IMG/VR virus record: IMGVR_UViG_3300045988_149468
Location: 1 to 64,000 of that record
From: a virus
Reading direction: 5' to 3' (one strand)
DNA length: 64,000 nt
Shown: positions 1 through 64,000 of the stretch, piece after piece
Layout of the letters: the number at the start of each line of letters is the position of its first letter
Position numbering within the stretch: the first letter of the stretch is position 1
The notes under the pieces: model-generated
What the model was told of the DNA's origin: nothing
The model's database searches: none
The model's input: the letters and a program-made list of their open reading frames with translations, nothing else
Translations under genes and position numbers: made by a program

Positions 1-32
1 CTTTTTTTTTGCTTATTTTTATAAATTTACTA

Positions 33-61
33 TTGACAAATTACAAAATAGAAATTATAAT
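33..61 (+). promoter_or_regulatory. sigma-A-type promoter of the antirepressor gene
   Basis: TTGACA at 33-38, a 17-nt spacer, TATAAT at 56-61. The recurrent 17-nt box follows at 65-81. Confidence 0.6.
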
Positions 62-142
62 GTAAATATAATAATTAATAAGACATTAAATTTATCAACT
101 TTAGGATTCGATTATTAAATATAATATAGGAGTTGATTAATA

Positions 143-931
143 ATGAATGAAATAAAAATATTTAAAAGTGAAGAATTTGGTGAAATCAGATGTTGTCTAA
201 TTGATAATGAAATTTGGTTTGTAGGAAGAGATGTAATCAAAGACTTAGGCTATGATTTATCTACTGGAACAAGTTATACTCAATATATTAAAAAATATTG
301 TGATGAAGAAGATATTAAAAATTATAACAAAGAAACTCAAGTGCAATATACACTTGAGTTTGATTATAAAAAATTAGGGCAACGTGGTGGATTATTAATA
401 AATGAATATGCATTATATGATTTGGCTTTAGAATCACCATTGCCAAGTGCAAAAAAATTCAAACGTTGGATAACACATGAAGTAATACCACAAATCAGAA
501 AAACAGGTGGATATATTCCATTAAACAATGAAGATGATGAAGAAACTATTATGGCAAAAGCGTTAATAATAGCAAATAATACAATAAATAAAAAAGATGA
601 ATTAATTAAACAAATACAACCTAAAGCTGATTGGTTTGATGAATTCATGAGTAGTGAAGGATCATACAATTCAACTCAAATAGCAAAATTATTTAAATTA
701 TCATCAGCTCAAAAATTAAATAAACTTTTGAATGAAAATAAAATAATATATAGAAAAGGCAAAAATTGGTTGCCATACGCTGATGTGGATGAATCTTGGT
801 ATAAATTAGTTGTTGGAAATTCAAATGAACATAGTTATTCACAACTTAAATTTACACCTAAAGGGGTATATGAAATTAGCAAAACCTTAGAAATAAATTT
901 TACTGAAGAAGACTTAAAAGAACTAGCATAG
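143..931 (+). CDS. phage antirepressor (BRO-N domain plus KilA-C/ANT-like C-terminal domain)
   Basis: The N-terminus 'IKIFKSEEFGEIRCCLIDNEIWFVGRDVIKDLGY' is a typical Bro-N signature. The C-terminal 'PKADWFDEFMSSEGSYNSTQIAKLF' resembles antirepressor C-domains. An AGGAG RBS lies upstream. Confidence 0.8.
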   Translation: MNEIKIFKSEEFGEIRCCLIDNEIWFVGRDVIKDLGYDLSTGTSYTQYIKKYCDEEDIKNYNKETQVQYTLEFDYKKLGQRGGLLINEYALYDLALESPLPSAKKFKRWITHEVIPQIRKTGGYIPLNNEDDEETIMAKALIIANNTINKKDELIKQIQPKADWFDEFMSSEGSYNSTQIAKLFKLSSAQKLNKLLNENKIIYRKGKNWLPYADVDESWYKLVVGNSNEHSYSQLKFTPKGVYEISKTLEINFTEEDLKELA

Positions 932-957
932 AAATAATTTGAATATATTAATTAATA

Positions 958-992
958 ATACTATCTTTTTTAGGTGGTATTATTTTTTTATT
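958..992 (+). terminator. rho-independent terminator after the antirepressor gene
   Basis: The stem ATACTATC/GGTGGTAT (with G-U pairs) is followed by a T-run. A box copy at 942-958 precedes it. Confidence 0.55.
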
Positions 993-1096
993 TAAAATAC
1001 ATAAAAATACAAAATAATTTTAAAATTAATGTTGAAATATTAATCAATATGTGTTATTATTTAAATATAGAAATTAATAAAAGGGGATGATTTAAA

Positions 1097-1201
1097 ATGA
1101 AATTAACATTAAATCAATTAAAGGTAGTAGCTGAAAAATATCCGACAATGACAATTCTTCAATTTGTAGAATATGTAAAACAAGGAAAAATAAATTTATA
1201 A
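1097..1201 (+). CDS. small hypothetical protein (34 aa, below the ORF-track cut-off)
   Basis: ATG lies 9 nt after an AAGGGGA RBS, which directly follows the box at 1064-1080. The translation is MKLTLNQLKVVAEKYPTMTILQFVEYVKQGKINL. Confidence 0.35.
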   Translation: MKLTLNQLKVVAEKYPTMTILQFVEYVKQGKINL

Positions 1202-1208
1202 TTAAGTA

Positions 1209-1237
1209 TTGACAAAATTTGGTTATGAGTATATAAT
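1209..1237 (+). promoter_or_regulatory. sigma-A-type promoter driving tnpB copy 1
   Basis: TTGACA at 1209-1214, a 17-nt spacer, TATAAT at 1232-1237, then the box at 1241-1257 and a GGAGG RBS. Confidence 0.6.
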
Positions 1238-1272
1238 AAAAATATAAAAATTAATAAAGGAGGTGATAGAAG

Positions 1273-2415
1273 ATGATTAGAAGTTATAAAGTAAGATTAG
1301 AACCAACAAAGGAACAAATAGAAATGTTATTTAAAACTGCTGGTTGTTCTAGATTTGTATATAATTGGTGTTTAGCATTTCAAAAGGAAAGATATGAACA
1401 AGGTGAAAAATTTGTTAGTGCAATGGGAATGAGTAAATATTTAACAGCACTTAAAAAACAAGATGATTATAGTTGGTTAAAAGAAGTTGATAGCATAGCA
1501 CTTGTTGGAGCATATACAGATGCCTGTACATCATTTAAAAACTTTTTCCAGGGACTTAAAAAGGGTCAAAAGGTTGGATATCCTAAATTTAAATCCAAAA
1601 AACATTCAAAACCTGCATTTATGCCTAATTATCAAAATATTAAATTTAACGAAAATCAAGTTAAACTGCCAAAAGTGGGGATAGTTAAATTAAGCAGAAA
1701 AAACTATATACCAATAGTAAAAAAATACAGCAATCCAAGAGTTACCTTTGATGGACTTAATTGGTATATATCAGTAGGAGTTGAAGAAGCTGAAAATATT
1801 AGTTTAGAACTTAATGGAACAATAGGAGTTGATCTTGGATTAAAAGATACAGCTATACTTAGCACAGGAAAGAAATATAAAAATATTAATAAAACTGCTC
1901 ATGTAAAGAGAATAGAAAAAAGACTTAAAAAGCTACAAAGACAAGTAAGCAGAAAATACGAACAAAATAAACAAGGAAAACAATATATTAAAACAAATAA
2001 TATAATAAAACTTGAAAAAAATATAAATAAACTACACAAAAGACTTGCTAATATCAGAAATAACTATAATCATAATATAACTGCTGATATAGTAAATATG
2101 AACCCTCAAAGAATAGTAATAGAAGATCTAAACATTAAAGGCATGATGAAAAATAAACATCTATCTAATGCAATAGGAAAACAAGGGTTATATGAAATAA
2201 CTAGACAACTTGAATATAAATGTAAATTTAAAGGAATTGAATTAATAAAAGCAGATAGATTTTTCCCAAGTAGCAAAACTTGTTCTAATTGTGGACATAT
2301 TAAAAAAGACTTAAAATTAAGTGATAGAATATATATTTGTCCTGAATGTGGTACTGTAATTGATAGAGATTTAAATGCATCTATTAACTTAGCAAATTAT
2401 AAAACTGAACAATAA
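1273..2415 (+). CDS. tnpB: TnpB (IS200/IS605-family OrfB, RNA-guided nuclease), with no TnpA partner
   Basis: RuvC motifs 'IGVDLGLKD', 'VIEDLNIKGM' and 'IDRDLNASINL' are present. The zinc ribbon is 'CSNCGHI...CPECG'. The N-terminus 'YKVRLEPTKEQ' is typical of OrfB_IS605. Confidence 0.9.
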   Translation: MIRSYKVRLEPTKEQIEMLFKTAGCSRFVYNWCLAFQKERYEQGEKFVSAMGMSKYLTALKKQDDYSWLKEVDSIALVGAYTDACTSFKNFFQGLKKGQKVGYPKFKSKKHSKPAFMPNYQNIKFNENQVKLPKVGIVKLSRKNYIPIVKKYSNPRVTFDGLNWYISVGVEEAENISLELNGTIGVDLGLKDTAILSTGKKYKNINKTAHVKRIEKRLKKLQRQVSRKYEQNKQGKQYIKTNNIIKLEKNINKLHKRLANIRNNYNHNITADIVNMNPQRIVIEDLNIKGMMKNKHLSNAIGKQGLYEITRQLEYKCKFKGIELIKADRFFPSSKTCSNCGHIKKDLKLSDRIYICPECGTVIDRDLNASINLANYKTEQ

Positions 2416-2573
2416 TCATTAGCAAGATTAGTTCGGTATGTAGGGAGGTTTAACCCCGACTTTATGCTCTTGGAGAATTACACCAACCCAAGTAGCTTAG
2501 GCAAAAGGGAATTCGATGAAGAGAGAACCTTGTTTAATTGGAATATATTCTGTTATACAAGGATTAAAACAGG
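2340..2573 (+). ncRNA. candidate omega (re)RNA scaffold of tnpB copy 1
   Basis: A G+C-richer, hairpin-rich 3' tail runs from the end of tnpB to the terminator (e.g. GGGAGGTTTAACCCC). The position matches known TnpB guide RNAs. Ends and guide are not defined. Confidence 0.4.
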
Positions 2574-2600
2574 ACTTGGATAAACTTTCAAGTCTTTTTT
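2574..2600 (+). terminator. rho-independent terminator
   Basis: The stem GACTTG/CAAGTC is followed by TTTTTT. Confidence 0.6.
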
Positions 2601-2705
2601 AATGTAACTTTTTCATAAACTTTTTTCACTTTAATAAAATAGAGAAACTTTTCTGAATTAATAAAAACTATAAAAATTTGATAAACTTTCAAGTCTTTTT
2701 TTATT
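2579..2705 (+). promoter_or_regulatory. array of GA(T/G)AAACTTT operator-like repeats (left of the AP2 gene)
   Basis: Copies start at about 2579, 2624 (CATAAACTTTT), 2642 and 2680. The last lies just upstream of the TTGACA at about 2720. Confidence 0.45.
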
Positions 2706-2781
2706 TTAAAAATATTTTCTTGACAAGTATTATTTTATGTGTTAAAATGTAAATATAATAATTAATAAGAGGTGGTAAAAA

Positions 2782-3540
2782 ATGAAAAATAGAACAGGTG
2801 AAATTAATTATAATAATTTTGGTAGTAAAATGATAATAAAAGAATATAGAAAATATTCAGATGTTGATATTTATTTTCCTAAGTATAATTGGACTGCTGA
2901 GAGTGTGCAATATAATAAATTTAAAAGTGGTGAAATAAAATGTCCTTACGAACCAAGAGTTTATAATCATGGATATGTTGGAGAAGGAAAATATAATTAT
3001 AAAGAACATAAAAGGCATTATACTACTTGGAAGAATATGTTAAAAAGATGTTATGACCCTAAATTTCATAAAAATAATTCAAGTTATATAAAATGTGAAG
3101 TTTTTAAGGATTGGTTGAATTTTCAAAATTTCGCCAAATGGTATGATGATAATTTTTATCAACTAGAAAATGAAGTTATGCATTTAGATAAAGATATTTT
3201 GTATAAACATAATAAAATTTATTCACCAAAAACATGTATTTTTGCTCCACAAAATATTAATATATTATTTATTAAATCTGAGAAAAGCAGAGGGGATGCA
3301 CCAATTGGAGTTTATTGGGATAAAATTAAAAATGTTTTCATAGCAAAAGGAACTATATTTGAAAATGGCAAAAGTAAAACTGTACACCTAGGTAGATATA
3401 ATAATTCTAATGATGCTTTTCAATCTTATAAAAATTTCAAAGAAAATCATTTAAAAGAAATCGCAAACTTATACAAAGATAGAATACCACAAAAATTATA
3501 TAATGCTTTAATAAATTATAAAGTAGAAATTACAGATTAA
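2782..3540 (+). CDS. AP2-domain DNA-binding protein (homing-endonuclease-associated type)
   Basis: The C-terminal 'PIGVYWDKIKNVFIAKGTIFENGKSKTVHLGRYNNSNDAFQSY' fits the AP2/ERF-like fold signature. It has its own promoter, box (2752-2768) and RBS. Confidence 0.55.
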   Translation: MKNRTGEINYNNFGSKMIIKEYRKYSDVDIYFPKYNWTAESVQYNKFKSGEIKCPYEPRVYNHGYVGEGKYNYKEHKRHYTTWKNMLKRCYDPKFHKNNSSYIKCEVFKDWLNFQNFAKWYDDNFYQLENEVMHLDKDILYKHNKIYSPKTCIFAPQNINILFIKSEKSRGDAPIGVYWDKIKNVFIAKGTIFENGKSKTVHLGRYNNSNDAFQSYKNFKENHLKEIANLYKDRIPQKLYNALINYKVEITD

Positions 3541-3623
3541 CTACCTAATTAGGTAGTTATTTTTTATATATCAATTTAATAAATTATAGAAAAATTTTTC
3601 ATTTGATATATAAAAAATAAACT

Positions 3624-3818
3624 GTAAACTTTCGTCATGTTAGCATTTTGATAAAAATTCTTTAATTGATCCAAAATGATAAACTTTTTTGAAGTTAATA
3701 AAATAGAGAAACTTTTGATAAACTTTTTATGATTCCAATTACAAGAAAATTTTTTCACCTTCTTTTATTAATAAAAAGCATAAAAATTTTTTAATAAATT
3801 TGATAAACTTTTCTTGAC
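3624..3818 (+). promoter_or_regulatory. second array of GA(T/G)AAACTTT repeats (right of the AP2 gene)
   Basis: Copies start at about 3624, 3678, 3706, 3717 and 3802; the last overlaps the -35 TTGACT. The 22-nt string TTAATAAAATAGAGAAACTTTT is identical at 2631-2652 and 3695-3716. Confidence 0.45.
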
Positions 3819-3881
3819 TTATTTCATTAATCAATATATAATATAAATATAAAAGTTAATAAATAAGTTGGAGGTGTAAAA

Positions 3882-4136
3882 ATGAAAGAATGTACAGGAT
3901 ATTATCAATATAAAGGATTCTTAATAAATTTTAGTGATTATATGCAAACTTGGAGTTTAGAACCAAACTATTTAAATTTAGATGATAATGATATTTTAAA
4001 TTTTGTAATAGAATATAATAATTCATATTCACCACGATTCAAGACCATTAATAAAGCTAAAAAATACATTAAAGAAAATGAAAAAGAATTAAAAACTGAG
4101 ATTGAAAAATTATTAAAAGATTATTTAGATAAATAA
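3882..4136 (+). CDS. hypothetical protein
   Basis: It has its own promoter, a box variant at 3846-3862 and a GGAGG RBS. I recognise no domain. Confidence 0.55.
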   Translation: MKECTGYYQYKGFLINFSDYMQTWSLEPNYLNLDDNDILNFVIEYNNSYSPRFKTINKAKKYIKENEKELKTEIEKLLKDYLDK

Positions 4137-4200
4137 TTATAAAGGTTTGAGGTGATCCTTTAAAACCTCACAAAATATACTTTAAAAGGGGAGTTAGAAA

Positions 4201-4491
4201 ATGAAAGATGTAAAAGTTTTATTAAATGTTAATGTTACTGGAGGTAATTATATTCATGTAGGATTAAGCAAAGGTTATGCTGTTATGATTGATGATTTTA
4301 GCGAAGAGTGTAATTGTATGATTATAAAATATGATAAAAAATATTTTGATGAAGATGCTTTTTTGGATTTTATAATTTGGAATCAATGGAAAACTGAAAA
4401 AATATTTAATTTCCATATTGATTTTGAAAATACAACAGAGGATCAAATGAAAGTGTATACAGAACGTGCATTAAAACATATAGGATTATAA
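4201..4491 (+). CDS. hypothetical protein
   Basis: It has a GGGGAG RBS and is co-oriented with the 3882 gene. I recognise no domain. Confidence 0.55.
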   Translation: MKDVKVLLNVNVTGGNYIHVGLSKGYAVMIDDFSEECNCMIIKYDKKYFDEDAFLDFIIWNQWKTEKIFNFHIDFENTTEDQMKVYTERALKHIGL

Positions 4492-4500
4492 GGGAACGTA

Positions 4501-4531
4501 AAGGAAGTTTAGAAATAGACTTCCTTTTTTA
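4501..4531 (+). terminator. rho-independent terminator
   Basis: The stem AAGGAAGT/ACTTCCTT is followed by a T-run. Confidence 0.65.
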
Positions 4532-4766
4532 TTGTTATATTATATAGGCATACGGGGAACGTACAAAATATTTTTCCAGAAGTTGAAATTTTTATTTTTG
4601 ATTTTTTAGGATAAAAAGTTTTAAAATTTTGAGTTAGTTCTGGAAACCAAAAATAAAAAGTTAACTGATTAAAAATTATTTTTACATTTATTAATATTTT
4701 GTTGCATTAATTATTATAAGATGTTATAATATAAGTATAATAATTAATAAATGGAGGTATTACAAA

Positions 4767-5126
4767 ATGAATAAAAAAGAAAAATCAATATTATTAAATA
4801 CTTATAAAGAAGAATATACATTATTAAAAAATGGATTCGATTATAAAATGGATTCTATTAGAACTTTTAAACATTTACTTGATCAATTAGGATTAAATAA
4901 CGATAGAATAGAAATAGAAAATAATATCTATTTTGAAATTAATAATATTAAGGGTATGGTAAAAGCAGGTTACGAACGATTAATCGAAATAATAGCAAAA
5001 TACAATAATGATAATATAGTTAATATAGAGGATATAGAAGAAATATTATTTTCTATAGAATTTGAATTAACTGAAGAACATAAAAAGAATATAGAAGCCT
5101 GTTATAAACTAATAAATGAAGAATAA
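4767..5126 (+). CDS. hypothetical protein
   Basis: A promoter (TTGCAT...TATAAT), the box at 4734-4750 and a GGAGG RBS precede it. Confidence 0.55.
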   Translation: MNKKEKSILLNTYKEEYTLLKNGFDYKMDSIRTFKHLLDQLGLNNDRIEIENNIYFEINNIKGMVKAGYERLIEIIAKYNNDNIVNIEDIEEILFSIEFELTEEHKKNIEACYKLINEE

Positions 5127-5135
5127 TAATTATTA

Positions 5136-5167
5136 AGTACTTGGATTAAATTCCAAGTACTTTTTTA
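5136..5167 (+). terminator. rho-independent terminator
   Basis: The stem AGTACTTGGA/TCCAAGTACT is followed by TTTTTT. Confidence 0.7.
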
Positions 5168-5410
5168 TTGACTTATTCCAGTAGATCAACTTTTAAATTT
5201 TAATCTAATAACTATAATAAAAATGACCTTCTATATTCGATTTTAAAGGCATTGTAAAAAGTTTATTGATAGTTTATACCTTTAATCTTTAGAATTGATT
5301 TAAGAGGATATAAAAATAAATATAAAAAGTTTTATATTTTTATTGTATTATATTAATTAATGTAGTATAATATAAATATAAAAATTAATAAATAATTAGG
5401 AGGCAATAAG

Positions 5411-5707
5411 ATGAATAATATAAACATTCAAATATTAAGAAATATAAATTTAGGAGGTAATTTTTTAACTAACGCCGTATTATATAAAGGATATTTATTT
5501 ATAACAGATAACGAAATATTATTTGAAGAAAATTTAAATGTAATAAAAGATTATCCATACAATACTTTGGAAGAAAAACAATATAATAATTTTATGACTA
5601 ATGTTGATTATGTAATTATTAAAAGTTTTCATAAAGATTATGAATTTAATAAATTAACTGATGAGGACTTAATCCAATATACTATGGATGCATATAAAGA
5701 ATTATAA
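5411..5707 (+). CDS. hypothetical protein
   Basis: A promoter, the box at 5375-5391 and an AGGAGG RBS precede it. Confidence 0.55.
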   Translation: MNNINIQILRNINLGGNFLTNAVLYKGYLFITDNEILFEENLNVIKDYPYNTLEEKQYNNFMTNVDYVIIKSFHKDYEFNKLTDEDLIQYTMDAYKEL

Positions 5708-5727
5708 AAATATATTGTAATGCTTAC

Positions 5728-5755
5728 AGACTAGATTTTTCTCTAGTCTTTTTTA
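5728..5755 (+). terminator. rho-independent terminator
   Basis: The stem AGACTAGA/TCTAGTCT is followed by a T-run. Confidence 0.65.
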
Positions 5756-5885
5756 TTGCCTAATTTTATGATCCTTTAATAAAATCATATTTTTATATTT
5801 TACAACTAATTAATATTTTTAAATAAATTTATTTTGACCTTCTAATTGCCAATTTAAAGAGTTTTATTTTCTTCTTAATATATTT

Positions 5886-6010
5886 ATACCTTTAATTCGT
5901 GAACTACTCACGAGCTAAGCTCGTTGGCTTCCTAGGTAAGGTTACTATTGTAACTAATTTACTAGGCTCAAAAGATTGTTCCAATCTCTTATTTTTTTAT
6001 TATTGTAATA
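5886..6010 (-). ncRNA. candidate omega RNA and guide of the IS1341-like element
   Basis: In the minus-strand sense, structured sequence follows the tnpB stop (GTTAC-AATA-GTAAC and ACGAGC-TTA-GCTCGT hairpins). It ends at the inferred right end; the next ~20 nt of flank would be the guide. Confidence 0.45.
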
Positions 6011-7215
6011 TTCTCAATCCTTCATGTAATATATTTATACTTGCATTTATATCTCTATCATGATGCTTGCCACAATATGGACAAGTGAACTCTCTTATGT
6101 CTAATGGTTTTTTGCCTGTATTTTCACCACAATTAGAACATATTTGACTAGAAGGATAATATTTATCTACAAAAGAAATTGTTCTTCCATACCATTTAGC
6201 CTTATATTCTAATTGTCTTCTAAATTCATACCATCCTACATCTGATGCAGATTGAGATAAATATTTATTTTGTTGAATTTCTTTTACTTGTAAATCTTCC
6301 AAACATATTACTTGGTTTTCGTTTATAAGTTCAGAAGTTAATTTATGTAAAAAATCTTTTCTTTGATTAGCTATTTTTTCATGTAGTTTAGCAACTTTTA
6401 TTCTTTGTTTATTTCTGTTTTTACTACCTTTTTTCTTCCTAGATAACTTTATTTGTTCTTTAGCTAATTTATTTAATGATTTTTTCAAATATCTAGGATT
6501 AGGATATTTTATACCATCTGAAGTTATTGCAAAATCAGTTAATCCTAAATCTATACCAACTGCGAATTTACTTTTAGGTAACTGTTTTATTTCTTGATCC
6601 ACTAATATAGAAATATAATATTTATTATCAGGATTTTTAGATATTGTAGCTGATTTAATTATTCCATCTTTAGGTATTTGTCTATGTAATTTAATTCTAA
6701 CTAATGTTTTTAATTTTGGTAACTTAATATACTTGTCATCTATTATTTTTATTGTTTGTGTTTTTTGATTGTTATTTGTTGTATAATTATAATGATTATT
6801 CTTTTTAGATTTAAATTTAGGAAATCCGACTGATTTATCTCTAAAGAAATTTTTATATGCTTTGTCTAAATTCATTTGAGCATTAGCTAATGCTAAACTA
6901 TCCACTTCTTTTAACCATTGATATTCTTTTTTATACTGCGCAGGAGTATTATTTAACATTTTATTGTTTTCTTTATAATACTCTATTTTATCGTTTAACA
7001 TTTTGTTATATATAAATCTAACACTACCAAAACATTTAGAAAAATATATCTTTTGTTCTTTATTTGGATATAGTCTATATTTATATGCTTTTAACATTTT
7101 ATCACCTCCTTATACTATATAGTATTTCCATTTTAAGGTAAAAATAAACCTATTTTAACTATATTAAAAAGATAATAAAACGCCTTACAATGGAAATATA
7201 AAGGGATTTTTAATA
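5906..7215 (-). mobile_element. TnpB-only IS200/IS605-family (IS1341-like) insertion
   Basis: It has tnpB plus a subterminal hairpin at the right end (ACGAGC-TTA-GCTCGT). The right-end boundary at 5905/5906 comes from comparison with an uninterrupted paralogous sequence at about 5225-5290. The left-end boundary (about 7200-7215) is uncertain. A long-range inverted repeat, TATTTCCATT(T/G)TAAGG, lies at about 7121 and about 7185. Confidence 0.6.
6000..7097 (-). CDS. tnpB: TnpB (IS200/IS605-family OrfB), from a different lineage than the other two copies
   Basis: 'YKYRLYPNKEQ', 'VGIDLGLTDF', 'ICLEDLQVKEI' and 'CSNCGE...CPYCGKHHDRDINASINI' are present. Confidence 0.9.
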   Translation of the reverse strand: MLKAYKYRLYPNKEQKIYFSKCFGSVRFIYNKMLNDKIEYYKENNKMLNNTPAQYKKEYQWLKEVDSLALANAQMNLDKAYKNFFRDKSVGFPKFKSKKNNHYNYTTNNNQKTQTIKIIDDKYIKLPKLKTLVRIKLHRQIPKDGIIKSATISKNPDNKYYISILVDQEIKQLPKSKFAVGIDLGLTDFAITSDGIKYPNPRYLKKSLNKLAKEQIKLSRKKKGSKNRNKQRIKVAKLHEKIANQRKDFLHKLTSELINENQVICLEDLQVKEIQQNKYLSQSASDVGWYEFRRQLEYKAKWYGRTISFVDKYYPSSQICSNCGENTGKKPLDIREFTCPYCGKHHDRDINASINILHEGLRILQ

Positions 7216-7300
7216 ACAGATTGAAATATTAAATTAGTTGATCTATTTATTTTTAGGCAATAAAAAAAGAAGGATTAATATTAATCCTTCTATCTGTAAA

Positions 7301-7678
7301 TTAATCGATATAATATTCAACTTCAAAATTATAATAATTTATTAAATTGTTTATTTCTTGTTTTTGTTCATAAGTCAATTTTTGCTTTTTATCTATCATT
7401 AATATATTAGACTCAGGAACAACTCTCACTATTTGATAATTACATTGTAACTTTCCGAATGCATTATTATCATATACATTTATTCTAGTTGCTCCAAATA
7501 TAACTCTATGATCTTGGCATCTGCATCCATAATCACAAATTGTATTAAGGTATTGCCCTGTAGGTAATAAATAAAAACTTGAATTTCCTAAATATTCATC
7601 AGATACAGTGTTTTCTAACTCTTCTAATTTTTCATATCTTTTCACTAGATTATTTATATTTCTTTTCATTTCTAACAA
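7301..7678 (-). CDS. hypothetical protein (Cys/His-rich core 'CDYGCRCQDH')
   Basis: An RBS and a box copy (7690-7706, reverse complement) lie upstream. Confidence 0.55.
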   Translation of the reverse strand: MLEMKRNINNLVKRYEKLEELENTVSDEYLGNSSFYLLPTGQYLNTICDYGCRCQDHRVIFGATRINVYDNNAFGKLQCNYQIVRVVPESNILMIDKKQKLTYEQKQEINNLINYYNFEVEYYID

Positions 7679-7735
7679 CTCCTTTATATTTATTAATTTA
7701 TATACTTATATTATATATTAATTAATGTAATATTT

Positions 7736-7967
7736 CAATAGTTTATTTTGTATTTTTTATGTTTTTTTAGTACATTATAAATACAATTTAAGCATATTAA
7801 AAATACTTTGATATTTCAATTTTAAGGACTTGTTATATTTGCATGATTAATTATATTATTATATTTATAGAAGCTTTCAAAATGTTAATAAGAAGGTGAA
7901 TAATAAAGGATCAATTTTATTTTACAATAAAAAAAGAAGTTAGAAATTAATCTAACCTCTTTATAAT
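7736..7967. repeat. intergenic promoter/terminator module, copy 1 of a ~235-bp direct repeat
   Basis: It aligns by eye over most of its length with 8298-8550. Both start CAATAGTTTATTTTGTATTTTTTATG and end with a hairpin plus CCTCTTTATAAT. Confidence 0.7.
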
Positions 7968-7970
7968 TCA

Positions 7971-8231
7971 TTATTTAAATAATTCATCCCATTCTTCAGC
8001 AAATTCTAAATCACTTTCATATTCTTCTAAATATTCTTTTAGTTGTTCAACTGTTTCTATATAAGGATTATTTATCCATTCATTTATTATGTCTAAACCT
8101 TTTTCAGTTATTTTTAAATCGTTCTTTTCTTCAGCTAAACCTCTATTAATTATATATTCTTTTGTATTATTTTCTATTTCTGTTTTACCTTCTTTTAACA
8201 TTATTAATGATTTTATTATTTGTTCATTCAT
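7971..8231 (-). CDS. hypothetical acidic protein
   Basis: It is bracketed by the two ~235-bp repeat copies. A box copy lies at 8252-8268. Confidence 0.55.
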   Translation of the reverse strand: MNEQIIKSLIMLKEGKTEIENNTKEYIINRGLAEEKNDLKITEKGLDIINEWINNPYIETVEQLKEYLEEYESDLEFAEEWDELFK

Positions 8232-8297
8232 TTTCTTTTTTCTCCTTTTCTTTATTAATTATTATATTTAAATGATAGCAAATTTAAAAATAAATTT

Positions 8298-8550
8298 CAA
8301 TAGTTTATTTTGTATTTTTTATGTTTTTTTTAGTACGTTATAAATACAATTCAAGTATATTAAAAATATCCTTATATTTCAAGTATAAGAGGTCGTTATA
8401 TTCGCATGATTAATTATATTATTATATTTATAATATCCTTCTAGAGCTTAATTGAACGGTTAATAATAAAGGATCAAAATATTAAATAAGTAGATCAACT
8501 ATTAAGATAATAAAAAAAGAAGTTGGAAATTAATCCAACCTCTTTATAAT
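8298..8550. repeat. intergenic promoter/terminator module, copy 2
   Basis: See 7736-7967. Confidence 0.7.
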
Positions 8551-8564
8551 AAAATATTTATATC

Positions 8565-8777
8565 TTAAAAATTAATTGTATCTAATAAATTATCGTTACT
8601 ATCATAAATATTAACTCCTATTATAAAATCACTAAATGATTTATTTTCTTTATATGCTAATATTCTATTTTTAACGCCTTTTAAAGTTTTCAATCTAATA
8701 ATACCTGCATCAATTGTTCCTATTTTTTCAACTAATTTTCCTTTACTATCTTTATAAAATCCATTGTAATAAAACAT
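8565..8777 (-). CDS. hypothetical protein
   Basis: An AGGAGG RBS and the box at 8794-8810 lie upstream. Confidence 0.55.
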   Translation of the reverse strand: MFYYNGFYKDSKGKLVEKIGTIDAGIIRLKTLKGVKNRILAYKENKSFSDFIIGVNIYDSNDNLLDTINF

Positions 8778-8817
8778 AATATAACCTCCTAATTATTAAT
8801 TTATATTTTTGTTACCA

Positions 8818-8886
8818 CCTAAGAGGATAATTATCCTCTTAACGCTTAGGGCTTAAGGTATTGTTTTTAGCTGCCCTAACAACTTA
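8818..8886 (-). ncRNA. conserved two-hairpin RNA element, copy A
   Basis: The hairpins are 8820-8841 (AAGAGGATA/TATCCTCTT) and 8846-8852/8873-8879 (TTAGGGC/GCCCTAA). It is homologous to 11128-11197, with compensatory changes in both stems. Confidence 0.55.
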
Positions 8887-8900
8887 TATATTATAAACTA

Positions 8901-9185
8901 TCATTTCCAATAAACAGCGTATAGCAATTTCCATATTGTTTCTTCTTCTATTGAAATTAATGTATAATATTGAATATTATCCTTTATCCACCAGCCTTTA
9001 ATTTCTTCAGTGTTAACATCAGTTATAATTATAAATTGTTTTCCATTACTTCTGTTATTTTTTCTAAAAAATTTTAAATCATAAGAATTGGAAGGACTTA
9101 ATATATTTAATTCATTTAATTTTTTTATTATTGTACTATTTAAATTTCCTCTTAATTCTTCTTTATTTACTTTTATATTTTTCAT
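8901..9185 (-). CDS. hypothetical protein
   Basis: An RBS and the box at 9201-9217 lie upstream. Confidence 0.55.
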   Translation of the reverse strand: MKNIKVNKEELRGNLNSTIIKKLNELNILSPSNSYDLKFFRKNNRSNGKQFIIITDVNTEEIKGWWIKDNIQYYTLISIEEETIWKLLYAVYWK

Positions 9186-9272
9186 AATATTACCTCCTAA
9201 TTATTAATTTATATTTTTATTACTGAAAAAGGGCTTTTATAGGTTAAACCCTTTAGAACCTTTTATTTTAAG

Positions 9273-9593
9273 TTATAAGCTATAATATAAATTATTTAGA
9301 TAATCTATAGCTGATACAACGTTACTATTTGTTATATTACCATATAAGTCTACAATATCCATTACTTTTAATATTGCTATTTCTCTAAAATCTATATAGT
9401 AAATATTGTTTAAAAAATCTATTGCATTTACAACGTTACTATTTGTTTTTACTCCTATAAAATCAACTATGTACATCAATCCAAGTGTTATTGGATTTTT
9501 GAATGCTATTAATATTACTGTTATTGCTAATGCTACTAATAATATTTTTATTCCTTTGTTTAATCCTTTGAATCTATTTAATAAGTTTTTCAT
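9273..9593 (-). CDS. small membrane protein
   Basis: There is a hydrophobic segment 'GIKILLVALAITVILIAF' and an internal duplication '...NSNVV(N/S)AIDxLNN(I/L)YY'. Confidence 0.5.
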   Translation of the reverse strand: MKNLLNRFKGLNKGIKILLVALAITVILIAFKNPITLGLMYIVDFIGVKTNSNVVNAIDFLNNIYYIDFREIAILKVMDIVDLYGNITNSNVVSAIDYLNNLYYSL

Positions 9594-9662
9594 TTTTAAT
9601 TTATCCCCTTTTATTTTTATATTTAGGGATTTTTTAGAGTTGATCCCCTGACAACTGATTAA

Positions 9663-9797
9663 TTATTTTACTAAATTGAATTTACCATTAAGTTGTTTAG
9701 AATAATTATTACTAACTGATAGATTTTTCTTTAGGTTGATGAATCCTTGTTTTTTAAGATTAATTTTATTTCCTTTTAATAAATTTATTTTTTTCAT
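9663..9797 (-). CDS. small hypothetical protein (44 aa, below the ORF-track cut-off)
   Basis: ATG follows an AGGAGG RBS. The translation is MKKINLLKGNKINLKKQGFINLKKNLSVSNNYSKQLNGKFNLVK. Confidence 0.35.
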   Translation of the reverse strand: MKKINLLKGNKINLKKQGFINLKKNLSVSNNYSKQLNGKFNLVK

Positions 9798-9856
9798 AAT
9801 ATAACCTCCTAAATTTTGTTTATATAGGGATTTATAGATGATCCCTCAACCTTGTA

Positions 9857-10648
9857 TTAATAACTTCTTATTTCTTTTAATGCTAATTTTAAGCCAATTC
9901 TAAGATTTTTATTGTTTTCAATTTCTTCTAATGTTAAATTTAATGCTTCTAAAGTGTCTATTAAATCATATGTTATACAATATTCTTGATTATTTAATTC
10001 ATATTTAAACATATTCTTAGCGAATCTATACCCTTTATATCCGTTGTATAATGTTTTAATTTCAACTTGTTTATTTATATTTATTTGTTTAAAGTCTTCT
10101 ATATCAGATTTTCTTATAAAATAACCTGGTATTATTTGTTTTAAATCATTAATAGAATTAACGTTTAAATCTGATAGTTTTTCTTCTACTGATTTTTTAC
10201 TAAATGCTACTATGCAAGGAAAATCGTTTATTTGTTTTTGATATTTTTCTTTTACTTCTTTATATGCTGTTCTTGTTATTTTTTCAAATTCTTTTATAAT
10301 TTGTTCTTGTTCGTCGAATAAATCAAGCCCGTTTATATTTATTAAAGGTATATTCAAAGTTTTTGATAATTTATAAGCTATTAAATAACTTTCATGTTGA
10401 TTATCAGCTCCAGCATATAAACCATTTACTATTTTATTTTTATATTTGTTATTTATTACTATTGAACCTATGCAATTTTTATCAGCTGAATTAACTAATA
10501 ATGCTATTGTTTTTTCTTCAGATTCTTTTATATTATTTAATACTCTATCGAAATATTTTTCACCTTCTAAAGATTCATATTCTTTTTTAAGTTCTTCAGC
10601 ATTTAACCCTTCTACTAATTGATTCATATTGTTTAATAATTCCATCAT
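9857..10648 (-). CDS. hypothetical protein (263 aa)
   Basis: An RBS and the box at 10664-10680 lie upstream. I can name no domain. Confidence 0.55.
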   Translation of the reverse strand: MMELLNNMNQLVEGLNAEELKKEYESLEGEKYFDRVLNNIKESEEKTIALLVNSADKNCIGSIVINNKYKNKIVNGLYAGADNQHESYLIAYKLSKTLNIPLININGLDLFDEQEQIIKEFEKITRTAYKEVKEKYQKQINDFPCIVAFSKKSVEEKLSDLNVNSINDLKQIIPGYFIRKSDIEDFKQININKQVEIKTLYNGYKGYRFAKNMFKYELNNQEYCITYDLIDTLEALNLTLEEIENNKNLRIGLKLALKEIRSY

Positions 10649-10737
10649 TTTTACCCCTCCTGTTATTAATTTATATATTGGAGTTTTTAAAAGGAACTCC
10701 TAAACCTTTATTACTTATAATATGTTATCTAAATTGT

Positions 10738-10971
10738 TTATTTTTCAAGTTCTTCTATATAATAACTTGGATATTTGCCTAACTCATTATTGCAGTTATA
10801 ATATGAAAAAATATTTATTTCTTTTTCAAGTCCTTCTATAGAGTCTACAGTTGTTTGATGTGGTTGTATCCATATATTATTTATATTTGTTTTACAAGGT
10901 AGCATATAAACTGTAATATAACCTTGTTTTCTTATTATTGATTTTATAGTATTTTTAGTAACTTTTTTCAT
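10738..10971 (-). CDS. hypothetical protein
   Basis: A promoter (TTGACA on the minus strand at about 11035), the box at 10987-11003 and an RBS precede it. Confidence 0.55.
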   Translation of the reverse strand: MKKVTKNTIKSIIRKQGYITVYMLPCKTNINNIWIQPHQTTVDSIEGLEKEINIFSYYNCNNELGKYPSYYIEELEK

Positions 10972-11127
10972 TTTATTTCCCTCCTGTTATTAATTTATAT
11001 TTATATTGTATATTAATTAATGTTATTTGTCAACTACTTTTTATGTATTTACTATGTTTTTTTATTAACTTGTATCAGGTAAGATCAGATACTAATTAAT
11101 ATTTTGTAGGTTGATTTGATTTGCTAA

Positions 11128-11197
11128 CCTAAGGGAATTAAATATTCCCTTAACGCTTTGGGCTTAATAGCCTTTTTAGAGTTGCCCAAACAACTTA
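11128..11197 (-). ncRNA. conserved two-hairpin RNA element, copy B
   Basis: The hairpins are 11130-11152 (AAGGGAAT/ATTCCCTT) and 11157-11163/11184-11190 (TTTGGGC/GCCCAAA). See copy A. Confidence 0.55.
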
Positions 11198-11362
11198 TTT
11201 CATCAATGATATATATGTTTTATTTTGATCTAATATATCTTTGTATTTTCTATATTCATCTTTAAAGAATATTGATTTAAACCCATATGTTAACCCTGTA
11301 ATTATAGTTCTTTGTGCTTGTAATGCTTCTTTATTTCTTAATTCAAAATATTTGTTGTTCAT
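11195..11362 (-). CDS. small hypothetical protein (55 aa, below the ORF-track cut-off)
   Basis: ATG follows an AGGAGG RBS. The translation is MNNKYFELRNKEALQAQRTIITGLTYGFKS... and the stop lies inside element B. Confidence 0.4.
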   Translation of the reverse strand: MNNKYFELRNKEALQAQRTIITGLTYGFKSIFFKDEYRKYKDILDQNKTYISLMK

Positions 11363-11399
11363 AACTGAACCTCCTTAATTTTTATTATTTAATTTTATA

Positions 11400-13560
11400 T
11401 TTATATTATAGTCAGTTATATTAATTAATGCAAGTCGATTATAGTTTATTTATTTAAGTTATTATAATAATTTTGTTTAATTAAGCATGGTATATTTTAA
11501 GTTATCTTTTATTAATTATTGTAATTATATTAATTTACTTTATTAATTAATGAATATAGCATATTTTTAATTTTTTTATATTTATTTTTATAGATTATAT
11601 ATAGTAGATACAAATTAATTTTTATAGTTAGTAAAAACATACTTAACTCATTGCAATAACTTAATCATAAGTGTATTAATTAGATAGGTTATTTTGTAGG
11701 ATTAAGTATTAATAATTTGTATCTACTAATTAAGTTATTGTATATACTTACATATAATAAGTAATACGTTTCTATGTTATGTAATAGTGTTATATAAGAT
11801 TATAATAGTAGTATTACTATATTAGTGTATAGTTCTATTATCTGCATTAGTTGTTATATAAGAGTATGCGTTATGCTATTAGTTATCGTATAGTAATACT
11901 GTTATCATGTTATCTATTATTATATATATTGTTATTATGCTATCTGTATTAGTAGTTATTATATGTTATGTGAGAGTATTGTATAAGGTTATATAGTATA
12001 ATCTAATAAGTATCTTATATAGTAGTAGATTATATATCGTTTATAGTATTGCTGGATTAATATAGATATAATTTAATATACTTTTTTAATAGAAAAATTT
12101 TTATAATTTATTTTTTATTTTCTTTTTTTATATTATTGGATCAATAATATATTATGATTTATATTTGTACATTTGGAATAGGATTATATTTCTTTTTTTA
12201 ATAGTTATGTTAATATTCTATTATAAGTTGATTATCTTATAGCCTATTATATTTTTGTTCCAGATATATTTTTCTTGGTGGTATGATTTAATATACTTTA
12301 AGATTAAGAAAAGGATTAATTATTATTTATAGATATAATTTATTAATTTGTGTATTATTTATAGATTATAATTATAATAGCTTATATTGGCGTATAGAAG
12401 ATATTTTGACTATATTGCATTAAGGATAAATTATATTAGAATGTTTTTGTAACGTCTTATATTGGCGTATAGAAAGCCTGTTATATTGCAGCATCTAATA
12501 TTGTTATTATATATTGGTATATTAGGGATTATATTATTATCTGTTATTATTTTCCTTCTATTATATATAGTGTATCTGTATCATGCTATTAGTTATATAT
12601 TGTTATGTTAGTATGTATTGTTATTATGTTTTATTCTTTTATTATTTTTTTTATTTATTGAATGTCATAACAAGTATAATAGCGCATTAGAGAATATCAT
12701 AATATCAATATTGATCCTTTTATTGCCAACTAGAAAAAAATGTATTGCTATGATATTTTATTATTTTGTCATTGTTGTTATTAATTTATTTTTAATTATA
12801 TTGTTTATATATATTATTTTGTTATATTGTATTTGTTGTTATATATATTATTATATGTATTATTGTTAATTCTTTTTTCTATACACAAAATTTTTTTCAA
12901 TAACCTACAATAATTATTTTTCTATAGTATTAGTTTCAAAATATTACTCCCTCTTTTTTAGCTTCTTATTTTTTCAAATTCTAACAAGCTTCTTTTTAAG
13001 ATCACCCGTAAAGCATTCACCTATGGATTACATTTATTAATATATACGTTAATAAATGCAGGGGAGGTATTTTTATAATTTTACCTGTATTTTTTGTTGA
13101 AAATTATTTTAGTTGTTCATAATACACATATTTTCAAAAATACCATTCAAACATAACACGTACCACCTTCAAATTGTGTTTGTTTATTTAAAATACAACA
13201 TAAATAATTTTCAACAAAATAAAATTATCAATATAATAAAACAATTAAAACATTGAAATTCCAATATTCTTAAACTGTTATCAAGCATCAAACACATAAA
13301 TTTTATTTTAACTCAATAATATCCTAATATTTCAATAATCCAAAGTTGTGTAAAAGTGTAAATATTAATTCTAATTGATTATTTTTTGATATTGTTTTAA
13401 ATTTATTAAAATATCAATAGTAAATTCAAATAATATATTTATAAAAAGTGGTAAATGAAAATTAGCATATTTGATGTTAAAATGATGTTATTATGACATT
13501 ATAATTTATTAAATATGGTGCAAAATATAAAGATAACGTTAAAATAACAGTAAAATAAAG
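11400..13560. other. ~2.2-kb ORF-free, repeat-laden region between the leftward early operon and parMR
   Basis: It contains no credible ORF. Long stretches are built from TAT/GTT/TAG words with very few C on the plus strand (about 11750-12060 and 12480-12870). Several direct and inverted repeats are described in the findings. Confidence 0.7.
11602..11728. repeat. nested inverted repeat (potential ~130-bp cruciform or hairpin)
   Basis: TAGTAGATACAAATTA (11602-11617) pairs with TAATTTGTATCTACTA (11713-11728). An inner ACTTAATC/GATTAAGT pair lies between them. Confidence 0.6.
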
Positions 13561-13589
13561 TTGTATTTTTATAAAATCTATGCTACAAT
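13561..13589 (+). promoter_or_regulatory. putative parMR promoter
   Basis: TTGTAT at 13561-13566, a 17-nt spacer, TACAAT at 13584-13589. G(T)TAAA(A)T-type short repeats lie upstream at 13449-13545 and are a possible parC. Confidence 0.45.
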
Positions 13590-13608
13590 ATTATTGAGGT
13601 GATATAAA

Positions 13609-14466
13609 ATGATTAATTTACAAATTGACTTAGGTCATTACAATATAAAGACTAATGTAGGAATTGTATTTAAAAGTACATTTAAAAAAGGTAAAGAAAT
13701 AAATCCATTTGGTGAAGACATAATTTATATTGAAAATGAATATTACACAATGGAAAAAGGATCATTTGATAATACTAATAACAAAGCTTTAAAGAATTAT
13801 AAACCAAATTTATGTTATGCTATAGCTAAATCCATTGACACTACTGAAGCTGATATTAATTTAATGTTAGGTATTCCATTGGATTCTTTAGGTGCATTTG
13901 ATTTATTTAAAGAAGAATTATTACATCAAACATTAGAATTTGAATATAATAAAATTCCATATAGAATATATATTAATGATATTAAAGCTGTTGGGGAAGG
14001 TATTTCAAGTTATTATACTTTATCAGAGAAACAAAGAAGTGAAGATTTATTAATAGTAGATATAGGTGGTAGAACTACCAATGTTGTTACTTTTGAAAAG
14101 GGTAAACTAACTCATAAATTTACTATTCCACTTGGTACAATACATCTATTTAGTAGGATTGGAACTAGATTTAATAATGATGAAGGATCTAATAAGGTTG
14201 TAGAAGAAATAGAAAGATTAATTGATAATGGATATATTAAGAATACTGAAATAGAAGAAAAACAATTTTTAAATGATATAATGAATTATATAGAAGGTAA
14301 GGTAGATAGAAGAACATATAAGAATTATTATACTGGGGGAGGTAGTTTAAGACTTAAAAGATTAATAGAAGAGTATTTAAGTCCTTCTGGTATAGTAATG
14401 GATAATCCTTTGTTTACTAATGTAAAAGGTAATGAAATAATAGCTAATATGATTTGGAGAGATTAA
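13609..14466 (+). CDS. parM: ParM/Alp-family actin-like plasmid segregation ATPase
   Basis: The actin-fold phosphate motifs are 'QIDLGHYNIK' and 'LLIVDIGGRTTNVV', with 'YYTGGGS' near the C-terminus. A small DNA-binding gene follows immediately. Confidence 0.8.
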   Translation: MINLQIDLGHYNIKTNVGIVFKSTFKKGKEINPFGEDIIYIENEYYTMEKGSFDNTNNKALKNYKPNLCYAIAKSIDTTEADINLMLGIPLDSLGAFDLFKEELLHQTLEFEYNKIPYRIYINDIKAVGEGISSYYTLSEKQRSEDLLIVDIGGRTTNVVTFEKGKLTHKFTIPLGTIHLFSRIGTRFNNDEGSNKVVEEIERLIDNGYIKNTEIEEKQFLNDIMNYIEGKVDRRTYKNYYTGGGSLRLKRLIEEYLSPSGIVMDNPLFTNVKGNEIIANMIWRD

Positions 14467-14467
14467 T

Positions 14468-14692
14468 ATGACTAATAAAAAAAGAGTTAGTTTGTATTTA
14501 AATATTGATAATCCAAAAGAAAAAGAAATATGGGATTTTCTTGAATCATATGGTAAGAAGAATGAATGTATTAGAAATGCATTATACCAATATATGATTA
14601 ATGGGGATATAAAATATATTAAACCTAAAGAAGATAATAAATTAAATAAAAAAGAAACAGATTACATGTTAAATAATATAATAATAGGATAA
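14468..14692 (+). CDS. parR: ParR-like small centromere-binding protein (ribbon-helix-helix type)
   Basis: It is 74 aa and its start abuts the parM stop. The N-terminus 'KRVSLYLNIDNPKEKEIWDFL' is RHH-like. Confidence 0.6.
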   Translation: MTNKKRVSLYLNIDNPKEKEIWDFLESYGKKNECIRNALYQYMINGDIKYIKPKEDNKLNKKETDYMLNNIIIG

Positions 14693-14829
14693 TATTTATG
14701 GAGTGATTAAATTCACTCCTATTTTTTATGGTTTAAAATTCTATAAATATGGTAATAATATAAATATATTGACACATTTCTTTTTATGTGTTATAATGTT
14801 AATATATTAATTAATAAGGGGTTGATATT

Positions 14830-15634
14830 ATGTTACCAGTATTTAATGATTATATATTTTTTTTAAAAGAAAAAAATAAAGAATTAGATTTTCTAAAAGA
14901 GGGTATTTATTGGTATGATAGAAGCATCATAAAAGCTTTTGATAAAAAGGGAAACATTATAAAAATAGCAAGATTAAAAATAGATGATGATTTAAATTTA
15001 GAAATTAAAAAATATAAAAATAAAAATATGGAATTGGAAACATGGGAAGACACAATAAATAGAAATTTAAATCATTTAAATGATTTAGAAAAGAAATCAA
15101 AAGAAACAATTCATAAATATTTAAATATATATTTAGATAGTAAAATAGCAATTTTAAGTTCTGGAGGAAAAGATAGTTCAGTTACAACTTATTTAGTTAA
15201 ACAATGTTTTAATAATCCAAAAATAATATTTAACAATACTTCATTAGATTGTGTGGATACATATAGACATATTAAAAAAGAAAATAATTTAATCATAATA
15301 AATCCAAAAGAAGGATTTTATCAATGGAGAAAAAGATTAAATTTTGTGCCTACTAGATTTGCTAGAGCTTGTTGCAATATATTCAAAGAAGGTGCGATGA
15401 TAGATTATTTAGATAAAAACGATAAATATTTATTCTTTATGGGTATGAGAAATCAAGAATCTGCTAAACGTTCTAATTACACAGATGAATGGAAAAATGA
15501 TAAATGGAAAGGCAGGGAATGGAATGCGATATTGCCTATTAGAGAATGGTCAGAATTAGATGTGTGGTTATATATATTAAAGAATGATATTGATATAAAC
15601 CCTAAATATAAAAAAGGTTATAGTAGAGTTGGGT
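14830..15634 (+). CDS. PAPS-reductase-like (PP-loop ATPase) protein, exon 1
   Basis: The PP-loop 'ILSSGGKDSS' and the 'ARACCNIF' Cys pair are present. The frame runs into intron sequence after 'GYSRVG'. The track ORF 14830..15645 ends at an intron-borne stop. Confidence 0.75.
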
Positions 15635-15993
15635 GGACAAAATAAACGCCCCCTTATATAGTGATATACATTGAATAACATGGTGAACGTGTTTTATCAG
15701 CACGGTGTGTATTCTACGATTAGGAGTTATAGGAAATGATAACTAGAGAATACGCTAACAGGGAAGCCTAAGTCAAAAGATATGGTAATCCTGTGGTAAG
15801 GCTTTTGAAAAAAATATATTATAAGTTATTGTTTTTATTATAAAATATGGAAAGAATATAGAGAATTTCAAAAGCAAACTCAAACGACTATCCTGAGAGG
15901 GAGTAGGATGGAGATTGATACCATCCGAAGTGCCATGAATCTCTTATGAGATTATGATATAGTCTATACCATTGGAAACAATGGAGGAATATG
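15635..15993 (+). ncRNA. group I intron (no ORF) in the PAPS-reductase-like gene
   Basis: P1 pairs exon GGGT(15631-15634) with GCCC (15648-15651), giving a terminal U-G. Core strings are CCTAAGTCAA (15767-15776), ACGACTA (15884-15890) and GATATAGTC (15956-15964). A CCATTG-GAAA-CAATGG hairpin and a terminal G (15993) follow. Confidence 0.75.
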
Positions 15994-16445
15994 GTGCTAT
16001 AGCTTGTCCTTATTATACTAAATCAACTTGGATATTAGATGAATATTGGTATCCTAAAATGTACGACAGATGGCATAAAATATTGACTGAAGATTTTATA
16101 AGTAATAATAAAGACATAATAATGAATTGCACTGAAAAAGAATACCATATGTGTTGGAATGGTGGTAAATTAAGAGATGAACCCACACAAGAAGTAATTG
16201 AGCAATTCGCAGAGAGAGAGAAAGTAAATGTTAATGTAGCTAAAAATTATTTTAGTCATACTTGTAAGGAGTGTAGTAAGAAAATAAAAGATAAAAACAC
16301 ATTAGCGATGAATATGAAATTTAATGGTAGGAATATACAAGATATGTATTGTAAAAAACATTTAAAAGAAAAGTTAAATTTAACAGAAGATGATTGGGAT
16401 AATTATATAAAACAATTTAAAAATCAAGGTTGTGAATTATTTTAA
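15994..16445 (+). CDS. PAPS-reductase-like protein, exon 2
   Basis: The predicted junction reads ...GYSRVG-C-AIACPYYTKSTW, restoring a Cys-containing motif. The C-terminal region is Cys-rich (CKECSKK..., CKKH). Confidence 0.7.
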
Positions 16446-16470
16446 TTTATATTAATCACAACAATTAATA

Positions 16471-16500
16471 AGAGGTGATTAATTCCACCTCTTATTTTTT
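16471..16500. terminator. bidirectional terminator between convergent genes
   Basis: The stem AGAGGTG/CACCTCT is flanked by A/T runs. Confidence 0.6.
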
Positions 16501-17472
16501 TTATTTACCTAATAGTTCATTTACTTCTAATTCAATATAATATTGCAATTTATTTTCCATTGTCTTTTTAAAATAATTATAAGAACGATTACCAATGATT
16601 GTTATATTATCTTTATCTAATGTTATTGAAACTGAATCATAAAACGCTTTAGTAAAGAAATCATCATTATAATTAGATTTGTATATTTCAAAATCTTTAT
16701 CAAACAATAATTTAGTTCCTTGAGTAAAATAATCTTCTATTGATGTTGTATTTTTTATTTCTTTCTTTTCAAAATACTTTCTTTTGTCTAAGTCTTTAAC
16801 ATCAAATATTATATCTGTTACTGTACGTCCAGTTTTCTTAGTTGTAAAATCTATTTCAAACATACCAGTGCTATTTAAAGTGTTAACAGAGGGCGTTATT
16901 ATATTCCTTTGAAAATCAGCATAATTCTTATATTTATCTTCTACCATCATTAATTCTTTTAATTCAGCAACTGAATATGTTATTATTTTTTTAGAATTAC
17001 TCCATAATCTTAATAGATCATACATTCTTTGAGCATAAATTGATTTTAAAGATAGAAATATGCTTAAATTGATTGGGGTATATCCTATTTTTAAATAGTT
17101 TGTTAGAAGCTCATATACTCTATTAGAACAATTCATTTTAAAATAATCATATTCTTCATCATATTCAACACCAGATATAATATTATATTTCCCCCATATT
17201 GAGTATTTAGAATTAGCTTTAACTTCTCTAAAGTAAATAGATTTATCGCTTAAATCATCTAATATTTTGTTCATAGCTTTGATAGAATGATTAGACTTTT
17301 TATTAATTATACTTTTTAGTTCATTTCTAGTTAATATACAAGTCATATCACCATTATTATCTTTCTGTAATTTATATAATATAACCATAAATATTCTCGA
17401 TTGTATTAGTGTTAAATTATATTTAGCCTTTATCAAGTGATTATTTTTCATTAATATTTTGTCATTATCCAT
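16501..17472 (-). CDS. Rep_3-type (RepB-like) theta-replication initiator
   Basis: The N-terminus 'NHLIKAKYNLTLIQSRIFMVILYKLQ' is typical of iteron-binding Rep_3 initiators. Iterons lie directly upstream. Confidence 0.8.
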   Translation of the reverse strand: MDNDKILMKNNHLIKAKYNLTLIQSRIFMVILYKLQKDNNGDMTCILTRNELKSIINKKSNHSIKAMNKILDDLSDKSIYFREVKANSKYSIWGKYNIISGVEYDEEYDYFKMNCSNRVYELLTNYLKIGYTPINLSIFLSLKSIYAQRMYDLLRLWSNSKKIITYSVAELKELMMVEDKYKNYADFQRNIITPSVNTLNSTGMFEIDFTTKKTGRTVTDIIFDVKDLDKRKYFEKKEIKNTTSIEDYFTQGTKLLFDKDFEIYKSNYNDDFFTKAFYDSVSITLDKDNITIIGNRSYNYFKKTMENKLQYYIELEVNELLGK

Positions 17473-17499
17473 ATATTGTCCTCCTTTACATATATTATA

Positions 17500-17660
17500 C
17501 TCCCCTATTTCTCGTATTTGAATACCCTTTTGTCGTATTTAACTACCCCATTTATCGTATATAGTCCCCTATTTGTCGCATTTAAATCCCCTTTTTCTAG
17601 TTTATATTCCCCTAAAACTCGTATATAATCCCCCTTTTATCGTATTTAACTAACTCAAAT
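17500..17660. repeat. about seven 21-22-bp iterons (plasmid origin)
   Basis: The repeating unit is CCCC(T/A)nTT(T/A)TCGTAT(T/A)TnnAT. The TCGTAT-type cores sit near 17512, 17533, 17556, 17576, 17597, 17619 and 17640. Confidence 0.8.
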
Positions 17661-17971
17661 TAAGTAATATCAATATGTTTAAGTTGTCTAAATACTAGTA
17701 AAGACTATTAAATACTATATATAAATACTAAAGAAATACTAAGAAAAGGGGAAAATTACTTTACTTTTTTAATTATTTTTGTCAGAAATATTAAAAAATT
17801 TAGATTTTTCTTTAAAAAATGGTTGACATAATTGTAAAAATATGGTAAAATTATAATATAATAATCAATATTGTTTAAATTTTTATTATTATACGATAAA
17901 AAGGGGAGTTTAAGTTTAAAAACCTCAACAAATGATAACAATAATAAGTAGATGATGTGATAAAAATTATA

Positions 17972-18006
17972 TCAATATAGAAATTAATAACAGATTAAAC
18001 AGTAAA
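17972..18006 (+). repeat. 35-nt direct repeat, left copy, flanking the GH13 gene
   Basis: TCAATATAGAAATTAATAACAGATTAAACAGTAAA matches 19161-19195 with 2 mismatches and includes the box. Confidence 0.8.
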
Positions 18007-18089
18007 TAAGTGATAACCTTATAAAAGAAAGGATTGGTGATTATTTAATATGATAAATCTAAATAATTTAATTAAAAGAGGTGATTATT

Positions 18090-19169
18090 ATGCAGAATAA
18101 GAAAAGAATAATTTATGAATTATATTTTCCAGCTTTCTGTAGGGACTTTCAAGATTTAGCAAATAAAATACCATACTTTGTAGAATTAGGAGTTACTACT
18201 TTATGGTTAACTCCTATATTCCCAAGTCCAACAGAACATGGATACGACATTATCAATCATTTTGACATTAAAAAAGAATATGGTAGTTTTAGAGATTTTG
18301 ATAATTTTATTGAGAAAGCACATGAGAATGGGTTAGAAGTTTTATTAGATTTAGTACTATGTCACACAAGTTCAGAACATTTAATGTTTAAAGAATCTAT
18401 TCAAGGTAAAAACGATTGTTACTTTTGGAGCAACCATAAATTAGACGACACCTGGAAAATTTGTAATGAGAATAAACAGTATTATCTAGCCAAATGGTAT
18501 TACACGATGCCCCAACTGAATAATCAATCAGCACAAGTACGAGATTTAATAAAGGACATAATAAAGTTTTGGTTGGTAGATCATAATGTAGATGGATTTA
18601 GACTGGATGCAATAAAATATGCTAGTGGTGACCCAATAGAATTTTGGAAGTGGTTTTGTGAGGAGGTCTACAAAATAAAACCAAATGCTTATCTAGTTGG
18701 AGAGTGTTGGGAAACATTTGAAATAAGTAATGAATACGCTAAAGATACAGGAATGAAAACATTTAACTTTGAACAGGCAGGCTGGATAAAAAATGCAGTA
18801 TTACATGATGGTAGGTTTGAAGTTAAGAATGATATAAATAATGCAGTTATTTTTTTAGATAATCACGACATGACTAGAATAGCAGTAGATTGTAATTTTG
18901 ATACATTTAAGATTAAAAAATTATTAGAATTAATGTTTACATTTAAGAATAATGATATATGTATTTATTATGGAACTGAAATAGCAATGGGTGTCCCTAA
19001 TGGTCATGTGCATTGTGGAGGTTATGGAGATTTTCACTCAAGAACAAAAATGAACTGGCATGAAGTAGAAAGACAGAGAAGAGACCCAAATAGTATATTT
19101 AATTATATCAAAAAATTAATACATGAATATAAAAGTATAGGTAAAGATAGAATAGAAAATTCAATATAG
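18090..19169 (+). CDS. GH13 (alpha-amylase family) glycoside hydrolase, short form
   Basis: The four GH13 regions are 'LLDLVLCHTS' (I, N to C), 'DGFRLDAIKY' (II), 'YLVGECW' (III) and 'IFLDNHDMTR' (IV). The Asp/Glu/Asp catalytic residues are retained. No C-terminal domain is present. I prefer the ATG at 18090 (RBS GAGGTG) to the track start at 18081. Confidence 0.8.
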   Translation: MQNKKRIIYELYFPAFCRDFQDLANKIPYFVELGVTTLWLTPIFPSPTEHGYDIINHFDIKKEYGSFRDFDNFIEKAHENGLEVLLDLVLCHTSSEHLMFKESIQGKNDCYFWSNHKLDDTWKICNENKQYYLAKWYYTMPQLNNQSAQVRDLIKDIIKFWLVDHNVDGFRLDAIKYASGDPIEFWKWFCEEVYKIKPNAYLVGECWETFEISNEYAKDTGMKTFNFEQAGWIKNAVLHDGRFEVKNDINNAVIFLDNHDMTRIAVDCNFDTFKIKKLLELMFTFKNNDICIYYGTEIAMGVPNGHVHCGGYGDFHSRTKMNWHEVERQRRDPNSIFNYIKKLIHEYKSIGKDRIENSI

Positions 19170-19195
19170 AAATTAATAACAAATTAAATAGTAAA
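19161..19195 (+). repeat. 35-nt direct repeat, right copy
   Basis: See 17972-18006. It overlaps the GH13 stop codon. Confidence 0.8.
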
Positions 19196-19209
19196 GGTGG
19201 TAAAAAATT

Positions 19210-20448
19210 ATGTATATCAGAGGAAAATATGATAAAGAAGGAATTAATAATACAGCATACAATGATTATGTTAAAAAAATAAATAAAAGAATATCTAGCG
19301 TTGAAGAAGCTATTGAACAAACAAAGAAAATATTAAATATAGAAGAAATAGATAGCCAACAATTTTCAGATGATTTTTGGGGAACTATATTTACTCAACA
19401 AGATGATAAAGATGAATTAGGTTGTGTCAAATTATGTATAAACACATCAGAGCCATTATATAGTGATTTAATGATATCTAAATCATTAGAAGCATTTGGT
19501 AGTTTAATACTAGATCAAGATATTGAAGGAATGAAAGATAGTAGAGGAAGGAAAATAAGATTATACAATAGTAAAGAAGAATTTGATAGAGCTGAAAAGA
19601 ATGAAAAGAAAAATTATATGCTAGCTTTAAAAAATGGTGGAGAGAATATTAATACAGCAGATAATAATCAAGAATTTGCTATGTTAATGATTCCTAAAAA
19701 TTATAAAGAAGTTAAAACATATGATGTTAGTAATGTAAATGCTATTGATAAACAATATGGTAAAGATTATCCAATAATACATGAATATTGTGAAGGTTAT
19801 AGAGTATTAAATGAAAAAAGAAAACGTATAAAAGAATTATTGAGTGATGAAAATACAGAAAATAAAGATGAATTACTTAAATTAACAAAAGCAATATGTA
19901 GACAATTAGGAGAAATGAAAAAAGATATAAATGTAGCTTTAAAAGAATTAGTTAGACCAATAATATGGAAACAACCATTAAAAGATAGTGGTGAAGCTGA
20001 TTATAATCAATTTGATTTCTTTGATAAAAAACAAGTGAGAGAATTATTAAAAATAAAAAAAGGGAAGAATGATTTTCAAAATGATTTAAGTTGTATTCTT
20101 TATGATTTAGAAAAACTAATAGAAAAATGTGATTTCAATGAAAAGCATTATGCAATATTAGATATGTTACAGAATGGATTAGAGCAACAACAAATTGGTG
20201 AAATATTAGGTGTTAGTAAACAAAATATAAATTCAGCATTAAATGTAATGCTTAAAATGATAATCAATGAATATGAAAAACAATATACAAATTGGTATTA
20301 TCTAAACAAGGTAAAAGGTACATATAAGAAATGTTGTAGATGTGGAGAGATAAAATTAGTACAAGAATTTGATGTTGATAAGAATCTTAAATCTGGAATA
20401 AAAAGTGCTTGTAAAGAATGTAGAAAAAAAGATTATAAGAAAAAATAA
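19210..20448 (+). CDS. putative transcription regulator with a sigma-70 region-4-like HTH and a C-terminal zinc ribbon
   Basis: 'HYAILDMLQNGLEQQQIGEILGVSKQNINSALNVMLKMI' looks like a sigma region 4.2/LuxR-type HTH. The C-terminus has 'CCRCGE...CKEC'. Confidence 0.45.
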   Translation: MYIRGKYDKEGINNTAYNDYVKKINKRISSVEEAIEQTKKILNIEEIDSQQFSDDFWGTIFTQQDDKDELGCVKLCINTSEPLYSDLMISKSLEAFGSLILDQDIEGMKDSRGRKIRLYNSKEEFDRAEKNEKKNYMLALKNGGENINTADNNQEFAMLMIPKNYKEVKTYDVSNVNAIDKQYGKDYPIIHEYCEGYRVLNEKRKRIKELLSDENTENKDELLKLTKAICRQLGEMKKDINVALKELVRPIIWKQPLKDSGEADYNQFDFFDKKQVRELLKIKKGKNDFQNDLSCILYDLEKLIEKCDFNEKHYAILDMLQNGLEQQQIGEILGVSKQNINSALNVMLKMIINEYEKQYTNWYYLNKVKGTYKKCCRCGEIKLVQEFDVDKNLKSGIKSACKECRKKDYKKK

Positions 20449-20549
20449 GATTAATCTTAAACCAAATTTTGTCTACTACAATAATTTTAATCTCTTATAT
20501 AGAGTGAAAGGAGGATTAAATTCCTCCTAATTACTTTGAAAGGAGATTT

Positions 20550-21791
20550 TTGCACATGACAGAGAAAGGATGTGGGGTAATGAGAGGAAATAAATATCTA
20601 AGTGAGATAATGAAAGATATTAAATTAAGTGAAGATGAAAATAATTTAATATTAGCACCAATAGGTTGTGGAAAAACATATTATTGTGTAAATGTTTTAA
20701 TGAAAGATTTAAGTAAAAAATATTTATATTTATGTGACAATAATAATTTAAAAGATCAACTACTAAATGAAGTCTTTACTTATTCCACTAATAAAGAAAC
20801 TGTAGTTATGAAAGAATTTCAAAATATATTGGTTATGACATATAAGGAATTTGGTCATAAAATATTATATGATATAAATGAAGATTTTTCTTCACGATTT
20901 GATTTAATAGTTGCTGATGAAATACATAGCGCAATAGAATATAGTGAATTTAATCAAGATAGAGATTTAAGTTCTGCACTATTCTTTTTATTTAGAAAAC
21001 ATTTAGGAACTCCTATAATAATGATGACGGCAACAAATTATTATTTAGAATTAATGACAAGAAAATATCCACAATTAGAAAATTTTAATATAATAGATTT
21101 ATTAAAAAATAAACAAATAAAAAGATATATAGATAAAGTTAAATTATATATCAACAATATATCACAAATAAAGTTTTATCTTCAACAATCACTAGATGGT
21201 TTTATGTATGGTGGTATGAAGGCAGGGATATATACAAGACAAATAACAGATATGAAAAGAATTGAAAATATGTGTATTGACTTAGGATTAAAACCAATTT
21301 GTGTATGGTCAAGAAATAATGAAAAATATCCATTAAATGAAGAACAAATAAATTTTATGGATGAATTATTAAAAACTGGGCAAATGAAAGAACCTTATAA
21401 TATATTTATATTTAATAAGTCAAGTGAAACAGGAATTAATATAACAGATGATGCCGTTGATTTATGTATTGTTAATAGTATTAATATAACTGAACAAATT
21501 CAAGCAAGAGGACGTTTTAGAAAAGATTTAAATTTAATTATAGTTAAAACTAAAGAAAGAGCATTACCACCAATGACCATAACTTTAGATGAAAAATATT
21601 TAAATAAATGGATAATAGTTAATGAAATACAAGAAATAATAAAAGGATTAAATTTAGTTAATGAAAAAGGCAATAAAATAGGTTTAAGTACTTTTGTTAA
21701 AATATTAGAAGAAAGTCATTATAAAGTTATTAAAAAAAGAAAATCAATTAATAAAATTAGAGATACATATTATTTTATACATAAGATTTAA
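20550..21791 (+). CDS. small SF2 (DEAD/DEAH-like) helicase/ATPase
   Basis: Motifs are Walker A 'APIGCGKTY', motif II 'VADEIH', motif III 'MMTAT' and motif VI 'QARGRFRK'. I recognise no nuclease domain. Confidence 0.65.
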   Translation: MHMTEKGCGVMRGNKYLSEIMKDIKLSEDENNLILAPIGCGKTYYCVNVLMKDLSKKYLYLCDNNNLKDQLLNEVFTYSTNKETVVMKEFQNILVMTYKEFGHKILYDINEDFSSRFDLIVADEIHSAIEYSEFNQDRDLSSALFFLFRKHLGTPIIMMTATNYYLELMTRKYPQLENFNIIDLLKNKQIKRYIDKVKLYINNISQIKFYLQQSLDGFMYGGMKAGIYTRQITDMKRIENMCIDLGLKPICVWSRNNEKYPLNEEQINFMDELLKTGQMKEPYNIFIFNKSSETGINITDDAVDLCIVNSINITEQIQARGRFRKDLNLIIVKTKERALPPMTITLDEKYLNKWIIVNEIQEIIKGLNLVNEKGNKIGLSTFVKILEESHYKVIKKRKSINKIRDTYYFIHKI

Positions 21792-21858
21792 CTTTATTTG
21801 ATTGATGCCAAGAACTACCTAACTACAAATACAATTAGGGAGTTTATGGCATTTTAAT

Positions 21859-22012
21859 CCCCTCTTTCCGATTTATGGGAAGGGGGGAAGTGAAATACTT
21901 AATGGTTTTTATTAAGTATGAACTAGGGGGAATAGGAAATAATATATACCCCTCCTTCGTTCAAGTTGATAAAGACCATCAACTTTTCACTACTTTCCCC
22001 TAAAAGGGGAAA
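21859..22012 (+). other. cluster of G+C-rich hairpins in the helicase-methylase spacer
   Basis: The hairpins are at 21859-21887 (CCCCTCTTTCC/GGAAGGGGGG), 21895-21919 (ATACTTAAT/ATTAAGTAT), 21965-21983 (GTTGAT/ATCAAC) and 21994-22012 (TTTCCCC/GGGGAAA). Confidence 0.5.
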
Positions 22013-22089
22013 CATATTAATAATCATTGACAATAAATAACAAATATTATAATATATAAATATAGAAATTAATAAGAGGAGATGATATT

Positions 22090-24063
22090 ATGTATGAATT
22101 TAACTGGGAAGGAAAAGAATTAGCTTATAAATTAGCACAAACTCCTTCGACAGGGACTTTAATACCAGATAAAGAGGGCAGCAAGAATTGGGATAATACA
22201 GAGAATCTTTATATTGAGGGGGATAATTTAGAGGTATTGAAATTACTTTTAAAATCATATTTTGATAAATTAGATTTAATATTTATAGATCCACCATATA
22301 ATACAGGGACAGATATAATATATAAAAATAATTTTGCTGATCCTATAAAATATTATAAATTTATAACCGGCCAAGTTTCAGATGATGGAAAAAGTATAAA
22401 AACTAATACTGAGAGTAATGGAAGATATCATACTGACTGGGTTAATATGATGTACTCTCGATTAAAAATATCTAGAAATCTTTTGAAAAGAGAAGGTATT
22501 TTTTGTATCTCTATTGATCATAATGAGGTTTTTAATTTAGGAAAAATTTGTGATGAGGTTTTTGGAGAAGATAATCGTATCGCCATAATTTCAGTAGTTC
22601 ATAAGCCAGAGGGTAGAAATCAAGCAAAATTTATAGGGCCTAGTAATGAATATTTATTTGTTTATGCAAAAAATATTTCTTATGTCAAGCTTCAAAGAGT
22701 TGTATTAGATGAAGAGTTAGCTAAGCAATTTGAATTCGAGGATGATAATGGTAGTTACAAGTTAAAAAACTTTATTAGATTATCAGATGGAAAGTATAGT
22801 TTAAGACAATCAAAGCCAGCCTTTTGGTATCCTATTTATGTGAGCAATGATTTAAAAAATTTATCATTAGATTATTTTGAAGGTTCTTCTGCTGTTTATC
22901 CTATAACTATTCAAGGAATAGAAAGAACATGGAAAACAACAAAAGATACATTTATAGAGCGATATAATAAAGGCAATATAATTGCAAAAAGAGAAAATGA
23001 TAATATAATAATTTATGAAAAACTACGTCAAGATGAAGTAATAAAAACTCATTGGGTAAATAAAAAGTATCATGGTTTTCACTTTGGAACAAAGGTATTA
23101 GATGATTTGTTAAAAGTAAAGACATTTGATTTTCCAAAATCACTATATTTAATGAAAGATATAATTAAGTTGTTCTGTAATAAAAATGGATTAATATTAG
23201 ATTTCTTTTCTGGTTCTGCTACAACATGTCATGCAGCTATGGAATTAAATGTAGAGGATAATGGTAATCGTAAATTTATAGCCGTTCAGTTGCCTGAAAA
23301 AATAGATGAAAAAAGTGAAGCATATAAAGCAGGTTACAAAAATATCTGTGAAATAGGAAAAGAACGTATAAGAAGAGCGGGCAATAAGATAGTCTCAGAA
23401 AACAAAGACAAAGAAGGAATAGAAAATCTAGATATAGGATTTAAAGTATTTAAGTTAGTTTATAATAAAGGAGATAATAAAATGTATAATGCGAAATTAA
23501 TAGAACTGTCAAATAAAACCAATATAATGTATAGAGGACATCAGATATATGAATTAAAAGATGTATATTTTTATGTATTACAAACCGAAGAAGAGTATAT
23601 TCAATGGAGATACAAAAATGATATATTTTGGAATATGGAACATAGTGAAGAATTTTATAATAGATTAATGAATCCAATGAAGATTGAAATATTAACAAAT
23701 AAAAAACCAAAAGAATTAAAAGGTAAAAAGAAAATAGCAACAATTAATAAAGATGCAGATTATAAAGTACAAGTATTTATCGATGATGATTATAATTTAT
23801 ATTATCAAGATAATCATGCTTTCGCTAGTTGTGAATCAAAAATAGTAGATAACAAAGTTGAGACAGCATGGAATAGTTGCAAGTGTTGGTTTAAGATAAT
23901 TGGTTTATATGAATGTAGAAATAATCACATAGTTGACATTCTAAGAGACTTAAATAGTTATAGTGAATATTTATATCCTAAAAATAATGTAGCTGATAAT
24001 GTGATGTTAAGTAGATTATATGAGCAAATGGTCAATGTATATTTAGATTATGTAAATAATTAA
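22090..24063 (+). CDS. N6-adenine/N4-cytosine DNA methyltransferase, Type III Mod-like, with a ~200-aa C-terminal extension
   Basis: 'EGDNLEVLKLLLKSYFDKLDLIFIDPPYNTG' carries motif IV (DPPY) and 'LDFFSGSATTCHA' is motif I. This beta-class order matches Type III Mod proteins. Confidence 0.8.
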   Translation: MYEFNWEGKELAYKLAQTPSTGTLIPDKEGSKNWDNTENLYIEGDNLEVLKLLLKSYFDKLDLIFIDPPYNTGTDIIYKNNFADPIKYYKFITGQVSDDGKSIKTNTESNGRYHTDWVNMMYSRLKISRNLLKREGIFCISIDHNEVFNLGKICDEVFGEDNRIAIISVVHKPEGRNQAKFIGPSNEYLFVYAKNISYVKLQRVVLDEELAKQFEFEDDNGSYKLKNFIRLSDGKYSLRQSKPAFWYPIYVSNDLKNLSLDYFEGSSAVYPITIQGIERTWKTTKDTFIERYNKGNIIAKRENDNIIIYEKLRQDEVIKTHWVNKKYHGFHFGTKVLDDLLKVKTFDFPKSLYLMKDIIKLFCNKNGLILDFFSGSATTCHAAMELNVEDNGNRKFIAVQLPEKIDEKSEAYKAGYKNICEIGKERIRRAGNKIVSENKDKEGIENLDIGFKVFKLVYNKGDNKMYNAKLIELSNKTNIMYRGHQIYELKDVYFYVLQTEEEYIQWRYKNDIFWNMEHSEEFYNRLMNPMKIEILTNKKPKELKGKKKIATINKDADYKVQVFIDDDYNLYYQDNHAFASCESKIVDNKVETAWNSCKCWFKIIGLYECRNNHIVDILRDLNSYSEYLYPKNNVADNVMLSRLYEQMVNVYLDYVNN

Positions 24064-24368
24064 TAAAAATCAAAGGAGTGTAACATACATAATAATCCCC
24101 CTAAAGCAATCTAAGAGAGGTTTTAATGCTTTAAACGAATAAATTATCATTAACATATATAGAACATCTTATAGACGAAATTAGACGTATTATTTTTGAA
24201 TCATACAAAAAACATTGGAATTAAAACAAAATATGTTTACCGAAGTTGTCTTAATTCATTATAGTACATGAAGGATAACAGAAAATGTTGATTCTTCAAT
24301 GATTTCTATATATAAAATTTTTGTTTATTTTTACAGTGAGAAAAAATTAAGAAAAGGAGATTAAGATT

Positions 24369-24677
24369 ATGTTTAAAAAAGATGTTATTAAAAAATTTCA
24401 AGAAGTAGCTGAAAGAGTAGATATGAAATTATCACAAGAAGCTATAAGTAATATATTAGATATATTATCAGTTACAACAAAAGAATGTTACAAGGAATTA
24501 GAAATAGGTGAAAAAGTTACAATAGGTGAATTTATTTTAGAAAAGAAAGAAGTTAAAGAACAAACTAGAAAATGCACACTTCCTGGTAAAGAAGGAGAAT
24601 ATACAACTCCAGCACATACTAAACCAATGGGAAAATTAACTACTAAATTTAAAAAAGAAAATAAAGAATTTTTATAA
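24369..24677 (+). CDS. divergent HU/IHF-like DNA-binding protein
   Basis: It is 102 aa. '...VTIGEFILEKKEVKEQTRKCTLPGKEGEYTTPAHTKPMGKLTTKFKKE' resembles the HU beta-arm region. Confidence 0.5.
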   Translation: MFKKDVIKKFQEVAERVDMKLSQEAISNILDILSVTTKECYKELEIGEKVTIGEFILEKKEVKEQTRKCTLPGKEGEYTTPAHTKPMGKLTTKFKKENKEFL

Positions 24678-24734
24678 AAACTATTGACAAATAAAATATT
24701 ATATTATATAATATAAATATATAAATTAATAATC

Positions 24735-25250
24735 TAAAACATGAGCTGAAAAGCAATGGAATTTAAATTATTAATTCAATCCATCAAAGGCTATGTTCTT
24801 TAAAAGATTATCCTCAAATGTGATGGAATTACAATAGGGGTAAATCAAGAAAACCCACCAATGTTCCACGGGAAACTTGAGTGCATATTAGCAGATATGT
24901 ATTGTACGAGTAAGTGAGTGTTATTGTTAGCTATAATCTTACAAAAGAAAACCCCTTGCCCTAACAAGTAAAGTTGAGGGATAATTCGTACAAACTTGTG
25001 CAATGGTAAAGTATAAGAATAAATTAGTCGATTTCACCAAGTCTGTTGGTGTGCATAAATCGTCAAGCCTTTTACAAGGAATTTCAGCTTAACCAATTGA
25101 GCTATATCAAGTGGAATTTAAAGGTAATCCATGCTACCTTCACATACTAGTTAGTGTAAATTGCATGGAAATATTTAGACGTTAAAATTTTAATATTTTA
25201 AAATAATTCATTATTTTTCTACATTATTACTGTGGTGGGTAATATGTAGT
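24735..25250 (+). ncRNA. promoter-driven ORF-less transcript upstream of the tRNA region
   Basis: A TTGACA/TATAAT promoter (about 24676-24710) and the box (24716-24732) are followed by ~500 nt with no RBS or ORF. The stretch has many hairpins (e.g. CACCAA-GTCTG-TTGGTG, CCCTAAC.../...GTTGAGGG). It contains a D-arm-like tRNA fragment on the opposite strand (about 25085-25112). Confidence 0.4.
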
Positions 25251-25256
25251 CTTTGT

Positions 25257-25317
25257 GTTCCGATAGTTTAACTGGTAAAACTAATTCAAGATTTGGGTTC
25301 GAATCCCATGAGGAACT
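25257..25317 (+). pseudogene. tRNA-like element lacking an anticodon arm
   Basis: It has an acceptor-like end (GTTCC...GGAAC), a D-arm (GTTT-AACTGGTA-AAAC) and a T-arm (GGG-TTCGAAT-CCC). Only ~11 nt lie where the 17-nt anticodon arm should be. Confidence 0.35.
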
Positions 25318-25329
25318 ATAATAATTTGT

Positions 25330-25446
25330 CTATTCGAGGTATAATTAATTTAATTTAGTTCATTTTATAACTCCCTTTTATTTATTTTTATACCTTCCTA
25401 TATTATTTTTTTGTATTACCTCTTTTTAATAAAATACCTCGAATAG
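25330..25446 (+). repeat. 13-bp inverted repeat closing a pyrimidine-rich ~90-nt loop
   Basis: CTATTCGAGGTAT (25330-25342) pairs with ATACCTCGAATAG (25434-25446). The loop contains CTCCC, CCTTCC and ACCTCT strings. Confidence 0.6.
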
Positions 25447-25458
25447 TATTCCTTTTAT

Positions 25459-25534
25459 ACAGATGTAGTTTAATTGATAAAATATCTGACTCCAAATCAG
25501 AATGATGTAGGTTTGAATCCTACTGTCTGTGCCA
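25459..25534 (+). tRNA. trnW: tRNA-Trp (anticodon CCA) with encoded CCA end
   Basis: I folded a full cloverleaf by hand. It has a 7-bp acceptor (two G-U pairs), a D-arm, the anticodon arm TCTGA-CTCCAAA-TCAGA, the T-arm GTAGG-TTTGAAT-CCTAC, discriminator G and CCA. Confidence 0.8.
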
Positions 25535-25590
25535 TTTCAAATTGCAAGTCTTACTTGTATCTAAATATAATTCAGAGGAGATTGAGAAAA

Positions 25591-25857
25591 ATGAAAAAAC
25601 AAAATAAATTAACATTAAAAAATGCTAGTATTAAAGAAGAAAATGAAAAGGTGTTTGTAGTTGAATATAAGAAAGATATACCTTCTTTTTCAATGAATTT
25701 TGAAGAATTATGCGATGATATAAAGAAATTAGGTAATGTTAAATTAGCTATATCATCTGAAGATGCATTAGATTCTGATAGTGCTATTGAATTATTAAAA
25801 TTATTTGTTGGAAAAGTTGGAATAAATTTGCAAATCGTAGCTGATGAAGAATACTAG
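25591..25857 (+). CDS. hypothetical protein (88 aa)
   Basis: ATG at 25591 follows a GAGGAG RBS. The track ORF 25474..25857 begins inside the tRNA gene, so I discard its N-terminal part. Confidence 0.5.
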   Translation: MKKQNKLTLKNASIKEENEKVFVVEYKKDIPSFSMNFEELCDDIKKLGNVKLAISSEDALDSDSAIELLKLFVGKVGINLQIVADEEY

Positions 25858-25903
25858 AATATAGAAATTAATAAGAGAGATTGATTATAAAGGGGATTAT
25901 ATT

Positions 25904-27043
25904 ATGGAGATAAAAAATAAAAAAGATTTTGTCAAAGATTGTCTATCGAAGAAAAATAAATTAATTGATTGTTCTTGGCAAGATATAGTTGATAAATACG
26001 AATTAGATTGCCACCCAGATTCGATCAGACGATGGGCTGATGGAATGAAAATTTATTCTGATATTTTAGAAGAAAATGATTCTATTTCAGTTGATAATGA
26101 AACTTTGATAGAAATTAAAAAACAAAAGATTCAATTAACAGATATAAGAACAAATGTTAATGCTAAAATAAGAGATTTAGCTAGAACTGAAAATGTAATT
26201 GATTTGATGAAAAATGAAATTAAAGAACTTTCAAATAGTAAATCTTTTTTTAATGATTATGAAAATATATCAGTGGGTCAAAATGATATGATATTATGTC
26301 TTGGAGATTGGCATTATGGAATTGAAATTAATAATGCTGTAAATAAATACAATACTGATGTTTGTAAAAAAAGATTAAATAAACTATCTGATAAAGTTAT
26401 TCAATATGGGAAAGAAAATAATATTGATAAATTATATATTGCTTGTTTAGGAGATCTTGTTAGTGGAGAAATACATAATACTATTAAGTTAGATAACCAA
26501 GAAAGTGTTGCTAAACAAGTGATACAAGTTAGTGAAATAGTAGCACAATTAGTAAATAAATTAGCTAAACATTTCTATTGTGTTTTATCAATTATACAAG
26601 GGAATCATGATGCTATAGACATGAATAAAAGTGATAGACTTAATAGAAATAATTATACAAAATTAATAAAAGAGATTGTGAGAGTTAGATTAAACCAATT
26701 AGATAATGTGTTAATTCTTGATAATGAATTTAACGATGGCGAAGTATCATGTTTTAATGTTAAAGGATTAACTGTGGCAACTTGTCATGGTGACAAAATA
26801 GACAAATTGAAAGCTAAACAACAATTAGAAATGGTTGTTGGAAAACCTGTTCAATTAATATTATATGGTCATGTGCATAATCCTCAACATTATGAAATAA
26901 ATGAAACTTCAGTTTATGTAATTGGGAGTTTATCTGGAACTGATGAATATGCTATGAATAGAAAGTTATATACTATACCTAGTCAAACAATATTGTTAGT
27001 TGATGATGAAGGTATTAAATGTTCATATGATATTAAATTATAA
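25904..27043 (+). CDS. calcineurin-like metallophosphoesterase with an N-terminal extra domain
   Basis: The motifs are 'LGDWHYG', 'LGDLVSGEIHN', 'IQGNHD', 'CHGD' and 'LYGHVHNP'. Confidence 0.7.
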   Translation: MEIKNKKDFVKDCLSKKNKLIDCSWQDIVDKYELDCHPDSIRRWADGMKIYSDILEENDSISVDNETLIEIKKQKIQLTDIRTNVNAKIRDLARTENVIDLMKNEIKELSNSKSFFNDYENISVGQNDMILCLGDWHYGIEINNAVNKYNTDVCKKRLNKLSDKVIQYGKENNIDKLYIACLGDLVSGEIHNTIKLDNQESVAKQVIQVSEIVAQLVNKLAKHFYCVLSIIQGNHDAIDMNKSDRLNRNNYTKLIKEIVRVRLNQLDNVLILDNEFNDGEVSCFNVKGLTVATCHGDKIDKLKAKQQLEMVVGKPVQLILYGHVHNPQHYEINETSVYVIGSLSGTDEYAMNRKLYTIPSQTILLVDDEGIKCSYDIKL

Positions 27044-27235
27044 GATTGGAGTAAAATTAAATATGATTTTATAATTAAAACTTATGGGTTAGGTAAAGAT
27101 TAAGAGATTAATATTTTTTAGTTTTTATCTAATTCATAAGTTTTTTACTGTGAATTAGCAATCAAATCAATCTCCTCTCACTTTTATAATCCTACCAGTT
27201 ACTCCCCTTTCTGGTGGGATTCTTTTTTTTTAGTT

Positions 27236-28081
27236 ATGGAGGTGATAACAATTGCTAGACAACAAACAAAATTAAAGTGTTATTGTTGTGGTGAAGAAAG
27301 AGGATTGAAGGAATTTTATAGAGCTTCTTCTTCATTGTATCAACAAAATGGAAAAATGCTAGTTTGTAAACATTGTATTAAAAAGAGATATGAACAGTTA
27401 TTAGCTGTTTATAAAGGTGATAAAGTACAAGCTTTCAAGCATACATTAATGAATTTTGATGTGTATTTTGATTTAGATTTATATAATGTTTGTGTAAAAA
27501 AGGAAGATAATTTTGTAGGTGAGTATTTTAGATTATTAGCTACAAAAGAAAGAAGGGATAAAACTAGCATTGATAATATAATGGATGGTGATTCATCTGC
27601 TACAGGCTTAATATCTGATGAATTAGTTTTATTTTGGGGTAGAGGATATGACTATGAATCTTATATGAGTTTGGAAAGAAAATATGAAAATTATATTAAA
27701 TATTACCCTTCTGAATCAATGCAAGAAAAACAAATAATTAAAACTCTTTGTGAGTTAGAAGTACAAAAAGAAAAAAGTATCATTAAAGGTGATACTAATG
27801 AACAATTAAAAATCAATGACCAGATATCTAAAAAGATGGCTGAATTAGATATTATACCTAGTAAAGCCAAGAAATATAGTGAAGACAAAGATTTAGTTGT
27901 TGGTAAATTAATTGAAATGATTGAAAAAGATGAACCAATACCAGATGTTCATCCTGAATTTAAAGATGTTGATAGAATCTTATATTGGTTAAATAGATAT
28001 TTTATCAGCCCAATGAAAAAAGTATTTGGATTAGAACCAGCGATTTATACCGAGGAGGATGAGGTCAATAAATATTTATAA
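27236..28081 (+). CDS. putative small terminase / packaging-associated DNA-binding protein with an N-terminal Zn ribbon
   Basis: The call rests on its position upstream of terL, the 'CYCCGE...CKHC' motif and the absence of other terS candidates. The start codon is uncertain. Confidence 0.35.
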   Translation: MEVITIARQQTKLKCYCCGEERGLKEFYRASSSLYQQNGKMLVCKHCIKKRYEQLLAVYKGDKVQAFKHTLMNFDVYFDLDLYNVCVKKEDNFVGEYFRLLATKERRDKTSIDNIMDGDSSATGLISDELVLFWGRGYDYESYMSLERKYENYIKYYPSESMQEKQIIKTLCELEVQKEKSIIKGDTNEQLKINDQISKKMAELDIIPSKAKKYSEDKDLVVGKLIEMIEKDEPIPDVHPEFKDVDRILYWLNRYFISPMKKVFGLEPAIYTEEDEVNKYL

Positions 28082-28089
28082 ATATGTTG

Positions 28090-29430
28090 TGAAAACTTAT
28101 AAATATTTATTGACATATTGATGATTCTATGATATAATCTAATTATGATAATTAATAAGGGGAGTGATGAGATGAAATCTTTTATTGTTAGATTGTATCC
28201 AACTAAAGAACAAGAGATTCTGTTCTATAAACATATTAACTGTCAAAGATATGTTTATAATTGGGCATTGAATTTGAATAATGAATTATACAGAAAAGAT
28301 AAAAAGAAATATTCTTCTACTGAGTTAGGTAAAATGTTAACACAATATAAAAAACAAGAAGTGTGGTTGAGTGAAGTTTCTAATGCAACATTAAAAGAAT
28401 CAATTAGAAATTTAGATAAAGCTTATACTAATTTCTATAAGAAAAGAGCAAAATTGCCTAAATTTAAAAGTAAAAAGAAATCTAAATTATCTTTTTACAG
28501 CAGATATGACAAAATTAAATTTTATCAAAATAATACTGTTAATTTAGAAAAAATAGGTAAAGTTAAATATAGATCTAGTTATGATATTGATTTTACTAAA
28601 GAAAATTCATTTAAAAATCCTCATGTGAGTTTCAATGGTAGATGTTGGGTTCTCACGTTTGGATTAGAATTAAAAAATGAAGTTGACATACCAACAGACA
28701 ATGTTATTGGAATCGACTTAGGAATTAAATATTTAGCAGTATGTAGCGATGGAGTTGTTTATAAAAATATAAATAAAGATGCTTCTGTTAAAAAATTAGA
28801 AAAAAGACTTAAAAGATTACAAAGACAAGTGAGTAGAAAATATGAATTAAATAAGAAGGGAGGGAATCGTTACATTAAAACTAATAATATTAAAAAGTTA
28901 GAAAAAGATATTAAGAATATTCATCGAAGACTTAAGAATATAAGATTAAATCATTTACATCAAACAACTGCTGACATAGTGAAAACCAAACCATACAAAG
29001 TAGTTATGGAAGATTTAAATATTACAAATATGATGAAAAATAAATCAATAGCAAAACACGTTTCTAAATTGGGCTTATATGAGTTTATTAGACAAATGAA
29101 ATATAAATGTGAATGGAATGGTATTGAATTTATACAGGTAGATAGATATTATCCATCAAGCAAAATGTGTAGTAAATGTGGAAACATTAAACATGATTTG
29201 AAATTGTCGGATAGAAGATATACTTGTAAATGTGGATTAAATATTGATAGAGATTTTAATGCTAGTTTAAATCTTATGAATTATGGATTATCACATTAAA
29301 GATAACTATAATATGTACCCACTCGTTGATGGGGAATTTAAGTCCTGGGACTATCAATTACTAAAGTAGGTTCGCCGAAATAGGATAGGATGAATAGGAA
29401 AATAAATTTATAACTTTTTATAAGTTTTAA
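28090..29430 (+). mobile_element. TnpB unit (promoter, tnpB, structured 3' RNA) inserted between terS-like and terL
   Basis: TTGACA...TATAAT and the box at 28142-28158, then tnpB, then a structured tail (GGGGAATTTAAGTCC...). The element ends are not defined. Confidence 0.5.
28172..29299 (+). CDS. tnpB: TnpB (paralog of 1273..2415)
   Basis: 'FIVRLYPTKEQ', 'IGIDLGIKY', 'VMEDLNITNM' and 'CSKCGN...CKCGLNIDRDFNASLNL' are present. It shares 'RLKKLQRQVSRKYE' with copy 1. I place the start at ATG 28172 (RBS AAGGGGAG) rather than the track start at 28145. Confidence 0.9.
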   Translation: MKSFIVRLYPTKEQEILFYKHINCQRYVYNWALNLNNELYRKDKKKYSSTELGKMLTQYKKQEVWLSEVSNATLKESIRNLDKAYTNFYKKRAKLPKFKSKKKSKLSFYSRYDKIKFYQNNTVNLEKIGKVKYRSSYDIDFTKENSFKNPHVSFNGRCWVLTFGLELKNEVDIPTDNVIGIDLGIKYLAVCSDGVVYKNINKDASVKKLEKRLKRLQRQVSRKYELNKKGGNRYIKTNNIKKLEKDIKNIHRRLKNIRLNHLHQTTADIVKTKPYKVVMEDLNITNMMKNKSIAKHVSKLGLYEFIRQMKYKCEWNGIEFIQVDRYYPSSKMCSKCGNIKHDLKLSDRRYTCKCGLNIDRDFNASLNLMNYGLSH

Positions 29431-29437
29431 GTAACGG

Positions 29438-31192
29438 ATGAAATGTATGATCCACCAAGTAAAAAGTAAACCAAGAAGAAGTTTAAAAAAAGATTCATTT
29501 CAAAATTTATTAGATGGTACTAAAATATGGGCTGAATATTGGAGAAAAAATCCACATAGATTTGCAATTGAATATTTACAATTAAATTTATATTGGTTTC
29601 AAATGGTTTTAATTTATATGATGAATATATGTAATATAAATGCTATAATTGCTTGTAGAGGTTTAGGAAAATCATGGATTACCGCTGTGTTTTGTTGTGT
29701 TAGAGCAATTTTATATCCTGGTAGTAAAATAATTATTGCATCTGGAAATAAAAAACAAGCAGGAAATATAATTACGGAAAAAATAGTAGATTTACAAAGG
29801 GAATCACCTGCTTTAGCTAGAGAAATTAAAGAAATTAAAACTCAACATGATAATATATGTTGTATATTTAAAAATGGTTCAACTATAAGAGTAACAACTT
29901 CTGGTGATGGAGCAAGAGGGGCTAGAGGTAATGTTCTTGTAGCTGATGAATTTAGACTTATCAAAGAAAAAGATATAAATTTTGTCTTAAAACAATTTTT
30001 AACAGCCCCTAGAAAACCTCCATTTATGGAAAAAGAAGAATATAAAAATTATCCAAAAGAAAGTAATCGTGAGATATATTTAAGTTCTGCGTGGTTAAAA
30101 AGTCACTGGAGTTACAATAAATTTGAAACAACTGTAAAAAGTATGTGTGAAGGTAAGCCTTCATTTGCTTGTGACATACCTTATATATGTTCATTAGATC
30201 ATGATTTATTGCTTAAAGAAAAAATAGAAGAAGATAAGGCACAAATAGGTCAAGTAGCTTATGATATGGAGTATTGTGGTCTATGGTTTGGGGAATCAGA
30301 AAATTCATACTTTAAATCTGATGAAATTAATAATTGTAGAGTATTAAATACAGCATTTTATCCTATGACTGTTAGTGATTATAGAGATGAAAAAGAAAAA
30401 GAGAAAAAAAGAAAACAAATGCCTAAAATGAAAGGTGAAATTAGGATAATGGGTATAGACGTTGCTGTTATGGGTGGTAAAAATAATGACAACTCTATAT
30501 ATACTTTAATGAGATTAATCCCTAATGTAAATGGATTTACTAGAGAAGTTGTGCATATGGAATCATACAATGGTTTAGATGTTGAAGAACAAGCCATGAG
30601 AATTAAAAGATTATTCTTTGAATTTAAATGTAATAAGATAATCATTGACTACAATGGTACTGGTTTTGCAGTTTTAAATGAATTAATGAAAGATACTTAT
30701 GATAAAATTGCAGATGCACATTATCCATCATTTGCAATATATGAAAGAAATACTAAAGAAAATGAACTTGATGTTGAAATGGGTAAAGGTGGTTTACCTG
30801 TGATTTATGCTATTAAACCAACAGAAACAAGTAATAATAATTGTTGTGTATGGTTAAAAAATGCTTTTGCATCAAGAAAAATAAGATTATTAATAGATGA
30901 ATCTGAAAAAAGAACAGATTATACAAAAGATAAAAAATTCTTTACAGACCCTGAGTATTCAGCACTTCAAATAGCACCTTTTATACAAACATCACAATTT
31001 GTATTTGAAACTTTAAATTTGGTATATGAAGTTAGAGATAAAGGGAATATAGCTGTAAGAGAACAAGGTAGAAATAGGAAAGATAGATATTCAAGTTTAT
31101 CATATGCTAATTATTTAGCTGAATTAATAGAAAATGAAAAATATAAAAAAGGTAAAAAAAGAAAAAGTAAATTTATGTTCTTTTATAATTAA
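29438..31192 (+). CDS. terL: terminase large subunit
   Basis: It has the Walker A-like 'ACRGLGKSW', Walker B 'VLVADEFRL' and nuclease motif 'IMGIDVAV'. The portal gene follows. Confidence 0.85.
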   Translation: MKCMIHQVKSKPRRSLKKDSFQNLLDGTKIWAEYWRKNPHRFAIEYLQLNLYWFQMVLIYMMNICNINAIIACRGLGKSWITAVFCCVRAILYPGSKIIIASGNKKQAGNIITEKIVDLQRESPALAREIKEIKTQHDNICCIFKNGSTIRVTTSGDGARGARGNVLVADEFRLIKEKDINFVLKQFLTAPRKPPFMEKEEYKNYPKESNREIYLSSAWLKSHWSYNKFETTVKSMCEGKPSFACDIPYICSLDHDLLLKEKIEEDKAQIGQVAYDMEYCGLWFGESENSYFKSDEINNCRVLNTAFYPMTVSDYRDEKEKEKKRKQMPKMKGEIRIMGIDVAVMGGKNNDNSIYTLMRLIPNVNGFTREVVHMESYNGLDVEEQAMRIKRLFFEFKCNKIIIDYNGTGFAVLNELMKDTYDKIADAHYPSFAIYERNTKENELDVEMGKGGLPVIYAIKPTETSNNNCCVWLKNAFASRKIRLLIDESEKRTDYTKDKKFFTDPEYSALQIAPFIQTSQFVFETLNLVYEVRDKGNIAVREQGRNRKDRYSSLSYANYLAELIENEKYKKGKKRKSKFMFFYN

Positions 31193-31205
31193 AAAGGAGG
31201 TGTAG

Positions 31206-32660
31206 ATGTTTTTGAGTGATGAAAAATTTACTATGGTCGATTTTGCAAAGAAAATAGCAAGTGATATTAGCTATTTTGATGAATTAGAAGATAAACGATA
31301 TGGTACATTTACACCAGAACAAATAGCTAGAATATTAGAAAGACCTAAAGATAATGCTAAAAAGCTACAATTATTACATGATAGATTATTAACTAATTGT
31401 GGTATTTTAAAAGAAATATTAATATATAAATCTTCAATGTTAACTTATGACCATTTTCTTGTTGCTGATGTATTAAAAGTAAATAAAAAAGCAAAATTAG
31501 ATAAAGAATATCCAAAAGCTTGTAAACGATTAAAAGCTTATAGATTAAAATATAATGCTCCTTGGATGATGCATTCTTTACTAAGTGCAGGAGAATTGTT
31601 TATTTATATTTACGATGATATTGAAAATGGTAATTTTGATATATTAAAAATACCTACTGAATTATGTAAAATAACAAACATTAAAAATGGTATTGGTAAA
31701 TATTCAATCAATATACCTAAATTATTAAGTTATGATGAAGATAAATTAAATTCTTTACCTCAAGAGTTTAGAAAAATAAGAAAAAAAGCTGAAGATAGTG
31801 ATATTACAAAAGATAAAAATTATCATAAACATTGGTATCAAATAACAAGTAATCAAGCTTGGGGTTTTACTATTAATTATATGGAAACTAAAGGTTTGCC
31901 TTATTATACTTCTATGATTAAAGATTTAGTTAAATTAAATAAATTAGCTAAAATAGAAGATGATGGGGCTGTACTTTCAAATTATAAATTAGTAGTACAA
32001 AAATTACCACTTAATGATGAAGGTGAAATATTATGTGATTATGATGAAGCAACAGGATATCATGAAGCAGTAAAAAATGCAGTTGGAGCTGGGGATAATG
32101 TTGGTGTTGGCGTAGTTACAACTCCTTATACTGTTAGTTCTGAATCATTAGGTGATAATAAAAGTAAAGAACTATCTTATACTAGCAATGTAAAAGAGAG
32201 AGCTTATGATGATGCTGGTATATCATCAGAAATATTTAATGGTTCACGTTCAAATAACCTTTCTGTTCAATATGGACAAATCTCAGATTCAATTCTTCCA
32301 TTAAAACTACTTCAAATGTTTGAGGTATTTTGGAATAATTACATGGAAAATGATAAAATTCTAAAAAATTACATTTTATATTTTATAGACAATAATAGAT
32401 TTAATAAAGCTGATAATATTAAGTTAGCTGTAAGTTCAATAGCATTATGGGACTCACGATTGAAATATTTAGCCACACTAGGACTAGAACCTTATGAGGC
32501 TTTATGTATTCTTAATCAAGAAAAACTAATGGGTATAGATGAATTTATGCCACCTATGTTATCATCACATACTGCTACATCTGAAGACTTGGATCAAGGA
32601 AGACCTTCTGCAAGTGAGAGTGAGACGAGTGATACAAATCAATCTGAATCTCAAAACTAG
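31206..32660 (+). CDS. portal protein
   Basis: It is 484 aa, lies immediately after terL and has an acidic C-terminal tail. Confidence 0.65.
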   Translation: MFLSDEKFTMVDFAKKIASDISYFDELEDKRYGTFTPEQIARILERPKDNAKKLQLLHDRLLTNCGILKEILIYKSSMLTYDHFLVADVLKVNKKAKLDKEYPKACKRLKAYRLKYNAPWMMHSLLSAGELFIYIYDDIENGNFDILKIPTELCKITNIKNGIGKYSINIPKLLSYDEDKLNSLPQEFRKIRKKAEDSDITKDKNYHKHWYQITSNQAWGFTINYMETKGLPYYTSMIKDLVKLNKLAKIEDDGAVLSNYKLVVQKLPLNDEGEILCDYDEATGYHEAVKNAVGAGDNVGVGVVTTPYTVSSESLGDNKSKELSYTSNVKERAYDDAGISSEIFNGSRSNNLSVQYGQISDSILPLKLLQMFEVFWNNYMENDKILKNYILYFIDNNRFNKADNIKLAVSSIALWDSRLKYLATLGLEPYEALCILNQEKLMGIDEFMPPMLSSHTATSEDLDQGRPSASESETSDTNQSESQN

Positions 32661-32672
32661 GAGGGATATAAA

Positions 32673-33506
32673 ATGGATAAATTTTTATGTAAAGGAATGA
32701 AGACAAGTAATATTGAAAAGTTTCAATCACAAGGTTGGAGAGGTACAGGTATTAGCATATTAGTACTTGATACTGGATATTCTGAACATGAATACATAAA
32801 GAAAAATATAGTTGAATGTAAAAACTTTACTAATGAAATAGATTACAAAGATAATAATGGACATGGCACTTTTGTAATAGGTGAAATATTACAAGTAGCT
32901 CCTAATTCTAAAATATATGTTGGTAAAGTATTAGATGACAAAGGCAATGGGTCATATGATAGCATTATTAATGGATTAAAATGGGGTATTGAATTAGGAG
33001 TGGATATTATTAATATGTCTTTAGGTGCAACTAAAGATACTAATGAATTATACATTACTGTTAAAGAAGCTATTAATAAAGGAATAAGTATTGTTTGCTC
33101 AGCTGGGAATAATGGTGATGGTAATCCTAATACAGATGAATTAGAATATCCATCTTGCTATGAAGAAGTAATTAATGTCGGTGCAATTGATCTTAATAAA
33201 AGAATAGCACCTTATTCTAATAGTAATACTTATGTTGACTTATGTGCTGTTGGAACTGATATAACATCAACATACAAAGAAGGTAATAAATGGTGTAGAT
33301 GTAGTGGAACATCTATGTCAACACCTATTGTAAGTGGATTTCTAGCATTATTGAAAGAGAAATTTATCTATCAATGGGATAGAAAACCTAGTGAAAAAGA
33401 ATTATATGCAAGATTAATCAAAAATACAGTAGAAATAAAAGGATTAAAACCTCATGAATTAGGTAATGGATTTTTATATTATACTGATACAGATGATGAT
33501 TTATAA
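32673..33506 (+). CDS. subtilisin-like (S8) serine protease, no signal peptide or prodomain
   Basis: The catalytic triad motifs are 'LVLDTGY' (Asp), 'NGHGTFV' (His) and 'SGTSMSTP' (Ser). Confidence 0.8.
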   Translation: MDKFLCKGMKTSNIEKFQSQGWRGTGISILVLDTGYSEHEYIKKNIVECKNFTNEIDYKDNNGHGTFVIGEILQVAPNSKIYVGKVLDDKGNGSYDSIINGLKWGIELGVDIINMSLGATKDTNELYITVKEAINKGISIVCSAGNNGDGNPNTDELEYPSCYEEVINVGAIDLNKRIAPYSNSNTYVDLCAVGTDITSTYKEGNKWCRCSGTSMSTPIVSGFLALLKEKFIYQWDRKPSEKELYARLIKNTVEIKGLKPHELGNGFLYYTDTDDDL

Positions 33507-33701
33507 ATGGAGGAGATTGGATTGAAATTTTTATATGTTAAAGATGAAAATATTAAAGATAAATTATTAGCTAATGGATTTACAATGTTGCAATGTAAAG
33601 AACAAAATGGTAAATATTATGTATTTGCTAATAATGGTGTATTAACATTTAGTGAAAATGATAAAAAGGAAATTTTATTTAGTAATGAAATACATTTGTA
33701 A
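33507..33701 (+). CDS. hypothetical protein (64 aa)
   Basis: Its start abuts the protease stop codon. Confidence 0.45.
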   Translation: MEEIGLKFLYVKDENIKDKLLANGFTMLQCKEQNGKYYVFANNGVLTFSENDKKEILFSNEIHL

Positions 33702-33753
33702 AATTGAATATGATAATTAATAAGGGAAGCGAGGAATATAAGGAGGCTAGTAT

Positions 33754-34695
33754 ATGCAAGATACTTATGAAAGAGTACAAGCAATAAATATCGATACAGG
33801 AGAAGTATTAGGAACAACTTATATCAAAACAAATGGATCTGAAGAAATAATTCTAAAAGCCGAAAAGAAAAAGGCATTAACTCCAGAACAACAAATGTTT
33901 TTAAATAATAAAATTCAATTAAGAAAACAGTGTAAGGTGTTAGGAGGTTTTGTTCATATGATTTATGCTAAAAATGAATTATTATTTAATAAATTAGGAT
34001 TAGATAAAGCTAATATTAGCAGAATAATATATTTAGCAACTTATTCTGATTATGAACAAAAGGGATTATTAACTATAAAAGAAAGAAGTAAAGATGGAAC
34101 ATTTTCATCTAATGCACCAATGAGTAGAAAACAAATTCAAAGTGTATTAGGTCTAGGTGATACAGCTTTTAGAAAATTCTTAAATAACATGAAAGAAAAT
34201 GATGTAATGTTTGAATTGGACAAATCTTATTTTGTAAACACTAAATATTTTATCAAAGGTGAAGTTGAAGATATTGATAAAACTAAACAAAGTTATTGTA
34301 GATTATTTATAAATACAATAAGAGAGTTATATGAAGGATGTCCAACTAATAAACATAAAACTTTGGCTAATGTATATCAATTAATACCATTTGTTCATTA
34401 TTCTAATAATATGATATGCCATGATCCTGATGTATTGGAAGACAAAGCTAAACCAATGACATTAACTGAGATTGGTAAATTATTAAACATTAAAGATGGA
34501 AAAGGTCATTTGAGAAGGTTAGTAAAAGAATTAGGAAATTTTTATGTTACTGTAAATGGTAGAGAATATAAATTATTTGCTTATAATATTAATGATGATA
34601 AAGACTTTTATTTTATCAATCCATATGTTGTATACAGTGGAAATGACATTAAGAAATTACGTTGGGTAGCTGATACATATTTCTTTAGAGATTAA
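33754..34695 (+). CDS. hypothetical protein (moron inside the head module)
   Basis: It has its own box (33707-33723) and RBS. The 17-nt direct repeat GAATATGATAATTAATA flanks it (33706-33722 and 34794-34810). Confidence 0.55.
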   Translation: MQDTYERVQAINIDTGEVLGTTYIKTNGSEEIILKAEKKKALTPEQQMFLNNKIQLRKQCKVLGGFVHMIYAKNELLFNKLGLDKANISRIIYLATYSDYEQKGLLTIKERSKDGTFSSNAPMSRKQIQSVLGLGDTAFRKFLNNMKENDVMFELDKSYFVNTKYFIKGEVEDIDKTKQSYCRLFINTIRELYEGCPTNKHKTLANVYQLIPFVHYSNNMICHDPDVLEDKAKPMTLTEIGKLLNIKDGKGHLRRLVKELGNFYVTVNGREYKLFAYNINDDKDFYFINPYVVYSGNDIKKLRWVADTYFFRD

Positions 34696-34867
34696 TTTTT
34701 CGTTTATCGTTATAAATTACCTTCACTACGTTCAATCAAGTTATTCATATAAACATAGGGTGGTTAAGTTATAATAAAGTGAAAATTAAGAAGGAATATG
34801 ATAATTAATACCTCGCAAAATGGAGGGATACAAACAACAAAACGTTGCAAAATGGAGGAGAAATAAA

Positions 34868-35047
34868 ATGAAACCAATATTTATATGTTATAACAAATAT
34901 TTAAAAAGATTTTTATGTAAAAATGGTCAAATATCATGGTGTTCTGGTATTAATAAAAGTTCAAAACATCAATTTTGGATATTTATGAATAGCAAAGAAC
35001 TAAGTGATTTAATTGAACAATACAATAAAGATAAAATACAAACTTAA
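34868..35047 (+). CDS. small hypothetical protein
   Basis: ATG at 34868 follows a GGAGGAG RBS, in frame within track ORF 34820..35047. Confidence 0.4.
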   Translation: MKPIFICYNKYLKRFLCKNGQISWCSGINKSSKHQFWIFMNSKELSDLIEQYNKDKIQT

Positions 35048-35099
35048 ATTTAGCTTATTAAGAGATTTATTTGAATCTCTTTTTATTATATACAAAATT

Positions 35100-36365
35100 A
35101 TGGAAAGGAGGAAACCTTCCTTGAAAGAAAGAGTACAAGGTAAAATTGTATCTTTTGATTTGGAAAATAACAACAGTAGATTCGTTAGATGTAAGTTAAA
35201 ATTAATGCATGATGGCGAATCAAAAAATAGAACACAATTTACCAAAGAGGTTATGATGAATTGTGTAGAAAAAACTGTTAGAAATACACCGATATTATGT
35301 CATGTTTATAAAGATGTTGATGGCAATTATAAAATAGGAAATCACGATATGGATTTTGATTTAGAAAAAAATAAAGATGGTGATTTTGAATTTACTACAA
35401 CACATTTAGAAAAACCTGTTGGGTTTATACCAGAATCAACTGAAATATTTACTGAAGAAGAAGATGGAAGAACTTATGTTTATGCTATTGGATTATTATG
35501 GAAGCATTATATGGATAAATTAGAAGATTTATTATTAGATAAAGACTGTGTGTCTAATATATCTACTGAATTACTTTGTAATGATGCTGAAATGAATGAT
35601 GACAATATATTAGATATAAGGGAATTTGAACTTATGGGAACAACAATTATAAGTGCTGAAACAGGTATGCATAATACTGTTGGTGAATTTTATTTTTCAA
35701 ATGAAGATACAATGACTGTAGAAGATATGCAATTAGCATATAGTGAAGAATTGAGAGGAGGTGAAAAGGAAAACATGGATGAAAATGTAAAAGATCAAGT
35801 AGTTGAAAATGCTATCGAAGAACAAGAACCTCAAGTTGATGATTCGTTAGAAGAAACTGTTGTTGAAAATGCCGATAAAAAAGATAAAAAAGATAAAAAA
35901 GATGAACCTGAAAAGGATGAAGAAAAAACTGAAGAAGACGACAAGAAAAAGAAAAACGAATTAGAAGAAAAATATGAAGAGTTACAAGCTCAATTTGAAA
36001 GTTTAAAACAAGAAAACATAGCACTTAATGAAAAATTAGAATCAATGAAAGATTATGATGAATTAAAAGAATTTAAATTACAATCAGATAGAGCTAAGTT
36101 TGAACAAGAAGTTGAAGAAGTTACTGCTAAATTCGGATTAGCTGAAGAAGAAATATCTGAATTAAAAGGCAAAGTTTTAAACTATGAATTAGAATTAAAA
36201 GCTTATGAAAAAGAATTAGGTTATATGTATGCTATGAAAAAATTAGCTGAAACAAAAGTTGAAAAATTTAGCAAAGAAGAAATAAAAGAAGAAATGCCAC
36301 AAATAGATAATGGTGATTCTGAAGATGAACCTTATGGTGGATTATTTAGTATATTAGATAAATAG
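35100..36365 (+). CDS. scaffolding protein (acidic coiled-coil C-terminus); N-terminal domain of uncertain, possibly protease-like, function
   Basis: The call rests on its position between portal and capsid genes, the KKDKKDKKDE low-complexity run and a long E/K-rich coiled coil. The true start may be TTG 35121, after the AAAGGAGG RBS. Confidence 0.5.
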   Translation: MERRKPSLKERVQGKIVSFDLENNNSRFVRCKLKLMHDGESKNRTQFTKEVMMNCVEKTVRNTPILCHVYKDVDGNYKIGNHDMDFDLEKNKDGDFEFTTTHLEKPVGFIPESTEIFTEEEDGRTYVYAIGLLWKHYMDKLEDLLLDKDCVSNISTELLCNDAEMNDDNILDIREFELMGTTIISAETGMHNTVGEFYFSNEDTMTVEDMQLAYSEELRGGEKENMDENVKDQVVENAIEEQEPQVDDSLEETVVENADKKDKKDKKDEPEKDEEKTEEDDKKKKNELEEKYEELQAQFESLKQENIALNEKLESMKDYDELKEFKLQSDRAKFEQEVEEVTAKFGLAEEEISELKGKVLNYELELKAYEKELGYMYAMKKLAETKVEKFSKEEIKEEMPQIDNGDSEDEPYGGLFSILDK

Positions 36366-36375
36366 GAGGAATAAT

Positions 36376-36849
36376 ATGTATACAGAGTTAAATCATGTAA
36401 ATGACAAAATGGCAGTTTCAGTTAAATTAGATGTAGACTGCGAAAATGGTGGATTCGTTAAAATAAGCGGATTAGCTGACTGTAAAGTTGGTAATTTTGA
36501 TTTAGGTGGAGAAGCGTTAAAAGGTGTTGCTTTAACTGATGGTTTTGGTGATGTTTATTGCTTAATAGCTTCTGATTATCATAGATATGATGAAAGAGTA
36601 TTATCAGGCGATATACCTAAACATAAAAAAGGTGAATTAGTTAGAGGTTACTTATTAGAAAAAGGTAATAGAGTAACTATAGAAAAAGCATTAGTTGATG
36701 GAGAAGTTGCTGTTGGTGATGTATTAGTTCCTACTGCTACTGGTACTACATTAGCTAAAGCTGAAGGTACTGAAAAAAATGCAATAGCTCAAGTTATAGA
36801 AGTTAGAAAATACATGAAAAAAGATTGTTATAAAATAATGTTTATATAA
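36376..36849 (+). CDS. putative head decoration protein
   Basis: It is 157 aa and lies directly upstream of the major capsid gene, in lambda D-E order. Confidence 0.35.
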   Translation: MYTELNHVNDKMAVSVKLDVDCENGGFVKISGLADCKVGNFDLGGEALKGVALTDGFGDVYCLIASDYHRYDERVLSGDIPKHKKGELVRGYLLEKGNRVTIEKALVDGEVAVGDVLVPTATGTTLAKAEGTEKNAIAQVIEVRKYMKKDCYKIMFI

Positions 36850-36900
36850 TAGGAATATATAAATTAATAATAGAAAAATAGGTTAAAATAGGAGGAAATT

Positions 36901-37920
36901 ATGTTAAGAGAAAACATGACTGATTTACAAAAGACTGCTTTCGACTGTTATAACAATACTGTTATAAAATACTCAGTTGCAGAAGCAGAAGACGTGATAA
37001 GAAAGGCTATAATAAATGAAATAGGTGAACCACCTGCAAGAAAAGAAAAAATGAATAGATGGTTTGAAAAAAATAAAGTTAGATTCTATGAATTATTAGA
37101 AGAAGTTTTAGAACCATTAGTAAATTTACCAAAATTAACTGACTTAGGTGGATATATATTAGTTGAATCTTGTGACTTTGGTGATAAGAAAACTTACAAA
37201 GTTAAAAATAAAGACTTATTTAAAGTTAGTCAAATAGCAACTGGTGTTGGAATGACTGATAGACAAAGATTACATGATAGTAAACTAGACACTAAAATGA
37301 CTAGATTAGGTATCAAAATATATGAAGAAGCATTTGAATTTTTAACTGGTAGAGTTTCTTGGACTGAATTAGTTAATAAAGTAAAAGATTCTTTTGATCA
37401 TACAGTAACAATGATGGTTATACAAACTGTTTTTGATGCTTATGATGTTGTTAATACTAACTTAAAAGCTACTACAAATGCTGATGGTGTTGGTGACAAA
37501 TTAAAACAAATGATAGCTAAAGTTAAAGGTGCTACTGGTGTAGAACCAGTTGTATTAGGTACTAAATCAGCATTAGCAACTATACCTAATTCTGGTGGAA
37601 CTGATTATGTTTTAGATAATGAAGATAGAAGAAATGGTGGTTATGTAAAATTATTTGAAGGTACAAGATGTGTAGAATTAACTCAATATTATGATGTTGA
37701 AAATAATAAATTCCATATACCAGATGATTATCTAATCATAACTGTTCCAGATGCAAACGGTAAATTAGCAGTTGTTACATACGAGGGTGGAGTTACAATA
37801 TTAGATTCTAATGATACATTAGCTAGAAAAGATTATCAATTAGAAATGGAAATGGAAAGATTTGTCCATGTTGGTGTCCCAGTAGCAATGCATTTTGCAA
37901 TGATAAAAATATCTGCATAA
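36901..37920 (+). CDS. major capsid protein
   Basis: It is 339 aa and has a strong RBS. Its position fits, and a box plus hairpin follow immediately downstream (37928-37970). Confidence 0.6.
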   Translation: MLRENMTDLQKTAFDCYNNTVIKYSVAEAEDVIRKAIINEIGEPPARKEKMNRWFEKNKVRFYELLEEVLEPLVNLPKLTDLGGYILVESCDFGDKKTYKVKNKDLFKVSQIATGVGMTDRQRLHDSKLDTKMTRLGIKIYEEAFEFLTGRVSWTELVNKVKDSFDHTVTMMVIQTVFDAYDVVNTNLKATTNADGVGDKLKQMIAKVKGATGVEPVVLGTKSALATIPNSGGTDYVLDNEDRRNGGYVKLFEGTRCVELTQYYDVENNKFHIPDDYLIITVPDANGKLAVVTYEGGVTILDSNDTLARKDYQLEMEMERFVHVGVPVAMHFAMIKISA

Positions 37921-37994
37921 TTTGATAAATATAATAATTAATAACAGTTCCCTTTTTATTAAGGGGACTTATATAAAATAGGAGGAGATTAATA

Positions 37995-38621
37995 ATGGCA
38001 AGAGTAAGTAAGGCTGATTTAGAAAAGAAAAAAGCAGAAGAACAAACTGAAACACAGACTAAAGAAGTTGTAGAAGAAACAAAACCAAAAACTAAAACAG
38101 TATCAAGAAGACAACAATTTAAAGAAAAGAAAATAGAACTTAGGAAACAAGCTAGTGAGATACAAGTCGAAGTATTAAATATATCCGATGGTAATGCTTA
38201 TTTTGTTAGTAGAAAAACTGGTATACCTTATTTTGATTTAAGTCCTTCTGAAGATACAGTATTAACTTTAGATGAACTTGAAGAAGTAGTAAGAGATGCT
38301 AAAGGTTTTTTCACAAAAGATGTATTAGTTATGACTGATGTTTATAATGAAAAATACAATTTAGTTGATATAATGGAATATTTAAAATTAAAAGATTACG
38401 ATAAAGCTGGATATGATTATCTTGAAGAATTTATAGTTGATAGTTCTGATGCCGAATTTAAATCTAAATTAGAAAATGAATCAAGAGAGTATGTTAAAAG
38501 AATTGCTTGTAAAGCTATATACCTTGATGCAACTGAAGAATATATACTACCTCGTAGTAAAGAAACAATTCTTTGTAATTTATTAGGATTACAATTGCTA
38601 ATAGGTGAAAATGACAGATAG
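37995..38621 (+). CDS. hypothetical structural protein (K/E-rich N-terminus)
   Basis: It lies in the late operon and has a GGAGG RBS. Confidence 0.5.
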   Translation: MARVSKADLEKKKAEEQTETQTKEVVEETKPKTKTVSRRQQFKEKKIELRKQASEIQVEVLNISDGNAYFVSRKTGIPYFDLSPSEDTVLTLDELEEVVRDAKGFFTKDVLVMTDVYNEKYNLVDIMEYLKLKDYDKAGYDYLEEFIVDSSDAEFKSKLENESREYVKRIACKAIYLDATEEYILPRSKETILCNLLGLQLLIGENDR

Positions 38622-38631
38622 GAGGTGCATT

Positions 38632-39045
38632 ATGGCAACTTCTGTTCAAGATATTTATAAACGATTTTTAGCACAAATAGGCAAAGATGTAATAGCTGAG
38701 TTAGAACAAGAATTAGCTGAAGAACTAATGTTAATTTATTTAGAAGGCGCTATTTCAATGTTTGATATTTGTGAAAAAGACTTAACAATAGAAAATAATG
38801 AGTTTAAAGAAGATTTAACATTAAATGAACAATATATATTAGCTGATGGTATGATTTTATATTGGTTAAAACCAAAAATAAATACTGAAAAAATGATAGA
38901 TTTAATAATTACAACTAGTGATTATAACATTAAATCACCTGCCAATCTATTAGACAAATTAAATACTTTATATAATGATAGTTTTTATAAATTTAGAAAT
39001 AGAATTAATCGTTATTCGTTCAAAGGGAAAAAGGTGAATGGATAA
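38632..39045 (+). CDS. head-tail connector/adaptor candidate
   Basis: ATG at 38632 follows an AGGAGGTG RBS. The call is by position only. Confidence 0.4.
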   Translation: MATSVQDIYKRFLAQIGKDVIAELEQELAEELMLIYLEGAISMFDICEKDLTIENNEFKEDLTLNEQYILADGMILYWLKPKINTEKMIDLIITTSDYNIKSPANLLDKLNTLYNDSFYKFRNRINRYSFKGKKVNG

Positions 39046-39478
39046 TGAGTTATTTTGAAAGATATAAAATTAGAACACAAAGAGCATTAAATTGTAAAGA
39101 ATCTTTGTTAAAAGATGCTGAATATAGATTTCAACAGGTTATGGATGAAGCATTAACCACTCATATTGTTCAATATACTAAAAATGGTGAATTTCCAGAT
39201 TTAAAAAAGAATGGAACTATTAGAGTAAATATAAATGATATTACAAACAATGATAAATCAGCTTATGATGAAAAGAAAATTTTAGTTGATAAAAATGCTG
39301 ACATGGATGTTGGTTCGTACATATGGTTTAATAATTGTTGGTGGATAGCTGTATTTAAAGAACATCAAAGTTTAAATTTATATAAGAAATTGATATTTAA
39401 AGTTTGTAATCAAATAGTGAAATATAAATTAAATGGTACAACATATGATATACCTGTTAATATACACAATATGACGCT
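39045..39478 (+). CDS. head-tail joining protein, exon 1 (candidate)
   Basis: The ORF continues to an intron-borne stop at 39515. The predicted 5' splice site follows ...ATGACGCT. Confidence 0.45.
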
Positions 39479-39812
39479 AAACTGTATGGTGTCTTGCTAT
39501 AGAAATATAGCATAGGAAAATTGGGTAAAATCGGTCATATATGTAGTGATACATATGGTAAGAAAGGCTAAATCTATTTTTTATAGACAAGCTAATACCG
39601 AGTTAATTAATTAGATTACGAAAGGCTAATTAACAATGTAGAGCGTAGAAGGTGAATAAATATAATCCTTCCAAGAGTATCCAACATCTTAACGGATAAT
39701 GCTGAAGATGAAAATGTACGCCAAACTGAGTTGGAATTAACCAACTGATGAAAATGAGAGAAATCTCCAGAGCAGTAGATAAAAAGCTACTGGATAATAA
39801 TTATTGATATAG
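39479..39812 (+). ncRNA. probable self-splicing (group I-like) intron, subclass unclear
   Basis: This ~334-nt ORF-free, densely hairpinned insert sits in an otherwise gap-free operon. A P1-like pairing, GACGCT(39473-39478)/GGTGTC(39488-39493), has a terminal U-G. There is a GNRA-capped stem (ATATGTA-GTGA-TACATAT). The 3' end reads ...GATATAG. Confidence 0.5.
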
Positions 39813-40341
39813 TGATGGTATGAATGATGCTAGATATATGTCTTATGGCGATAGTAAATGTAGATTTGTTATAGGTAAAAATCCAATAACTGAAAATATA
39901 AATGTTGGAGCAAGATTCTTAGTAAATCATGATGTACCTTACAGAGTTACAAATAGAGTTGATTACGAATATAACGGATATACAAATGGTAGTGACGGTA
40001 TAATGAACTTTATACTATTACAAGTACCTAGATTGCCAGATGATGATATTGAAGATAATATTGCTTATAATAATTTTGGTAAATATGTTGATGAATTATT
40101 TGTTGGTAATGATATTTGTTACATAGGTGAAGAGAATGAATATATATTTAGAACAAAACAAATGATAAGTTATCAGCTTGAAACTGATACAAAAGAAATA
40201 ACTATATCTGTTGAAAATAATATATGTACGTTGCATTGTAATTATAATATGGATCTAATAGGTAAGACAGTAAGATTAATTGTTAATAATGATGAAGGTA
40301 ATTTTATAATTGATAAACAAATTTTAATTAAGGGGGTGTAG
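39813..40341 (+). CDS. head-tail joining protein, exon 2 (candidate)
   Basis: The frame is open from 39808. The junction would read ...NIHNMT-L-DGMNDARYMSYG. Confidence 0.45.
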
Positions 40342-40345
40342 GATT

Positions 40346-40885
40346 GTGAGCAGTATTATAAAGAATTTTTCAAGTAATTACATGACAAAATTAGCAACAA
40401 TATTCATGTTAGATAAACAAGTTAATAAATTTTTATATTACAACAATATTTTAGATGAAGATATACTTTCACAACCAGATGTTAAAAATCCTATATCAGC
40501 CTTAAATGAAAATAAAGTATTTGTTGATAGAAAGATAGATAAAATCATCAAAGAAGGAGATATTACATTATTTATAAATGTTAAAAGTGATGCTCCTTAT
40601 TCTGATGGTGCTAGAGTTTCTTCTTTATATAACGTATTAACGATTGAAGTTGGTGTTATATGTCATAAATCATGCCGAAAAACAATAAATGGAATACGAG
40701 AATTAGTGGTAACAGATAGAATTAGACAAATCTTAACTAAAACTCCAGAATTACAAGGTATTGGTGATTTAACAATTAAAAGTTGTTCACCAATGTATAG
40801 TATTCCTTATTATGATTATAATGGTTATTCTACACAATTTGAAATAATTTATTGGAAGGATGCTTATAACAATGAAATTTCCTAA
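40346..40885 (+). CDS. tail completion/connector candidate
   Basis: It lies in the late operon. The call is by position only. Confidence 0.4.
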   Translation: MSSIIKNFSSNYMTKLATIFMLDKQVNKFLYYNNILDEDILSQPDVKNPISALNENKVFVDRKIDKIIKEGDITLFINVKSDAPYSDGARVSSLYNVLTIEVGVICHKSCRKTINGIRELVVTDRIRQILTKTPELQGIGDLTIKSCSPMYSIPYYDYNGYSTQFEIIYWKDAYNNEIS

Positions 40886-41621
40886 ACAATGTGTTAGTGG
40901 GAAACCAATTGATTTAAAAAAAGATGAGCTAGGAATTATAAATCAATTCGTAGTAGATGATTTTATGGATGATTATGATATAAATGAATTTATCAGACCA
41001 TTTTATATTGAACAATCAATGATGTTATATGAAGATATCAAAAATTTAAATATACCATTATTAACTTATTTATCTACTTCATTAGGAAAAAATGAAGAAT
41101 TAATAAATTTATTATTTAAATCATTAAAATTTTTATATAAAGCTTCTGAAGTTAAATTAAGTGAAATAGATGGTGAATACATAATAATTATTAAAAAAGA
41201 TGGTAAAGGTATTGCAAATATAAATGATAGAAATTTTCATTTACTTAGTGATGTTATATTTGAAATATTATATTTTGAAAAACCTAAACCAGAAGAAAAA
41301 ATAGAAGGTTCACCAGAATTAATAAAAATGGTTAGAGAAGCTGAAGAAAAATATAGAAGAAAACATTTAAAAGATAATATTATGACATTTGAAATTATGG
41401 TACACGATGTCATTCATTATAGAAACTTAGATTATCAAGCAATTAAAAATTGGACTGTATGGCAATTAAAAGATACTTTTATTACTGAAATATATAAAGA
41501 AAATAAAGAGGATTCTTATTTATTGGCTACAGGTGGTAATTATAAAGTTGATTTAAAGAAAGTTAAAGACTGGAAAAAAGAAACTAGAGTAGTACACGAT
41601 GATGTACTTAATATGAAATAG
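40860..41621 (+). CDS. hypothetical structural protein
   Basis: It lies in the late operon. The start may be ATG 40872. Confidence 0.45.
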   Translation: MLITMKFPKQCVSGKPIDLKKDELGIINQFVVDDFMDDYDINEFIRPFYIEQSMMLYEDIKNLNIPLLTYLSTSLGKNEELINLLFKSLKFLYKASEVKLSEIDGEYIIIIKKDGKGIANINDRNFHLLSDVIFEILYFEKPKPEEKIEGSPELIKMVREAEEKYRRKHLKDNIMTFEIMVHDVIHYRNLDYQAIKNWTVWQLKDTFITEIYKENKEDSYLLATGGNYKVDLKKVKDWKKETRVVHDDVLNMK

Positions 41622-41634
41622 GAGGAAATATTAC

Positions 41635-42153
41635 ATGGCTAAAACAAGTGCAGATTTATATGCAATAAAAAAATGTGTAAATGGTACACTAACTGAAATA
41701 GGTGGAGGTGCAAAATCAATAAAAGTAGATTTTTGTAATACCTTCGATATGGAAACATCTTCAGATAAAATAACAGCTAGAGCTGATGGCGTAGATGTTA
41801 TTACTTGGAATACTTCAATAGAAAGAACATTCACATTAGGTTCTGAATGTATGAGTGATGATGCTTTAGCATTATTAGTAGGTGGTACAATAGATACAGC
41901 AACAAGTAAAATAACTGTTCCTAAAGATGTACCTTCAACTTGTTATTCTTATGAAGGTACATTTACAGTAGTCTATAAAGACGGTACTGTTGGTGTTAAA
42001 ACAATGAAAATACCTAAAGTACAACCAAACGTAGACAATTCATTATCATTATCTTCAGTAGATTTATCTACATTTGAAGTACAATTTAATATATTATCTG
42101 GTGATGAAGATTTTGTATTCACAATAGAACCTAAAACTGCTGAATCAGTATAA
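41635..42153 (+). CDS. major tail protein candidate
   Basis: It is 172 aa, has a strong RBS and precedes the chaperone/tape-measure genes. A box plus terminator-like hairpin follow (42159-42225). Confidence 0.5.
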   Translation: MAKTSADLYAIKKCVNGTLTEIGGGAKSIKVDFCNTFDMETSSDKITARADGVDVITWNTSIERTFTLGSECMSDDALALLVGGTIDTATSKITVPKDVPSTCYSYEGTFTVVYKDGTVGVKTMKIPKVQPNVDNSLSLSSVDLSTFEVQFNILSGDEDFVFTIEPKTAESV

Positions 42154-42253
42154 AATTGAATATATTAATTAATAAGACACTTAATAACTCTCTATGAAAA
42201 TAGGGAGTTATTTTTTTTATGTATTTTTAAATTTTATTTTAAAAGGAGGAATT

Positions 42254-42832
42254 ATGGATAGAACATTCAAATTAAAATTTAATATAGATGAAGACATCCT
42301 TATTGTTCCAGAGGTAGAAACCTTTACGAAAGACAATAATATATTCAATATATGTCTTGAATTATATAAAAATGGAAAAACAAAAGAGTTACAAATAAAA
42401 AAGACTGAATTGAAAGATTATAAAGTTGAATTATTTGTTTGTAAACCACCCATGCTAAAAGAATGGGTATCTTGCATTGGTGAAGTTGATGAAAAAAACA
42501 ATCGTATAAATTTCCCAATAGATGATACTTTTACAGATACGAAAGGTGCATATAAATGTGAAGTTTCAATTTCACATGATGAACAAATGTTAATTACACA
42601 ACCATTCATATATAGAGTTAATGGTAGTGTTACTGACGGTGCAATAAAAGAAGAGAAAGTAATCATTAATAAAATAGAACCTAAAATTATTAACAATTTA
42701 ATTACTACTAATGGTGAAGTAGCTTTAAGTGCTAAACAAGGATACATATTAAATGAAAGAATAACTGAAGTTGTTAAAGAGCTTAACGCTAGAATAGATA
42801 GAATATTTGATAATCAACAAGATTTAAAATAA
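42254..42832 (+). CDS. tail-associated protein (beta-rich)
   Basis: ATG at 42254 follows an AAAGGAGG RBS, in frame within track ORF 42194..42832. Confidence 0.45.
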   Translation: MDRTFKLKFNIDEDILIVPEVETFTKDNNIFNICLELYKNGKTKELQIKKTELKDYKVELFVCKPPMLKEWVSCIGEVDEKNNRINFPIDDTFTDTKGAYKCEVSISHDEQMLITQPFIYRVNGSVTDGAIKEEKVIINKIEPKIINNLITTNGEVALSAKQGYILNERITEVVKELNARIDRIFDNQQDLK

Positions 42833-42867
42833 TATAAAATTTTAATTAGTGATGGGAGGGTAAATTA

Positions 42868-43332
42868 ATGAAGATAAGTGAATTAAAAGGAAATCATTTA
42901 AGAAATTCATTTATATTTAGTATAGATGATGAAATTAGAGAGGTTAATGTGTTTAATCCAACACAAGAACAGAGAGAGATATTACTTAATAGAATAAAAG
43001 AATTAAGCAATAATGATAAAAATGATTCAGAAATAGCTGAAGAATTATATACAGATATATTATTAAATTGTACTGATTTAGAAATAGATGAACCAATAGT
43101 AGATATGTTGGCTAATCCAACTGGTAATTTATTATTGCTAATGAGAGATATAATAGATATATTTAATGAATTGCAAATGGAAATGTTGCTTAATCAATAT
43201 AATGCTATCAATGAATTAGAAAAATTACAATATACTCAATTAATGATATTAAAATCTCAAAAAATAGATATCATTAAGAAAAAAGCAGAGAAAATCCAAG
43301 ATGAAATAGATGAGTTAAAAAAGGATGATTAA
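42868..43332 (+). CDS. tail assembly chaperone (gpG-like)
   Basis: It is acidic, 154 aa, and lies upstream of the tape-measure gene. An A_AAA_AAG heptamer sits near its 3' end (43317-43323). Confidence 0.5.
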   Translation: MKISELKGNHLRNSFIFSIDDEIREVNVFNPTQEQREILLNRIKELSNNDKNDSEIAEELYTDILLNCTDLEIDEPIVDMLANPTGNLLLLMRDIIDIFNELQMEMLLNQYNAINELEKLQYTQLMILKSQKIDIIKKKAEKIQDEIDELKKDD

Positions 43333-43762
43333 TATGGATTTTAATAATATACAAGAAATTGTAAAATATGTAGAAGGAATTTCACAAGATGGCTTAGTTT
43401 CACTTAAAGATGATTTTAAGGAAACTATGAGTAATGAAATAGAGGAACAGATATATAATGATCATGAGCCTGAAGTATATGAGAGAACGGAACAATTAAA
43501 AAATACACCAGAAGTTGTTATTGGAGATAAGCTTCTTACTGCAAGCTTTGAAGATAATGGTGATTGGGAAAGTTGGAATGGTGGTCACTTCTTTCCTATG
43601 ATTGCTTGGGAAAATAGTGGGACAGTTAGAAGAAGTACGAGTCAAGGTGGTGGGACTTATCCTTTAACACATATTACTGAAGGTGCTTATCAAAAATTAG
43701 ATAGAGAAATTCCTGTTAAATTTAAACAATACCTTATTTCCAGAGGATTGAAGATAGAATAA
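43325..43762 (+). CDS. gpT-like ORF (possible frameshift extension of the chaperone)
   Basis: It overlaps the chaperone gene by 8 nt in the +1 frame. Confidence 0.45.
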   Translation: MINMDFNNIQEIVKYVEGISQDGLVSLKDDFKETMSNEIEEQIYNDHEPEVYERTEQLKNTPEVVIGDKLLTASFEDNGDWESWNGGHFFPMIAWENSGTVRRSTSQGGGTYPLTHITEGAYQKLDREIPVKFKQYLISRGLKIE

Positions 43763-43778
43763 TAAGGTGGTGAATTAA

Positions 43779-45672
43779 ATGGCAGATCATCAATTTAATA
43801 TTAAATTAGGTATTAAAGTTGAAAAAGGTGATTCTGAAAAACAGTTAGAGAATCTCAAAAAATCATTAGAAGAGAAGAAAATTACTTTAAAATTAGATGT
43901 AACTAAGCTTAATGAACAATTAAAAACATTTAAAGATTCGTTAAGTGATGTTAATAAAAAATTAAATGATGCTTTTAAGTTAAATAATGGTGCATTAGAT
44001 AATTTAAAGAATTTAAAAACCGTATTAGAGGAAATCAACAAATTAAGTGGTAAAACTAAAATACAAATTAATAATAGTAAAGACGTAAACACAATTACTA
44101 AAAATTTAGAAACACAGAAACAAAAGTATGCTGAATTAATAAGGTTGAAACAAAGCCTTGAAAAACAAAGAGCTAAAACAACTAATGCTGAATCGTATAA
44201 TGCATTAACAAGAGAAATTGATTTAGTTTCACAAAAAGCAGAAGAATGTAAAACTAAACTTAGTGAACTAACTAAGATTAAGTTAAATGCCGACATGACT
44301 AAAAGTATGGCATCGCAATTTCAAACAATTCAAAAAGAAGCTCAATCCTTAAAAACTTCATTAGAAAATACTTTAAAAAATTCTAATTTAACAATGACTC
44401 AGCAACATGATTTAGAAAATCTCTTAAAAACTATCGAAAAAATCAAAGGTAAAAAAGTAGATTTAAAAACTGATGGAGCAAAAACTAAATTACAAGATAT
44501 AAAAACCAATTTAGAAAGTATTAAAGAAAAATATTCATCAATTAAAATAGATATAAAAACTAACGACAATATTAGAAGTGCGATAAAAACAACTAATGAT
44601 TTTATTAACAAAATTAATTCTGCTCAAAAATCTAAAACTGGTGTAAATTCATTTATTGATGAAGGAAAATTAAATAATTTAAAAACTAAAGTTAAAGATT
44701 TAAGAACTCAATTGTCCGATGTACATTTAAAACCTAATGTTGAATCAGAGATTGAAAACATTATAAAAAAATTAGATAGATGTAAGGTTGAGTTTAAAGA
44801 ATTACAAAATTCAGCTAAATTAAGCATGAAAATAGATGGTGATGTAAATTCACAAACTAAACAGATTGATACTATGTTAAATAAGCTAAAAGAAATGAAA
44901 CAATGGAAAATTGGTTCAAATGCTTATATAGATGAATCTAAAATCAATGAAGCGATATCTAAATTAGAACAGTATAAAAATGAATTGAAAAATTTAGACG
45001 TTAATGATGAAAAAGTTGCATCTGAATTTGAGACTATAAAAAGTAAAATCAATGAAACAACACAAGAAATAAAAGAATTTCAAAATCAAGCTAAGCAAGG
45101 TATGAAAATTGATAGCAATAATGCTAGTATAGATTCATTAAAAAACAAAATCACTCAGTTAAAAAATGAAGAAAAATTAACTGCTGAACAAGCTGAACAA
45201 CTTAAACAAAAATTAAATCAAATATCACAAATGGATGTTGGAAAACAAGCTAATGCTATAAAACATTTTAGAAACGAATTAAAACAAGCTACAGATGAAA
45301 CTTCCAGATTGCAAACTGGTGTTAAAAGAACAAGCACATTCTTTAGTAATCTATATTCAACAATGTCTACATTCTCTCTAGGTAATATTATAAGTATGCA
45401 AATAACCAAAGCTATTTATGGTATAAGTGATACTATTAGAGAATTAGATAAAGCATTTGTTGGGTTAACTAAAGTTGCACCAGATTCATTTCATGGTACT
45501 GCTGAAGAATTAGAAAATGTAAGACAAAAAGCAGTAGAGGTTGGACAAGATGTTGCTCGTAGTGCTACGGATATAATTAATTCAACTGCATCAGCTTTAC
45601 AGTTAGGCGTAAGTAATATTGATAGAGCTATGGAATATGCTAAAAATGTCAATTTATACGCAAATGTCGCAG
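43779..45672 (+). CDS. tail tape measure protein, exon 1
   Basis: It has a long coiled coil, then the TMP core '...SATDIINSTASALQLGVSNIDRAMEYAKNVNLYANVA'. Track ORF 43779..45698 ends at an intron-borne stop. Confidence 0.8.
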
Positions 45673-46043
45673 AAACAACATTCTGCCTATGTTTATAAAG
45701 AGCATAGCAAACTCATTGAATTGCTGGAAAGCCCTAAAGCTCAAATGCCACAACATAATTGGAAACGATAAGTGTGATGGAACGAAAGTAGAAAAAAGTT
45801 TTGAGATAGTATAAGGTTAAACCCTAAGTACTAAAATAATGGGTAATCAGCCTCCAAGTCTCTATAAAGTGAGAAAGGATAAACGACTATTCCGTGACGG
45901 GAAGTACACATATAAGCTATTGATATGTGGAAGTGGTGAGGTTCTTTTTATTGAAAAAGAATGTGATATAGTCTACTCTTATATGAAAGTATAAGAAGTT
46001 CATAAGAGAACTGTCTAGCGTAGCGAGCTAGATGAATACAAGG
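45673..46043 (+). ncRNA. group I intron 1 of the tape-measure gene
   Basis: Features are the P1 hairpin GCAG|AA-ACAACA-TTCTGC, TTGAATTGCTGGAAAG, CCCTAAGT, ACGACTA (45883-45889), GATATAGTC (45965-45973) and the shared 3' module GAAGTTCATAAGAGAACTG (45995-46013). Boundaries are set by reading-frame restoration. Confidence 0.75.
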
Positions 46044-46190
46044 ATATTTCAGAAGAGGATTCAGATAAATATTTAAAATCAATAATGTCAGCGTATGGTG
46101 GCGTTGATGAATCATTGGATGCTATGAGTACCAAAGTTAAAGGTGCTGGTGATAATTACAGTAGATTAACTGATTATATGGATCAGGCAG
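46044..46190 (+). CDS. tape measure protein, exon 2
   Basis: In frame it reads (D)ISEEDSDKYLKSIMSAYGGVDESLDAMSTKVKGAGDNYSRLTDYMDQA. Confidence 0.65.
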
Positions 46191-46563
46191 ATGTTTGCCT
46201 AGTTGTATAGTAATATGCAACCGAAAACAACTCTAATTGCAGGTAATGGGTAAAGCCTTACACTACAATATGCCAGAAATGAGTATATGATAGTGCGAAA
46301 GCGGAAACAACGTAAGGATTCTCATATGGTTAAATCCTAAGTGGGAAATGATTAAATTCATACAATCCCTGTTCATGCAACCAAGCTCCCCTGTATATAA
46401 CGAGGAGAAGGCTCAACGACTAATTGTACATTACAAGCCAATGGTAATGGAAAAGGGTTGCTCCTATTTATATAGGATGAAGAAATAGTCTAATCTTATG
46501 TGAAAGCATAAGCAGTTTGTAAGAGAACGGCATAAATCTTGCGAATTTATGTGAATATGAAAG
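46191..46563 (+). ncRNA. group I intron 2 of the tape-measure gene
   Basis: Features are the P1 hairpin AGGCAG|ATGT-TTGCCT, AATTGCAGGTAA, AATCCTAAGT, ACGACTA (46416-46422) and AAATAGTC (46483-46490). The 3' module variant is GCAGTTTGTAAGAGAACGG. It is most similar to intron 4. Confidence 0.7.
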
Positions 46564-46574
46564 AAACTATGCAG
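46564..46574 (+). CDS. tape measure protein, micro-exon 3 (11 nt by my junctions; 21 nt under an alternative 3' splice site)
   Basis: AAACTATGCAG lies between two intron cores. It is required to keep exons 2 and 4 in frame (..DQA-ETMQ-NNFAVTS..). Confidence 0.45.
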
Positions 46575-46922
46575 GTGAAAGTTTAATCGCCTAGTAATAC
46601 AAGTGATTGTATTATTTTACTTTTTGAATTGCTGGAAACTCCTTAGAGTCTTAAATACTACAACATAATCTGAAAAGATAAGTGTGAAAGTTTAAAAAAT
46701 TTAAGAATTGGAAAATCAGCAGGTAAGATTCTAAGTTGATTATAAAATCAATATGAATAAACTTCAACGACTATTCCTGGCAAGGAAGTACATTCAAGCG
46801 AATGGAAGTGGAAAGCTCTTATAATAATTATAAGATAAAGATATAGTCTAGTATCCTATTGAAAAATAGGGAAGTTCATAAGAGAACTGATTAGGAAGTA
46901 GCGAACCTAATTGAATATAACG
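46575..46922 (+). ncRNA. group I intron 3 of the tape-measure gene
   Basis: Features are TTGAATTGCTGGAAAC, ACGACTA (46767-46773), AGATATAGTC (46839-46848) and GAAGTTCATAAGAGAACTG (46871-46889). It is most similar to intron 1. Confidence 0.7.
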
Positions 46923-47411
46923 AATAATTTTGCTGTTACATCAGCCGACATAGGTGAAGCATTAATGAGAAGTGCTTCAGCTTTTAAATCTAATGGTATG
47001 GATATAAATGAAGGTATAGGATTAATTGTAGGTGCTCAAGAAACGGTTCAAAATGCGGGTAAAGTAGGAAATAGTTTTAAAACAATGATAAATCGTCTTA
47101 ATGGGGTTACTTACTCTATGAAAGAAGGAGATGTTATTGCTAACAAAACTGCACAAGCATTTGAAAAATTAGCAGGTATCAAAATAGTAGATTGGGATAC
47201 TAACAAAGTAAAAGATGCTTATACTATCTTTAGTCAATTAGCAGATAAATGGGATGATATGAACGATGTTCAAAAAAATGGTATAGCAGACGCATTAGGT
47301 GGTGCTCACCATTTGAACACATTACAAGCTTTAATGAACAACTGGGACACTGTCGTACAATATCAACAAGAATATAACGATGGATTCATGGTTGGATCAG
47401 CTGAAAAAGAG
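46923..47411 (+). CDS. tape measure protein, exon 4
   Basis: 'NNFAVTSADIGEALMRSASAFKSNGMDINEGIGLIVGAQETVQNAGKVGNSFKTMINRL' is the classic TP901-type TMP core. It ends ...GSAEKE. Confidence 0.8.
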
Positions 47412-49000
47412 AAACAACATTCTCCGTATGTACAGAAATGTGCATAGGACACAACTTGAATTGCAGGTACAACCTAAGAGCCTTACACCACAATATTGGA
47501 GAAATCACAATATGAAGGTACGAAAGTAGAAACAACGTAAGGATAGATATAAGGTTAAATCCTAAGTATCTAAATGTAATTAAAGTAATTATTACATTAC
47601 AATGGTAGTTCATGCAGAGAAATTCCTAAATTTAATTTATAAAATCATTGACAATATTTACCATTGGTGTTATTATTTAAATATAATAATTAATAAGGAG
47701 GTGATTATTATGGCAAAAAAATATAATGAAAAAGATATTATTGAAATTTTAGAAAAAAATAATGTGATATTATTATCAAATTATAAAAATAGCACAACAG
47801 AATTAAAAATGATTTGTAGCTGTGGAAAGCATTTTAGTAAATCGTTTAAAATAATGAAACGAAGTGGAAATTTTAAATGTAATGATTGTATAAAAAAAGA
47901 ACAAGTAAAAAAACAAACTATGCCTTATGAAATTGCAAAACAGAGAGTTGAAAACTTAGGATATAAATTGTTAACAACCAAAGAAGAATATATTAAAGCT
48001 AGTGAAAAAAACAAATTACAATGTCCAAATGGGCATATATATGAACAAATATTATTAGATTTATTTAAAGGACACAGATGTAAAAAATGTGCATCTAAAA
48101 TAAACGGAGATAAATCTAAATTTAAATACGAAGATGTTAAAAAGGTTATAACTGATTTAGGATTTGAATTATTATCAGCAGAATATGTAAATAATGATAC
48201 TCCTTTAAAAGTTAAATGTAAAAAATGTAATCATATATTTTCCCCAACTTTACATAATTTAAAAAACGGAACTGGCTGTCCAAATTGTTATTCAAAAATT
48301 AGGGGTAAATCTACAATCATACCATACGAGGATAGAGTAAATTATGTTGAAAATTTTAATTATAAAATCTTAACACCAAAAGAAGAATATATTAATGGTG
48401 AAAATAAGGTGAAATTAAAATGTTCAAAAGGACATATTTATGAAGCTAGATTGCATGATTTTTACATTGGAAATAGATGTCCGCATTGTAAGGAATCTAA
48501 AGGTGAAAGAAAAATTGAAAGATTTTTAAAAGAAAATGACATTAGATTTGAAAAACAATACATTATAAAAAGATGTAAATTTAAAAGATATTTACCTTTT
48601 GATTTTTATTTACCTGATTATAACCTTCTTATAGAATATGATGGGAAGCAACATTTTGAAATAAGTGATTATTTTGGGGGTTATGAAAGTTTCATAGATA
48701 CCAAGATAAGAGATACAATTAAAAACATTTATTGTCAAAATAATAACATAGATTTATTGAGAATCTCTTATTGGGATTATAAAAATATTGAGAATATATT
48801 GGCTGATAAATTAAAATTAAACAAGGAAAACTTTCAACGACTAGAGTTGAGATACTCGTAGGATATAAGCGATTGATATCCGAAGTGGGTTGCCCCTAAC
48901 GTAAAGACGAGGGTGAAGAAATAGTCTGCTCATCTATAGAAATATAGAGAAGTTCATAAGAGAACTGCATAGGTATAGCGAATCTATGTGAACAAAAAGG
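47412..49000 (+). mobile_element. group I intron 4 of the tape-measure gene, carrying a nuclease ORF
   Basis: The 5' part (GAG|AA-ACAACA-TTCTC, AATTGCAGGTAC, AATCCTAAGT) and 3' part (ACGACTA 48837-48843, AAATAGTC 48919-48926, GAAGTTCATAAGAGAACTG 48949-48967) are split by a 1.15-kb ORF. That ORF has its own TTGACA promoter and box (47680-47696). Confidence 0.75.
47710..48861 (+). CDS. intron-encoded homing-endonuclease candidate: four tandem zinc-ribbon modules plus a Vsr/DUF559-like PD-(D/E)XK nuclease domain
   Basis: There are four repeats of '...C..G/C......F..G..CP.C'. The C-terminus is 'GERKIERFLKENDIRFEKQY...LPFDFYLPDYNLLIEYDGKQHFE'. ATG at 47710 follows a GGAGGTG RBS. The ORF 3' end overlaps the intron core. 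Confidence 0.65.
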   Translation: MAKKYNEKDIIEILEKNNVILLSNYKNSTTELKMICSCGKHFSKSFKIMKRSGNFKCNDCIKKEQVKKQTMPYEIAKQRVENLGYKLLTTKEEYIKASEKNKLQCPNGHIYEQILLDLFKGHRCKKCASKINGDKSKFKYEDVKKVITDLGFELLSAEYVNNDTPLKVKCKKCNHIFSPTLHNLKNGTGCPNCYSKIRGKSTIIPYEDRVNYVENFNYKILTPKEEYINGENKVKLKCSKGHIYEARLHDFYIGNRCPHCKESKGERKIERFLKENDIRFEKQYIIKRCKFKRYLPFDFYLPDYNLLIEYDGKQHFEISDYFGGYESFIDTKIRDTIKNIYCQNNNIDLLRISYWDYKNIENILADKLKLNKENFQRLELRYS

Positions 49001-52000
49001 AATGCTAGATTTATAGATAGCATAGAAGGTAAAATAACAAAATTAAAAGAACAATTTAATAGTTTGGTTACAACTACAATAAGTACGGATAGTGTTAAAA
49101 CATTTTTAGATGTATTAACAAGTGTATTAGAAACAGTTAATGGTATAGTAAAAGCATTTGATAATATAGGTATGTCTGCTCCTTTGATGATTGGTGTTTT
49201 TGCTAGTTTAGGTAAAACTATAAAAGCTTTAGGTACAGGTTCAGCATTAACTGTGACTGGGGGAAGTATATTTTCAAATTTATTAGGTAGAGCTGGTGTT
49301 CAAATACCACAAACTCTACAACAAAGTACTACTGCAACTGAAGGATTTAGAGTAGCTTTAACTAATGTAAGTGGAGCATCTATGTTAGCTTCAGCAAAAA
49401 CTGCTGTTTTAACTGCGGGTGTAACATTATTAAATACAGTTATGACAGGATTAGCTATTGGTGCTATTGCTTTAGTTTGTAAAGCTTTATATGATTATGT
49501 CAATGCTAATCAAATTGCACATGATAGAATAGAAGATAATATTGATACTACTAAAAGTAATATTAATAGTTATACCAAACAAAAGAATAGCTTAAAAGGT
49601 ATTGCAGAAGAATATGATAATTTAGCGGACAAAACTAATAAAAGTACAAAAGAATCTGAAAGATATCATGAATTACAACAACAAATAGCTGATACTGCAC
49701 CAGATTTAGTTTTAGGACAAGATTCTAATGGAAATCCAATTTTAGCTTTAAATGGATCATTAGAAGATTATATAGATAATTTAGATAGTGCAATAAAAAG
49801 AGAACAAGAGTTTTTAAAAATTCAACAAAATGCATTAGCAAATACTTCAATAGGGAATTTAGTTAAATATACTAAAGATAGAAGTATAGTTGAGTCATCT
49901 CTTGGGAATATGACAAACTTTTCAGATGCATGGGACGATAGTGGTTCATGGTGGAATAAAAAAGGATTAAAAAATGCTAAAGATGGCGCTGATGCCTATG
50001 TTCGTATAGTGCAAGAAAGAAATGATAAAGTAAATAAACTTAATAAAACTTTAACAGAACATTTTACTGAAGTTTCTCAAATAGAAGCAGAACAACAACA
50101 AAAAGTATTTAATGAATTAGGAGATGAATATCTTTATAAAAATTATAATAAGTTATCTAAAGACGGAATTAAGAATACTAAAAATATTATGGATACACTT
50201 ATTGGTAATTTTAACTGGGGTAGTGAAGTCGTAGATACAGTAGCGAAACAAAAGGATTTCATAGAAAGTTTTGATGAAATAGCTTCTAAAGTTGGTAAAA
50301 GCAAAGAAGAAATGCAAGAATGGAATAAAACTTTAAGTGAAGCTAATTATGCTTTCCAAGAAACAGGTGATTATGAACAATTCCAAAAAGACATAAGTGG
50401 TATAACTGAAGAATTAGAAAAAATGACTGGAATTGACGCTGAAAAATGGGCAATTGGATTTACACCAGCTTTACAAGGTTCATTAGATGCTGATTCTATA
50501 GCATTGAGTAAATTTTTAAAGAATTATAATAAAACACTTACAGAACTTAAATCTGGTGATAAAGTAGCAATAAGAATACAAGCCGAATATGAAGATACCA
50601 ATGATTTCATACAAAAGATAACTAATATGGAAGATAGACAGCAACAGATTGATTATATGGTTAAAATTAATACTGGTGAAGTTGAATATGGCAATCTTCC
50701 TTACCAAATTCAAGAAATGATTAAAGGTACTCTTGATGGTGGTAAAACAATGCAAGATTGGGAATCTGATGTTGTTATGAGAATTGCTACTGAAATTCAA
50801 TCTAATGGTGAATTAGATGATAAAACATTTGATTTAATTGCTAGAATGTTAAATGGTGAATTAACCGATACGGAAATTAAAGCAGGGATAACATTACCTA
50901 GTGGTGATGTATTAAATGCACAACTTGTTGGTGAAATAAATGAGGTTAATAAAAATAAAGATAAAAACATTAAAGTAGGAATTGAAGCTGATTCAGAGAA
51001 ATTAGATGAAGATTTATCTACCATTTTAGGTGATAAAGAAGAAGCTAAACAGTTAAAAGTTGATTTAGTTACTAATTTTAATGAAGATAAATTTGAAACA
51101 TTCAATGAATTAATTAAAGATATGGATTCTGATAAACAAATTCAAATAGCTACTGCTTTTGTTAATAATGGTGATGCAGATCCAGATGAAATAGAACAAT
51201 TTATATCATCTTTACCTGATGAAATCCAAAAGATAGTTAGAATTAAGTATGAAGAAAGTGGCAAAAATGATGTTGAAAATAGTGTGTTTAATGAATCTAA
51301 AGTACAGACAATTATACTTGATGCTGATGATGAAAAGGCACAAGCTAAGATTAAGAAATTAGGTAAAACGCTAGATGATATGGACGGTGTTGATAGAAAT
51401 ATTAAAGTTGGTATTATTGAAAATGCTGGTACAGGTAATGTAAAAGATATGATGAAAGCATTAGATTTAGTAAAAGATTTACCAGAAGAAAAAAGATTGG
51501 ATGTTATAAGTAATTTACAAGATATAATGGTAAACTTTTCTGAAGCTGACAAAAAACAACTTAAACCTAAAATAATGGAAATACTTGGTGATAATTCTGA
51601 TGCTAATTCTAAAATAGATAACACAAACGCAAAAGATACCCCAGACAAGAATTTGGATATTAATGCTAACGATAACGCTAGTAATAAAATTCATAAGGTA
51701 CAACAAGAAAGTATAGCCGACAAATTCTTCAACATAGTTGTTGGCGTAAAAGAAACCGTTGCAGGTGCATGGAAAGCTCTAACTAGTGGTGTAGGTGGAT
51801 TATATTCTAAAGGTGATAATAGTACTATAAAACACAAGTCAATTAGTGAATTTTCTAATATAGGAGATAACCCAATAGATGTTGATAGTGCTACACCAAC
51901 AGCTCAAAGTATGGATTTTAACTCTATGTCGGATAGTCCTTCAGTAGTAGATTCTGATTCAACAATAGATAATACAAGCTCAGCTATTAGTAAAGTAAAA

Positions 52001-53935
52001 GCATTTACTACTCAAGCATTAAGAGGATTTACAGATATAGGTAAAACAACTACAATAGGTACAAAAATAGACATAAAGAAAAACACATTAGATTCTATAG
52101 AGTATGCTGTAAACTTAATGCAAGAATTAGAATATCGTATTGATAATGTCAATGATAAATTATCTTTATTGGATGTTAAAATGGAAAATGCAGTAGGTAC
52201 TAAGAAAATTGAATACTTACAAAAACAAAATGCGTTATATGAAGAACAAGCTAAATTACAAAAAGAACTTTATGATAATTTAACTCAAGAAAAGCAAATA
52301 GTTAAAGATAAATTAAGAACATATGGTTTTACAATAGATGCACAAGGGAATCTTAGAAATTATGAAGAAACACTTCTTAAAATGGAAAAAAGAGCTAAAG
52401 AGCTAGAAGACCAAGCCGAAAAAACTAGTAAAAAAGCATCAGATTATGATACTAAAAGTAATAGTAAGTCTAGTAAGAAAACTAAAAAGTCATTACAAAA
52501 GAAAGCCGATAGTTCTAAAGACGCTTCAGATAAATATAAAGAAAAACTTGAAAAGGTAAAAGATTTAACGGAACAATATCTAAAAATGCAAAGAGATGAA
52601 ATTCCAGATGCAGAAAAAGAATGGTTAGAAATGCAAAATGCTATTAAAAAAAATAATGATGAAATAGAAAAGTTAGAATTAGAAGATAAATTATATAAAT
52701 TCAAAAATAGTGTTACTGGATTGACTAATCAATATGACATATGGGGAGATAAAATTGACTTAATAGATACTAAGCTAAACAATTCATTACAAACAGATAA
52801 GGTTTCTTTATATCAACAAAAATTATCAGCTTTAAATAAACAACTTGAAATACAAGAAAAAACATTAGAATCTTTAAAAAATCAATTACCAGTTTATCAA
52901 GAAGCATTATCGAAATATGGTGTTCAGTTTGGAGAAAATGGTAATATCATCAATATGTCTAATGTATTAAATGAATATCAAAATAGTGAAGATTTAGAAA
53001 AGATTAATGATTTAATGAAAGAATATAATGACTTAATCAGAGATACAATTCCAAATGCACAACAAGAATATGAAGATTTGAATAATGCAATTCAAGATGT
53101 TTATAATAGTCAATTAGATGTTGTAAAAGATATTGAAGATAAGATTACTGATGTTATTAAGGATCAAATTGATAAACGTAAAGATTTAATTCAAAAACAA
53201 TATGATAAAGAAATTGAATTACTTAATAAACGAAAAGATGAATATAATAACAATAAAAATACAAATGATTATTATAAAAACTTAGAAGAAGCACAATCTG
53301 AAATTGATAAAATACAAGCTAAAATTAATAGACTAAGTTTTGACAATTCATTATCTAGTAAAAGTAAGATAAGCGATTTAATGGATGATTTAAAAGATGC
53401 ACAAGATAAATATAATGATTTAGTTAACGATAGACAAGACGATTTAATTAATAATATGTATGACGATGAAATTGATAAACTTCAAAAAGAACAAGAAGAT
53501 AAAATACAAGAGCTTGAAGATAAATGGTCAGATAGTAAAATAGCTGAATTAGTTGCTAATGCGTTAGGTACACAACAATTTATAGATATTGACGGAAATG
53601 TTCATAATTTACAAGATACACTGCTTAGTTTTGCTGAAGAAAGTGGAGATGCATTAGGAATATTAGGTGATAAGATTAAAAGTGAATTAGTATTAAATCT
53701 TCAAGATGCTTTAGAATATGCTAAAGATTATAGTAATATATTTGACAACTTAGGATTAAAACATCTAGGTAATGTAAACTATAGTGATAAACTTAATAAC
53801 AAAACATTACGAGTTGATGATATAAGTATTAATGTATATGGTACTGACAACATGGATGAACAAAAAATAGCTAAAGAAGTAGCTAAACAACTTGATGGTA
53901 AATTTAGTGAAATAACAAATGGAGGACTTTTATAG
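49001..53935 (+). CDS. tape measure protein, exon 5
   Basis: It starts 'NARFIDSIEGKITKLKEQFNSL', which joins ...GSAEKE as in uninterrupted TMPs (from my recollection of the family). Hydrophobic segments and ~1,400 aa of coiled coil follow. Confidence 0.8.
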   Translation, partial: NARFIDSIEGKITKLKEQFNSLVTTTISTDSVKTFLDVLTSVLETVNGIVKAFDNIGMSAPLMIGVFASLGKTIKALGTGSALTVTGGSIFSNLLGRAGVQIPQTLQQSTTATEGFRVALTNVSGASMLASAKTAVLTAGVTLLNTVMTGLAIGAIALVCKALYDYVNANQIAHDRIEDNIDTTKSNINSYTKQKNSLKGIAEEYDNLADKTNKSTKESERYHELQQQIADTAPDLVLGQDSNGNPILALNGSLEDYIDNLDSAIKREQEFLKIQQNALANTSIGNLVKYTKDRSIVESSLGNMTNFSDAWDDSGSWWNKKGLKNAKDGADAYVRIVQERNDKVNKLNKTLTEHFTEVSQIEAEQQQKVFNELGDEYLYKNYNKLSKDGIKNTKNIMDTLIGNFNWGSEVVDTVAKQKDFIESFDEIASKVGKSKEEMQEWNKTLSEANYAFQETGDYEQFQKDISGITEELEKMTGIDAEKWAIGFTPALQGSLDADSIALSKFLKNYNKTLTELKSGDKVAIRIQAEYEDTNDFIQKITNMEDRQQQIDYMVKINTGEVEYGNLPYQIQEMIKGTLDGGKTMQDWESDVVMRIATEIQSNGELDDKTFDLIARMLNGELTDTEIKAGITLPSGDVLNAQLVGEINEVNKNKDKNIKVGIEADSEKLDEDLSTILGDKEEAKQLKVDLVTNFNEDKFETFNELIKDMDSDKQIQIATAFVNNGDADPDEIEQFISSLPDEIQKIVRIKYEESGKNDVENSVFNESKVQTIILDADDEKAQAKIKKLGKTLDDMDGVDRNIKVGIIENAGTGNVKDMMKALDLVKDLPEEKRLDVISNLQDIMVNFSEADKKQLKPKIMEILGDNSDANSKIDNTNAKDTPDKNLDINANDNASNKIHKVQQESIADKFFNIVVGVKETVAGAWKALTSGVGGLYSKGDNSTIKHKSISEFSNIGDNPIDVDSATPTAQSMDFNSMSDSPSVVDSDSTIDNTSSAISKVKAFTTQALRGFTDIGKTTTIGTKIDIKKNTLDSIEYAVNLMQELEYRIDNVNDKLSLLDVKMENAVGTKKIEYLQKQNALYEEQAKLQKELYDNLTQEKQIVKDKLRTYGFTIDAQGNLRNYEETLLKMEKRAKELEDQAEKTSKKASDYDTKSNSKSSKKTKKSLQKKADSSKDASDKYKEKLEKVKDLTEQYLKMQRDEIPDAEKEWLEMQNAIKKNNDEIEKLELEDKLYKFKNSVTGLTNQYDIWGDKIDLIDTKLNNSLQTDKVSLYQQKLSALNKQLEIQEKTLESLKNQLPVYQEALSKYGVQFGENGNIINMSNVLNEYQNSEDLEKINDLMKEYNDLIRDTIPNAQQEYEDLNNAIQDVYNSQLDVVKDIEDKITDVIKDQIDKRKDLIQKQYDKEIELLNKRKDEYNNNKNTNDYYKNLEEAQSEIDKIQAKINRLSFDNSLSSKSKISDLMDDLKDAQDKYNDLVNDRQDDLINNMYDDEIDKLQKEQEDKIQELEDKWSDSKIAELVANALGTQQFIDIDGNVHNLQDTLLSFAEESGDALGILGDKIKSELVLNLQDALEYAKDYSNIFDNLGLKHLGNVNYSDKLNNKTLRVDDISINVYGTDNMDEQKIAKEVAKQLDGKFSEITNGGLL

Positions 53936-53970
53936 TTCTCCTTTTTTATATTATAGAAAGGAGGATAATC

Positions 53971-54708
53971 ATGTTTTTAAGTCCTTATTTTTCATTTAAA
54001 GGGATTGATTGTAGAAATTATTTTATAATGATAACTACTACTGATAAAGATGATATAGTAGAAGTCGGTGTTCCATACAAAACAAATTTAACAATGGAAA
54101 ATTCATTTCATTATACGGAAGAAGATGAAACTCCAGATCCAATAGAATTTAATCTAACATTAGTAGATGAAAATAGAATACCTTTAAAATGGACGAATGA
54201 ATATTTTCAAAATATTAAAGATTGGTTGATAAGCGATGATTTTGAAGAATTTGTAAGTTATGATAATCCAGAGTATGTTTATTATTTTAAATGTATAAGT
54301 ATAGTAAAAAATTTCACATATGGTAAAGAAGGTTGGATAACTACAACATTTCAACCTTTAAATCATTATGCATATAAAAAACTGAACATCGATAAACTTG
54401 TGGATGGAAAAGAATATATTGAAATTAATAATATAACTAAAAAGGATTATGAACCAAAAATAATAATTAATAATCTAGGTACAGAAAATAAAACAATAAG
54501 AATAAATAATATGTTATTAAAAGATATAAAGAATAATGAAAATGTAACAATAGATAATTATATGTGTACTATATATGGGGATATGACTGGAAATTTATTA
54601 TCTAATAGTAATAGAAATTGGATTGTATTAAAACCTGGTCTAAATAAGATTCTAGTAGAGGGAAGTATGTTTATAAATATATTATGTGAATTTCCAGTCA
54701 TAATATAA
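53971..54708 (+). CDS. distal tail protein (Dit, siphovirus tail component)
   Basis: It lies immediately after the TMP gene. The N-terminus 'SPYFSFKGIDCRNYF' is typical of this family. Confidence 0.65.
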   Translation: MFLSPYFSFKGIDCRNYFIMITTTDKDDIVEVGVPYKTNLTMENSFHYTEEDETPDPIEFNLTLVDENRIPLKWTNEYFQNIKDWLISDDFEEFVSYDNPEYVYYFKCISIVKNFTYGKEGWITTTFQPLNHYAYKKLNIDKLVDGKEYIEINNITKKDYEPKIIINNLGTENKTIRINNMLLKDIKNNENVTIDNYMCTIYGDMTGNLLSNSNRNWIVLKPGLNKILVEGSMFINILCEFPVII

Positions 54709-54721
54709 GGAGGGGGATCAT

Positions 54722-57700
54722 TTGAAAATTAAACAATTAAGAACGATTAATAAATTAGAATTATGTAAAATTAATAAAACAATAATTGGAGAAATACCAA
54801 TCAAATTTTTAACTGAAGAAGAGTGTAAATTAGATGAAATTGGAACGTTAAATTTACAAATTCCTAAATATTTTCAAGATAATCACACTTTAAAAAAGAC
54901 AGAAGTATTAATCTATGATGATTTAAAGAATGAAAGATTTATAAAAGTAAATGAGTCAGATTATTATGTTATTAAAGAAATTAAAGAAGATAAAATAAAC
55001 AAAGTTAAAACAATTACAACTTATTCATATGAAAAGAAATTAGAAAAAAATAATATAGTTTTATCAGATATATCTTTATCACTACTTGATGTTGATGAAG
55101 AAAATGAAATATATTCTTTTAATGACGAATTGTATAAAACAACAGGTTGGAGTTTAGGGTATGTTGATGATACAGTAAGATATGATGAAACTGGTAGACC
55201 TAGAGTTAGAGTTCAAGAAAATACTGATACAAGCTTTTATCAATTTATTAAAGAAACAATTCAAGAACAATTTTGTTGTATTGCTGATTTTGATATTAAA
55301 AATAAAAAAGTAAATCTTTATGATGAAGATAGTTTTGGTGATGAGATAAAGATAATATTAAATAAAGATAATTATCTTAAAAATTTAGAAAATACAAGTA
55401 ATACTACTAGTTTAGTAACTCAACTAACATTACAAGGGAATGAAGATAAATGTATTGTTGAAGATGCAAATCCTAATGGAACAAATTATATAGAAGATTA
55501 TTCATACTTTGTTGAAACGGAAGAAATGAGTGAAGAATTAATTAATGCTTTAAACTTATATAATAAATTAACTGAAAAAAGAATAGCTGAATGGAGAGAA
55601 TTAAATACTCAAAAATCAATATTATTATCAGATATAAATAATAAAACAGGCAACGAAAATATTCTCACAAGCATGGTGAAAGAATATGAAAATTATATTA
55701 TAGCACATGAAAATATTGAAGAAGAAGGTATGGAATATGATTTAACTGATTTCAAAAATCAATTACAAATAAAAAGAGATGAATTAGTTGAATTAAATAA
55801 AGAATTAACTGATTTAGAACAACAATTAAATAATGTGAATAATAGAATTAAAGAATTAAATGGGTTGATTTTAAAAGAAACATCTAAGGATGGACAAGGT
55901 AATTTCATATTTAATGATAAACTATTAGATGAATTAAAAGAGTTTACATATAATGATACTTATTCAGAAGATTCTTTTATAGATGCTAATGAAATATTAA
56001 GAACTGGAAGACATTTATTAGAAAGTAAATGTAAACCAACAGTTGAATATTCTATTGATGTAAATGATTTTACAAGTAGAATAATATCAAACAAAACAAA
56101 AGGTGAATGGCAAGGAGAATTATCATTAGGAGATTTAATAGTATTATATGATAAAGAAACTAAAAAAGAAGAATATGTTTATTTTGTTGGTTGGAATAAA
56201 AAATACAATTATCAAAATGATTCGAATAGTGTCACAACAGAACTATCATTAGATCTATCTAACAAAAAAACGAATAAAACTAATACAAAAGTTATAGCCG
56301 ACTTATTAAAAGATAGCAAAAATAATAAAAAACAAATAAATTCAACAAAACATTTATTGAATGACCAAAAATATAATAGATTTAAATCTAATTTATTAAA
56401 TAATGAAGATATACTTTTGGACTTAGATGAACCTAGGCTGAACGATATGACTAAAGTTACAGGTATTGATTTAAATATATCAACTTTAACATTAGACATA
56501 AATGTTAGTAAACAAATAAAAGCATATGTTAGACCTACAACAGCAAAAAATACAAATGTTATATGGTCATCTTCAGATAACAATATAGCTACTGTGAGTA
56601 CTACTGGACTTGTTAAAGGTGTTAACTATGGTTCTTGTACAATAACAGCTATTACTGAAGAGGGTAATTTTAAATCTGTTTGTCAAGTTACTATTCAAAA
56701 ATCAATTGAAAATGAAGTTAAAGTAACTGGTGTTCAAGTATTAAATAGTAATATAGCACTTGATATTGGAGAAGAAGAATATATAATTCCAAATATTTTA
56801 CCTAATAATGCTACAAATCAAGACGTAACTTATGTTAGTAGTTCTCCTACTATTGCTACTGTAGATAATACTGGTAAAATTACAGGCGTTAATTATGGTA
56901 TTTGTGAAATAAAAGTTATACCTGTAGATAATCCTGAGATATCAGCTAGATGCTATATTTCAATTAGCACAGAAGACAAAAAGGATTATACAACCCTAAA
57001 CAATGCATTATTTATAGGTGATGGCAGAATTGCTGAAATGAATAGTTTAGGTATACTTAATAAATTATATGTTGATGCTAAAGCCGATGTTGATATAACT
57101 TACTTTAATAGTAGAATAAATACTTATCCTGTAAATCCAACTTGTATAATTGTAATGCCTAATATAAATGATTTAAGTGAACAAGGCGCATTTAATGTTA
57201 AGACATTATTAACTACTTTAAAAAATAAGTACCCAACTAAAAATATTTATCTTGTAACTCCATTACCAGTAGGTGTAAATTATGAAAGTTCTAAATTATA
57301 TTCTGAAGTTAATAATCAAATTACCAAATTTAATTCATTAATAAAAGATTATGCTAATTTGTTAAATGTTAAGAGTGTAAATGCTAATTTAAACTTAGTA
57401 ACAAATGGTACATTAAATAGTTATTATAGTAAAGATGGATATTATTTAACTGAAACAGGATATAGGATATTATGTAATAATATTACTAATACCATTTTAA
57501 ATTATATGAATGTTAAACAAGATACACCAAAAGACGATGATGATAAAAAAGATGATGATAATAATTCTAGTGGTGGATTAAGTAAACAAAGACAATTAAT
57601 AATTGACAGAGCTGAGGAAATTGTTAAGATGTGTAAAAATGGTAAAACTTGGTATAGTCAATATAATAGAACAACAGATTGGAATAAGAAACAAATAATA

Positions 57701-58729
57701 AAATATTCTAGTGAGACAATATATTCTCAAGGTAAACAATATACTTACAAACAACCAGGAAAAGGGAAAATCGGATTTGATTGTAGTTCGTTTGTCGGAG
57801 TTTGCTATCAAAACGCTGGATATGACTTCATGAAAGGTTTATCTTGTGCTGGTGGTAATTTACAATCTACAGCTAAGAAACACAATGCTAAGATGTGGAG
57901 ATATGTTGATAGTAAATTTGAGAAATGTTTACCAGGCGATATAGTAATGATGGCAAATGATTCCGTTGATTTAACTAAAAGTAATATGGCAACTTGTTCA
58001 ACACATCATACAGCTATTTACATGGGAAATGGATATATAGCCGAAGCTGTCGGGTATTCGACAGGAATAGTGAAAAGAAAGAGAACCCCTAATAGTCAAT
58101 GGTTCTTTATGAGAATTGAAGAATTAACTAAGACAGATAAAAAATCAAATGATGATTCTAGTGAAAGCGGAAGTAATGATAATTCAAGTTCAGATAATGG
58201 AAGTGGAAAAAACTGTATAAATCAATCAGGTACCATTGATGGACATAAATATATTTATAGATTTGCAAAAGCTCGTTGTACGGCTTATGGAGATAGTTCA
58301 AGTACAGGTGCTGGTGGCAAATTAACTATTGGAAAAAGTTGTGGTGCACATAATCTTCCGTATTCTACTAAGCTTTTTATACCTTCAACTGTTGGTAAAT
58401 TTGGTAATAAAGATGGCATATGGGAAGTTAAAGACACAGGTGGATATACAACTGATTTTGACCTATTGATTGCTAAATCTGATAGTCAGGCTGAAAAATT
58501 ATTAGGAAATCCTTTGGTGACAGACGTATACGTTCTCGAATGGGGAGATGGTAAAACAGCATGGTCATTTACGGAAGCCATTGAATGGTGTAATAAATAT
58601 TATGGAGTAGGTGCTTTTCATACTTCATGGAAAACATATATGAAATATGGTGGTTGTACAATAAACTTCTGGAGATTCAAAGACCATGACAAAACTATAA
58701 AATCTAAATCTTGGTATAATAAATTATAA
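54722..58729 (+). CDS. tail-associated lysin (Tal) with multiple enzymatic domains
   Basis: It has an N-terminal prophage-tail endopeptidase-like region and two Big_2-like repeats ('VTG(I/V)...ATV...G.V.GVNYG.C.I'). An SGNH-like segment follows ('LFIGDGRIAEMN', degenerate). It also has NlpC/P60 ('GFDCSSFVG...HHTAIYMGNGYIAEA') and a C-terminal 3D-like domain ('RCTAYGDSSSTGAGG...VKDTGGY'). Confidence 0.7.
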   Translation: MKIKQLRTINKLELCKINKTIIGEIPIKFLTEEECKLDEIGTLNLQIPKYFQDNHTLKKTEVLIYDDLKNERFIKVNESDYYVIKEIKEDKINKVKTITTYSYEKKLEKNNIVLSDISLSLLDVDEENEIYSFNDELYKTTGWSLGYVDDTVRYDETGRPRVRVQENTDTSFYQFIKETIQEQFCCIADFDIKNKKVNLYDEDSFGDEIKIILNKDNYLKNLENTSNTTSLVTQLTLQGNEDKCIVEDANPNGTNYIEDYSYFVETEEMSEELINALNLYNKLTEKRIAEWRELNTQKSILLSDINNKTGNENILTSMVKEYENYIIAHENIEEEGMEYDLTDFKNQLQIKRDELVELNKELTDLEQQLNNVNNRIKELNGLILKETSKDGQGNFIFNDKLLDELKEFTYNDTYSEDSFIDANEILRTGRHLLESKCKPTVEYSIDVNDFTSRIISNKTKGEWQGELSLGDLIVLYDKETKKEEYVYFVGWNKKYNYQNDSNSVTTELSLDLSNKKTNKTNTKVIADLLKDSKNNKKQINSTKHLLNDQKYNRFKSNLLNNEDILLDLDEPRLNDMTKVTGIDLNISTLTLDINVSKQIKAYVRPTTAKNTNVIWSSSDNNIATVSTTGLVKGVNYGSCTITAITEEGNFKSVCQVTIQKSIENEVKVTGVQVLNSNIALDIGEEEYIIPNILPNNATNQDVTYVSSSPTIATVDNTGKITGVNYGICEIKVIPVDNPEISARCYISISTEDKKDYTTLNNALFIGDGRIAEMNSLGILNKLYVDAKADVDITYFNSRINTYPVNPTCIIVMPNINDLSEQGAFNVKTLLTTLKNKYPTKNIYLVTPLPVGVNYESSKLYSEVNNQITKFNSLIKDYANLLNVKSVNANLNLVTNGTLNSYYSKDGYYLTETGYRILCNNITNTILNYMNVKQDTPKDDDDKKDDDNNSSGGLSKQRQLIIDRAEEIVKMCKNGKTWYSQYNRTTDWNKKQIIKYSSETIYSQGKQYTYKQPGKGKIGFDCSSFVGVCYQNAGYDFMKGLSCAGGNLQSTAKKHNAKMWRYVDSKFEKCLPGDIVMMANDSVDLTKSNMATCSTHHTAIYMGNGYIAEAVGYSTGIVKRKRTPNSQWFFMRIEELTKTDKKSNDDSSESGSNDNSSSDNGSGKNCINQSGTIDGHKYIYRFAKARCTAYGDSSSTGAGGKLTIGKSCGAHNLPYSTKLFIPSTVGKFGNKDGIWEVKDTGGYTTDFDLLIAKSDSQAEKLLGNPLVTDVYVLEWGDGKTAWSFTEAIEWCNKYYGVGAFHTSWKTYMKYGGCTINFWRFKDHDKTIKSKSWYNKL

Positions 58730-58815
58730 AATTTTACAAAAATAGGTTTAAAATTTCCTCCTTTTGATAACAATATATAATATGAATATAAAAATTAATA
58801 AGGGGGAATTAACTT

Positions 58816-59829
58816 ATGTATTTTAATTTAGAACACAAACAGATGGTAGAAAATCGTGGCTATATTTATATTTACAGTTATGATAGAAAAGAAGTAACAT
58901 TAGATAGTAAAAATAAGAATAAAAATAAAATTCATATAAGAGTGAAATGTCCTTATTGTAAGAAAAAATATGACATAGATATTTATACATTTAGAAATGG
59001 TTCACATTGTAAATATTGTTGTCATGAATATAAAAAATCATTTGCATATTATATTGAAGAAGAATTAGGGTTAGACCTTAATGATGTTTGGGATTGGGAA
59101 GAGAATAGCAGACGAGGAATTAATCCTTGGGATATATTAATAAAAAGTGATAAAATAATTTATATATGGTGTCAAGATAAATGGTATCATGGTAGTTATA
59201 AAACAGCACCTAGCTTATTTTACAAAGGAAGAAGATGTCCCTATTGTAATCCTTTTGCTAGTCATAGAGTGCATAAGTTAGATAGTTTTGGATATTTATA
59301 TCCAGAGAAAGCTAAGTACTGGGATTATGAAAAAAACAAAAATAAAAAACATAAAACTCCATTTGATGTGGCACCTCATAGTACTATTGAAAAATATTGG
59401 TTTAAATGCGAAAAATGTAATACACCATTTGAGAGAAGTTTAAACAGCATGAATCGAGAAGATACAGGGGTAGTATGTGAACAATGTAATGGGTCTCAAC
59501 TAGAACAAAAAGTAAAAAAAGTTTTAGACAAATATAATCAATTTTATTATAGAGAAAAAGAATTTAATAATTTAATAGGTCATGGAAAAAGAAATTTAAG
59601 ATTTGATTTTTATTTACCTAATCATAATTTATTAATAGAATGTAATGGTAAACAACATGAAGAATTTACATCTTTCTTTTGTAAAAATAAAGCAGACTTT
59701 GAAAGACAATTAGAGCACGATAGACGCAAGAAACAATACTCAATTGACCATAACATCAACTTCTTAGAAATTTGGTATTATGATATAGATAATATAGAAC
59801 AAATACTAACAAAGCAATTAAATCTATAA
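58816..59829 (+). CDS. free-standing paralog of the intron nuclease (zinc ribbons plus Vsr/DUF559-like domain)
   Basis: 'CPYCKKKY...CKYCC' and 'RRCPYCNP...' are present. The C-terminus is 'LEQKVKKVLDKYNQFYYREKEF...LRFDFYLPNHNLLIECNGKQHEE'. It has its own promoter and box (58785-58801). Confidence 0.6.
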   Translation: MYFNLEHKQMVENRGYIYIYSYDRKEVTLDSKNKNKNKIHIRVKCPYCKKKYDIDIYTFRNGSHCKYCCHEYKKSFAYYIEEELGLDLNDVWDWEENSRRGINPWDILIKSDKIIYIWCQDKWYHGSYKTAPSLFYKGRRCPYCNPFASHRVHKLDSFGYLYPEKAKYWDYEKNKNKKHKTPFDVAPHSTIEKYWFKCEKCNTPFERSLNSMNREDTGVVCEQCNGSQLEQKVKKVLDKYNQFYYREKEFNNLIGHGKRNLRFDFYLPNHNLLIECNGKQHEEFTSFFCKNKADFERQLEHDRRKKQYSIDHNINFLEIWYYDIDNIEQILTKQLNL

Positions 59830-59890
59830 TATAGAAATTAATAAGGCATCTTAGTGTGCCTTATTTTTATGTTTAAAAGGAGGTGAAATA

Positions 59891-61384
59891 ATGGCATTAT
59901 TAAATAATTCCCCTGCGAATGGATATATATACTTTGAAAATCCATGTATACAATACAATGGAACAATCTATACAATCAATTCAATGTATACAAATAAACC
60001 ATATATTTATTTTGATATATCTGATCCTAAAATATTAAAAGACTTTGATTATAGACAACCTGATGAAAATTTAATACTAGTTGTAAAAAATAATGATGGT
60101 TTTGCTATGATTTTAGAAGGTAACACAGCTTTAGAACTAACTTTTGACGGAATTAATGCAAAAACATTAGCTAATAAACTAAATTCAGTTAATAAAAACT
60201 CACAAGAATATAAAAATGAATTAAGTGAAATTAATGATAGCGTTAATTCTCTATCTGATGATTTAGTTAAGACTAATACGTTCAATGAGATTAAAGAAAC
60301 ATTTAATACATCAACAATACAGCTAAATAATAAATTGGTAAGTTTAACTGTATTAGTTAAAAATAGTGTATCGGATAATTTGTTAACTACTTCTGAAAAA
60401 GGAAATATAAATTATGAATATGGTTTATTTGAACAACGAATATTAGAAGTCCTATCTCAATCAAATTCATTAATAGCTTTATATAGTACTTCTTCTAGTA
60501 ATATAGATGAAAATGTTATATCTTCTGTAGAAAATAATGAATCTGAATTAACTGGATTGGTTGCCGAACTAAACATTCAAATGAACGAATTAGTTAATCT
60601 TCAAACAGAAGCTGTAACTTCTGCTGATATAGTTGATATAACTAGTAACTTAACAACTATAAGTTCATCATTGGTATCATTAAAAGATAATTGTAATAAT
60701 TTAATATATCTTGGTGCAGGAAATACTATTGTAGACACAACAAATAATATTTCTTTTAGATTGGACACTTTAGACAACATTGTATCTGAATTAAAAGAAA
60801 GTGTTACTTCTGGATTTGAAGAGGAAAAGAAAAATATCCAAAATATAATAAACAATGATATAAATATATGTAACAAATTAGGAAATTTATTATATCAAAT
60901 AGTTTCAAGTGATGGAAATCAAATGACGCAATCTCAGAAATCATCTATAGGAACATATTGTAATGGATTAGAAAATAATTTGAATAAATTAAAAGGTATA
61001 TATGAAGTTTATTATGAAAACGAAGCATTAGACAGCACGTTAAAAAAACAATTTAAAGAAAGTATGGACGATTTTATAAAAATACAAACTACAATGACAG
61101 ATGATTTAAAAGAAAGTATTAGTGATTTAATTCTTACATCTAAAGAATATAGAAGATATTTTGCTTATTTAGAATTGTTTAGAAGTGCAAGGAGTGATTT
61201 ATCTAGTAAATTTATGTCAGTTATAAACTTAGTTATTAATTCACAAGGTTCAGATAGTATAGATGCTATTAATACAAAGATACAAAATATAAATGACAGT
61301 ATAGCAAGTATAACACAAGAAATAAATACTATAAAAAATAAATGTGATGATTTTGATAAAAGATTAAAAGCATTAGAAGGATAG
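59891..61384 (+). CDS. baseplate/tail-fibre-associated coiled-coil protein
   Basis: The call rests on its position after Tal and a long Ser/Asn-rich coiled coil. Confidence 0.45.
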   Translation: MALLNNSPANGYIYFENPCIQYNGTIYTINSMYTNKPYIYFDISDPKILKDFDYRQPDENLILVVKNNDGFAMILEGNTALELTFDGINAKTLANKLNSVNKNSQEYKNELSEINDSVNSLSDDLVKTNTFNEIKETFNTSTIQLNNKLVSLTVLVKNSVSDNLLTTSEKGNINYEYGLFEQRILEVLSQSNSLIALYSTSSSNIDENVISSVENNESELTGLVAELNIQMNELVNLQTEAVTSADIVDITSNLTTISSSLVSLKDNCNNLIYLGAGNTIVDTTNNISFRLDTLDNIVSELKESVTSGFEEEKKNIQNIINNDINICNKLGNLLYQIVSSDGNQMTQSQKSSIGTYCNGLENNLNKLKGIYEVYYENEALDSTLKKQFKESMDDFIKIQTTMTDDLKESISDLILTSKEYRRYFAYLELFRSARSDLSSKFMSVINLVINSQGSDSIDAINTKIQNINDSIASITQEINTIKNKCDDFDKRLKALEG

Positions 61385-61395
61385 GTGATAATAAA

Positions 61396-62658
61396 ATGGA
61401 AAGAGAATATACTTTAATAATACAAAAACAAAAAAGTGTATTAAGTGAAGCATTATCTATTTCTAAAGATGATGATGGTGTTAGTGTTTATTTAAGATTA
61501 TTAGGTTCTCCATTCTTTGATATAAGTAAACATAATTACACATATTCTAAAATATCAATAACAGATAAATATAAAGTAATAAAAGAAAATGCAATAACAC
61601 CTATAGTTGATAATAGGATATTATTTAAAATAAATAATGAATTAACTAATGTTTTAGAAATAGGAGAATATCAACTATATATAAGATTAATTGATGATAG
61701 AGGTCAATATTATACTTTACCACCAATTAAAATGGAATGTATAAAATCAAATGAATTATCAACATTAACATTAGATGAAGGAACGATAGAAAAAGGTAAC
61801 GTTGATAATGTATCTATTCAAAGTTTAGGAGAGGATATTCCATCTTATTTAACTGATGGTAGTTATAATAGAACAATATGGCAAACCAATGATTTGATTA
61901 CTGGAAATAAAATGAATAAAATTGAATCTGTTCTTAATGATGAAGTTGATAATAGTATTCAGTTTGTTCAAGCATTAGAATTATTAAATAAAGAAAAAGG
62001 TTATAACCTTAAAGAAGGAACTTCAGTTAATCCTATTAACATATATAACCTTCCAGTAGGAAATTACATTCTTAATGGATATATAAAAGATTTATCAAAT
62101 AGTACAGTACAAGAAGTTGAAAATGCAAGATATTATGTAGTATATAAAGATGAAGATTGTAGTTATATATTAAGAAATTTATCTACGGATAAAATTCCAA
62201 TTTTATTGAAATACGATTCATACCATAATCAAGTATTAGCAGTCACAGGGCAAGTTAAGATACTTAAAACGGCATCAGATACGTTACAATTAACAAATGA
62301 CGAATTTCAATTTTTAAGCATTGGCGACTTGGTTAAATTGAAATTACCAAAGAATATTGACTTTACTAGAATACATTTATTCATATTACCCACATCAGAT
62401 TTAACCATTACTTTTCCTAAGATTTCATGGGAAAATTACCCATTATTAAACCAAGATATGTTTACCGAAATAACACTAACTTGTTATAATAATGTATGGT
62501 ATGGGAAAGCACATACATTTGAAAAATCAACTACAACAACAACTTATAGTGAGGAAATGACATTTAATGTTAATTCTGTAGGCTGTGATTTAGATTATGA
62601 TGATTATAAAGATATAATTAAAAATACAGTCGGGGAGGAATATATTAAAAATGAATAA
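61396..62658 (+). CDS. tail fibre/receptor-binding candidate
   Basis: The call is by position. I recognise no domain. Confidence 0.4.
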   Translation: MEREYTLIIQKQKSVLSEALSISKDDDGVSVYLRLLGSPFFDISKHNYTYSKISITDKYKVIKENAITPIVDNRILFKINNELTNVLEIGEYQLYIRLIDDRGQYYTLPPIKMECIKSNELSTLTLDEGTIEKGNVDNVSIQSLGEDIPSYLTDGSYNRTIWQTNDLITGNKMNKIESVLNDEVDNSIQFVQALELLNKEKGYNLKEGTSVNPINIYNLPVGNYILNGYIKDLSNSTVQEVENARYYVVYKDEDCSYILRNLSTDKIPILLKYDSYHNQVLAVTGQVKILKTASDTLQLTNDEFQFLSIGDLVKLKLPKNIDFTRIHLFILPTSDLTITFPKISWENYPLLNQDMFTEITLTCYNNVWYGKAHTFEKSTTTTTYSEEMTFNVNSVGCDLDYDDYKDIIKNTVGEEYIKNE

Positions 62659-63502
62659 TTGTAAAAAATATATGGGTTTAATAACTGAATCAATACAATC
62701 GTATATAGATAAAGCCTTAGAAAAATTTGACCTTTCAATAAAAAAGATTAAAGACAATGTTCCTGCTGATGTTGATTTTAATACTACTAGTAGAAAAATA
62801 CAACTTATGTCCAAGGATGGTGTAAGACTAGGTGAAGGTGTTGTATTGCCATCTACTGATTGGGGTGGCAATATAGACACAGCTAAATTTGCTAGAACAG
62901 AAGATGTTCCCACTAAAATGTCACAATTAACAAACGATAATAATTATGTTACTGAAAGTGATTTAGTTGATAAAGGATATCTTACGTCACATCAAGACAT
63001 TAGCGGTAAAGTTGACAAAGTAGAGGGAAAACAATTAACCACTAATGATTATGATGATACTGAAAGAAACAAACTTAAAAATCTATATGACAATCAATTA
63101 GCTGATACAATTATGATAAATGGAAAACTTTATTTAGTAAAAAAAGACGGTGCAATTATTGGTGAGGGTACAACTATATATAATAATACTACTGATGAAT
63201 TAACTGACTATGCTAAAAAAAATGAAGTTGCAAATGATTTATTTTTAAATTCTTCAACAAATAGATTACAACTTATAGATACTACTGGTAAAAAAATTGG
63301 CAATGGTATATTATTACCAATTAACAGTGGTACTGTCGATGGAAGTTTGGCAACTATTTATAAAAATAGCCTTCCGACTGCAACAAACGATGATGATGGC
63401 AAAATAGCGATAAAGAGAGTTGCTGGAAAAGATGATACAGTTCACATATGTATTAGACAATCTAATGGAACAAGTGCTTGGAAGAAAATAATGTTAGAAT
63501 AA
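62651..63502 (+). CDS. tail fibre protein candidate
   Basis: It overlaps the previous gene by 8 nt. Internal repeats of the type '(S/L)xDG(V/A)xxGEG(V/T)' and 'TTGKKIGNGILLP' occur. Confidence 0.4.
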   Translation: MNNCKKYMGLITESIQSYIDKALEKFDLSIKKIKDNVPADVDFNTTSRKIQLMSKDGVRLGEGVVLPSTDWGGNIDTAKFARTEDVPTKMSQLTNDNNYVTESDLVDKGYLTSHQDISGKVDKVEGKQLTTNDYDDTERNKLKNLYDNQLADTIMINGKLYLVKKDGAIIGEGTTIYNNTTDELTDYAKKNEVANDLFLNSSTNRLQLIDTTGKKIGNGILLPINSGTVDGSLATIYKNSLPTATNDDDGKIAIKRVAGKDDTVHICIRQSNGTSAWKKIMLE

Positions 63503-63580
63503 TTTTTTTTAAATAATACAAGAGTGGTTATTAACTTAACTACTCTTTTTATATAAAAAATAAAGGAGGGATGAAAATTC

Positions 63581-64000
63581 ATGTATGGTAAATTTATAAA
63601 TGACGAATTAATTGAAGCACCAAATACATATAAAACGCCAATGGGTGAATTAATAACTAATTTCACTAATTCTGTTGAATTAATGAAAGCTTATGGATTT
63701 AAAGAAATCACAGGAAATCAACCGAATTATGATCCTAACTATGAAGTATTAATAATTACATCTCATATAGAGCATGAAGACACAATAGAATGTGTTTATG
63801 AAAAAGTTTCAATGGCATCGTTACTTAAAACTAATATATCACATGATAAAAAAATAGATTATACTAGAGGTGAAATATTAGAAGCTAGAAAAAGTACTAA
63901 ATTAGTAAATGGTGAAACCACAACTAAAGAGTATTCTTCTTTAAAAGAAAGATTAGATAATATGGAAACTTTTGTTTATGAAAGAGTAGATATATCTAAT
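63581..64000 (+). CDS. hypothetical late protein, 5' partial (runs off the window)
   Basis: ATG at 63581 lies 10 nt after an AAAGGAGGG RBS, and the frame stays open to the window end. It is absent from the ORF track because no stop is present. Confidence 0.5.
   Translation, partial: MYGKFINDELIEAPNTYKTPMGELITNFTNSVELMKAYGFKEITGNQPNYDPNYEVLIITSHIEHEDTIECVYEKVSMASLLKTNISHDKKIDYTRGEILEARKSTKLVNGETTTKEYSSLKERLDNMETFVYERVDISN

Follow-up and report, generated by a model that had tools for sequence, protein, structure and literature searches.

A 17-bp sequence, here called the box, recurs between the genes of an uncultured human-gut phage-plasmid that is related to SPβ and phiCD211 and has a presumed temperate plasmid lifestyle. 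What recognizes it, and does recognition occur in DNA or in RNA? We analyzed a window of 64,000 nucleotides of this element (IMG/VR record IMGVR_UViG_3300045988_149468). The box is asymmetric, with the consensus AATATA-N2-AATTAATAA (positions b1-b17), and its half-sites, AATATA and AATTAATAA, are separated by 2 nt in 82 of 86 cases. The window contains 21 perfect matches to the pattern AATATRNWAATTAATAA and 51 matches with up to two mismatches, compared to 14.8±3.9 in dinucleotide shuffles. Using a position weight matrix and a score of at least 12 bits as our criterion for a box, we found 29, compared to ~1 in Markov shuffles of order 1, 3, or 5, in agreement with the original prediction of about 30 copies. 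All 23 plus-strand and 6 minus-strand sites that it listed carry the sequences described, within ±1 nt (Table 1). Its shortened minus-strand spacers correspond to the boxes at 8793, 9201, and 10987, which are 15-nt forms lacking the 2-nt spacer; of its degenerate copies, 11385 is within two mismatches, while 9605 and 9810 exceed this number.

Table 1. Boxes and associated features in the window. Promoters are given as -35 hexamer, spacer length, -10 hexamer, and gap to the box; L121, L242, and L243 are relatives.
Feature	Position	Strand	Context
Box	65..81	+	Promoter-linked, TTGACA-17-TATAAT-3; 61-nt leader, then Bro-N/KilAC antirepressor gene 143-931
Box	942..958	+	No promoter; 10 nt past stop of 143-931; then terminator-like hairpin and T-run
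Box	1064..1080	+	Promoter-linked, TTGAAA-17-TATTAT-3
Box	1241..1257	+	Promoter-linked, 12/12 consensus; ahead of tnpB 1273-2415
Box	2752..2768	+	Promoter-linked; ahead of free-standing HNH/AP2 endonuclease gene 2782-3540
Box variant AGTTAATAA	3846..3862	+	Promoter-linked, TTGACT-17-TATAAT-3
Box variant AGTATA...	4734..4750	+	After TTGCAT...TATAAT and 3 nt; ahead of 4767-5126
Box	5375..5391	+	After TTGTAT...TATAAT and 3 nt; palindrome ATTAATTAAT in promoter spacer; ahead of 5411-5707
Box variant	7690..7706	-	Promoter-linked, TTGAAA-17-TATAAT-3; palindrome in spacer; ahead of 7301-7669
Box	8252..8268	-	Promoter-linked, TTGAAA-17-TATCAT-3; ahead of 7971-8231
15-nt form, AATATA joined directly to AATTAATAA	8793..8809	-	Then SD and ATG of 8565-8777
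Pistol self-cleaving ribozyme	8813-8884	-	Box 8793 starts 4 nt downstream
15-nt form	9201..9217	-	After hairpin or pseudoknot-like element; then SD and ATG of 8901-9185
Box	10663..10679	-	No promoter; directly after hairpin or pseudoknot-like element; then SD and ATG of 9857-10648
15-nt form	10987..11003	-	Promoter-linked, TTGACA-17-TACAAT-3; palindrome in spacer; ahead of 10738-10971
Degenerate box, 2 mismatches	11385..11401	-	After TTGCAT...TATAAT; ahead of 11195-11362
Box	14801..14817	+	Promoter-linked, 12/12 consensus; ahead of PAPS-reductase-like gene 14830-15645
Degenerate box AATATAATAATCAATAT	17855..17871	+	3 nt past TTGACA-17-TAAAAT promoter
Perfect box	17974..17990	+	Within leader; 99 nt ahead of 18090-19169
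Box	19163..19179	+	No promoter; its TAG is the stop of 18090-19169; sigma-like ORF 19210-20448 30 nt on
Box	22059..22075	+	Promoter-linked, TTGACA-17-TAATAT-3; ahead of DNA methylase gene 22090-24063
Box	24716..24732	+	Promoter-linked, 12/12; then non-coding stretch with tRNA-Trp, 858 nt without CDS
Box	25858..25874	+	No promoter; abuts stop of 25591-25857; ahead of YonJ-like phosphoesterase gene 25904-27043
Box variant ATTATGAT...	28142..28158	+	Promoter-linked, 12/12; within tnpB insertion 28066-29435, absent from L121
Box	33707..33723	+	No promoter; 5 nt past a stop; mosaic breakpoint relative to L121 at 3′ edge
Box variant, end ...AATAC	34795..34811	+	With 33707, brackets gene 33754-34695, missing in L121
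Box	36854..36870	+	3 nt past TATAAT without good -35; 4 nt past a stop; ahead of capsid (YonB-like) gene 36901-37920; syntenic in L243
Box	37928..37944	+	7 nt past capsid gene stop; then hairpin; syntenic in L242 and L243
Box	42159..42175	+	5 nt past a stop; then terminator-like hairpin with T8
Box	47680..47696	+	Promoter-linked, TTGACA-17-TATTAT-3; ahead of HNH endonuclease gene 47710-48861, intron region of tape-measure gene
Box-like 17-mer AAAATAAT...	54457..54473	+	Within CDS 53971-54708; probably a chance match or relic
Box	58785..58801	+	3 nt past TATAAT with poor -35; ahead of 58816-59829
Box	59828..59844	+	Overlaps stop of 58816-59829; then terminator-like hairpin

Boxes are concentrated between genes, as 27 of the 29 matches are in intergenic DNA, which makes up only 20% of the window. 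When only this DNA (13 kb, 24% GC) was shuffled, 0.3-0.4 fully intergenic boxes were expected, compared to 26 observed. The claim that extended boxes lie outside coding sequences thus holds for these 26, but the boxes at 19163 and 59828 overlap stop codons and 54457-54473 is within a CDS; chance occurrences of the 9-nt core inside CDS were confirmed. All 29 boxes point in the direction of the adjoining genes, as predicted, and 70 of 72 do so in independent related loci.

The box is shared by a clade of uncultured phage-plasmids from the human gut that has SPβ and phiCD211 as relatives. Together, the related contigs contain 120 non-redundant boxes, some in tandem, and the box sequence is constant even among relatives that share only 72-84% identity in their portals. 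In alignments of at most 93% identity, boxes were 95.6% identical, compared to 86.5% for adjacent non-coding flanks and 75% for third codon positions. Substitution rates in orthologous alignments were 1.1% at b1-b3 and 0.4% at b9-b17, compared to 13.8% in the 3 nt that precede promoter-linked boxes. These alignments indicate that the box is under purifying selection.

Since boxes are found at gene boundaries, they could be linkers whose shared sequence promotes cassette exchange between related phages. Some indels begin at a box (the gene absent from L121 lies between two AATATGAT-type boxes), tandem boxes occur in relatives, and HNH and tnpB cassettes carry their own: as originally proposed, boxes accompany the intron-region nuclease gene (47680), the free-standing nuclease gene (2752), and two tnpB genes (1241 and 28142). 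However, 5 of 30 intergenic breakpoints fall at boxes, compared to 3.6 expected, revealing no enrichment beyond that of intergenic DNA. As linkers would also leave the orientation lock, the spacing from the -10 hexamer, and the absence of boxes from most late junctions unexplained, we give this idea very little credence.

The relationship of the box to promoters is precise. Among the 120 lineage boxes, 46 follow full σA promoters, 10 follow a -10 hexamer only, and 64 lack a promoter. All 11 strong intergenic promoters in the window (at least 11/12 consensus matches) are box-linked, and the gap between the -10 hexamer and the box, originally given as 2-8 nt, is exactly 3 nt in every promoter-linked window copy and in 43 of 53 promoters from the lineage. 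This gap would place +1 at b4, such that the box would extend from about -3 to +14 at each strong σA-type promoter. That b1-b3 are 90-100% conserved at promoter-linked boxes despite being upstream of the predicted start favors recognition of the box as DNA, although some of this constraint could reflect discriminator requirements of the promoter. In 60 promoter-less boxes, information is below 0.3 bit at each upstream position from -40 to -1, and it changes abruptly at b1 and b17. That the unit is self-contained over 17 bp, with well-defined borders and a rigid distance between its half-sites, favors a protein-binding site in DNA.

Could that protein be a polymerase or sigma factor? The original prediction raised the possibility that the box is the core of a promoter read by a sigma-like factor of the element; as a phage-specific promoter, it would start transcription at its 3′ end. 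A self-contained, oriented, intergenic 17-bp unit ahead of genes resembles T7-type or T4 late promoters, and the candidate reader, if not a phage RNA polymerase, is ORF 19210-20448, which matches PHROG 5767 "sigma factor" (E 2e-70) and is in the place equivalent to that of yonO, SPβ's own RNA polymerase gene. In promoter-less copies, the box is followed by G in 51% of cases, and the boxes bracketing the capsid gene are syntenic in relatives. Yet a σ70-family factor would need a -35-like or other upstream partner, of which none is conserved, and in a sigma-type promoter the best-conserved positions, b9-b17, would correspond to the spacer or discriminator. Because the Shine-Dalgarno sequence (SD) abuts the box, mRNA leaders would be only 0-3 nt, and in several independent cases the order of stop codon, box, and terminator means that such a promoter would fire into a terminator. 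Nothing would explain why the σA -10 hexamer is exactly 3 nt away, boxes are densest in early rather than late regions, phiCD211 has the sigma-like gene (39% identity) but lacks the box, and no YonO homologue was found in the lineage sequence searched. These observations weaken the proposal, making it distinctly unlikely.

The close association with translation starts raises an alternative in which the box acts as RNA, a 5′-UTR module before the SD that controls translation, mRNA stability, or processing, either as a target of the ribosome or of an RNA-binding protein from phage or host, or by keeping the SD unstructured. An SD and start codon follow 73 of the 120 boxes, with the SD beginning 0 nt past b17 in 43 of these, and b16-b17 (AA) extend the SD; many promoter-less junctions consist of a stop codon, box, and SD. 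Co-orientation with genes is strict, and the promoter spacing puts the box at the extreme 5′ end of primary transcripts. Three or four copies are preceded by a ribozyme or another structured RNA element. The "G+C hairpin" described at 8793 is instead the Pistol ribozyme, whose predicted cleavage would begin the transcript 8 nt ahead of the box, while the elements at 9201 and 10663 are indeed hairpin- or pseudoknot-like. With either transcription starts or ribozyme cleavage, the box would be near a 5′ end. The spacer-less 15-nt forms would also be easier to tolerate in single-stranded RNA. Nonetheless, at promoters the presumably untranscribed b1-b3 are as constrained as the remaining box, with constraint starting sharply at b1. 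Moreover, some boxes are remote from any start codon (by 61, 99, and 858 nt), at a tRNA/ncRNA promoter, or before terminators, and boxes are nearly absent from the late structural and tail region despite its strong SDs, arguing that the box is not tied to translation. Rfam searches of other box-rich loci, 137 kb in all, revealed no ribozyme, and a search for anti-box complementary RNA saw none. A role in RNA, which the original prediction had listed as an alternative, is therefore weakened, and we consider it unlikely.

Several boxes have a stop codon before them and a terminator-like hairpin after them, as predicted for 942, 37928, 42159, and 59828. Together with the copies just downstream of promoters, these could be sites where a pausing or antitermination factor reads the non-template strand or nascent RNA, as for RfaH/ops, λ Q/qut, and N/nut, such that polymerase is modified at unit starts and again before terminators. 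Boxes keep a fixed orientation within DNA that is always transcribed, and b3-b8 form a -10-like hexamer (TATAAT, TATAGA, or similar) located at about -1 to +5, as in σ-dependent promoter-proximal pauses. However, owing to variation at b7-b8, the final T that is critical to a -10 element is missing from many copies, and most boxes are followed by an SD rather than a terminator. As the systems known to date rely on one or a few sites in each genome rather than 50-100, and no NusG, RfaH, or Q-like gene was seen in the annotated part, control of elongation appears highly unlikely.

The best-supported reading, held tentatively and at somewhat less than even chances, is that the box is a double-stranded DNA site acting as an operator or stoperator of a putative phage repressor, as suggested originally by analogy to L5. 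Recognition as DNA, repression, and the existence of a repressor are what we infer from geometry, selection, and distribution, which support the proposal in part. In cells harboring the element as a plasmid prophage, a phage-encoded repressor would bind the boxes, blocking open-complex formation or promoter escape at promoters and acting at internal boxes as a polar roadblock to read-through, like L5 "stoperators." Antirepressors, of which the element encodes several (Bro-N/KilAC, ORF6N/KilAC, and Rha), would relieve this silencing. Consistent with such logic, all 11 strong promoters are box-linked, while most late genes and all the plasmid-maintenance genes lack a box, which is found upstream of neither rep nor parM (the latter in three lineages).

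Other observations count against a repressor. No candidate was identified in the genome sequence analyzed, which is incomplete, and ~400 kb of lineage sequence yielded no MrpR/YopR homologue. The SD abutting b17 and the copies after structured RNA would fit an RNA leader as well. In many cases, immunity specificities diversify more rapidly than portals of 72-84% identity would imply, yet the box is unchanged among these relatives. Lastly, some promoters contain a second, palindromic, operator-like motif between the -35 and -10 hexamers, which could be the true immunity operator.

Comparison with known systems places the box among dispersed phage operators, if a repressor indeed reads it. In SPβ, the 15-bp SPBRE is bound by MrpR. 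In phiCD211, there is one box match in 132 kb; its promoters have local, operator-like repeats both in the spacer and at +1, and it has 32 near-consensus promoters but no universal box, arguing that the box is not a necessity for such phages. Genome-wide silencing from dispersed sites is a design known so far from mycobacteriophage L5, whose promoters and intergenic spaces contain more than 20 oriented 13-mers, and coliphage P1, which has 22 dispersed 17-bp sites. Both phages provide precedents for dispersed asymmetric operators.

The box is an oriented 17-bp site (positions b1-b17) made of AATATA, a 2-nt spacer and a 9-nt core. In the window, the 17-mer AATATRNWAATTAATAA occurs in 21 exact copies; there were 51 matches with ≤2 mismatches, compared to 14.8±3.9 in dinucleotide-preserving shuffles, and the 9-nt core was found 55 times against 18 expected. 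A position weight matrix (PWM) built from the exact copies gave 29 matches at ≥12 bits, while Markov shuffles of order 1, 3 or 5 gave ~1; box density is ~0.45 per kb. On a crude gene map in which only 20% of the window is non-coding, 27 of the 29 PWM matches were intergenic. Shuffling intergenic sequence only (13 kb, 24% GC) left 26 observed against 0.3-0.4 expected. All 29 matches are co-directed with the adjacent genes, as are 70 of 72 in independent related loci. In control sequences, unrelated AT-rich viral loci yielded nine extra matches in 397 kb, and the phage phiCD211 (132 kb, 26% G+C) yielded one. Thus, the whole-window and intergenic-only shuffles, together with the control genomes, exclude chance or base composition as the source of the boxes. 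The original prediction had listed about 30 copies from the sequence alone: every listed coordinate was located, and its picture of a site outside coding sequence and aligned with gene strand was borne out by these counts. The copies it placed near 9605 and 9810 were too degenerate for counting.

We retrieved relatives with a composite pattern (-35, 17 nt, -10, 3 nt, box), which returned 28 stretches of metagenomic sequence, the majority of human-gut origin; plain box-pattern scans of IMG/VR gave mostly chance single matches. Many retrieved stretches barely align with the window yet are box-rich, with 16 boxes in one 15-kb locus (L229), 8 in another of 6.6 kb (L239) and 19 in one 41.8-kb contig. 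The site is asymmetric and non-palindromic in all this material, with 29 copies in the 64-kb window and 120 non-redundant copies across the lineage. These 120 comprise 46 with a full σA-type promoter, 10 with a -10 only and 64 that are promoter-less. In relatives with 72-84% portal identity, the same box recurs at syntenic positions, among them the two flanks of the capsid gene, and a relative with 36% portal identity has no box. No sister lineage with a different box was found among the relatives compared. Nor is the box a general feature of phiCD211/SPβ-like phages, as phiCD211 has no comparable upstream word. In alignments of ≤93% identity, the box was 95.6% identical, compared to 86.5% for adjacent non-coding flanks and 75% for third codon positions. 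The box, better conserved than either, is thus under purifying selection.

The element itself has a G+C content of ~25%. Its terminase shares ~41% identity with the terminases of phiCD211-like Clostridioides and SPβ-like Bacillus phages, and its gene order is that of phiCD211: partition gene, sigma-like gene, tRNA, YonJ-like exonuclease, YonG-like gene, terminase, portal, YonD/YonB-like head genes and an intron-split tape-measure gene. Given its genes for a Rep_3 initiator and a ParM-like actin, the latter with a weakly ParR-like partner, the element probably persists as a plasmid prophage. It also encodes antirepressors of three kinds, KilAC/Bro-N genes among them, and contains three tnpB genes, three group I introns and two Pistol ribozymes. 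Searches of PLSDB, isolate genomes (with the capsid) and GenBank phages (at the nucleotide level) gave no matching plasmid, cultured host or phage; relatives from near-identical to diverged are present in IMG/VR and human-gut assemblies.

Coordinates in the window of the palindrome, introns, mobile genes and structured RNAs
Feature	Position	Strand	Remarks
Palindrome CATTAATTAATAT (core ATTAATTAAT)	5350-5362, 7715-7727, 11010-11022, 11418-11430	-	Four exact 13-mers
Group I introns	45683-45995, 46174-46512, 46567-46871		One below gathering score
HNH endonuclease gene	47710-48861		In intron region of tape-measure gene
tnpB genes	1273-2415, 28172-29299		
tnpB gene	6000-7097	-	
RAGATH-18 RNAs	2467-2527, 29344-29400	+	Just 3′ of two tnpB genes
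Pistol self-cleaving ribozyme, full-length	8813-8884	-	63.6 bits (gathering score 34.5)
Pistol self-cleaving ribozyme, full-length	11123-11195	-	58.6 bits (gathering score 34.5)
Small G+C elements, drawable as H-type pseudoknots	About 10706-10679, 9655-9625, 9258-9225; weaker 9852-9823	-	

Several regions differ between the window and its relatives. The tape-measure gene (43779-45698 and about 49064-53935) is interrupted by the three introns and the HNH gene, as in phiCD211, and because the related contig L120 lacks exactly 46577-46922, the intron there is polymorphic for presence or absence. Compared to another relative, L121, 28066-29435 is a clean insertion, with the YonG-like gene on one side and the terminase gene on the other, that brings its own consensus promoter and box. 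The box is not intrinsic to the tnpB insertion sequence, as no box accompanies the promoter of the nearest genomic TnpB (L122, 68% identity). The placement of the RAGATH-18 RNAs agrees with published reRNA guides of IS607-type TnpB (PMC11061315). L121 also lacks the gene at 33754-34695, which lies between two boxes of a rarer AATATGAT type (within 33707-34811); the alignment is interrupted at the 3′ edge of box 33707, the first of the two, a box-bounded gene-cassette indel. A role as a recombination linker found no support, as 5 of 30 intergenic breakpoints were near a box, compared to 3.6 expected.

Placement of the box relative to promoters is strict. All 11 intergenic promoters in the window that match the consensus at ≥11/12 bear a box at about -3 to +14, and rep and parM are without one. 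Where the original prediction allowed 2-8 nt between the -10 and the box, the distance is exactly 3 nt throughout the window. When only the 9-nt core served as anchor, the 5′ half AATATA remained 78-100% conserved in promoter-linked and promoter-less copies, and the gap between half-sites was 2 nt in 82 of 86. Promoter-less boxes (n=60) have <0.3 bit of information at each position from -40 to -1, while their b1 and b17 edges are sharp. A Shine-Dalgarno (SD) sequence and start codon follow 73 of the 120 boxes, with the SD directly behind b17 in 43 of the 73, and the stop codon of the upstream gene overlaps the box in 20 of 36 scorable cases. For other boxes, the next start is 61 or 99 nt away, and a minority (942, 37928, 42159, 59828 and several in relatives) follow a stop codon and precede a terminator-like hairpin. 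The consensus promoter and box at 24684-24732 drive a CDS-free stretch holding tRNA-Trp. Early and accessory regions are box-dense, with about one per gene; the late operon is sparse, and the 20 kb past the right end of the window (tail fibres, lysis) contain one good box.

The CDS-free stretch (within 24684-25590) spans ~850 nt, with tRNA-Trp at 25459-25534 and a weaker tRNA-like match at 25257-25317; in its place, two related loci, L243 and L244, carry a gene for a 208-aa product. Another stretch, 2.2 kb at 11400-13600, is ORF-free and highly AT-rich, separates the leftward early operon from parM and holds several short direct repeats (e.g., TTATATTGGCGTATAGAA twice, 75 nt apart) and no good box. 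It is probably a replication origin or partition site. The boxes do not behave as Rep_3 iterons or partition centromere repeats, as they are scattered over >60 kb with none in the 11.4-13.6 kb beside parM/rep.

Transcription usually starts at the seventh base after the -10 hexamer. From this established promoter geometry, we infer a start at b4, an A preceded by T, so b1-b3 should lie upstream of the transcript. Promoter-linked boxes show 90-100% conservation of these bases. Across alignments of orthologues, the rate of substitution was 13.8% in the 3-nt gap (-3 to -1), 1.1% at b1-b3, 3.4% at b4-b6, 24% at the degenerate b7-b8, 0.4% at b9-b17 and 8.2% at +1 to +10 after the box. Thus, constraint begins at b1 in both promoter-linked and promoter-less contexts. 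The constraint on b1-b3, the rigid half-site spacing, the boxes before terminators and the tRNA, and the lack of a box at most late genes all suggest that the full 17 bp would most simply be read as DNA.

The main rival is that the box functions in RNA, as a leader. The SD abuts the box tightly, and three spacer-less copies (15-nt forms) lie behind structured RNA elements. Moreover, the "hairpin" ahead of box 8793 in the original prediction proved to be a Pistol ribozyme. As this ribozyme ends 4 nt before the box, its 3′ cleavage product would start 8 nt before the box and 26 nt before the SD. Against this reading, b1-b3 are strongly conserved, though expected to be untranscribed. A translation enhancer or standard 5′-UTR element is also difficult to reconcile with the finding that only 73 of 120 boxes have an SD and start behind them, with the boxes that precede terminators or the tRNA region and with the absence of the box from most late structural genes.

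Both Pistol ribozymes lie between cistrons of the leftward early operon. A permissive scan found these two only, and as there was no ribozyme in 137 kb of other box-rich loci, a general partnership of box and ribozyme can be rejected. The pseudoknot-like elements occupy the other intergenic spacers of the same operon, in each case ahead of a box or box-like sequence and an SD. One begins AGTTGTCAGGGGATCAACTCTAAAAA, close to the Pistol P1/linker AGTTGTTTGGGCAACTCTAAAAA; the permissive Rfam scan did not call these elements Pistol fragments.

Could the box be a promoter for an alternative sigma factor? This idea, also raised in the original prediction with an element-encoded sigma-like protein in mind, does not fit well. 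The 60 promoter-less boxes have no conserved -35-like upstream partner (<0.3 bit, -40 to -1), the best-conserved part of the box would be the spacer, the SD position would leave a leader of only 0-3 nt, and the order stop codon, box, terminator recurs. In addition, the sigma-like gene is present in phiCD211, which lacks the box. That gene (19210-20448, plus strand) encodes a 412-aa protein with a full-length match to PHROG 5767 "sigma factor" (E 2e-70), weak similarity to σ70/ECF region 4 and a zinc-ribbon-like C-terminal end. As it occupies the place of the SPβ single-chain RNA polymerase gene yonO, it is probably the late-transcription factor of phiCD211-like phages.

Among DNA functions, we tentatively favor an operator or stoperator-like silencer site, a reading we consider quite possible though short of probable. 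It is favored by the box at 11 of 11 strong promoters, its absence from rep and parM and the three kinds of antirepressor, as well as by the operator-like repeats in phiCD211 promoters, the 15-bp operator of SPβ and the precedents of phages L5 and P1. Pfam, PHROG and NCBIfam scans of ~50 proteins of this incomplete genome gave no repressor candidate, and the ORF at 24369-24677, flagged in the original prediction as a DNA binder, had no family or PDB match. Using tblastn, we found no match (E≤0.01) to the SPβ master repressor MrpR (YopR) in the incomplete genome represented by the window, ~400 kb of relatives or phiCD211. The sequence searched, which is also short of a full genome, contained no YonO-type polymerase or AimR homologue. 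The 20 kb walked past the window in search of a trans-acting factor held only tail, lysis and recombinase genes. About 17 kb past the right end of the window, on a 117-kb IMG/VR contig (L250:13790-14773), a gene without a box follows the endolysin genes directly behind a terminator and encodes a 327-aa tyrosine recombinase. This product, the one ORF of this fold seen, has intact catalytic R, H-x-x-R and H...Y motifs, unlike MrpR; it is likely a resolvase or integrase (cf. SPβ YomM) rather than an MrpR-type repressor.

Immunity specificities often evolve fast. The constancy of the box among relatives down to 72% portal identity is unlike this and weakens the silencer reading. A second element is a possible immunity switch: the palindrome ATTAATTAAT falls within the -35/-10 spacer in 8 of the 43 non-redundant box-bearing promoters in the lineage, and the window has 12 copies at ≤1 mismatch, compared to 3.2 expected. 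Since its position and symmetry are those of a classical dimeric repressor operator, the palindrome may be the classical immunity operator, in which case the box would be a second layer or something else.

We consider it unlikely, though worth stating, that the box is a universal "gene-start cassette" of this gut phage-plasmid clade that is read on both levels. On DNA, a global silencer would bind about 50-100 sites per genome; on RNA, a common 14-nt 5′ end, generated by transcription initiation or Pistol cleavage, would mark phage messages for a phage-specified factor. A DNA-level silencer of this kind would take stoperator-type systems beyond actinobacteriophages for the first time and would exceed every known one in density and regularity of placement. 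Should the box prove to be a repressor site, genome-wide silencing through a single oriented asymmetric site, now known from L5-type mycobacteriophages and, in other form, P1, would have a separate origin in gut phage-plasmids of low GC; the design would also be unusually strict, with the site at the same position at every strong promoter. It would then offer a handle for predicting the regulon, immunity group and lysogeny switch of an uncultured, apparently widespread clade of human-gut phages, and a compact promoter-operator module for AT-rich Firmicutes. As an RNA element, the box would provide a rare case of a universal phage leader with sequence specificity and give Pistol ribozymes a first functional context. 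Because the box is short, invariant and abundant, either reading is directly testable.

Phage-specific promoters are likewise compact, oriented, highly conserved intergenic words ahead of many genes, such as the 17-23-bp T7-type promoters and the T4 late promoter TATAAATA. Unlike these, the box abuts the SD, lies directly before terminators in some copies, is fixed 3 nt behind a host-type -10 and reaches its highest density in early regions; the sequence searched contained no phage RNA polymerase. SPβ is a relative of this phage, with ~41% terminase identity and a common yon/yom structural module. Its 15-bp repeat, SPBRE, is found in promoter regions of ~10 early or regulatory genes and is the site of MrpR (PMC10516654). 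While SPBRE has ~10 sites, the box reaches ~0.45 per kb in the window, and SPBRE has no reported promoter-less junctions or strict orientation; the box is at all strong promoters, and more than half of its copies are promoter-less. Homology does not appear to place the box in the SPBRE/MrpR system. In phiCD211 (NC_029048.2, loci L136-L138), we found 32 near-consensus σA promoters (e.g., 24634, 106881 and 127996), many with a local direct repeat whose two copies fall in the -35/-10 spacer and directly behind the -10 (e.g., GTATCACCAATAA and TCCGAAAAACG). This suggests that phiCD211 has many separate local operators where the phage in the window has one universal box.

Two dispersed repressor systems resemble the box most. 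The P1 immunity circuit is antirepressor-based. The P1 C1 operators have an asymmetric 17-bp consensus, with ~22 sites scattered over a plasmid-prophage genome (PMC8546580). P1 and this element thus share a dispersed asymmetric 17-bp site, antirepressor genes and plasmid functions (Rep_3 and ParM here). However, the P1 consensus ATTGCTCTAATAAATTT is unrelated to the box, the host phylum differs, and the boxes are far more numerous, uniformly positioned relative to the -10 and strictly co-oriented. In mycobacteriophage L5 (cluster A), the repressor gp71 is a monomeric two-domain immunity protein (HTH plus stoperator domain). Its sites are asymmetric, number >20 genome-wide, lie in promoters and short intergenic spaces, are oriented with transcription and block elongation (PMC9283540). 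The box, as seen in sequence, has the same many asymmetric, mostly intergenic copies oriented with transcription; the L5 resemblance drawn in the original prediction therefore stands for copy number, asymmetry, placement and orientation. The box is 17 bp of pure A/T in Firmicutes-type hosts, compared to a 13-bp G+C-rich site in Actinobacteria; about half of the boxes hold a fixed, exactly spaced position at -3 to +14 in consensus σA promoters, and early-region density, at about one per gene, exceeds that of L5. In the literature found using the word, "stoperator" refers to actinobacteriophages only. Host phylum, sequence and density also set the box apart from both the L5 and P1 systems, and what is new in comparison to them is that it stands uniformly at the start of each strong promoter.

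Follow-up and report, generated by a model that had tools for sequence, protein, structure and literature searches.

Two transposase-free tnpB loci of an SPbeta-like gut phage as probable RNA-guided homing or competitor-cutting modules

Analysis of a 64,000-nucleotide stretch of viral DNA (the window) suggests that two of its tnpB loci are probably TnpA-less RNA-guided homing or competitor-cutting modules, belonging to the family of IS607-type TnpB with RAGATH-18 reRNA. Both are carried by a temperate, SPbeta-like phage from the human gut. The guides match, exactly or nearly, sites in sister phages that lack the modules, and thus the loci would most likely be selfish homing or rival-cutting cassettes, not ordinary jumping genes. 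The anatomy, family and boundaries of the loci, the guide–target relations among siblings and the insert's low divergence were read directly from the DNA. What is new is a predicted RAGATH-18 RNA after each gene, of the kind that serves IS607-type TnpB as guide scaffold. The original prediction had proposed TnpB and guide-RNA modules rather than passive IS elements. It is borne out by the lack of TnpA, the reRNA after both genes and the promoter cassette; it had missed the left end of copy 2, the known RNA family and the division into sub-lineages. The guide search that it proposed returned matches only at homologous loci of sibling phages, which fits its suggestion of homing or competitor targeting.

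1273..2415, plus strand: tnpB1, 380 aa, RuvC and zinc ribbon intact
28172..29299, plus strand: tnpB2, 375 aa, RuvC and zinc ribbon intact

The proteins are paralogues, as had been claimed, with 49% identity over 379 aa (BLASTP, E = 4e-111), and the strings RLK(K/R)LQRQVSRKYE and YIKTNNI.KLEK were found in both. A longer tnpB2 frame is possible from 28145, but homologues begin at MKSF. Pfam analysis identified HTH_OrfB_IS605, OrfB_IS605 and Cas12f1-like_TNB in each protein. The best solved relative was the IS607 TnpB 8IAZ (E = 1.6e-83 and 1.4e-72), with which the RuvC D/E/D residues (GVDLG/GIDLG, IEDLN/MEDLN and DRD) and the zinc-ribbon cysteines of both copies aligned, in agreement with the predicted intact motifs; the hallmark of TldR, loss of a RuvC catalytic residue, was absent from both. 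The NCBIfam model guided_TnpB was passed by both (328 and 301 bits, cut-off 100), while the cut-offs of IS607_TnpB (NF038280; 208 and 177 bits, cut-off 350) and IS200_TnpB (301 and 279 bits, cut-off 425) were not reached. Values of dN/dS for tnpB1 against its relatives were 0.09–0.16, at dS up to 0.69, indicating strong purifying selection. The tnpB2 coding sequence had 0 differences in 1128 nt among five siblings; ungapped dN/dS values against L090–L113 were unreliable, with frame and indel offsets, and were discarded. Copy 1 lies between a Bro-N/ANT gene with a 34-aa ORF on one side and an AP2/HNH-like gene on the other, and copy 2 between a YonG-like gene and terL. A third tnpB gene, absent from the earlier description, occupies 6000..7097 (minus strand) of the window, and the whole contig carries at least four.

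2416..2570, plus strand: reRNA1 scaffold, with a 5′ flank stem at about 2442-2456, the RAGATH-18 core at 2467-2527 and a 3′ part at 2528-2570, ending ...ACAAGGATTAAAAC
2528..2555, plus strand: built-in anti-repeat, complementary at 27 of 28 bases to nt 1–28 of the 36-nt CRISPR repeat that lies beside TnpB1-clade genes in other phages
29300..29436, plus strand: reRNA2 scaffold, with the RAGATH-18 core at 29343-29401, ending ...AAGTAACG

Searches with RF03064 (RAGATH-18) gave matches on the same strand and outside the coding sequence at 2467-2527 (63.6 bits) and 29343-29401 (46.7 bits), above the gathering score of 44.9. A common stem, GGGnnnTTTAAnnCC, occurs at 2442-2456 and 29331-29345 and is conserved in both families, and the right-end boundary of reRNA2 is conserved in 18 relatives from at least 10 contexts. 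Single-sequence folding energies were no better than those of shuffled sequences (z = −0.68 and +1.5), so the evidence for structured RNA is the pair of Rfam matches; of the structured 3′ flanks noted originally, the stem is real, and the folds do not stand out. This folding result is one point in favour of the loci being decaying relics, with genes intact only through recent insertion and with non-functional RNAs and guides. A deletion within the RAGATH-18 core in many TnpB2-clade relatives is another. The window copies, however, are full-length and above the gathering score, the catalytic residues are intact, tnpB1 has a dN/dS of about 0.1 even at the dS given above, and both promoters match the consensus at 12/12 positions, all of which make such decay very improbable. 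The two copies also belong to different sub-lineages: the scaffold of copy 2 ends in TAACG and its TAM is AGGAG, and that of copy 1 ends in AAAAC and its probable TAM is TTTA.

28053..28057, plus strand: copy 2 TAM AGGAG, in empty sites part of the terL SD
28058..28065, plus strand: left copy of an 8-bp duplication, GATGAGGT
28066..29436, plus strand: copy 2 insert, 1,371 bp, comprising left end, promoter cassette, tnpB2 and reRNA2 scaffold
29437-29444: right copy of the 8-bp duplication, reading GATGAAAT in the window and, without any mismatch, GATGAGGT in sibling L008
29437..29456, plus strand: guide 2, GATGAAATGTATGATCCACC, spanning the terL start codon (ATG at 29447)

The ends of copy 2 were defined by eight sibling contigs without the insert, which read ...AGGAG followed directly by GATGA(GG/AA)TATATGATCC. 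These empty sites, the comparison originally recommended for finding the true ends, delimit a discrete insert that begins 106 nt upstream of the tnpB2 ATG, contrary to the statement that no left end could be recognised. An exact-protein look-up of TerL returned occupied alleles only. The insert is 99.4–99.8% identical across siblings, and the adjacent flanks are 92.7–98.2% identical. Occupied alleles carry three guide variants: that of L008 matches type A empty sites at 20/20 positions, and that of the window differs from type B sites at position 9 only and from type A sites at three positions. The window's mismatches to sampled empty sites would be a further point for the relic reading; they also count against the homing or competitor-cutting reading, sensitivity to mismatches being reported for IS607 TnpB. 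Insertion took place between the terL SD (AGGAG) and the terL ATG, breaking the yonG-like/terL overlap and displacing the SD. This is likely a cost, which argues for drive over benefit.

IS607 elements insert at or after GG and make no target-site duplication (PMC13565253). A GG context is present at copy 2 (GAGGAGG), and similar duplications of 5–7 bp were found at three other TnpB2-clade insertions. An apparent 9-bp duplication at L099 was accounted for by the SD consensus and dropped, and 6-mer "duplications" in the clade scan were at chance level. These data bear on the alternative that both loci are ordinary non-autonomous IS607 or IS1341-type insertions, which would be passive and mobilized by a host TnpA in trans, with TnpB serving only restorative homing after excision, and with promoter likeness arising from recombination with neighbouring phage cassettes. 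Copy 2 does sit 3′ of an AGGAG TAM like canonical IS607 elements, and the left end of the TnpB2 clade, about 100 nt with its own promoter, is conserved. Yet the window's left end differs from that of the clade, the flanks of copy 2 carry a duplication that IS607 would not make, and an identical site is occupied in diverged backbones rather than many sites being used. We consider this alternative unlikely. The 8-bp duplication is unexpected under IS607 insertion or homing, and it also counts against the homing or competitor-cutting reading that we favour.

2571..2590, plus strand: guide 1, AGGACTTGGATAAACTTTCA, after ...AAAAC here and after TTTA in sibling phages
2571..2600, plus strand: intrinsic terminator with a 10-bp stem and T run, overlapping guide 1, which would end the tnpB1-reRNA transcript

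Comparison of eight siblings placed the right boundary of copy 1 exactly between 2570 and 2571. Guide 1 is the 5′ half of a phage terminator, whose hairpin may hinder R-loop formation. The guide sequence recurs in the terminator, preceded by TTTA, in seven tnpB1-less siblings, recovered by exact-protein look-ups, and in L143, which has tnpB1 with other guides together with a leader and one CRISPR repeat; the guide of this L143 variant is likewise preceded by TTTA in naive siblings. CRISPR arrays with 36-nt repeats lie beside effector genes of 84–92% identity in other phages (L012–L035). Five independent protospacers of these sister arrays were preceded 5′ by TTTA (four) or TTCA (one). Together with the two right-end junctions, these protospacers point to TTTA as the probable copy 1 TAM. 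Spacers of the sister arrays match related phage contigs, and the carrier's own allele is often mismatched. The window itself contains no second guide target and no CRISPR array, neither the scaffold end nor the repeat recurring in it. A scan of viral contigs for guide 1 returned only the already known sibling, and homologues of the AP2 gene in IMG/VR occurred in unrelated contexts, yielding no copy 1 empty site. The copy 1 locus looks like a replacement or deletion product and not a clean insertion.

1209..1237, plus strand: copy 1 promoter, TTGACA-N17-TATAAT, 12/12 consensus
1249..1265, plus strand: copy 1 AATTAATAA box (1249-1257) and SD AAGGAGGTG (1257-1265)
28110..28165, plus strand: copy 2 promoter (28110-28138, 12/12), AATTAATAA box (28150-28158) and SD GGGGAG (28159-28164)

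Perfect TTGACA-N17-TATAAT sites number just five in the window, and the AATTAATAA(RRGG) box was observed 21 times, where 3.5 occurrences would be expected. Complete cassettes (−35, −10, box, SD and start) were found at eight sites, against none in 50 shuffles, and belong to tnpB1, tnpB2 and six other genes of the phage, confirming the shared promoter, box and ribosome-binding site described at the outset. The further claim that the modules are wired into the phage programme separates by copy. At copy 1, tnpB1-less siblings hold a homologous cassette in the same position, driving a 72-aa gene, and TnpB1 relatives in other phages are homologous only from the SD onwards; here the original picture of wiring with no left end comes closer. 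The absence of a left end beyond the SD also speaks against an IS origin of copy 1, while recombination breakpoints at the −35 and at the box in L142 are what an IS origin with borrowed promoters would produce. At copy 2 the cassette lies inside the 1,371-bp insert. The module thus has a phage-style promoter of its own and did not land behind one already resident in the phage. The AGGAG SD just before each ATG was also considered as a TAM and left boundary. For copy 2 this is refuted by the empty site in L134; for copy 1 TTTA is the likelier TAM, and AAGGAGGTGA is merely the Firmicutes consensus SD.

A phage-type promoter, box and SD matching those of six other genes would also be expected of domesticated genes that serve the phage, by host or prophage cutting, counter-defence, regulation or aid to packaging beside terL, with guides re-purposed and no longer used for spread of the module. 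The contig encodes an MrpR-like master repressor, and the box, if comparable to SPBRE of SPbeta, might act as an operator for lytic-phase control. Strong purifying selection on tnpB1, the targeting of rival phages by the array-bearing sister effectors and the presence of at least four tnpB genes on the contig are in keeping with such service. Intact RuvC residues, however, exclude TldR-type repressors, guide matches were confined to homologous loci in siblings, the translation signals of terL are damaged by copy 2, and many otherwise near-identical siblings lack the modules, which are thus dispensable. Domestication seems distinctly unlikely on this balance.

No serine recombinase was detected in the window by tblastn with five IS607 TnpA proteins as queries, as expected from the original remark that neither gene has a transposase alongside. 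Among 135 loci searched, which included about 23 from the TnpB1 clade and about 18 from the TnpB2 clade, no sampled locus of either clade and no relative of at least 60% identity had an adjoining TnpA, which speaks against passive IS insertions. Only distant relatives (43–51% identity) carried a MerR-HTH and Resolvase TnpA directly upstream, the arrangement that an IS ancestry would predict. The nearest relative among 185,579 species genomes was just 68% identical, which disfavours a host-borne IS source, and no TnpA-bearing master copy, which would have made the loci ordinary insertions, was found in the viral or species-representative genome collections. Some 8 kb upstream of the window lies a 112-aa MerR-HTH ORF; its likeness to TnpA is confined to the N-terminal domain, and it is no transposase. 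The IStron hallmark was lacking, with no intron match near either copy; two Intron_gpI matches lie at 46174-46871.

Expression, RNA processing, cleavage and homing would proceed as follows under the homing or competitor-cutting reading. A consensus sigma-A-type promoter would drive transcription of each module, with the AATTAATAA leader box and a strong SD downstream of it, and the reRNA would be excised from the 3′ UTR of the tnpB mRNA; TnpB is known to generate guide RNA from its own mRNA (PMC10278001). The RNP would then look for a TAM followed by the 20 nt that lie just beyond the right end of the module. The carrier genome would be safe, as its guide-matching sequence follows the scaffold end with no TAM, and in module-less sister phages the same or a closely similar sequence would follow a TAM. 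The predicted targets are TTTA+AGGACTTGG... for the TnpB1 RNP and, after AGGAG, GATGA(GG/AA)T(A/G)TATGATCC... for the TnpB2 RNP. Cutting of the sister genome, during an assumed co-infection or on meeting a resident prophage, would either destroy the rival or lead to repair from the carrier with the module copied in, a non-restorative homing like that of the free-standing homing endonucleases of T4. Copy 2 would target the terL ribosome-binding site, which supplies its AGGAG TAM, and reside there with its own promoter. Copy 1 would be a single-guide version with a phage early-promoter cassette on one side and, on the other, a phage terminator that doubles as guide, in a sub-lineage whose closest relatives carry CRISPR arrays directed at related phages.

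A broader and more tentative possibility, which we hold to be doubtful, is that SPbeta-like gut phages use transposase-free TnpB/reRNA cassettes as RNA-guided gene drives and superinfection weapons against their sisters, in a lineage that switches between a single guide and a CRISPR array. New guides might arise when a spacer or guide recombines with a TAM-flanked protospacer in the phage's own genome, which would delete the intervening DNA and remove the TAM. Such an origin would explain why both copy 1 right-end junctions, of the window type and of the L143 type, lie exactly at the TTTA sites of naive siblings. A repressor-controlled early-promoter box might in turn time the nuclease to lytic growth.

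How TnpB persists and spreads in the absence of a transposase, the situation of most tnpB genes, is an open question. In this phage population occupied alleles can be paired with empty ones, guide polymorphism follows target polymorphism, and the insert has diverged far less than its flanks, so that homing between co-infecting phages could be tested with two or three natural variants. A RAGATH-18-type TnpB with a probable T-rich TAM beside CRISPR-array-bearing sisters would provide a natural, closely spaced series across the TnpB-to-Cas12 transition. The effectors are also compact (380 aa), with what is probably a simple TTTA motif.

A megablast search of 50,697 GenBank phages found no match for either locus, which left no annotated relatives for comparison. 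RAGATH-18 is the guide scaffold of IS607-type TnpB, whose RNPs cut DNA with the TAM AGGAG or GAGGG (Ren 2024, Cell Res, PMC11061315). Both copies resemble ISFba1/IS607-family TnpB (PMC11061315; PDB 8IAZ) in length (about 380 aa), domain order and RuvC triad, and in reRNAs that lie wholly downstream of the coding sequence with a RAGATH-18 core; copy 2 also shares the left-flank AGGAG TAM. They differ from these elements in having no TnpA, in the phage setting, in the phage-style promoter cassettes and in a scaffold 3′ flank of 43 and 35 nt, compared with 64 nt. Copy 1 further departs in ending ...AAAAC with a probable TTTA in place of AGGAG, copy 2 in its 8-bp flanking duplication, and both in scoring below the NCBIfam IS607_TnpB cut-off.

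A likeness to TranC, the transposon-CRISPR intermediates (Jin et al. 2025, via 10.1101/2025.09.28.678669, PMC13565253; LaTranC PDB 9JFO), lies in the TnpB1 clade having both states, a single reRNA with guide or a tracr-like scaffold with 36-nt repeat arrays derived from the scaffold end. The window scaffold retains a trace of the latter in its 27/28 anti-repeat. Unlike TranC, the window copy has no array and its lineage is phage-borne and of RAGATH-18 type; similarity of its protein to LaTranC is distant and restricted to the RuvC part (E = 1.5e-28). With their spacers for related phage contigs, the arrays of the relatives recall the phage- and virus-borne CRISPR mini-arrays of inter-virus conflict (reviewed in PMC11656645). 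In contrast to those mini-arrays, the effector is TnpB-sized (380 aa) and the window has one fixed guide.

Homing systems would offer further parallels. As in TnpB-driven homing of IS200/IS605 and IS607 elements (Meers et al. 2023, PMC10055086), the guide is the DNA just past the right end, and the occupied allele would lose its TAM, only empty alleles would be cut, and repair would copy the element. Here, however, empty alleles are homologous loci of other phages rather than sister-chromosome excision products, and no transposase takes part; a category of "non-restorative homing" is given in PMC13565253. The T-even nucleases SegF, SegB and Mob (intronless homing and marker exclusion; PMC13565253) are similarly selfish: the nuclease genes lie among conserved genes of the phage, those for packaging included, and they cut a sibling phage, spread by co-conversion and spare their carrier through site differences. 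Whereas those enzymes recognize their sites by protein, the modules described here would do so by guide RNA and TAM, with a target that changes with the right-end neighbour.

Both tnpB ORFs of the original prediction were present where it had placed them, and their products were 49% identical over the full length (E = 4e-111). The features of the two loci were as follows:

1273-2415, + strand: tnpB1 ORF, 380 aa, with a Bro-N/ANT antirepressor gene and a 34-aa ORF on one side and an AP2-domain, HNH-endonuclease-like gene on the other
2467-2527, just after tnpB1: RAGATH-18 (RF03064), Rfam score 63.6 bits
2571-2590: guide 1, AGGACTTGGATAAACTTTCA
28053-28057 and 28058-28065: AGGAG, then GATGAGGT, left of the copy 2 insert
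28066-29436: copy 2 insert, 1,371 bp, from comparison with empty sites
28172-29299, + strand: tnpB2 ORF, 375 aa, with a YonG-like gene on one side and the large terminase gene (terL) on the other
29343-29401, just after tnpB2: RAGATH-18 (RF03064), Rfam score 46.7 bits
29437-29456: GATGAAATGTATGATCCACC, right of the insert, following the scaffold end ...AAGTAACG
28058-28065 and 29437-29444: the two copies of the window duplication

HTH_OrfB_IS605, OrfB_IS605 and Cas12f1-like_TNB domains were found in both proteins, which passed the general NCBIfam 'RNA-guided endonuclease TnpB' model and reached neither of the narrower IS200_TnpB and IS607_TnpB cut-offs. The top solved relative of both was 8IAZ (E = 1.6e-83 for TnpB1, 1.4e-72 for TnpB2), which we take to be the IS607 TnpB chain of Ren et al. 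2024. The RuvC aspartate (GVDLG/GIDLG), glutamate (IEDLN/MEDLN) and second aspartate of DRD were retained in both, as were the zinc-ribbon cysteines, and tnpB1 was under purifying selection (dN/dS 0.09-0.16, dS up to 0.69). That such loci are decaying relics seems very improbable.

The guide reRNA of IS607-type TnpB has RAGATH-18 as its core and lies entirely downstream of the CDS; the ~20 nt that follow the scaffold serve as guide, and the target-adjacent motif (TAM) is AGGAG or GAGGG (Ren et al. 2024, PMC11061315). The RAGATH-18 scores of the two copies compare with a gathering score of 44.9 bits, and the shared stem noted in the original prediction, GGGnnnTTTAAnnCC, proved to be the conserved 5′ flanking hairpin. 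As single-sequence folding of the 3′ RNAs was no better than that of shuffles, the RNA evidence consists of covariance-model matches and family conservation. Many TnpB2-clade relatives (among contigs L090-L098, L103, L104, L113 and L127) had a 9-nt deletion and substitutions in the core when compared with the window, L093 and L095, so the RNAs of some copies in this clade may be impaired.

No transposase gene adjoined either copy, and no IS607 TnpA was found in the window by tblastn with five TnpA proteins from distant relatives as queries, which confirmed the original prediction on this point. Distant relatives (≤51% identity) were the only ones in which a TnpA gene with MerR-HTH and Resolvase domains immediately preceded tnpB. 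None stood beside the ~40 loci of the TnpB1 and TnpB2 clades, and a scan of 185,579 species (one genome each) gave nothing closer to TnpB2 than 68%, in a Clostridium sp. MAG. A TnpA-bearing master copy, the finding that the original prediction had set against itself, was sought and did not turn up. With no TnpA beside the sampled loci and no master copy in the species scan, it is unlikely that these are ordinary IS copies mobilised in trans. The source is a human-gut metagenome contig (L001, 139,830 bp) with SPbeta-type genes (YonG, YonD, YonB, an MrpR-like repressor and an integrase) and at least four tnpB genes. Some 8 kb upstream of the window it encodes a 112-aa MerR-HTH protein (L001:654-992, − strand) whose similarity to IS607 TnpA is confined to the N-terminal domain (E = 6e-11) and which has no resolvase domain; MrpR_C_cat protein and integrase genes lie nearby.

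Comparison with relatives, a check proposed at the outset for finding empty sites and true ends, bounded copy 2 by eight empty sites (IMG/VR contig L134 and seven metagenome contigs, L158-L164). In these the yonG-like gene runs directly into terL and its ORF overlaps the terL start; AGGAGG is the terL SD, and the terL ATG corresponds to window 29447. Two forms occurred, type A (...ACTG AGGAG GATGAGGTATATGATCC...) and type B (...AGGAG GATGAAATATATGATCC...). Among 18 relatives, which occupied at least 10 different contexts, the right end ...TAACG was conserved, with a start codon following closely in almost every case. The claim of no left end and a promoter of the phage's own did not hold for copy 2, where the insert defined by the empty sites includes the promoter-box-SD cassette (28110-28165); the module brings a phage-style promoter along with itself. 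Other TnpB2-clade relatives had a different left end of ~100 nt, with their own TTGATT-N17-TATAAT promoter and no box. Insertion replaced the C-terminus of the YonG-like protein, uncoupled it from terL and removed the terL SD, and looks costly rather than useful. Domestication of the loci as phage functions, with the phage-type promoter on one side and this cost on the other, appears quite improbable.

An 8-bp direct duplication flanks the insert, perfect (GATGAGGT) in L008, a sister phage contig, and GATGAGGT/GATGAAAT in the window. Counting this one, independent TnpB2-clade insertions had duplications of 5-8 bp right after the AG-rich TAM (GGTTTTA after AGGAG in L093, GTGTAGT after ATGAG in L104, GAGAT after AAGGG in L090). 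According to PMC13565253, IS607 elements insert without duplicating their target, so the route taken by copy 2 differs from the textbook one. The terL gene itself is interrupted in three siblings (L005, L006 and L009), where two insertions (~375 and ~290 nt), neither of them present in the window, leave pieces of 79, 88 and 423 aa (L005:11457-12355, L006:5352-6250; window equivalents 29628-29927). These insertions may be introns or other mobile inserts. Elsewhere in the window, adjacent group I intron matches occurred at 46174-46512 and 46567-46871 (+ strand; 50.5 and 73.4 bits), and fragments resembling this region recurred in contig L137.

The identical 375-aa TnpB2 protein was encoded on 13 contigs, and the occupied alleles examined carried three right-flank (guide) variants: GATGAAATGT... 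(the window and four others), GATGAAGTAT... (four alleles) and GATGAGGTAT... (L008). The L008 guide matched type A empty sites at 20/20 positions, adjoining AGGAG; guide 2 of the window differed from type B at a single position (position 9) and from type A at three. The tnpB2 CDS differed at 0/1128 nt in the five siblings compared (L005-L009). Across eight siblings the whole insert was 99.4-99.8% identical to the window, whereas the adjacent flanks of seven were only 92.7-98.2% identical, L003 being near-identical throughout. This is the pattern that recent lateral spread through diverged backbones would give.

For copy 1, alignment of eight siblings sharing the AP2 gene with the window begins exactly at 2571, and sibling L143, with a 92% identical tnpB1, is homologous up to the base equivalent to 2570 and has other genes after it; the scaffold therefore ends ...ACAAGGATTAAAAC at 2570. 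Guide 1 makes up the 5′ arm and the loop of an intrinsic terminator (2571-2596, then a T run), which these phages have repeatedly at the ends of cassettes. A partial second copy of the terminator (GATAAACTTTCAAGTCTTTTTTT, 2680-2701) lacks the 5′ arm and so is not a target; the window held no other near-match to guide 1 or guide 2. On the left side, homology with relatives from three other contexts began only at AAGGAGGTGA, the consensus SD, and tnpB1-less siblings had a homologous promoter cassette at the same position, driving a 72-aa gene. From these limits and the terminator, copy 1 is, judging by sequence, a gene cassette with a phage promoter cassette before it and a phage terminator after it, within an early region that is hypervariable, and here the phage-promoter picture of the original prediction fits. 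The downstream AP2-domain gene (2782-3540) aligned with the C-terminal halves of PHROG 'HNH endonuclease' families (phrog_953, E = 7.8e-60); it may be related to free-standing homing endonucleases or be a remnant of one.

The nearest TnpB1 relatives (84-92% aa identity, among IMG/VR phage contigs L012-L036, with L012-L035 at 36-73 kb) carried CRISPR arrays downstream of a tracr-like scaffold remnant (for example L014:4490-4900, L012:4277-4510 and L035:4031-4335), with 3-6 repeats of 36 nt, (G)TAACAGAATATATTCCAGTTAAACAAGGATTAAAAC, spacers of 36-41 nt, and TnpB-like effectors of 380 aa. The last ~27 nt of the repeat closely copy the window scaffold end, and window 2528-2555, being complementary at 27/28 positions to the first 28 nt of the repeat, is a built-in anti-repeat. 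Five different spacers matched related phage contigs, the matched strand preceded by TTTA (four) or TTCA (one), and in several cases the carrier's own allele had mismatches. A transposon-to-CRISPR split has been described as TranC (Jin et al. 2025, cited in 10.1101/2025.09.28.678669 and PMC13565253); on sequence grounds the TnpB1 clade is a split of this type, here in a phage-borne RAGATH-18 lineage. One array spacer matched an ISL3 transposase gene that siblings L005 and L006 have as well. In L023-L029, apparent repeats (GTACAAATGTAATATACAATATAACAAGTATTGAAAC) and spacers lay ~40-110 nt upstream of tnpB genes (64-68% identical to TnpB1) that had no downstream reRNA, and the L031 scaffold ended ...GTATTGAAAC.

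All 20 nt of guide 1 were unchanged in the seven tnpB1-less siblings and L143, preceded there by ...GAACTTTA and in the window itself by ...TTAAAAC. In L143 the scaffold end occurs together with a single repeat and a leader of 103 nt that is homologous to that of the arrays; the repeat-adjacent GATGAATATTTTG... follows ...TAATTTA in the three naive siblings carrying it (L144, L147, L149). From these flanks, each of the two right-end junctions of copy 1 coincides precisely with a TTTA| site in naive genomes. The prediction is that the window phage cuts siblings at the TTTA-flanked guide 1 site and is itself immune.

The shared promoter-box-SD cassette of the original prediction was real and phage-wide, with eight full sites in the window (1032, 1209, 2720, 3814, 14769, 28110 and 47648, + strand; 11033, − strand) against 0 in 50 shuffles. 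Both tnpB genes are preceded by a 12/12 consensus TTGACA-N17-TATAAT (1209-1237 and 28110-28138), the AATTAATAA box ~11 nt past it, and a strong SD. Counted together with the G-rich stretch that continues it, the box occurred 21 times (3.5 expected). In SPbeta a repeated promoter element, SPBRE, is bound by the master repressor MrpR (PMC10516654); since the source contig encodes an MrpR_C_cat protein, the box may by analogy be an operator. Recombination breakpoints in L142 fall at the -35 hexamer and the AATTAATAA box, which suggests that cassette elements are recombination linkers. From the 34-aa ORF to the AP2 gene (window 1097-2800 and siblings L141-L153), small gene cassettes were hypervariable, each with its own promoter-box-SD and terminator.

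A third gene, tnpB3 (CDS 6000-7097, − strand, 365 aa; segment 5899-7154), passed NCBIfam IS200_TnpB (473 bits, cut-off 425) and had neither the AATTAATAA box nor RAGATH-18. Its 1,256-bp segment was missing in seven siblings, with an unrelated 75 nt instead. Since those siblings carry ...ATTTTAA ahead of GAATTAAAGGTATAAA..., the sequence past the tnpB3 3′ end (− strand), the logic of guide and empty allele may extend to this gene. Pistol ribozyme matches (8813-8884 and 11123-11195, − strand; 58.6 and 63.6 bits, gathering score 34.5) lay between small ORFs of the early region.

On balance, we think it fairly probable that both loci are transposase-free RNA-guided nuclease modules that persist and spread among sister phages by cutting empty alleles, either copying themselves or excluding the rival. 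The modules would be transcribed from the consensus promoter, the reRNA would be processed out of the mRNA 3′ UTR (PMC10278001), and its guide would direct cleavage of the empty allele. The protein-RNA pair, an IS607-type TnpB with a RAGATH-18 reRNA, is already known, as are TnpB homing and the TranC transition. What is new is a phage population with matched occupied and empty alleles, in which guide polymorphism tracks target polymorphism; modules that have a phage-type promoter cassette within or around them; a RAGATH-18-type clade with a putative TTTA motif and arrays aimed at sibling phages; and TAM-adjacent duplications. Under this reading the modules would be functionally like the free-standing homing endonucleases of T4, and would fall under 'non-restorative homing', a category put forward in a 2026 review (PMC13565253).

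Follow-up and report, generated by a model that had tools for sequence, protein, structure and literature searches.

A close and well-described counterpart of the locus analyzed here is the td intron of phage T4, a group I intron of subgroup IA2 that carries the GIY-YIG endonuclease I-TevI in a peripheral loop; subgroup IA2 is defined by two additional helices, P7.1 and P7.2, which follow the P7 5' strand and precede the P3 3' strand. For Streptococcus thermophilus phages, Foley et al. are said to have described in 2000 a group I intron in the lysin gene together with deletion derivatives of it. The window, by which we mean the whole 64,000-nt stretch that was analyzed (positions 1 to 64,000 of IMG/VR record IMGVR_UViG_3300045988_149468), belongs to a gut phage-plasmid and holds a comparable arrangement. 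Positions 14830-16445 very probably represent one gene for a 418-aa PP-loop enzyme of the BrxP/SspD/DndC-like kind, split by a 359-nt group I intron that is the endonuclease-less descendant of a longer one.

Two ORFs lie exactly where the initial annotation had placed them, at 14830..15645 (271 aa) and 15972..16445 (157 aa, with a TTG start), and the PP-loop and CC pair that had been pointed out in the first are present as SGGKDS (residues 111-116) and Cys181-Cys182. Judging from sequence comparison, they are two exons of one PAPS-reductase-like (PP-loop, BrxP/SspD-like) gene on the + strand. Exon 1 (14830..15634, +) encodes residues 1-268 and the first base of the Cys269 codon, and exon 2 (15994..16445, +) provides bases 2-3 of that codon, Cys273 and a C-terminal Cys-rich domain with a terminal GCELF that is invariant in the homolog alignment. 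The insertion point is thus within the codon of a conserved cysteine. Both exons are intact, in frame and without stop codons. When T15634 is joined to G15994, the resulting 418-aa frame reads ...GYSRVG-C-AIACPYY..., reproducing the spliced junction proposed earlier, and the predicted ligated-exon junction reads GTTGGGT followed by GTGCTATAG.

Public assemblies annotate the 271-aa ORF and a 154-aa ORF apart, as gene callers give them, and this would suit a reading in which ORF1, for a PP-loop enzyme, and ORF2, for a small Cys-rich partner, are independent genes with a structured intergenic spacer between them. We consider that reading extremely improbable, since more than 100 homologs are single uninterrupted proteins of this size (416-420 aa), with which the joined protein aligns at 100% coverage and up to 94% identity. 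The alignment against uninterrupted homologs, which had been suggested as a check, is gapless across the junction, with Gly268 and Cys269 invariant; the joined protein is colinear with them end to end, so that ORF2 does supply the missing Cys-containing C-terminal part. As a separate gene, ORF2 would need a TTG start within the P9 hairpin, and the apparent start at 15972 is an ORF-calling artefact. Excision of the U...G segment restores the frame exactly, and the supposed spacer is wholly absent from alleles that are 99% identical in exon 1. In one of these intron-less alleles (L259) the insertion site is GGA TGT. Intron-less alleles of near-identical elements read ...GTT GGA TGT GCT... (within ...AGAGTTGGATGTGCTATAGC...), compared with ...GTT GGG T-intron-GT GCT... 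in the window, and they confirm both ends of the 359-nt intron. In keeping with the group I end rule, the U of the 5' exon pairs with a G in P1 and the last intron base is G; shifting the junction one base 3' would leave the mRNA unchanged but would violate the U rule.

The two-exon reading leaves the nature of the insert to be settled, and an insertion of another type, whether a group II intron, an intein, an IS or a MITE, has only a negligible chance of being correct. Because the insert does not keep the reading frame open, it cannot be an intein; nor does it contain a reverse-transcriptase ORF. In a focused Rfam search no family other than Intron_gpI scored better than E about 1, leaving nothing to indicate a group II intron, and both the sequence and its covariation agree with the group I helices P3-P9.

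The intron (15635..15993; this and all features that follow in it are on the + strand) is IA2-like and its core layout from P1 to P9 resembles that of T4 td. P1 (15631..15651) pairs exon GGGU (15631-34) with an internal guide GCCC (15648-51) and places the wobble U15634·G15648 at the 5' splice site, as the initial annotation had it; the helix is short, 4 bp and one possible extension pair. The exon 1 frame ends at TAA 15643-45 inside the P1 loop, much as the exon 1 frame of td stops shortly inside its intron. A candidate P10 of 2 bp, read from the sequence, would join AC (15646-47) to exon 2 GU (15994-95). P2 (15655..15670) is the hairpin UAUAUA-GUGA-UAUACA, with a GNRA loop and one A·C mismatch that is G-C in the relative L268. 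The P3 5' strand CAUGGUG (15679..15685) pairs with UGCCAUG at 15931-15937, and between P3 and P4 lie two extra hairpins (15688..15755), identified by covariation and by a motif shared in IMG/VR: hpA (CGUG/CACG, 15688-15704) and hpB, with an outer stem (15707-15715/15747-15755), an inner stem (15725-15730/15739-15744) and the loop AGGAAAUG. The P4-P6 domain (15758..15879) comprises P4 (ACAGGG/UCCUGU), P5 (GCC/GGU), P6 (GU/AC) and P6a (GCUUUUG/CAAAAGC) with an A+U-rich loop of 61 nt. The catalytic core (15884..15965) consists of P7 (ACGACUA 15884-90 / UAGUCU 15960-65), P7.1 (UCCU-GAGA-GGGA, 15891-15902), P7.2 (GGAUGG...CCAUCC, 15906-15926), the P3 3' strand, P8 (15938-15953) and J8/7 (AUGAUA, 15954-59). 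It is followed at 15969..15993 by the P9 hairpin CCAUUG-GAAA-CAAUGG (15969-84) and a 3' tail to the terminal G15993. The core strings CCTAAGTCAA and GATATAGTC, the P7 pairing, the GAAA-capped hairpin and the terminal G to which the initial annotation had drawn attention are all present in the intron. P3, P4, P6, P7, P8, the P3/P7 pseudoknot and the J8/7 junction could each be located, and the MFE z-score of the intron is -4.5.

The likeness to td extends to the P7.1/P7.2 helices of the IA2 subgroup, to P7 itself (ACGACUA/UAGUCU) and AGAUAUAGUC in J8/7-P7, to a phage host gene with the insertion at a conserved active-site region, and to the GIY-YIG and HTH endonuclease that the window's relatives L262-L264 have in a P6-region loop. 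The differences are that the window copy lacks the endonuclease, that a pair of covarying hairpins is added between its P3 and P4, and that its host gene is PAPS-reductase-like rather than a gene of nucleotide metabolism.

Covariation, counted over P3, P4, P7 and the extra hairpins in 28 related sequences, supports the fold. In these relatives 98.2% of cells are paired, compared with 30-42% when the partners are slid, and double (compensatory) changes occur at 21 of 37 pairs, a value reached by none of 500 shuffles. Five of the seven P3 pairs show compensatory changes; hpA and hpB are paired in 100% and 96-100% of cells, with 15 pairs showing double changes. Continued selection on the intron RNA is suggested by compensatory changes that distinguish the window from L262 in P2, P3, hpA, hpB, P6, P6a, P7.2 (GGGUGG/CCACCC in L262), P8 and P9, and the differences in P6 and P6a are compensatory with respect to both L262 and L268.

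These data bear on the possibility that the intron has decayed into a relic incapable of splicing, leaving the gene a pseudogene or the source of only a truncated 271-aa PP-loop domain. The endonuclease gene has indeed been deleted and its remnant frameshifted, the Rfam score of the intron is below threshold, P2 contains a mismatch and P1 has just 4 bp. We nevertheless regard a relic as improbable: both exons are intact, in frame and free of stops, an identical allele is present on 15 contigs, all 11 differences from L268, which is likewise ORF-less, either leave the pairing intact or fall in loops or junctions, and the core helices and J8/7 all agree with the subclass consensus. The Rfam check suggested by the initial annotation had a divided outcome. 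A focused search of 901 nt matched RF00028 (Intron_gpI) over the full model length with 38.2 bits (E 5e-8), but this is below the curated gathering score of 50 bits, and RF00028 gave no intron match in either of two scans of the whole window. The low score is, however, common to the subclass, in which no more than 4 of the 14 related loci attain 50 bits. It is explained by the extra domain of two hairpins inserted between P3 and P4, and it does not overturn the reading of the insert as a group I intron.

The 5' half of the intron is matched in BLAST searches by introns of cultured phages, namely those in the DNA polymerase gene of Staphylococcus phage SpP, in nrdD of Enterococcus phage EFP01 and in a gene of Enterocloster CB457P1-type phages. 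These are 73-82% identical to it across the 5' half and share the arrangement P3-AAC-hpA-GG-hpB-UAA-P4, the hpB loop AGGAAAUG and the P4 entry GCUAACAGGG, but differ in host gene, insertion site and P1 guide. The ORF of the SpP intron is annotated as an 'intron-associated endonuclease' and that of EFP01 as a 'hypothetical protein', whereas the window intron is ORF-less. The hpA/hpB motif occurs in at least 120 IMG/VR contigs. It is possible, if on balance doubtful, that introns with hpA and hpB (the AGGAAAUG loop) form a large phage group I subclass that has not been formally described and that the Rfam model systematically under-scores. Our literature searches found no relevant report of a P3.1 element or of group I introns in PAPS reductase genes, and for insertions between P3 and P4 the sole precedent found was the yeast mitochondrial COX1 intron aI5beta, a group I intron with non-canonical sequence at that position (PMC2396411, Fig. 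1 legend). In this respect aI5beta resembles the window intron, but it is mitochondrial and protein-dependent, and the added sequence is not known to correspond to the module of two hairpins. To look for introns of this subclass at the same exon site, metagenome contigs were scanned with the pattern AGAGTNGGNT N{35,65} GTGAAC N{8,20} GGTGT, which proved too loose, with no hpB motif among the 120 matches listed. A subclass-specific covariance model for the window was rejected as circular, its training sequences having been gathered with a window-derived pattern.

Near-identical elements show three states at this site: no intron, the ORF-less intron of the window, and a 1087-nt form of this intron with a GIY-YIG endonuclease. 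In the last of these the homing endonuclease (Pfam GIY-YIG, 2.6e-11) sits in the P6a loop, and its ORF is intact (262-269 aa) in the sister alleles L262-L264 and L270. The window intron has no ORF longer than 36 aa and no intact endonuclease ORF, so the description 'ORF-less' stands, with the refinement that the intron derives from the 1087-nt GIY-YIG version. Comparison with these sister alleles reveals a frameshifted 3'-terminal remnant of the GIY-YIG gene at 15812..15907 on the + strand (KKYIISYCFYYKIWKEY... / ...SNDYPERE, followed by a stop), and about 730 nt of the endonuclease gene are absent between 15805 and 15812. These alignments make the window intron a deletion derivative of the mobile 1087-nt intron; its endonuclease gone, this copy is no longer able to home by itself. 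A single 90%-identity protein cluster contains both 271-aa and 418-aa members. The situation resembles that reported for the S. thermophilus lysin intron, with ORF-bearing, shortened ORF-less and intron-less alleles at one site in closely related phages, but the host gene, endonuclease and host phage differ, and the states described here were observed in gut metagenome contigs rather than in isolates.

We also looked for a co-conversion tract around the insertion. Mismatches between the window and the intron-less L259 are confined to gene positions 500-1100, yet the elements are mosaic, with an overall divergence of 4-8%, against which the local divergence does not stand out. The only firm signal near the insertion site is the linked Gly268 codon, GGG in all intron-plus alleles and GGA in 9 of 9 intron-less loci, a split that fits P1 pairing. 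Mobile elements of other kinds are present in the window as well, among them TnpB genes and an HNH endonuclease. The gene of the latter lies in the tape-measure region, and an Rfam search of its surroundings gave no additional intron.

The host protein belongs to a recognizable enzyme family. ORF1 matches Pfam PAPS_reduct (E 1.3e-28), and the host protein scores 106.7 bits against PF01507 (cut-off 22.5). Within SGGKDS, residues S111, G113, K114, D115 and S116 are invariant among homologs and G112 is conserved in at least 90%, while Cys181-Cys182, Cys269 and Cys273 are all invariant. An AlphaFold model (pLDDT 89.6, pTM 0.84) found its best PDB matches by Foldseek among CysH and APS reductases (1sur, 6vpu, 7lhr and 2goy; E about 1e-8 to 7e-7), with TM-scores, normalised to the target, of 0.6-0.7 and with parts 1-70 and 275-418 outside the coverage. 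In APS reductases, CC...CxxC ligands bind a [4Fe-4S] cluster. Cys269 aligns to the first Cys of SIGCAPC in the M. tuberculosis APS reductase, and Cys181-Cys182 together with GC269AIAC273P are putative counterparts of these ligands, the spacing here being CxxxC and not CxxC. The PADLOC BrxP profile matches residues 2-399 (E 1.6e-32), although only over profile positions 38-442 of 779: the host protein thus shares the PP-loop of BrxP (BREX type 4), SspD and DndC and the N-terminal half of the BrxP profile, without the SspB/DUF4007-like part. BrxP, SspD and DndC proteins provide the pyrophosphatase step in phosphorothioate synthesis, and phosphorothioation by them needs partners such as a P-loop NTPase and a cysteine desulfurase (PMC12914056). 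Neither a P-loop NTPase gene (BrxC, SspC or DndD) nor a cysteine desulfurase gene adjoins the host gene; in contrast to BREX, Dnd and Ssp systems, with no adjacent BrxC/Z/L, DndD or SspC, it stands alone between partition and replication genes. Its homology suggests an ATP-pyrophosphatase-type sulfur- or adenylate-transfer enzyme, for which DNA is a possible substrate.

That the gene is flanked by genes for partition and replication was correctly recognized from the start. Upstream on the + strand are a ParM-like partition ATPase (13609-14466; PHROG partition protein, E 3e-41) and a 74-aa ORF (14468-14692), and in relatives, too, the partition gene is followed by the small ORF and then by the PAPS-reductase gene. 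A promoter-like site, TTGACA-17 nt-TATAAT with a TG before the -10 hexamer (14769..14797, +), is a 12/12 match to the consensus only. Downstream, a terminator-like bidirectional hairpin (16467..16496) is common to the convergent gene for a Rep3-type replication initiator (16501..17472, - strand; Rep3_N, E 7e-23). Searches of GenBank phages and PLSDB plasmids revealed nothing closely related to the element; the best annotated homologs, at 31% identity, are on Clostridium botulinum plasmid records of about 200 kb (e.g. NC_015417), and a genome scan yielded a Clostridium MAG (58% identity) and, more weakly, two Lachnospiraceae MAGs (29-31%).

Based on these comparisons we can present a proposal for how the gene would be expressed. 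Its own promoter would drive transcription, and the intron would fold into P1-P9 with P7.1/P7.2 and with hpA and hpB. An external guanosine bound at P7 would attack after U15634, positioned in P1 by the guide GCCC; the released exon 1 would then attack after the terminal G15993, with the 2-bp P10 aligning exon 2. Ligation would restore the Cys269 codon (U/GU) and the motif GC269AIAC273P, whereas unspliced RNA could yield only the 271-aa product, ending three codons into the intron. We infer that the window intron does splice, and it may have persisted without an endonuclease because splicing was retained. That the intron marks its host gene as conserved and expressed, as the initial annotation held, is a reasonable inference.

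In summary, the window intron is a clear yet ordinary case of a well-known type of mobile element, which leaves our understanding of how group I introns work unchanged and does not reveal the role of the PAPS-reductase-like enzyme either. For annotation, the true product would be the 418-aa enzyme, whose conserved cysteine motif arises only upon splicing. A low Rfam score means that an abundant intron subclass is readily overlooked, and if such a subclass does exist, many phage genes now annotated as separate pairs of ORFs would be split genes. Finally, the empty site, the endonuclease-plus intron and the endonuclease-less intron form a natural series in which the gain of an intron, the loss of its endonuclease and the selection acting on the ribozyme can be studied.

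The ORFs at 14830-15645 (ORF1, 271 aa) and 15972-16445 (ORF2, 157 aa, TTG start) lie on the same strand and are the two exons of one gene. A PAPS_reduct match (Pfam, E 1.3e-28), the SGGKDS motif and a Cys-Cys pair are all found in ORF1. Once T15634 is joined to G15994, with the loss of 359 nt, the frame encodes a 418-aa protein reading ...GYSRVG-C-AIACPYY..., which reproduces the insert and junction proposed in the initial annotation; every string quoted there was found in the window. Shifting the junction one base 3' gives an identical mRNA, with only 15634/15993 providing the exon-final U and intron-final G of group I introns. Searching 5.8 billion proteins yielded more than 100 uninterrupted homologs, 416-420 aa long, that span the whole of the joined protein (100% coverage) with identities reaching 94%; their alignment has no gap across the junction, with Gly268, Cys269 and Cys273 invariant. 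Intron-less alleles read ...AGAGTTGGA TGT GCT ATA GC..., as compared with ...AGAGTTGGG T[359 nt]GT GCT ATA GC... in the window, placing the insert at exactly the same site. The gapless alignment and the intron-less DNA together confirm that a single gene has been split.

The Rfam model RF00028 missed the insert (15635-15993) both when run at its gathering threshold and in a permissive scan of the whole window. In the covariance check suggested earlier, a focused 901-nt search matched the full model length with E 5e-8, at 38.2 bits, below the cut-off of 50. The evidence independent of Rfam is stronger than this score. BLAST matches to the 5' half of the intron are sequences interrupting the DNA polymerase gene in Staphylococcus phage SpP, the anaerobic ribonucleotide reductase gene in Enterococcus phage EFP01 and one gene in Enterocloster phages. 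Helices placed by hand comprise P1 (GGGU/GCCC, with a U·G wobble), a GNRA-capped P2, P3 (CAUGGUG/UGCCAUG), P4, P5, P6, P6a, P7 (ACGACUA/UAGUCU), P7.1, P7.2, P8 and a GAAA-capped P9, along with J8/7 (AUGAUA) and the terminal G15993; the P1 wobble, P7, P9 and terminal G had all been recognized from the outset. The guide 5'-AC|GCCC-3' (15646-15651) complements the ligated exons GGGU|GU, giving P1 and a 2-bp P10. The presence of both P7.1 and P7.2 groups the intron with IA2-type phage introns. The original reading of a PAPS-reductase-like gene split by a group I intron is correct and well supported, with splicing as what we infer from it. The intron belongs to a familiar type, the IA2-like phage introns, and its host gene is new.

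The low Rfam score can be attributed to two extra hairpins, hpA and hpB (15688-15755). In classical relatives P3 leads to P4 directly through AAU, whereas here the path from the P3 5' strand is AAC-hpA-GG-hpB-UAA. Yeast aI5beta is an earlier example of an intron with extra sequence between P3 and P4 (PMC2396411). We found no description of the two-hairpin module in the literature searched, and do not claim novelty for it. The pattern of hpB and the P4 entry matched at least 120 IMG/VR contigs, so that the subclass with two covarying hairpins (L012-L130), whose hpB loop is AGGAAAUG, is very common among phage contigs. When 28 compact members, the window included, were aligned over P3, hpA, both hpB stems, P4 and P7, 98.2% of cells were paired, compared with 30-42% when partners were slid; both sides had changed in 21 of 37 pairs, and none of 500 shuffles reached the observed value. 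P3 covaries at five of its seven pairs, and the unusual topology is therefore real. Only 4/14 tested loci of the subclass reached the Rfam gathering threshold, and many such introns thus likely escape annotation.

The 418-aa protein has a PP-loop and a PAPS-reductase fold (AlphaFold pLDDT 89.6), with CysH/APS reductases as its top PDB matches. The intron splits the codon of Cys269, which aligns with the first Cys of SIGCAPC in the M. tuberculosis APS reductase; in that family this Cys, together with the Cys-Cys pair, ligates a [4Fe-4S] cluster. The last five residues of the protein are an invariant GCELF (residues 414-418, 16432-16445), encoded in the spliced product only, which resembles the C-terminal catalytic Cys tail (ECGLH) of PAPS/APS reductases; G414, C415, L417 and F418 are invariant among 12 aligned sequences, and L417 is at least 90% conserved among 49. 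A further match is to the PADLOC BrxP profile (E 1.6e-32), over the N-terminal half of that profile. BrxP, SspD and DndC provide the pyrophosphatase step of DNA phosphorothioation and require a P-loop NTPase partner (PMC12914056), whereas no gene for such a partner lies adjacent to the PAPS-reductase-like gene in the window.

As initially noted, the gene sits between partition and replication genes: a partition ATPase (PHROG 691, E 3e-41) upstream and a convergent Rep3 initiator downstream. It is flanked by a consensus promoter-like site of its own and by terminator-like hairpins. The window also encodes terminase, portal, tape-measure and tail proteins, and related contigs from human gut metagenomes span 130-150 kb; the element is therefore a phage-plasmid. 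Cetobacterium and Clostridium are the sources of the closest homologs with a named organism.

Other mobile or structured elements were seen in the window. The tape-measure gene (43779-53935) is split into at least three segments (43779-45698, 46911-47447 and 49064-53935), all matching tape-measure PHROGs. Between the first two are Rfam group I matches at 45683-45995 (43.8 bits, below threshold), 46174-46512 (50.5 bits) and 46567-46871 (73.4 bits); between the second and third is an HNH endonuclease ORF (47602-48861), around which no intron was matched. Two Pistol self-cleaving ribozymes match well over the 34.5-bit cut-off on the minus strand at 8813-8884 (58.6 bits) and 11123-11195 (63.6 bits), upstream of the partition genes. 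TnpB/IS605 OrfB-type ORFs with a Cas12f1-like TNB domain lie at 1273-2527 (+), 28145-29400 (+) and 6000-7097 (-), with RAGATH-18 RNA matches about 50 nt 3' of the plus-strand copies at 2467-2527 (63.6 bits) and 29344-29400 (37.8 bits, below threshold), a placement that would fit a guide RNA of these nucleases. A tRNA gene (25459-25531, Rfam 63.8 bits) lies between DNA methyltransferase and metallophosphatase genes. Finally, in the intron-less loci L259-L261 a 575-aa ORF that faintly matches LAGLIDADG lies between the Rep3 and alpha-amylase-like genes (~12812-14539 in L259), and the equivalent place in the window (17473-18080) has no such ORF; this is a further presence/absence difference, involving a possible homing endonuclease.

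The 90%-identity cluster of ORF1 holds 271-aa and 418-aa proteins together, and the genes on its contigs stand in one common order: ParM-like, 74-aa ORF, PAPS reductase, Rep3. L259-L261 have no intron; the window, L254-L258 and L268 have an ORF-less intron of 359 or 362 nt; and L262-L264 and L270 have, at the same site, a 1087-nt intron encoding a 262-269-aa GIY-YIG + HTH endonuclease in the P6a loop, a state to which L269, whose contig ends inside the endonuclease ORF, was also assigned. In the window some 730 nt are missing between 15805 and 15812, and the C-terminus of the endonuclease survives as a frameshifted remnant (KKYIISYCFYYKIWKEY / SNDYPERE*, versus DKYNISYGYYYKLWKKY...SNDYPEME* in L262). 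Gly268 is encoded by GGG in every intron-plus allele and by GGA in 9/9 intron-less loci, which fits the need for GGGU-GCCC pairing in P1. A broad co-conversion tract around the site was considered and dropped, since the related elements are mosaics differing by 4-8% overall. Selection still acting on the RNA structure is evident from the GGG codon and from compensatory changes between the window and L262 in P2, P3, hpA, hpB, P6, P6a, P7.2, P8 and P9, and the 11 positions that differ between the two ORF-less copies (the window and L268) are each in a loop or preserve a pair. For the intron of the PAPS-reductase-like gene, each of the three stages in the homing-endonuclease cycle is represented, and the pattern of these 11 differences argues for continued selection on the intron fold since the endonuclease was lost.
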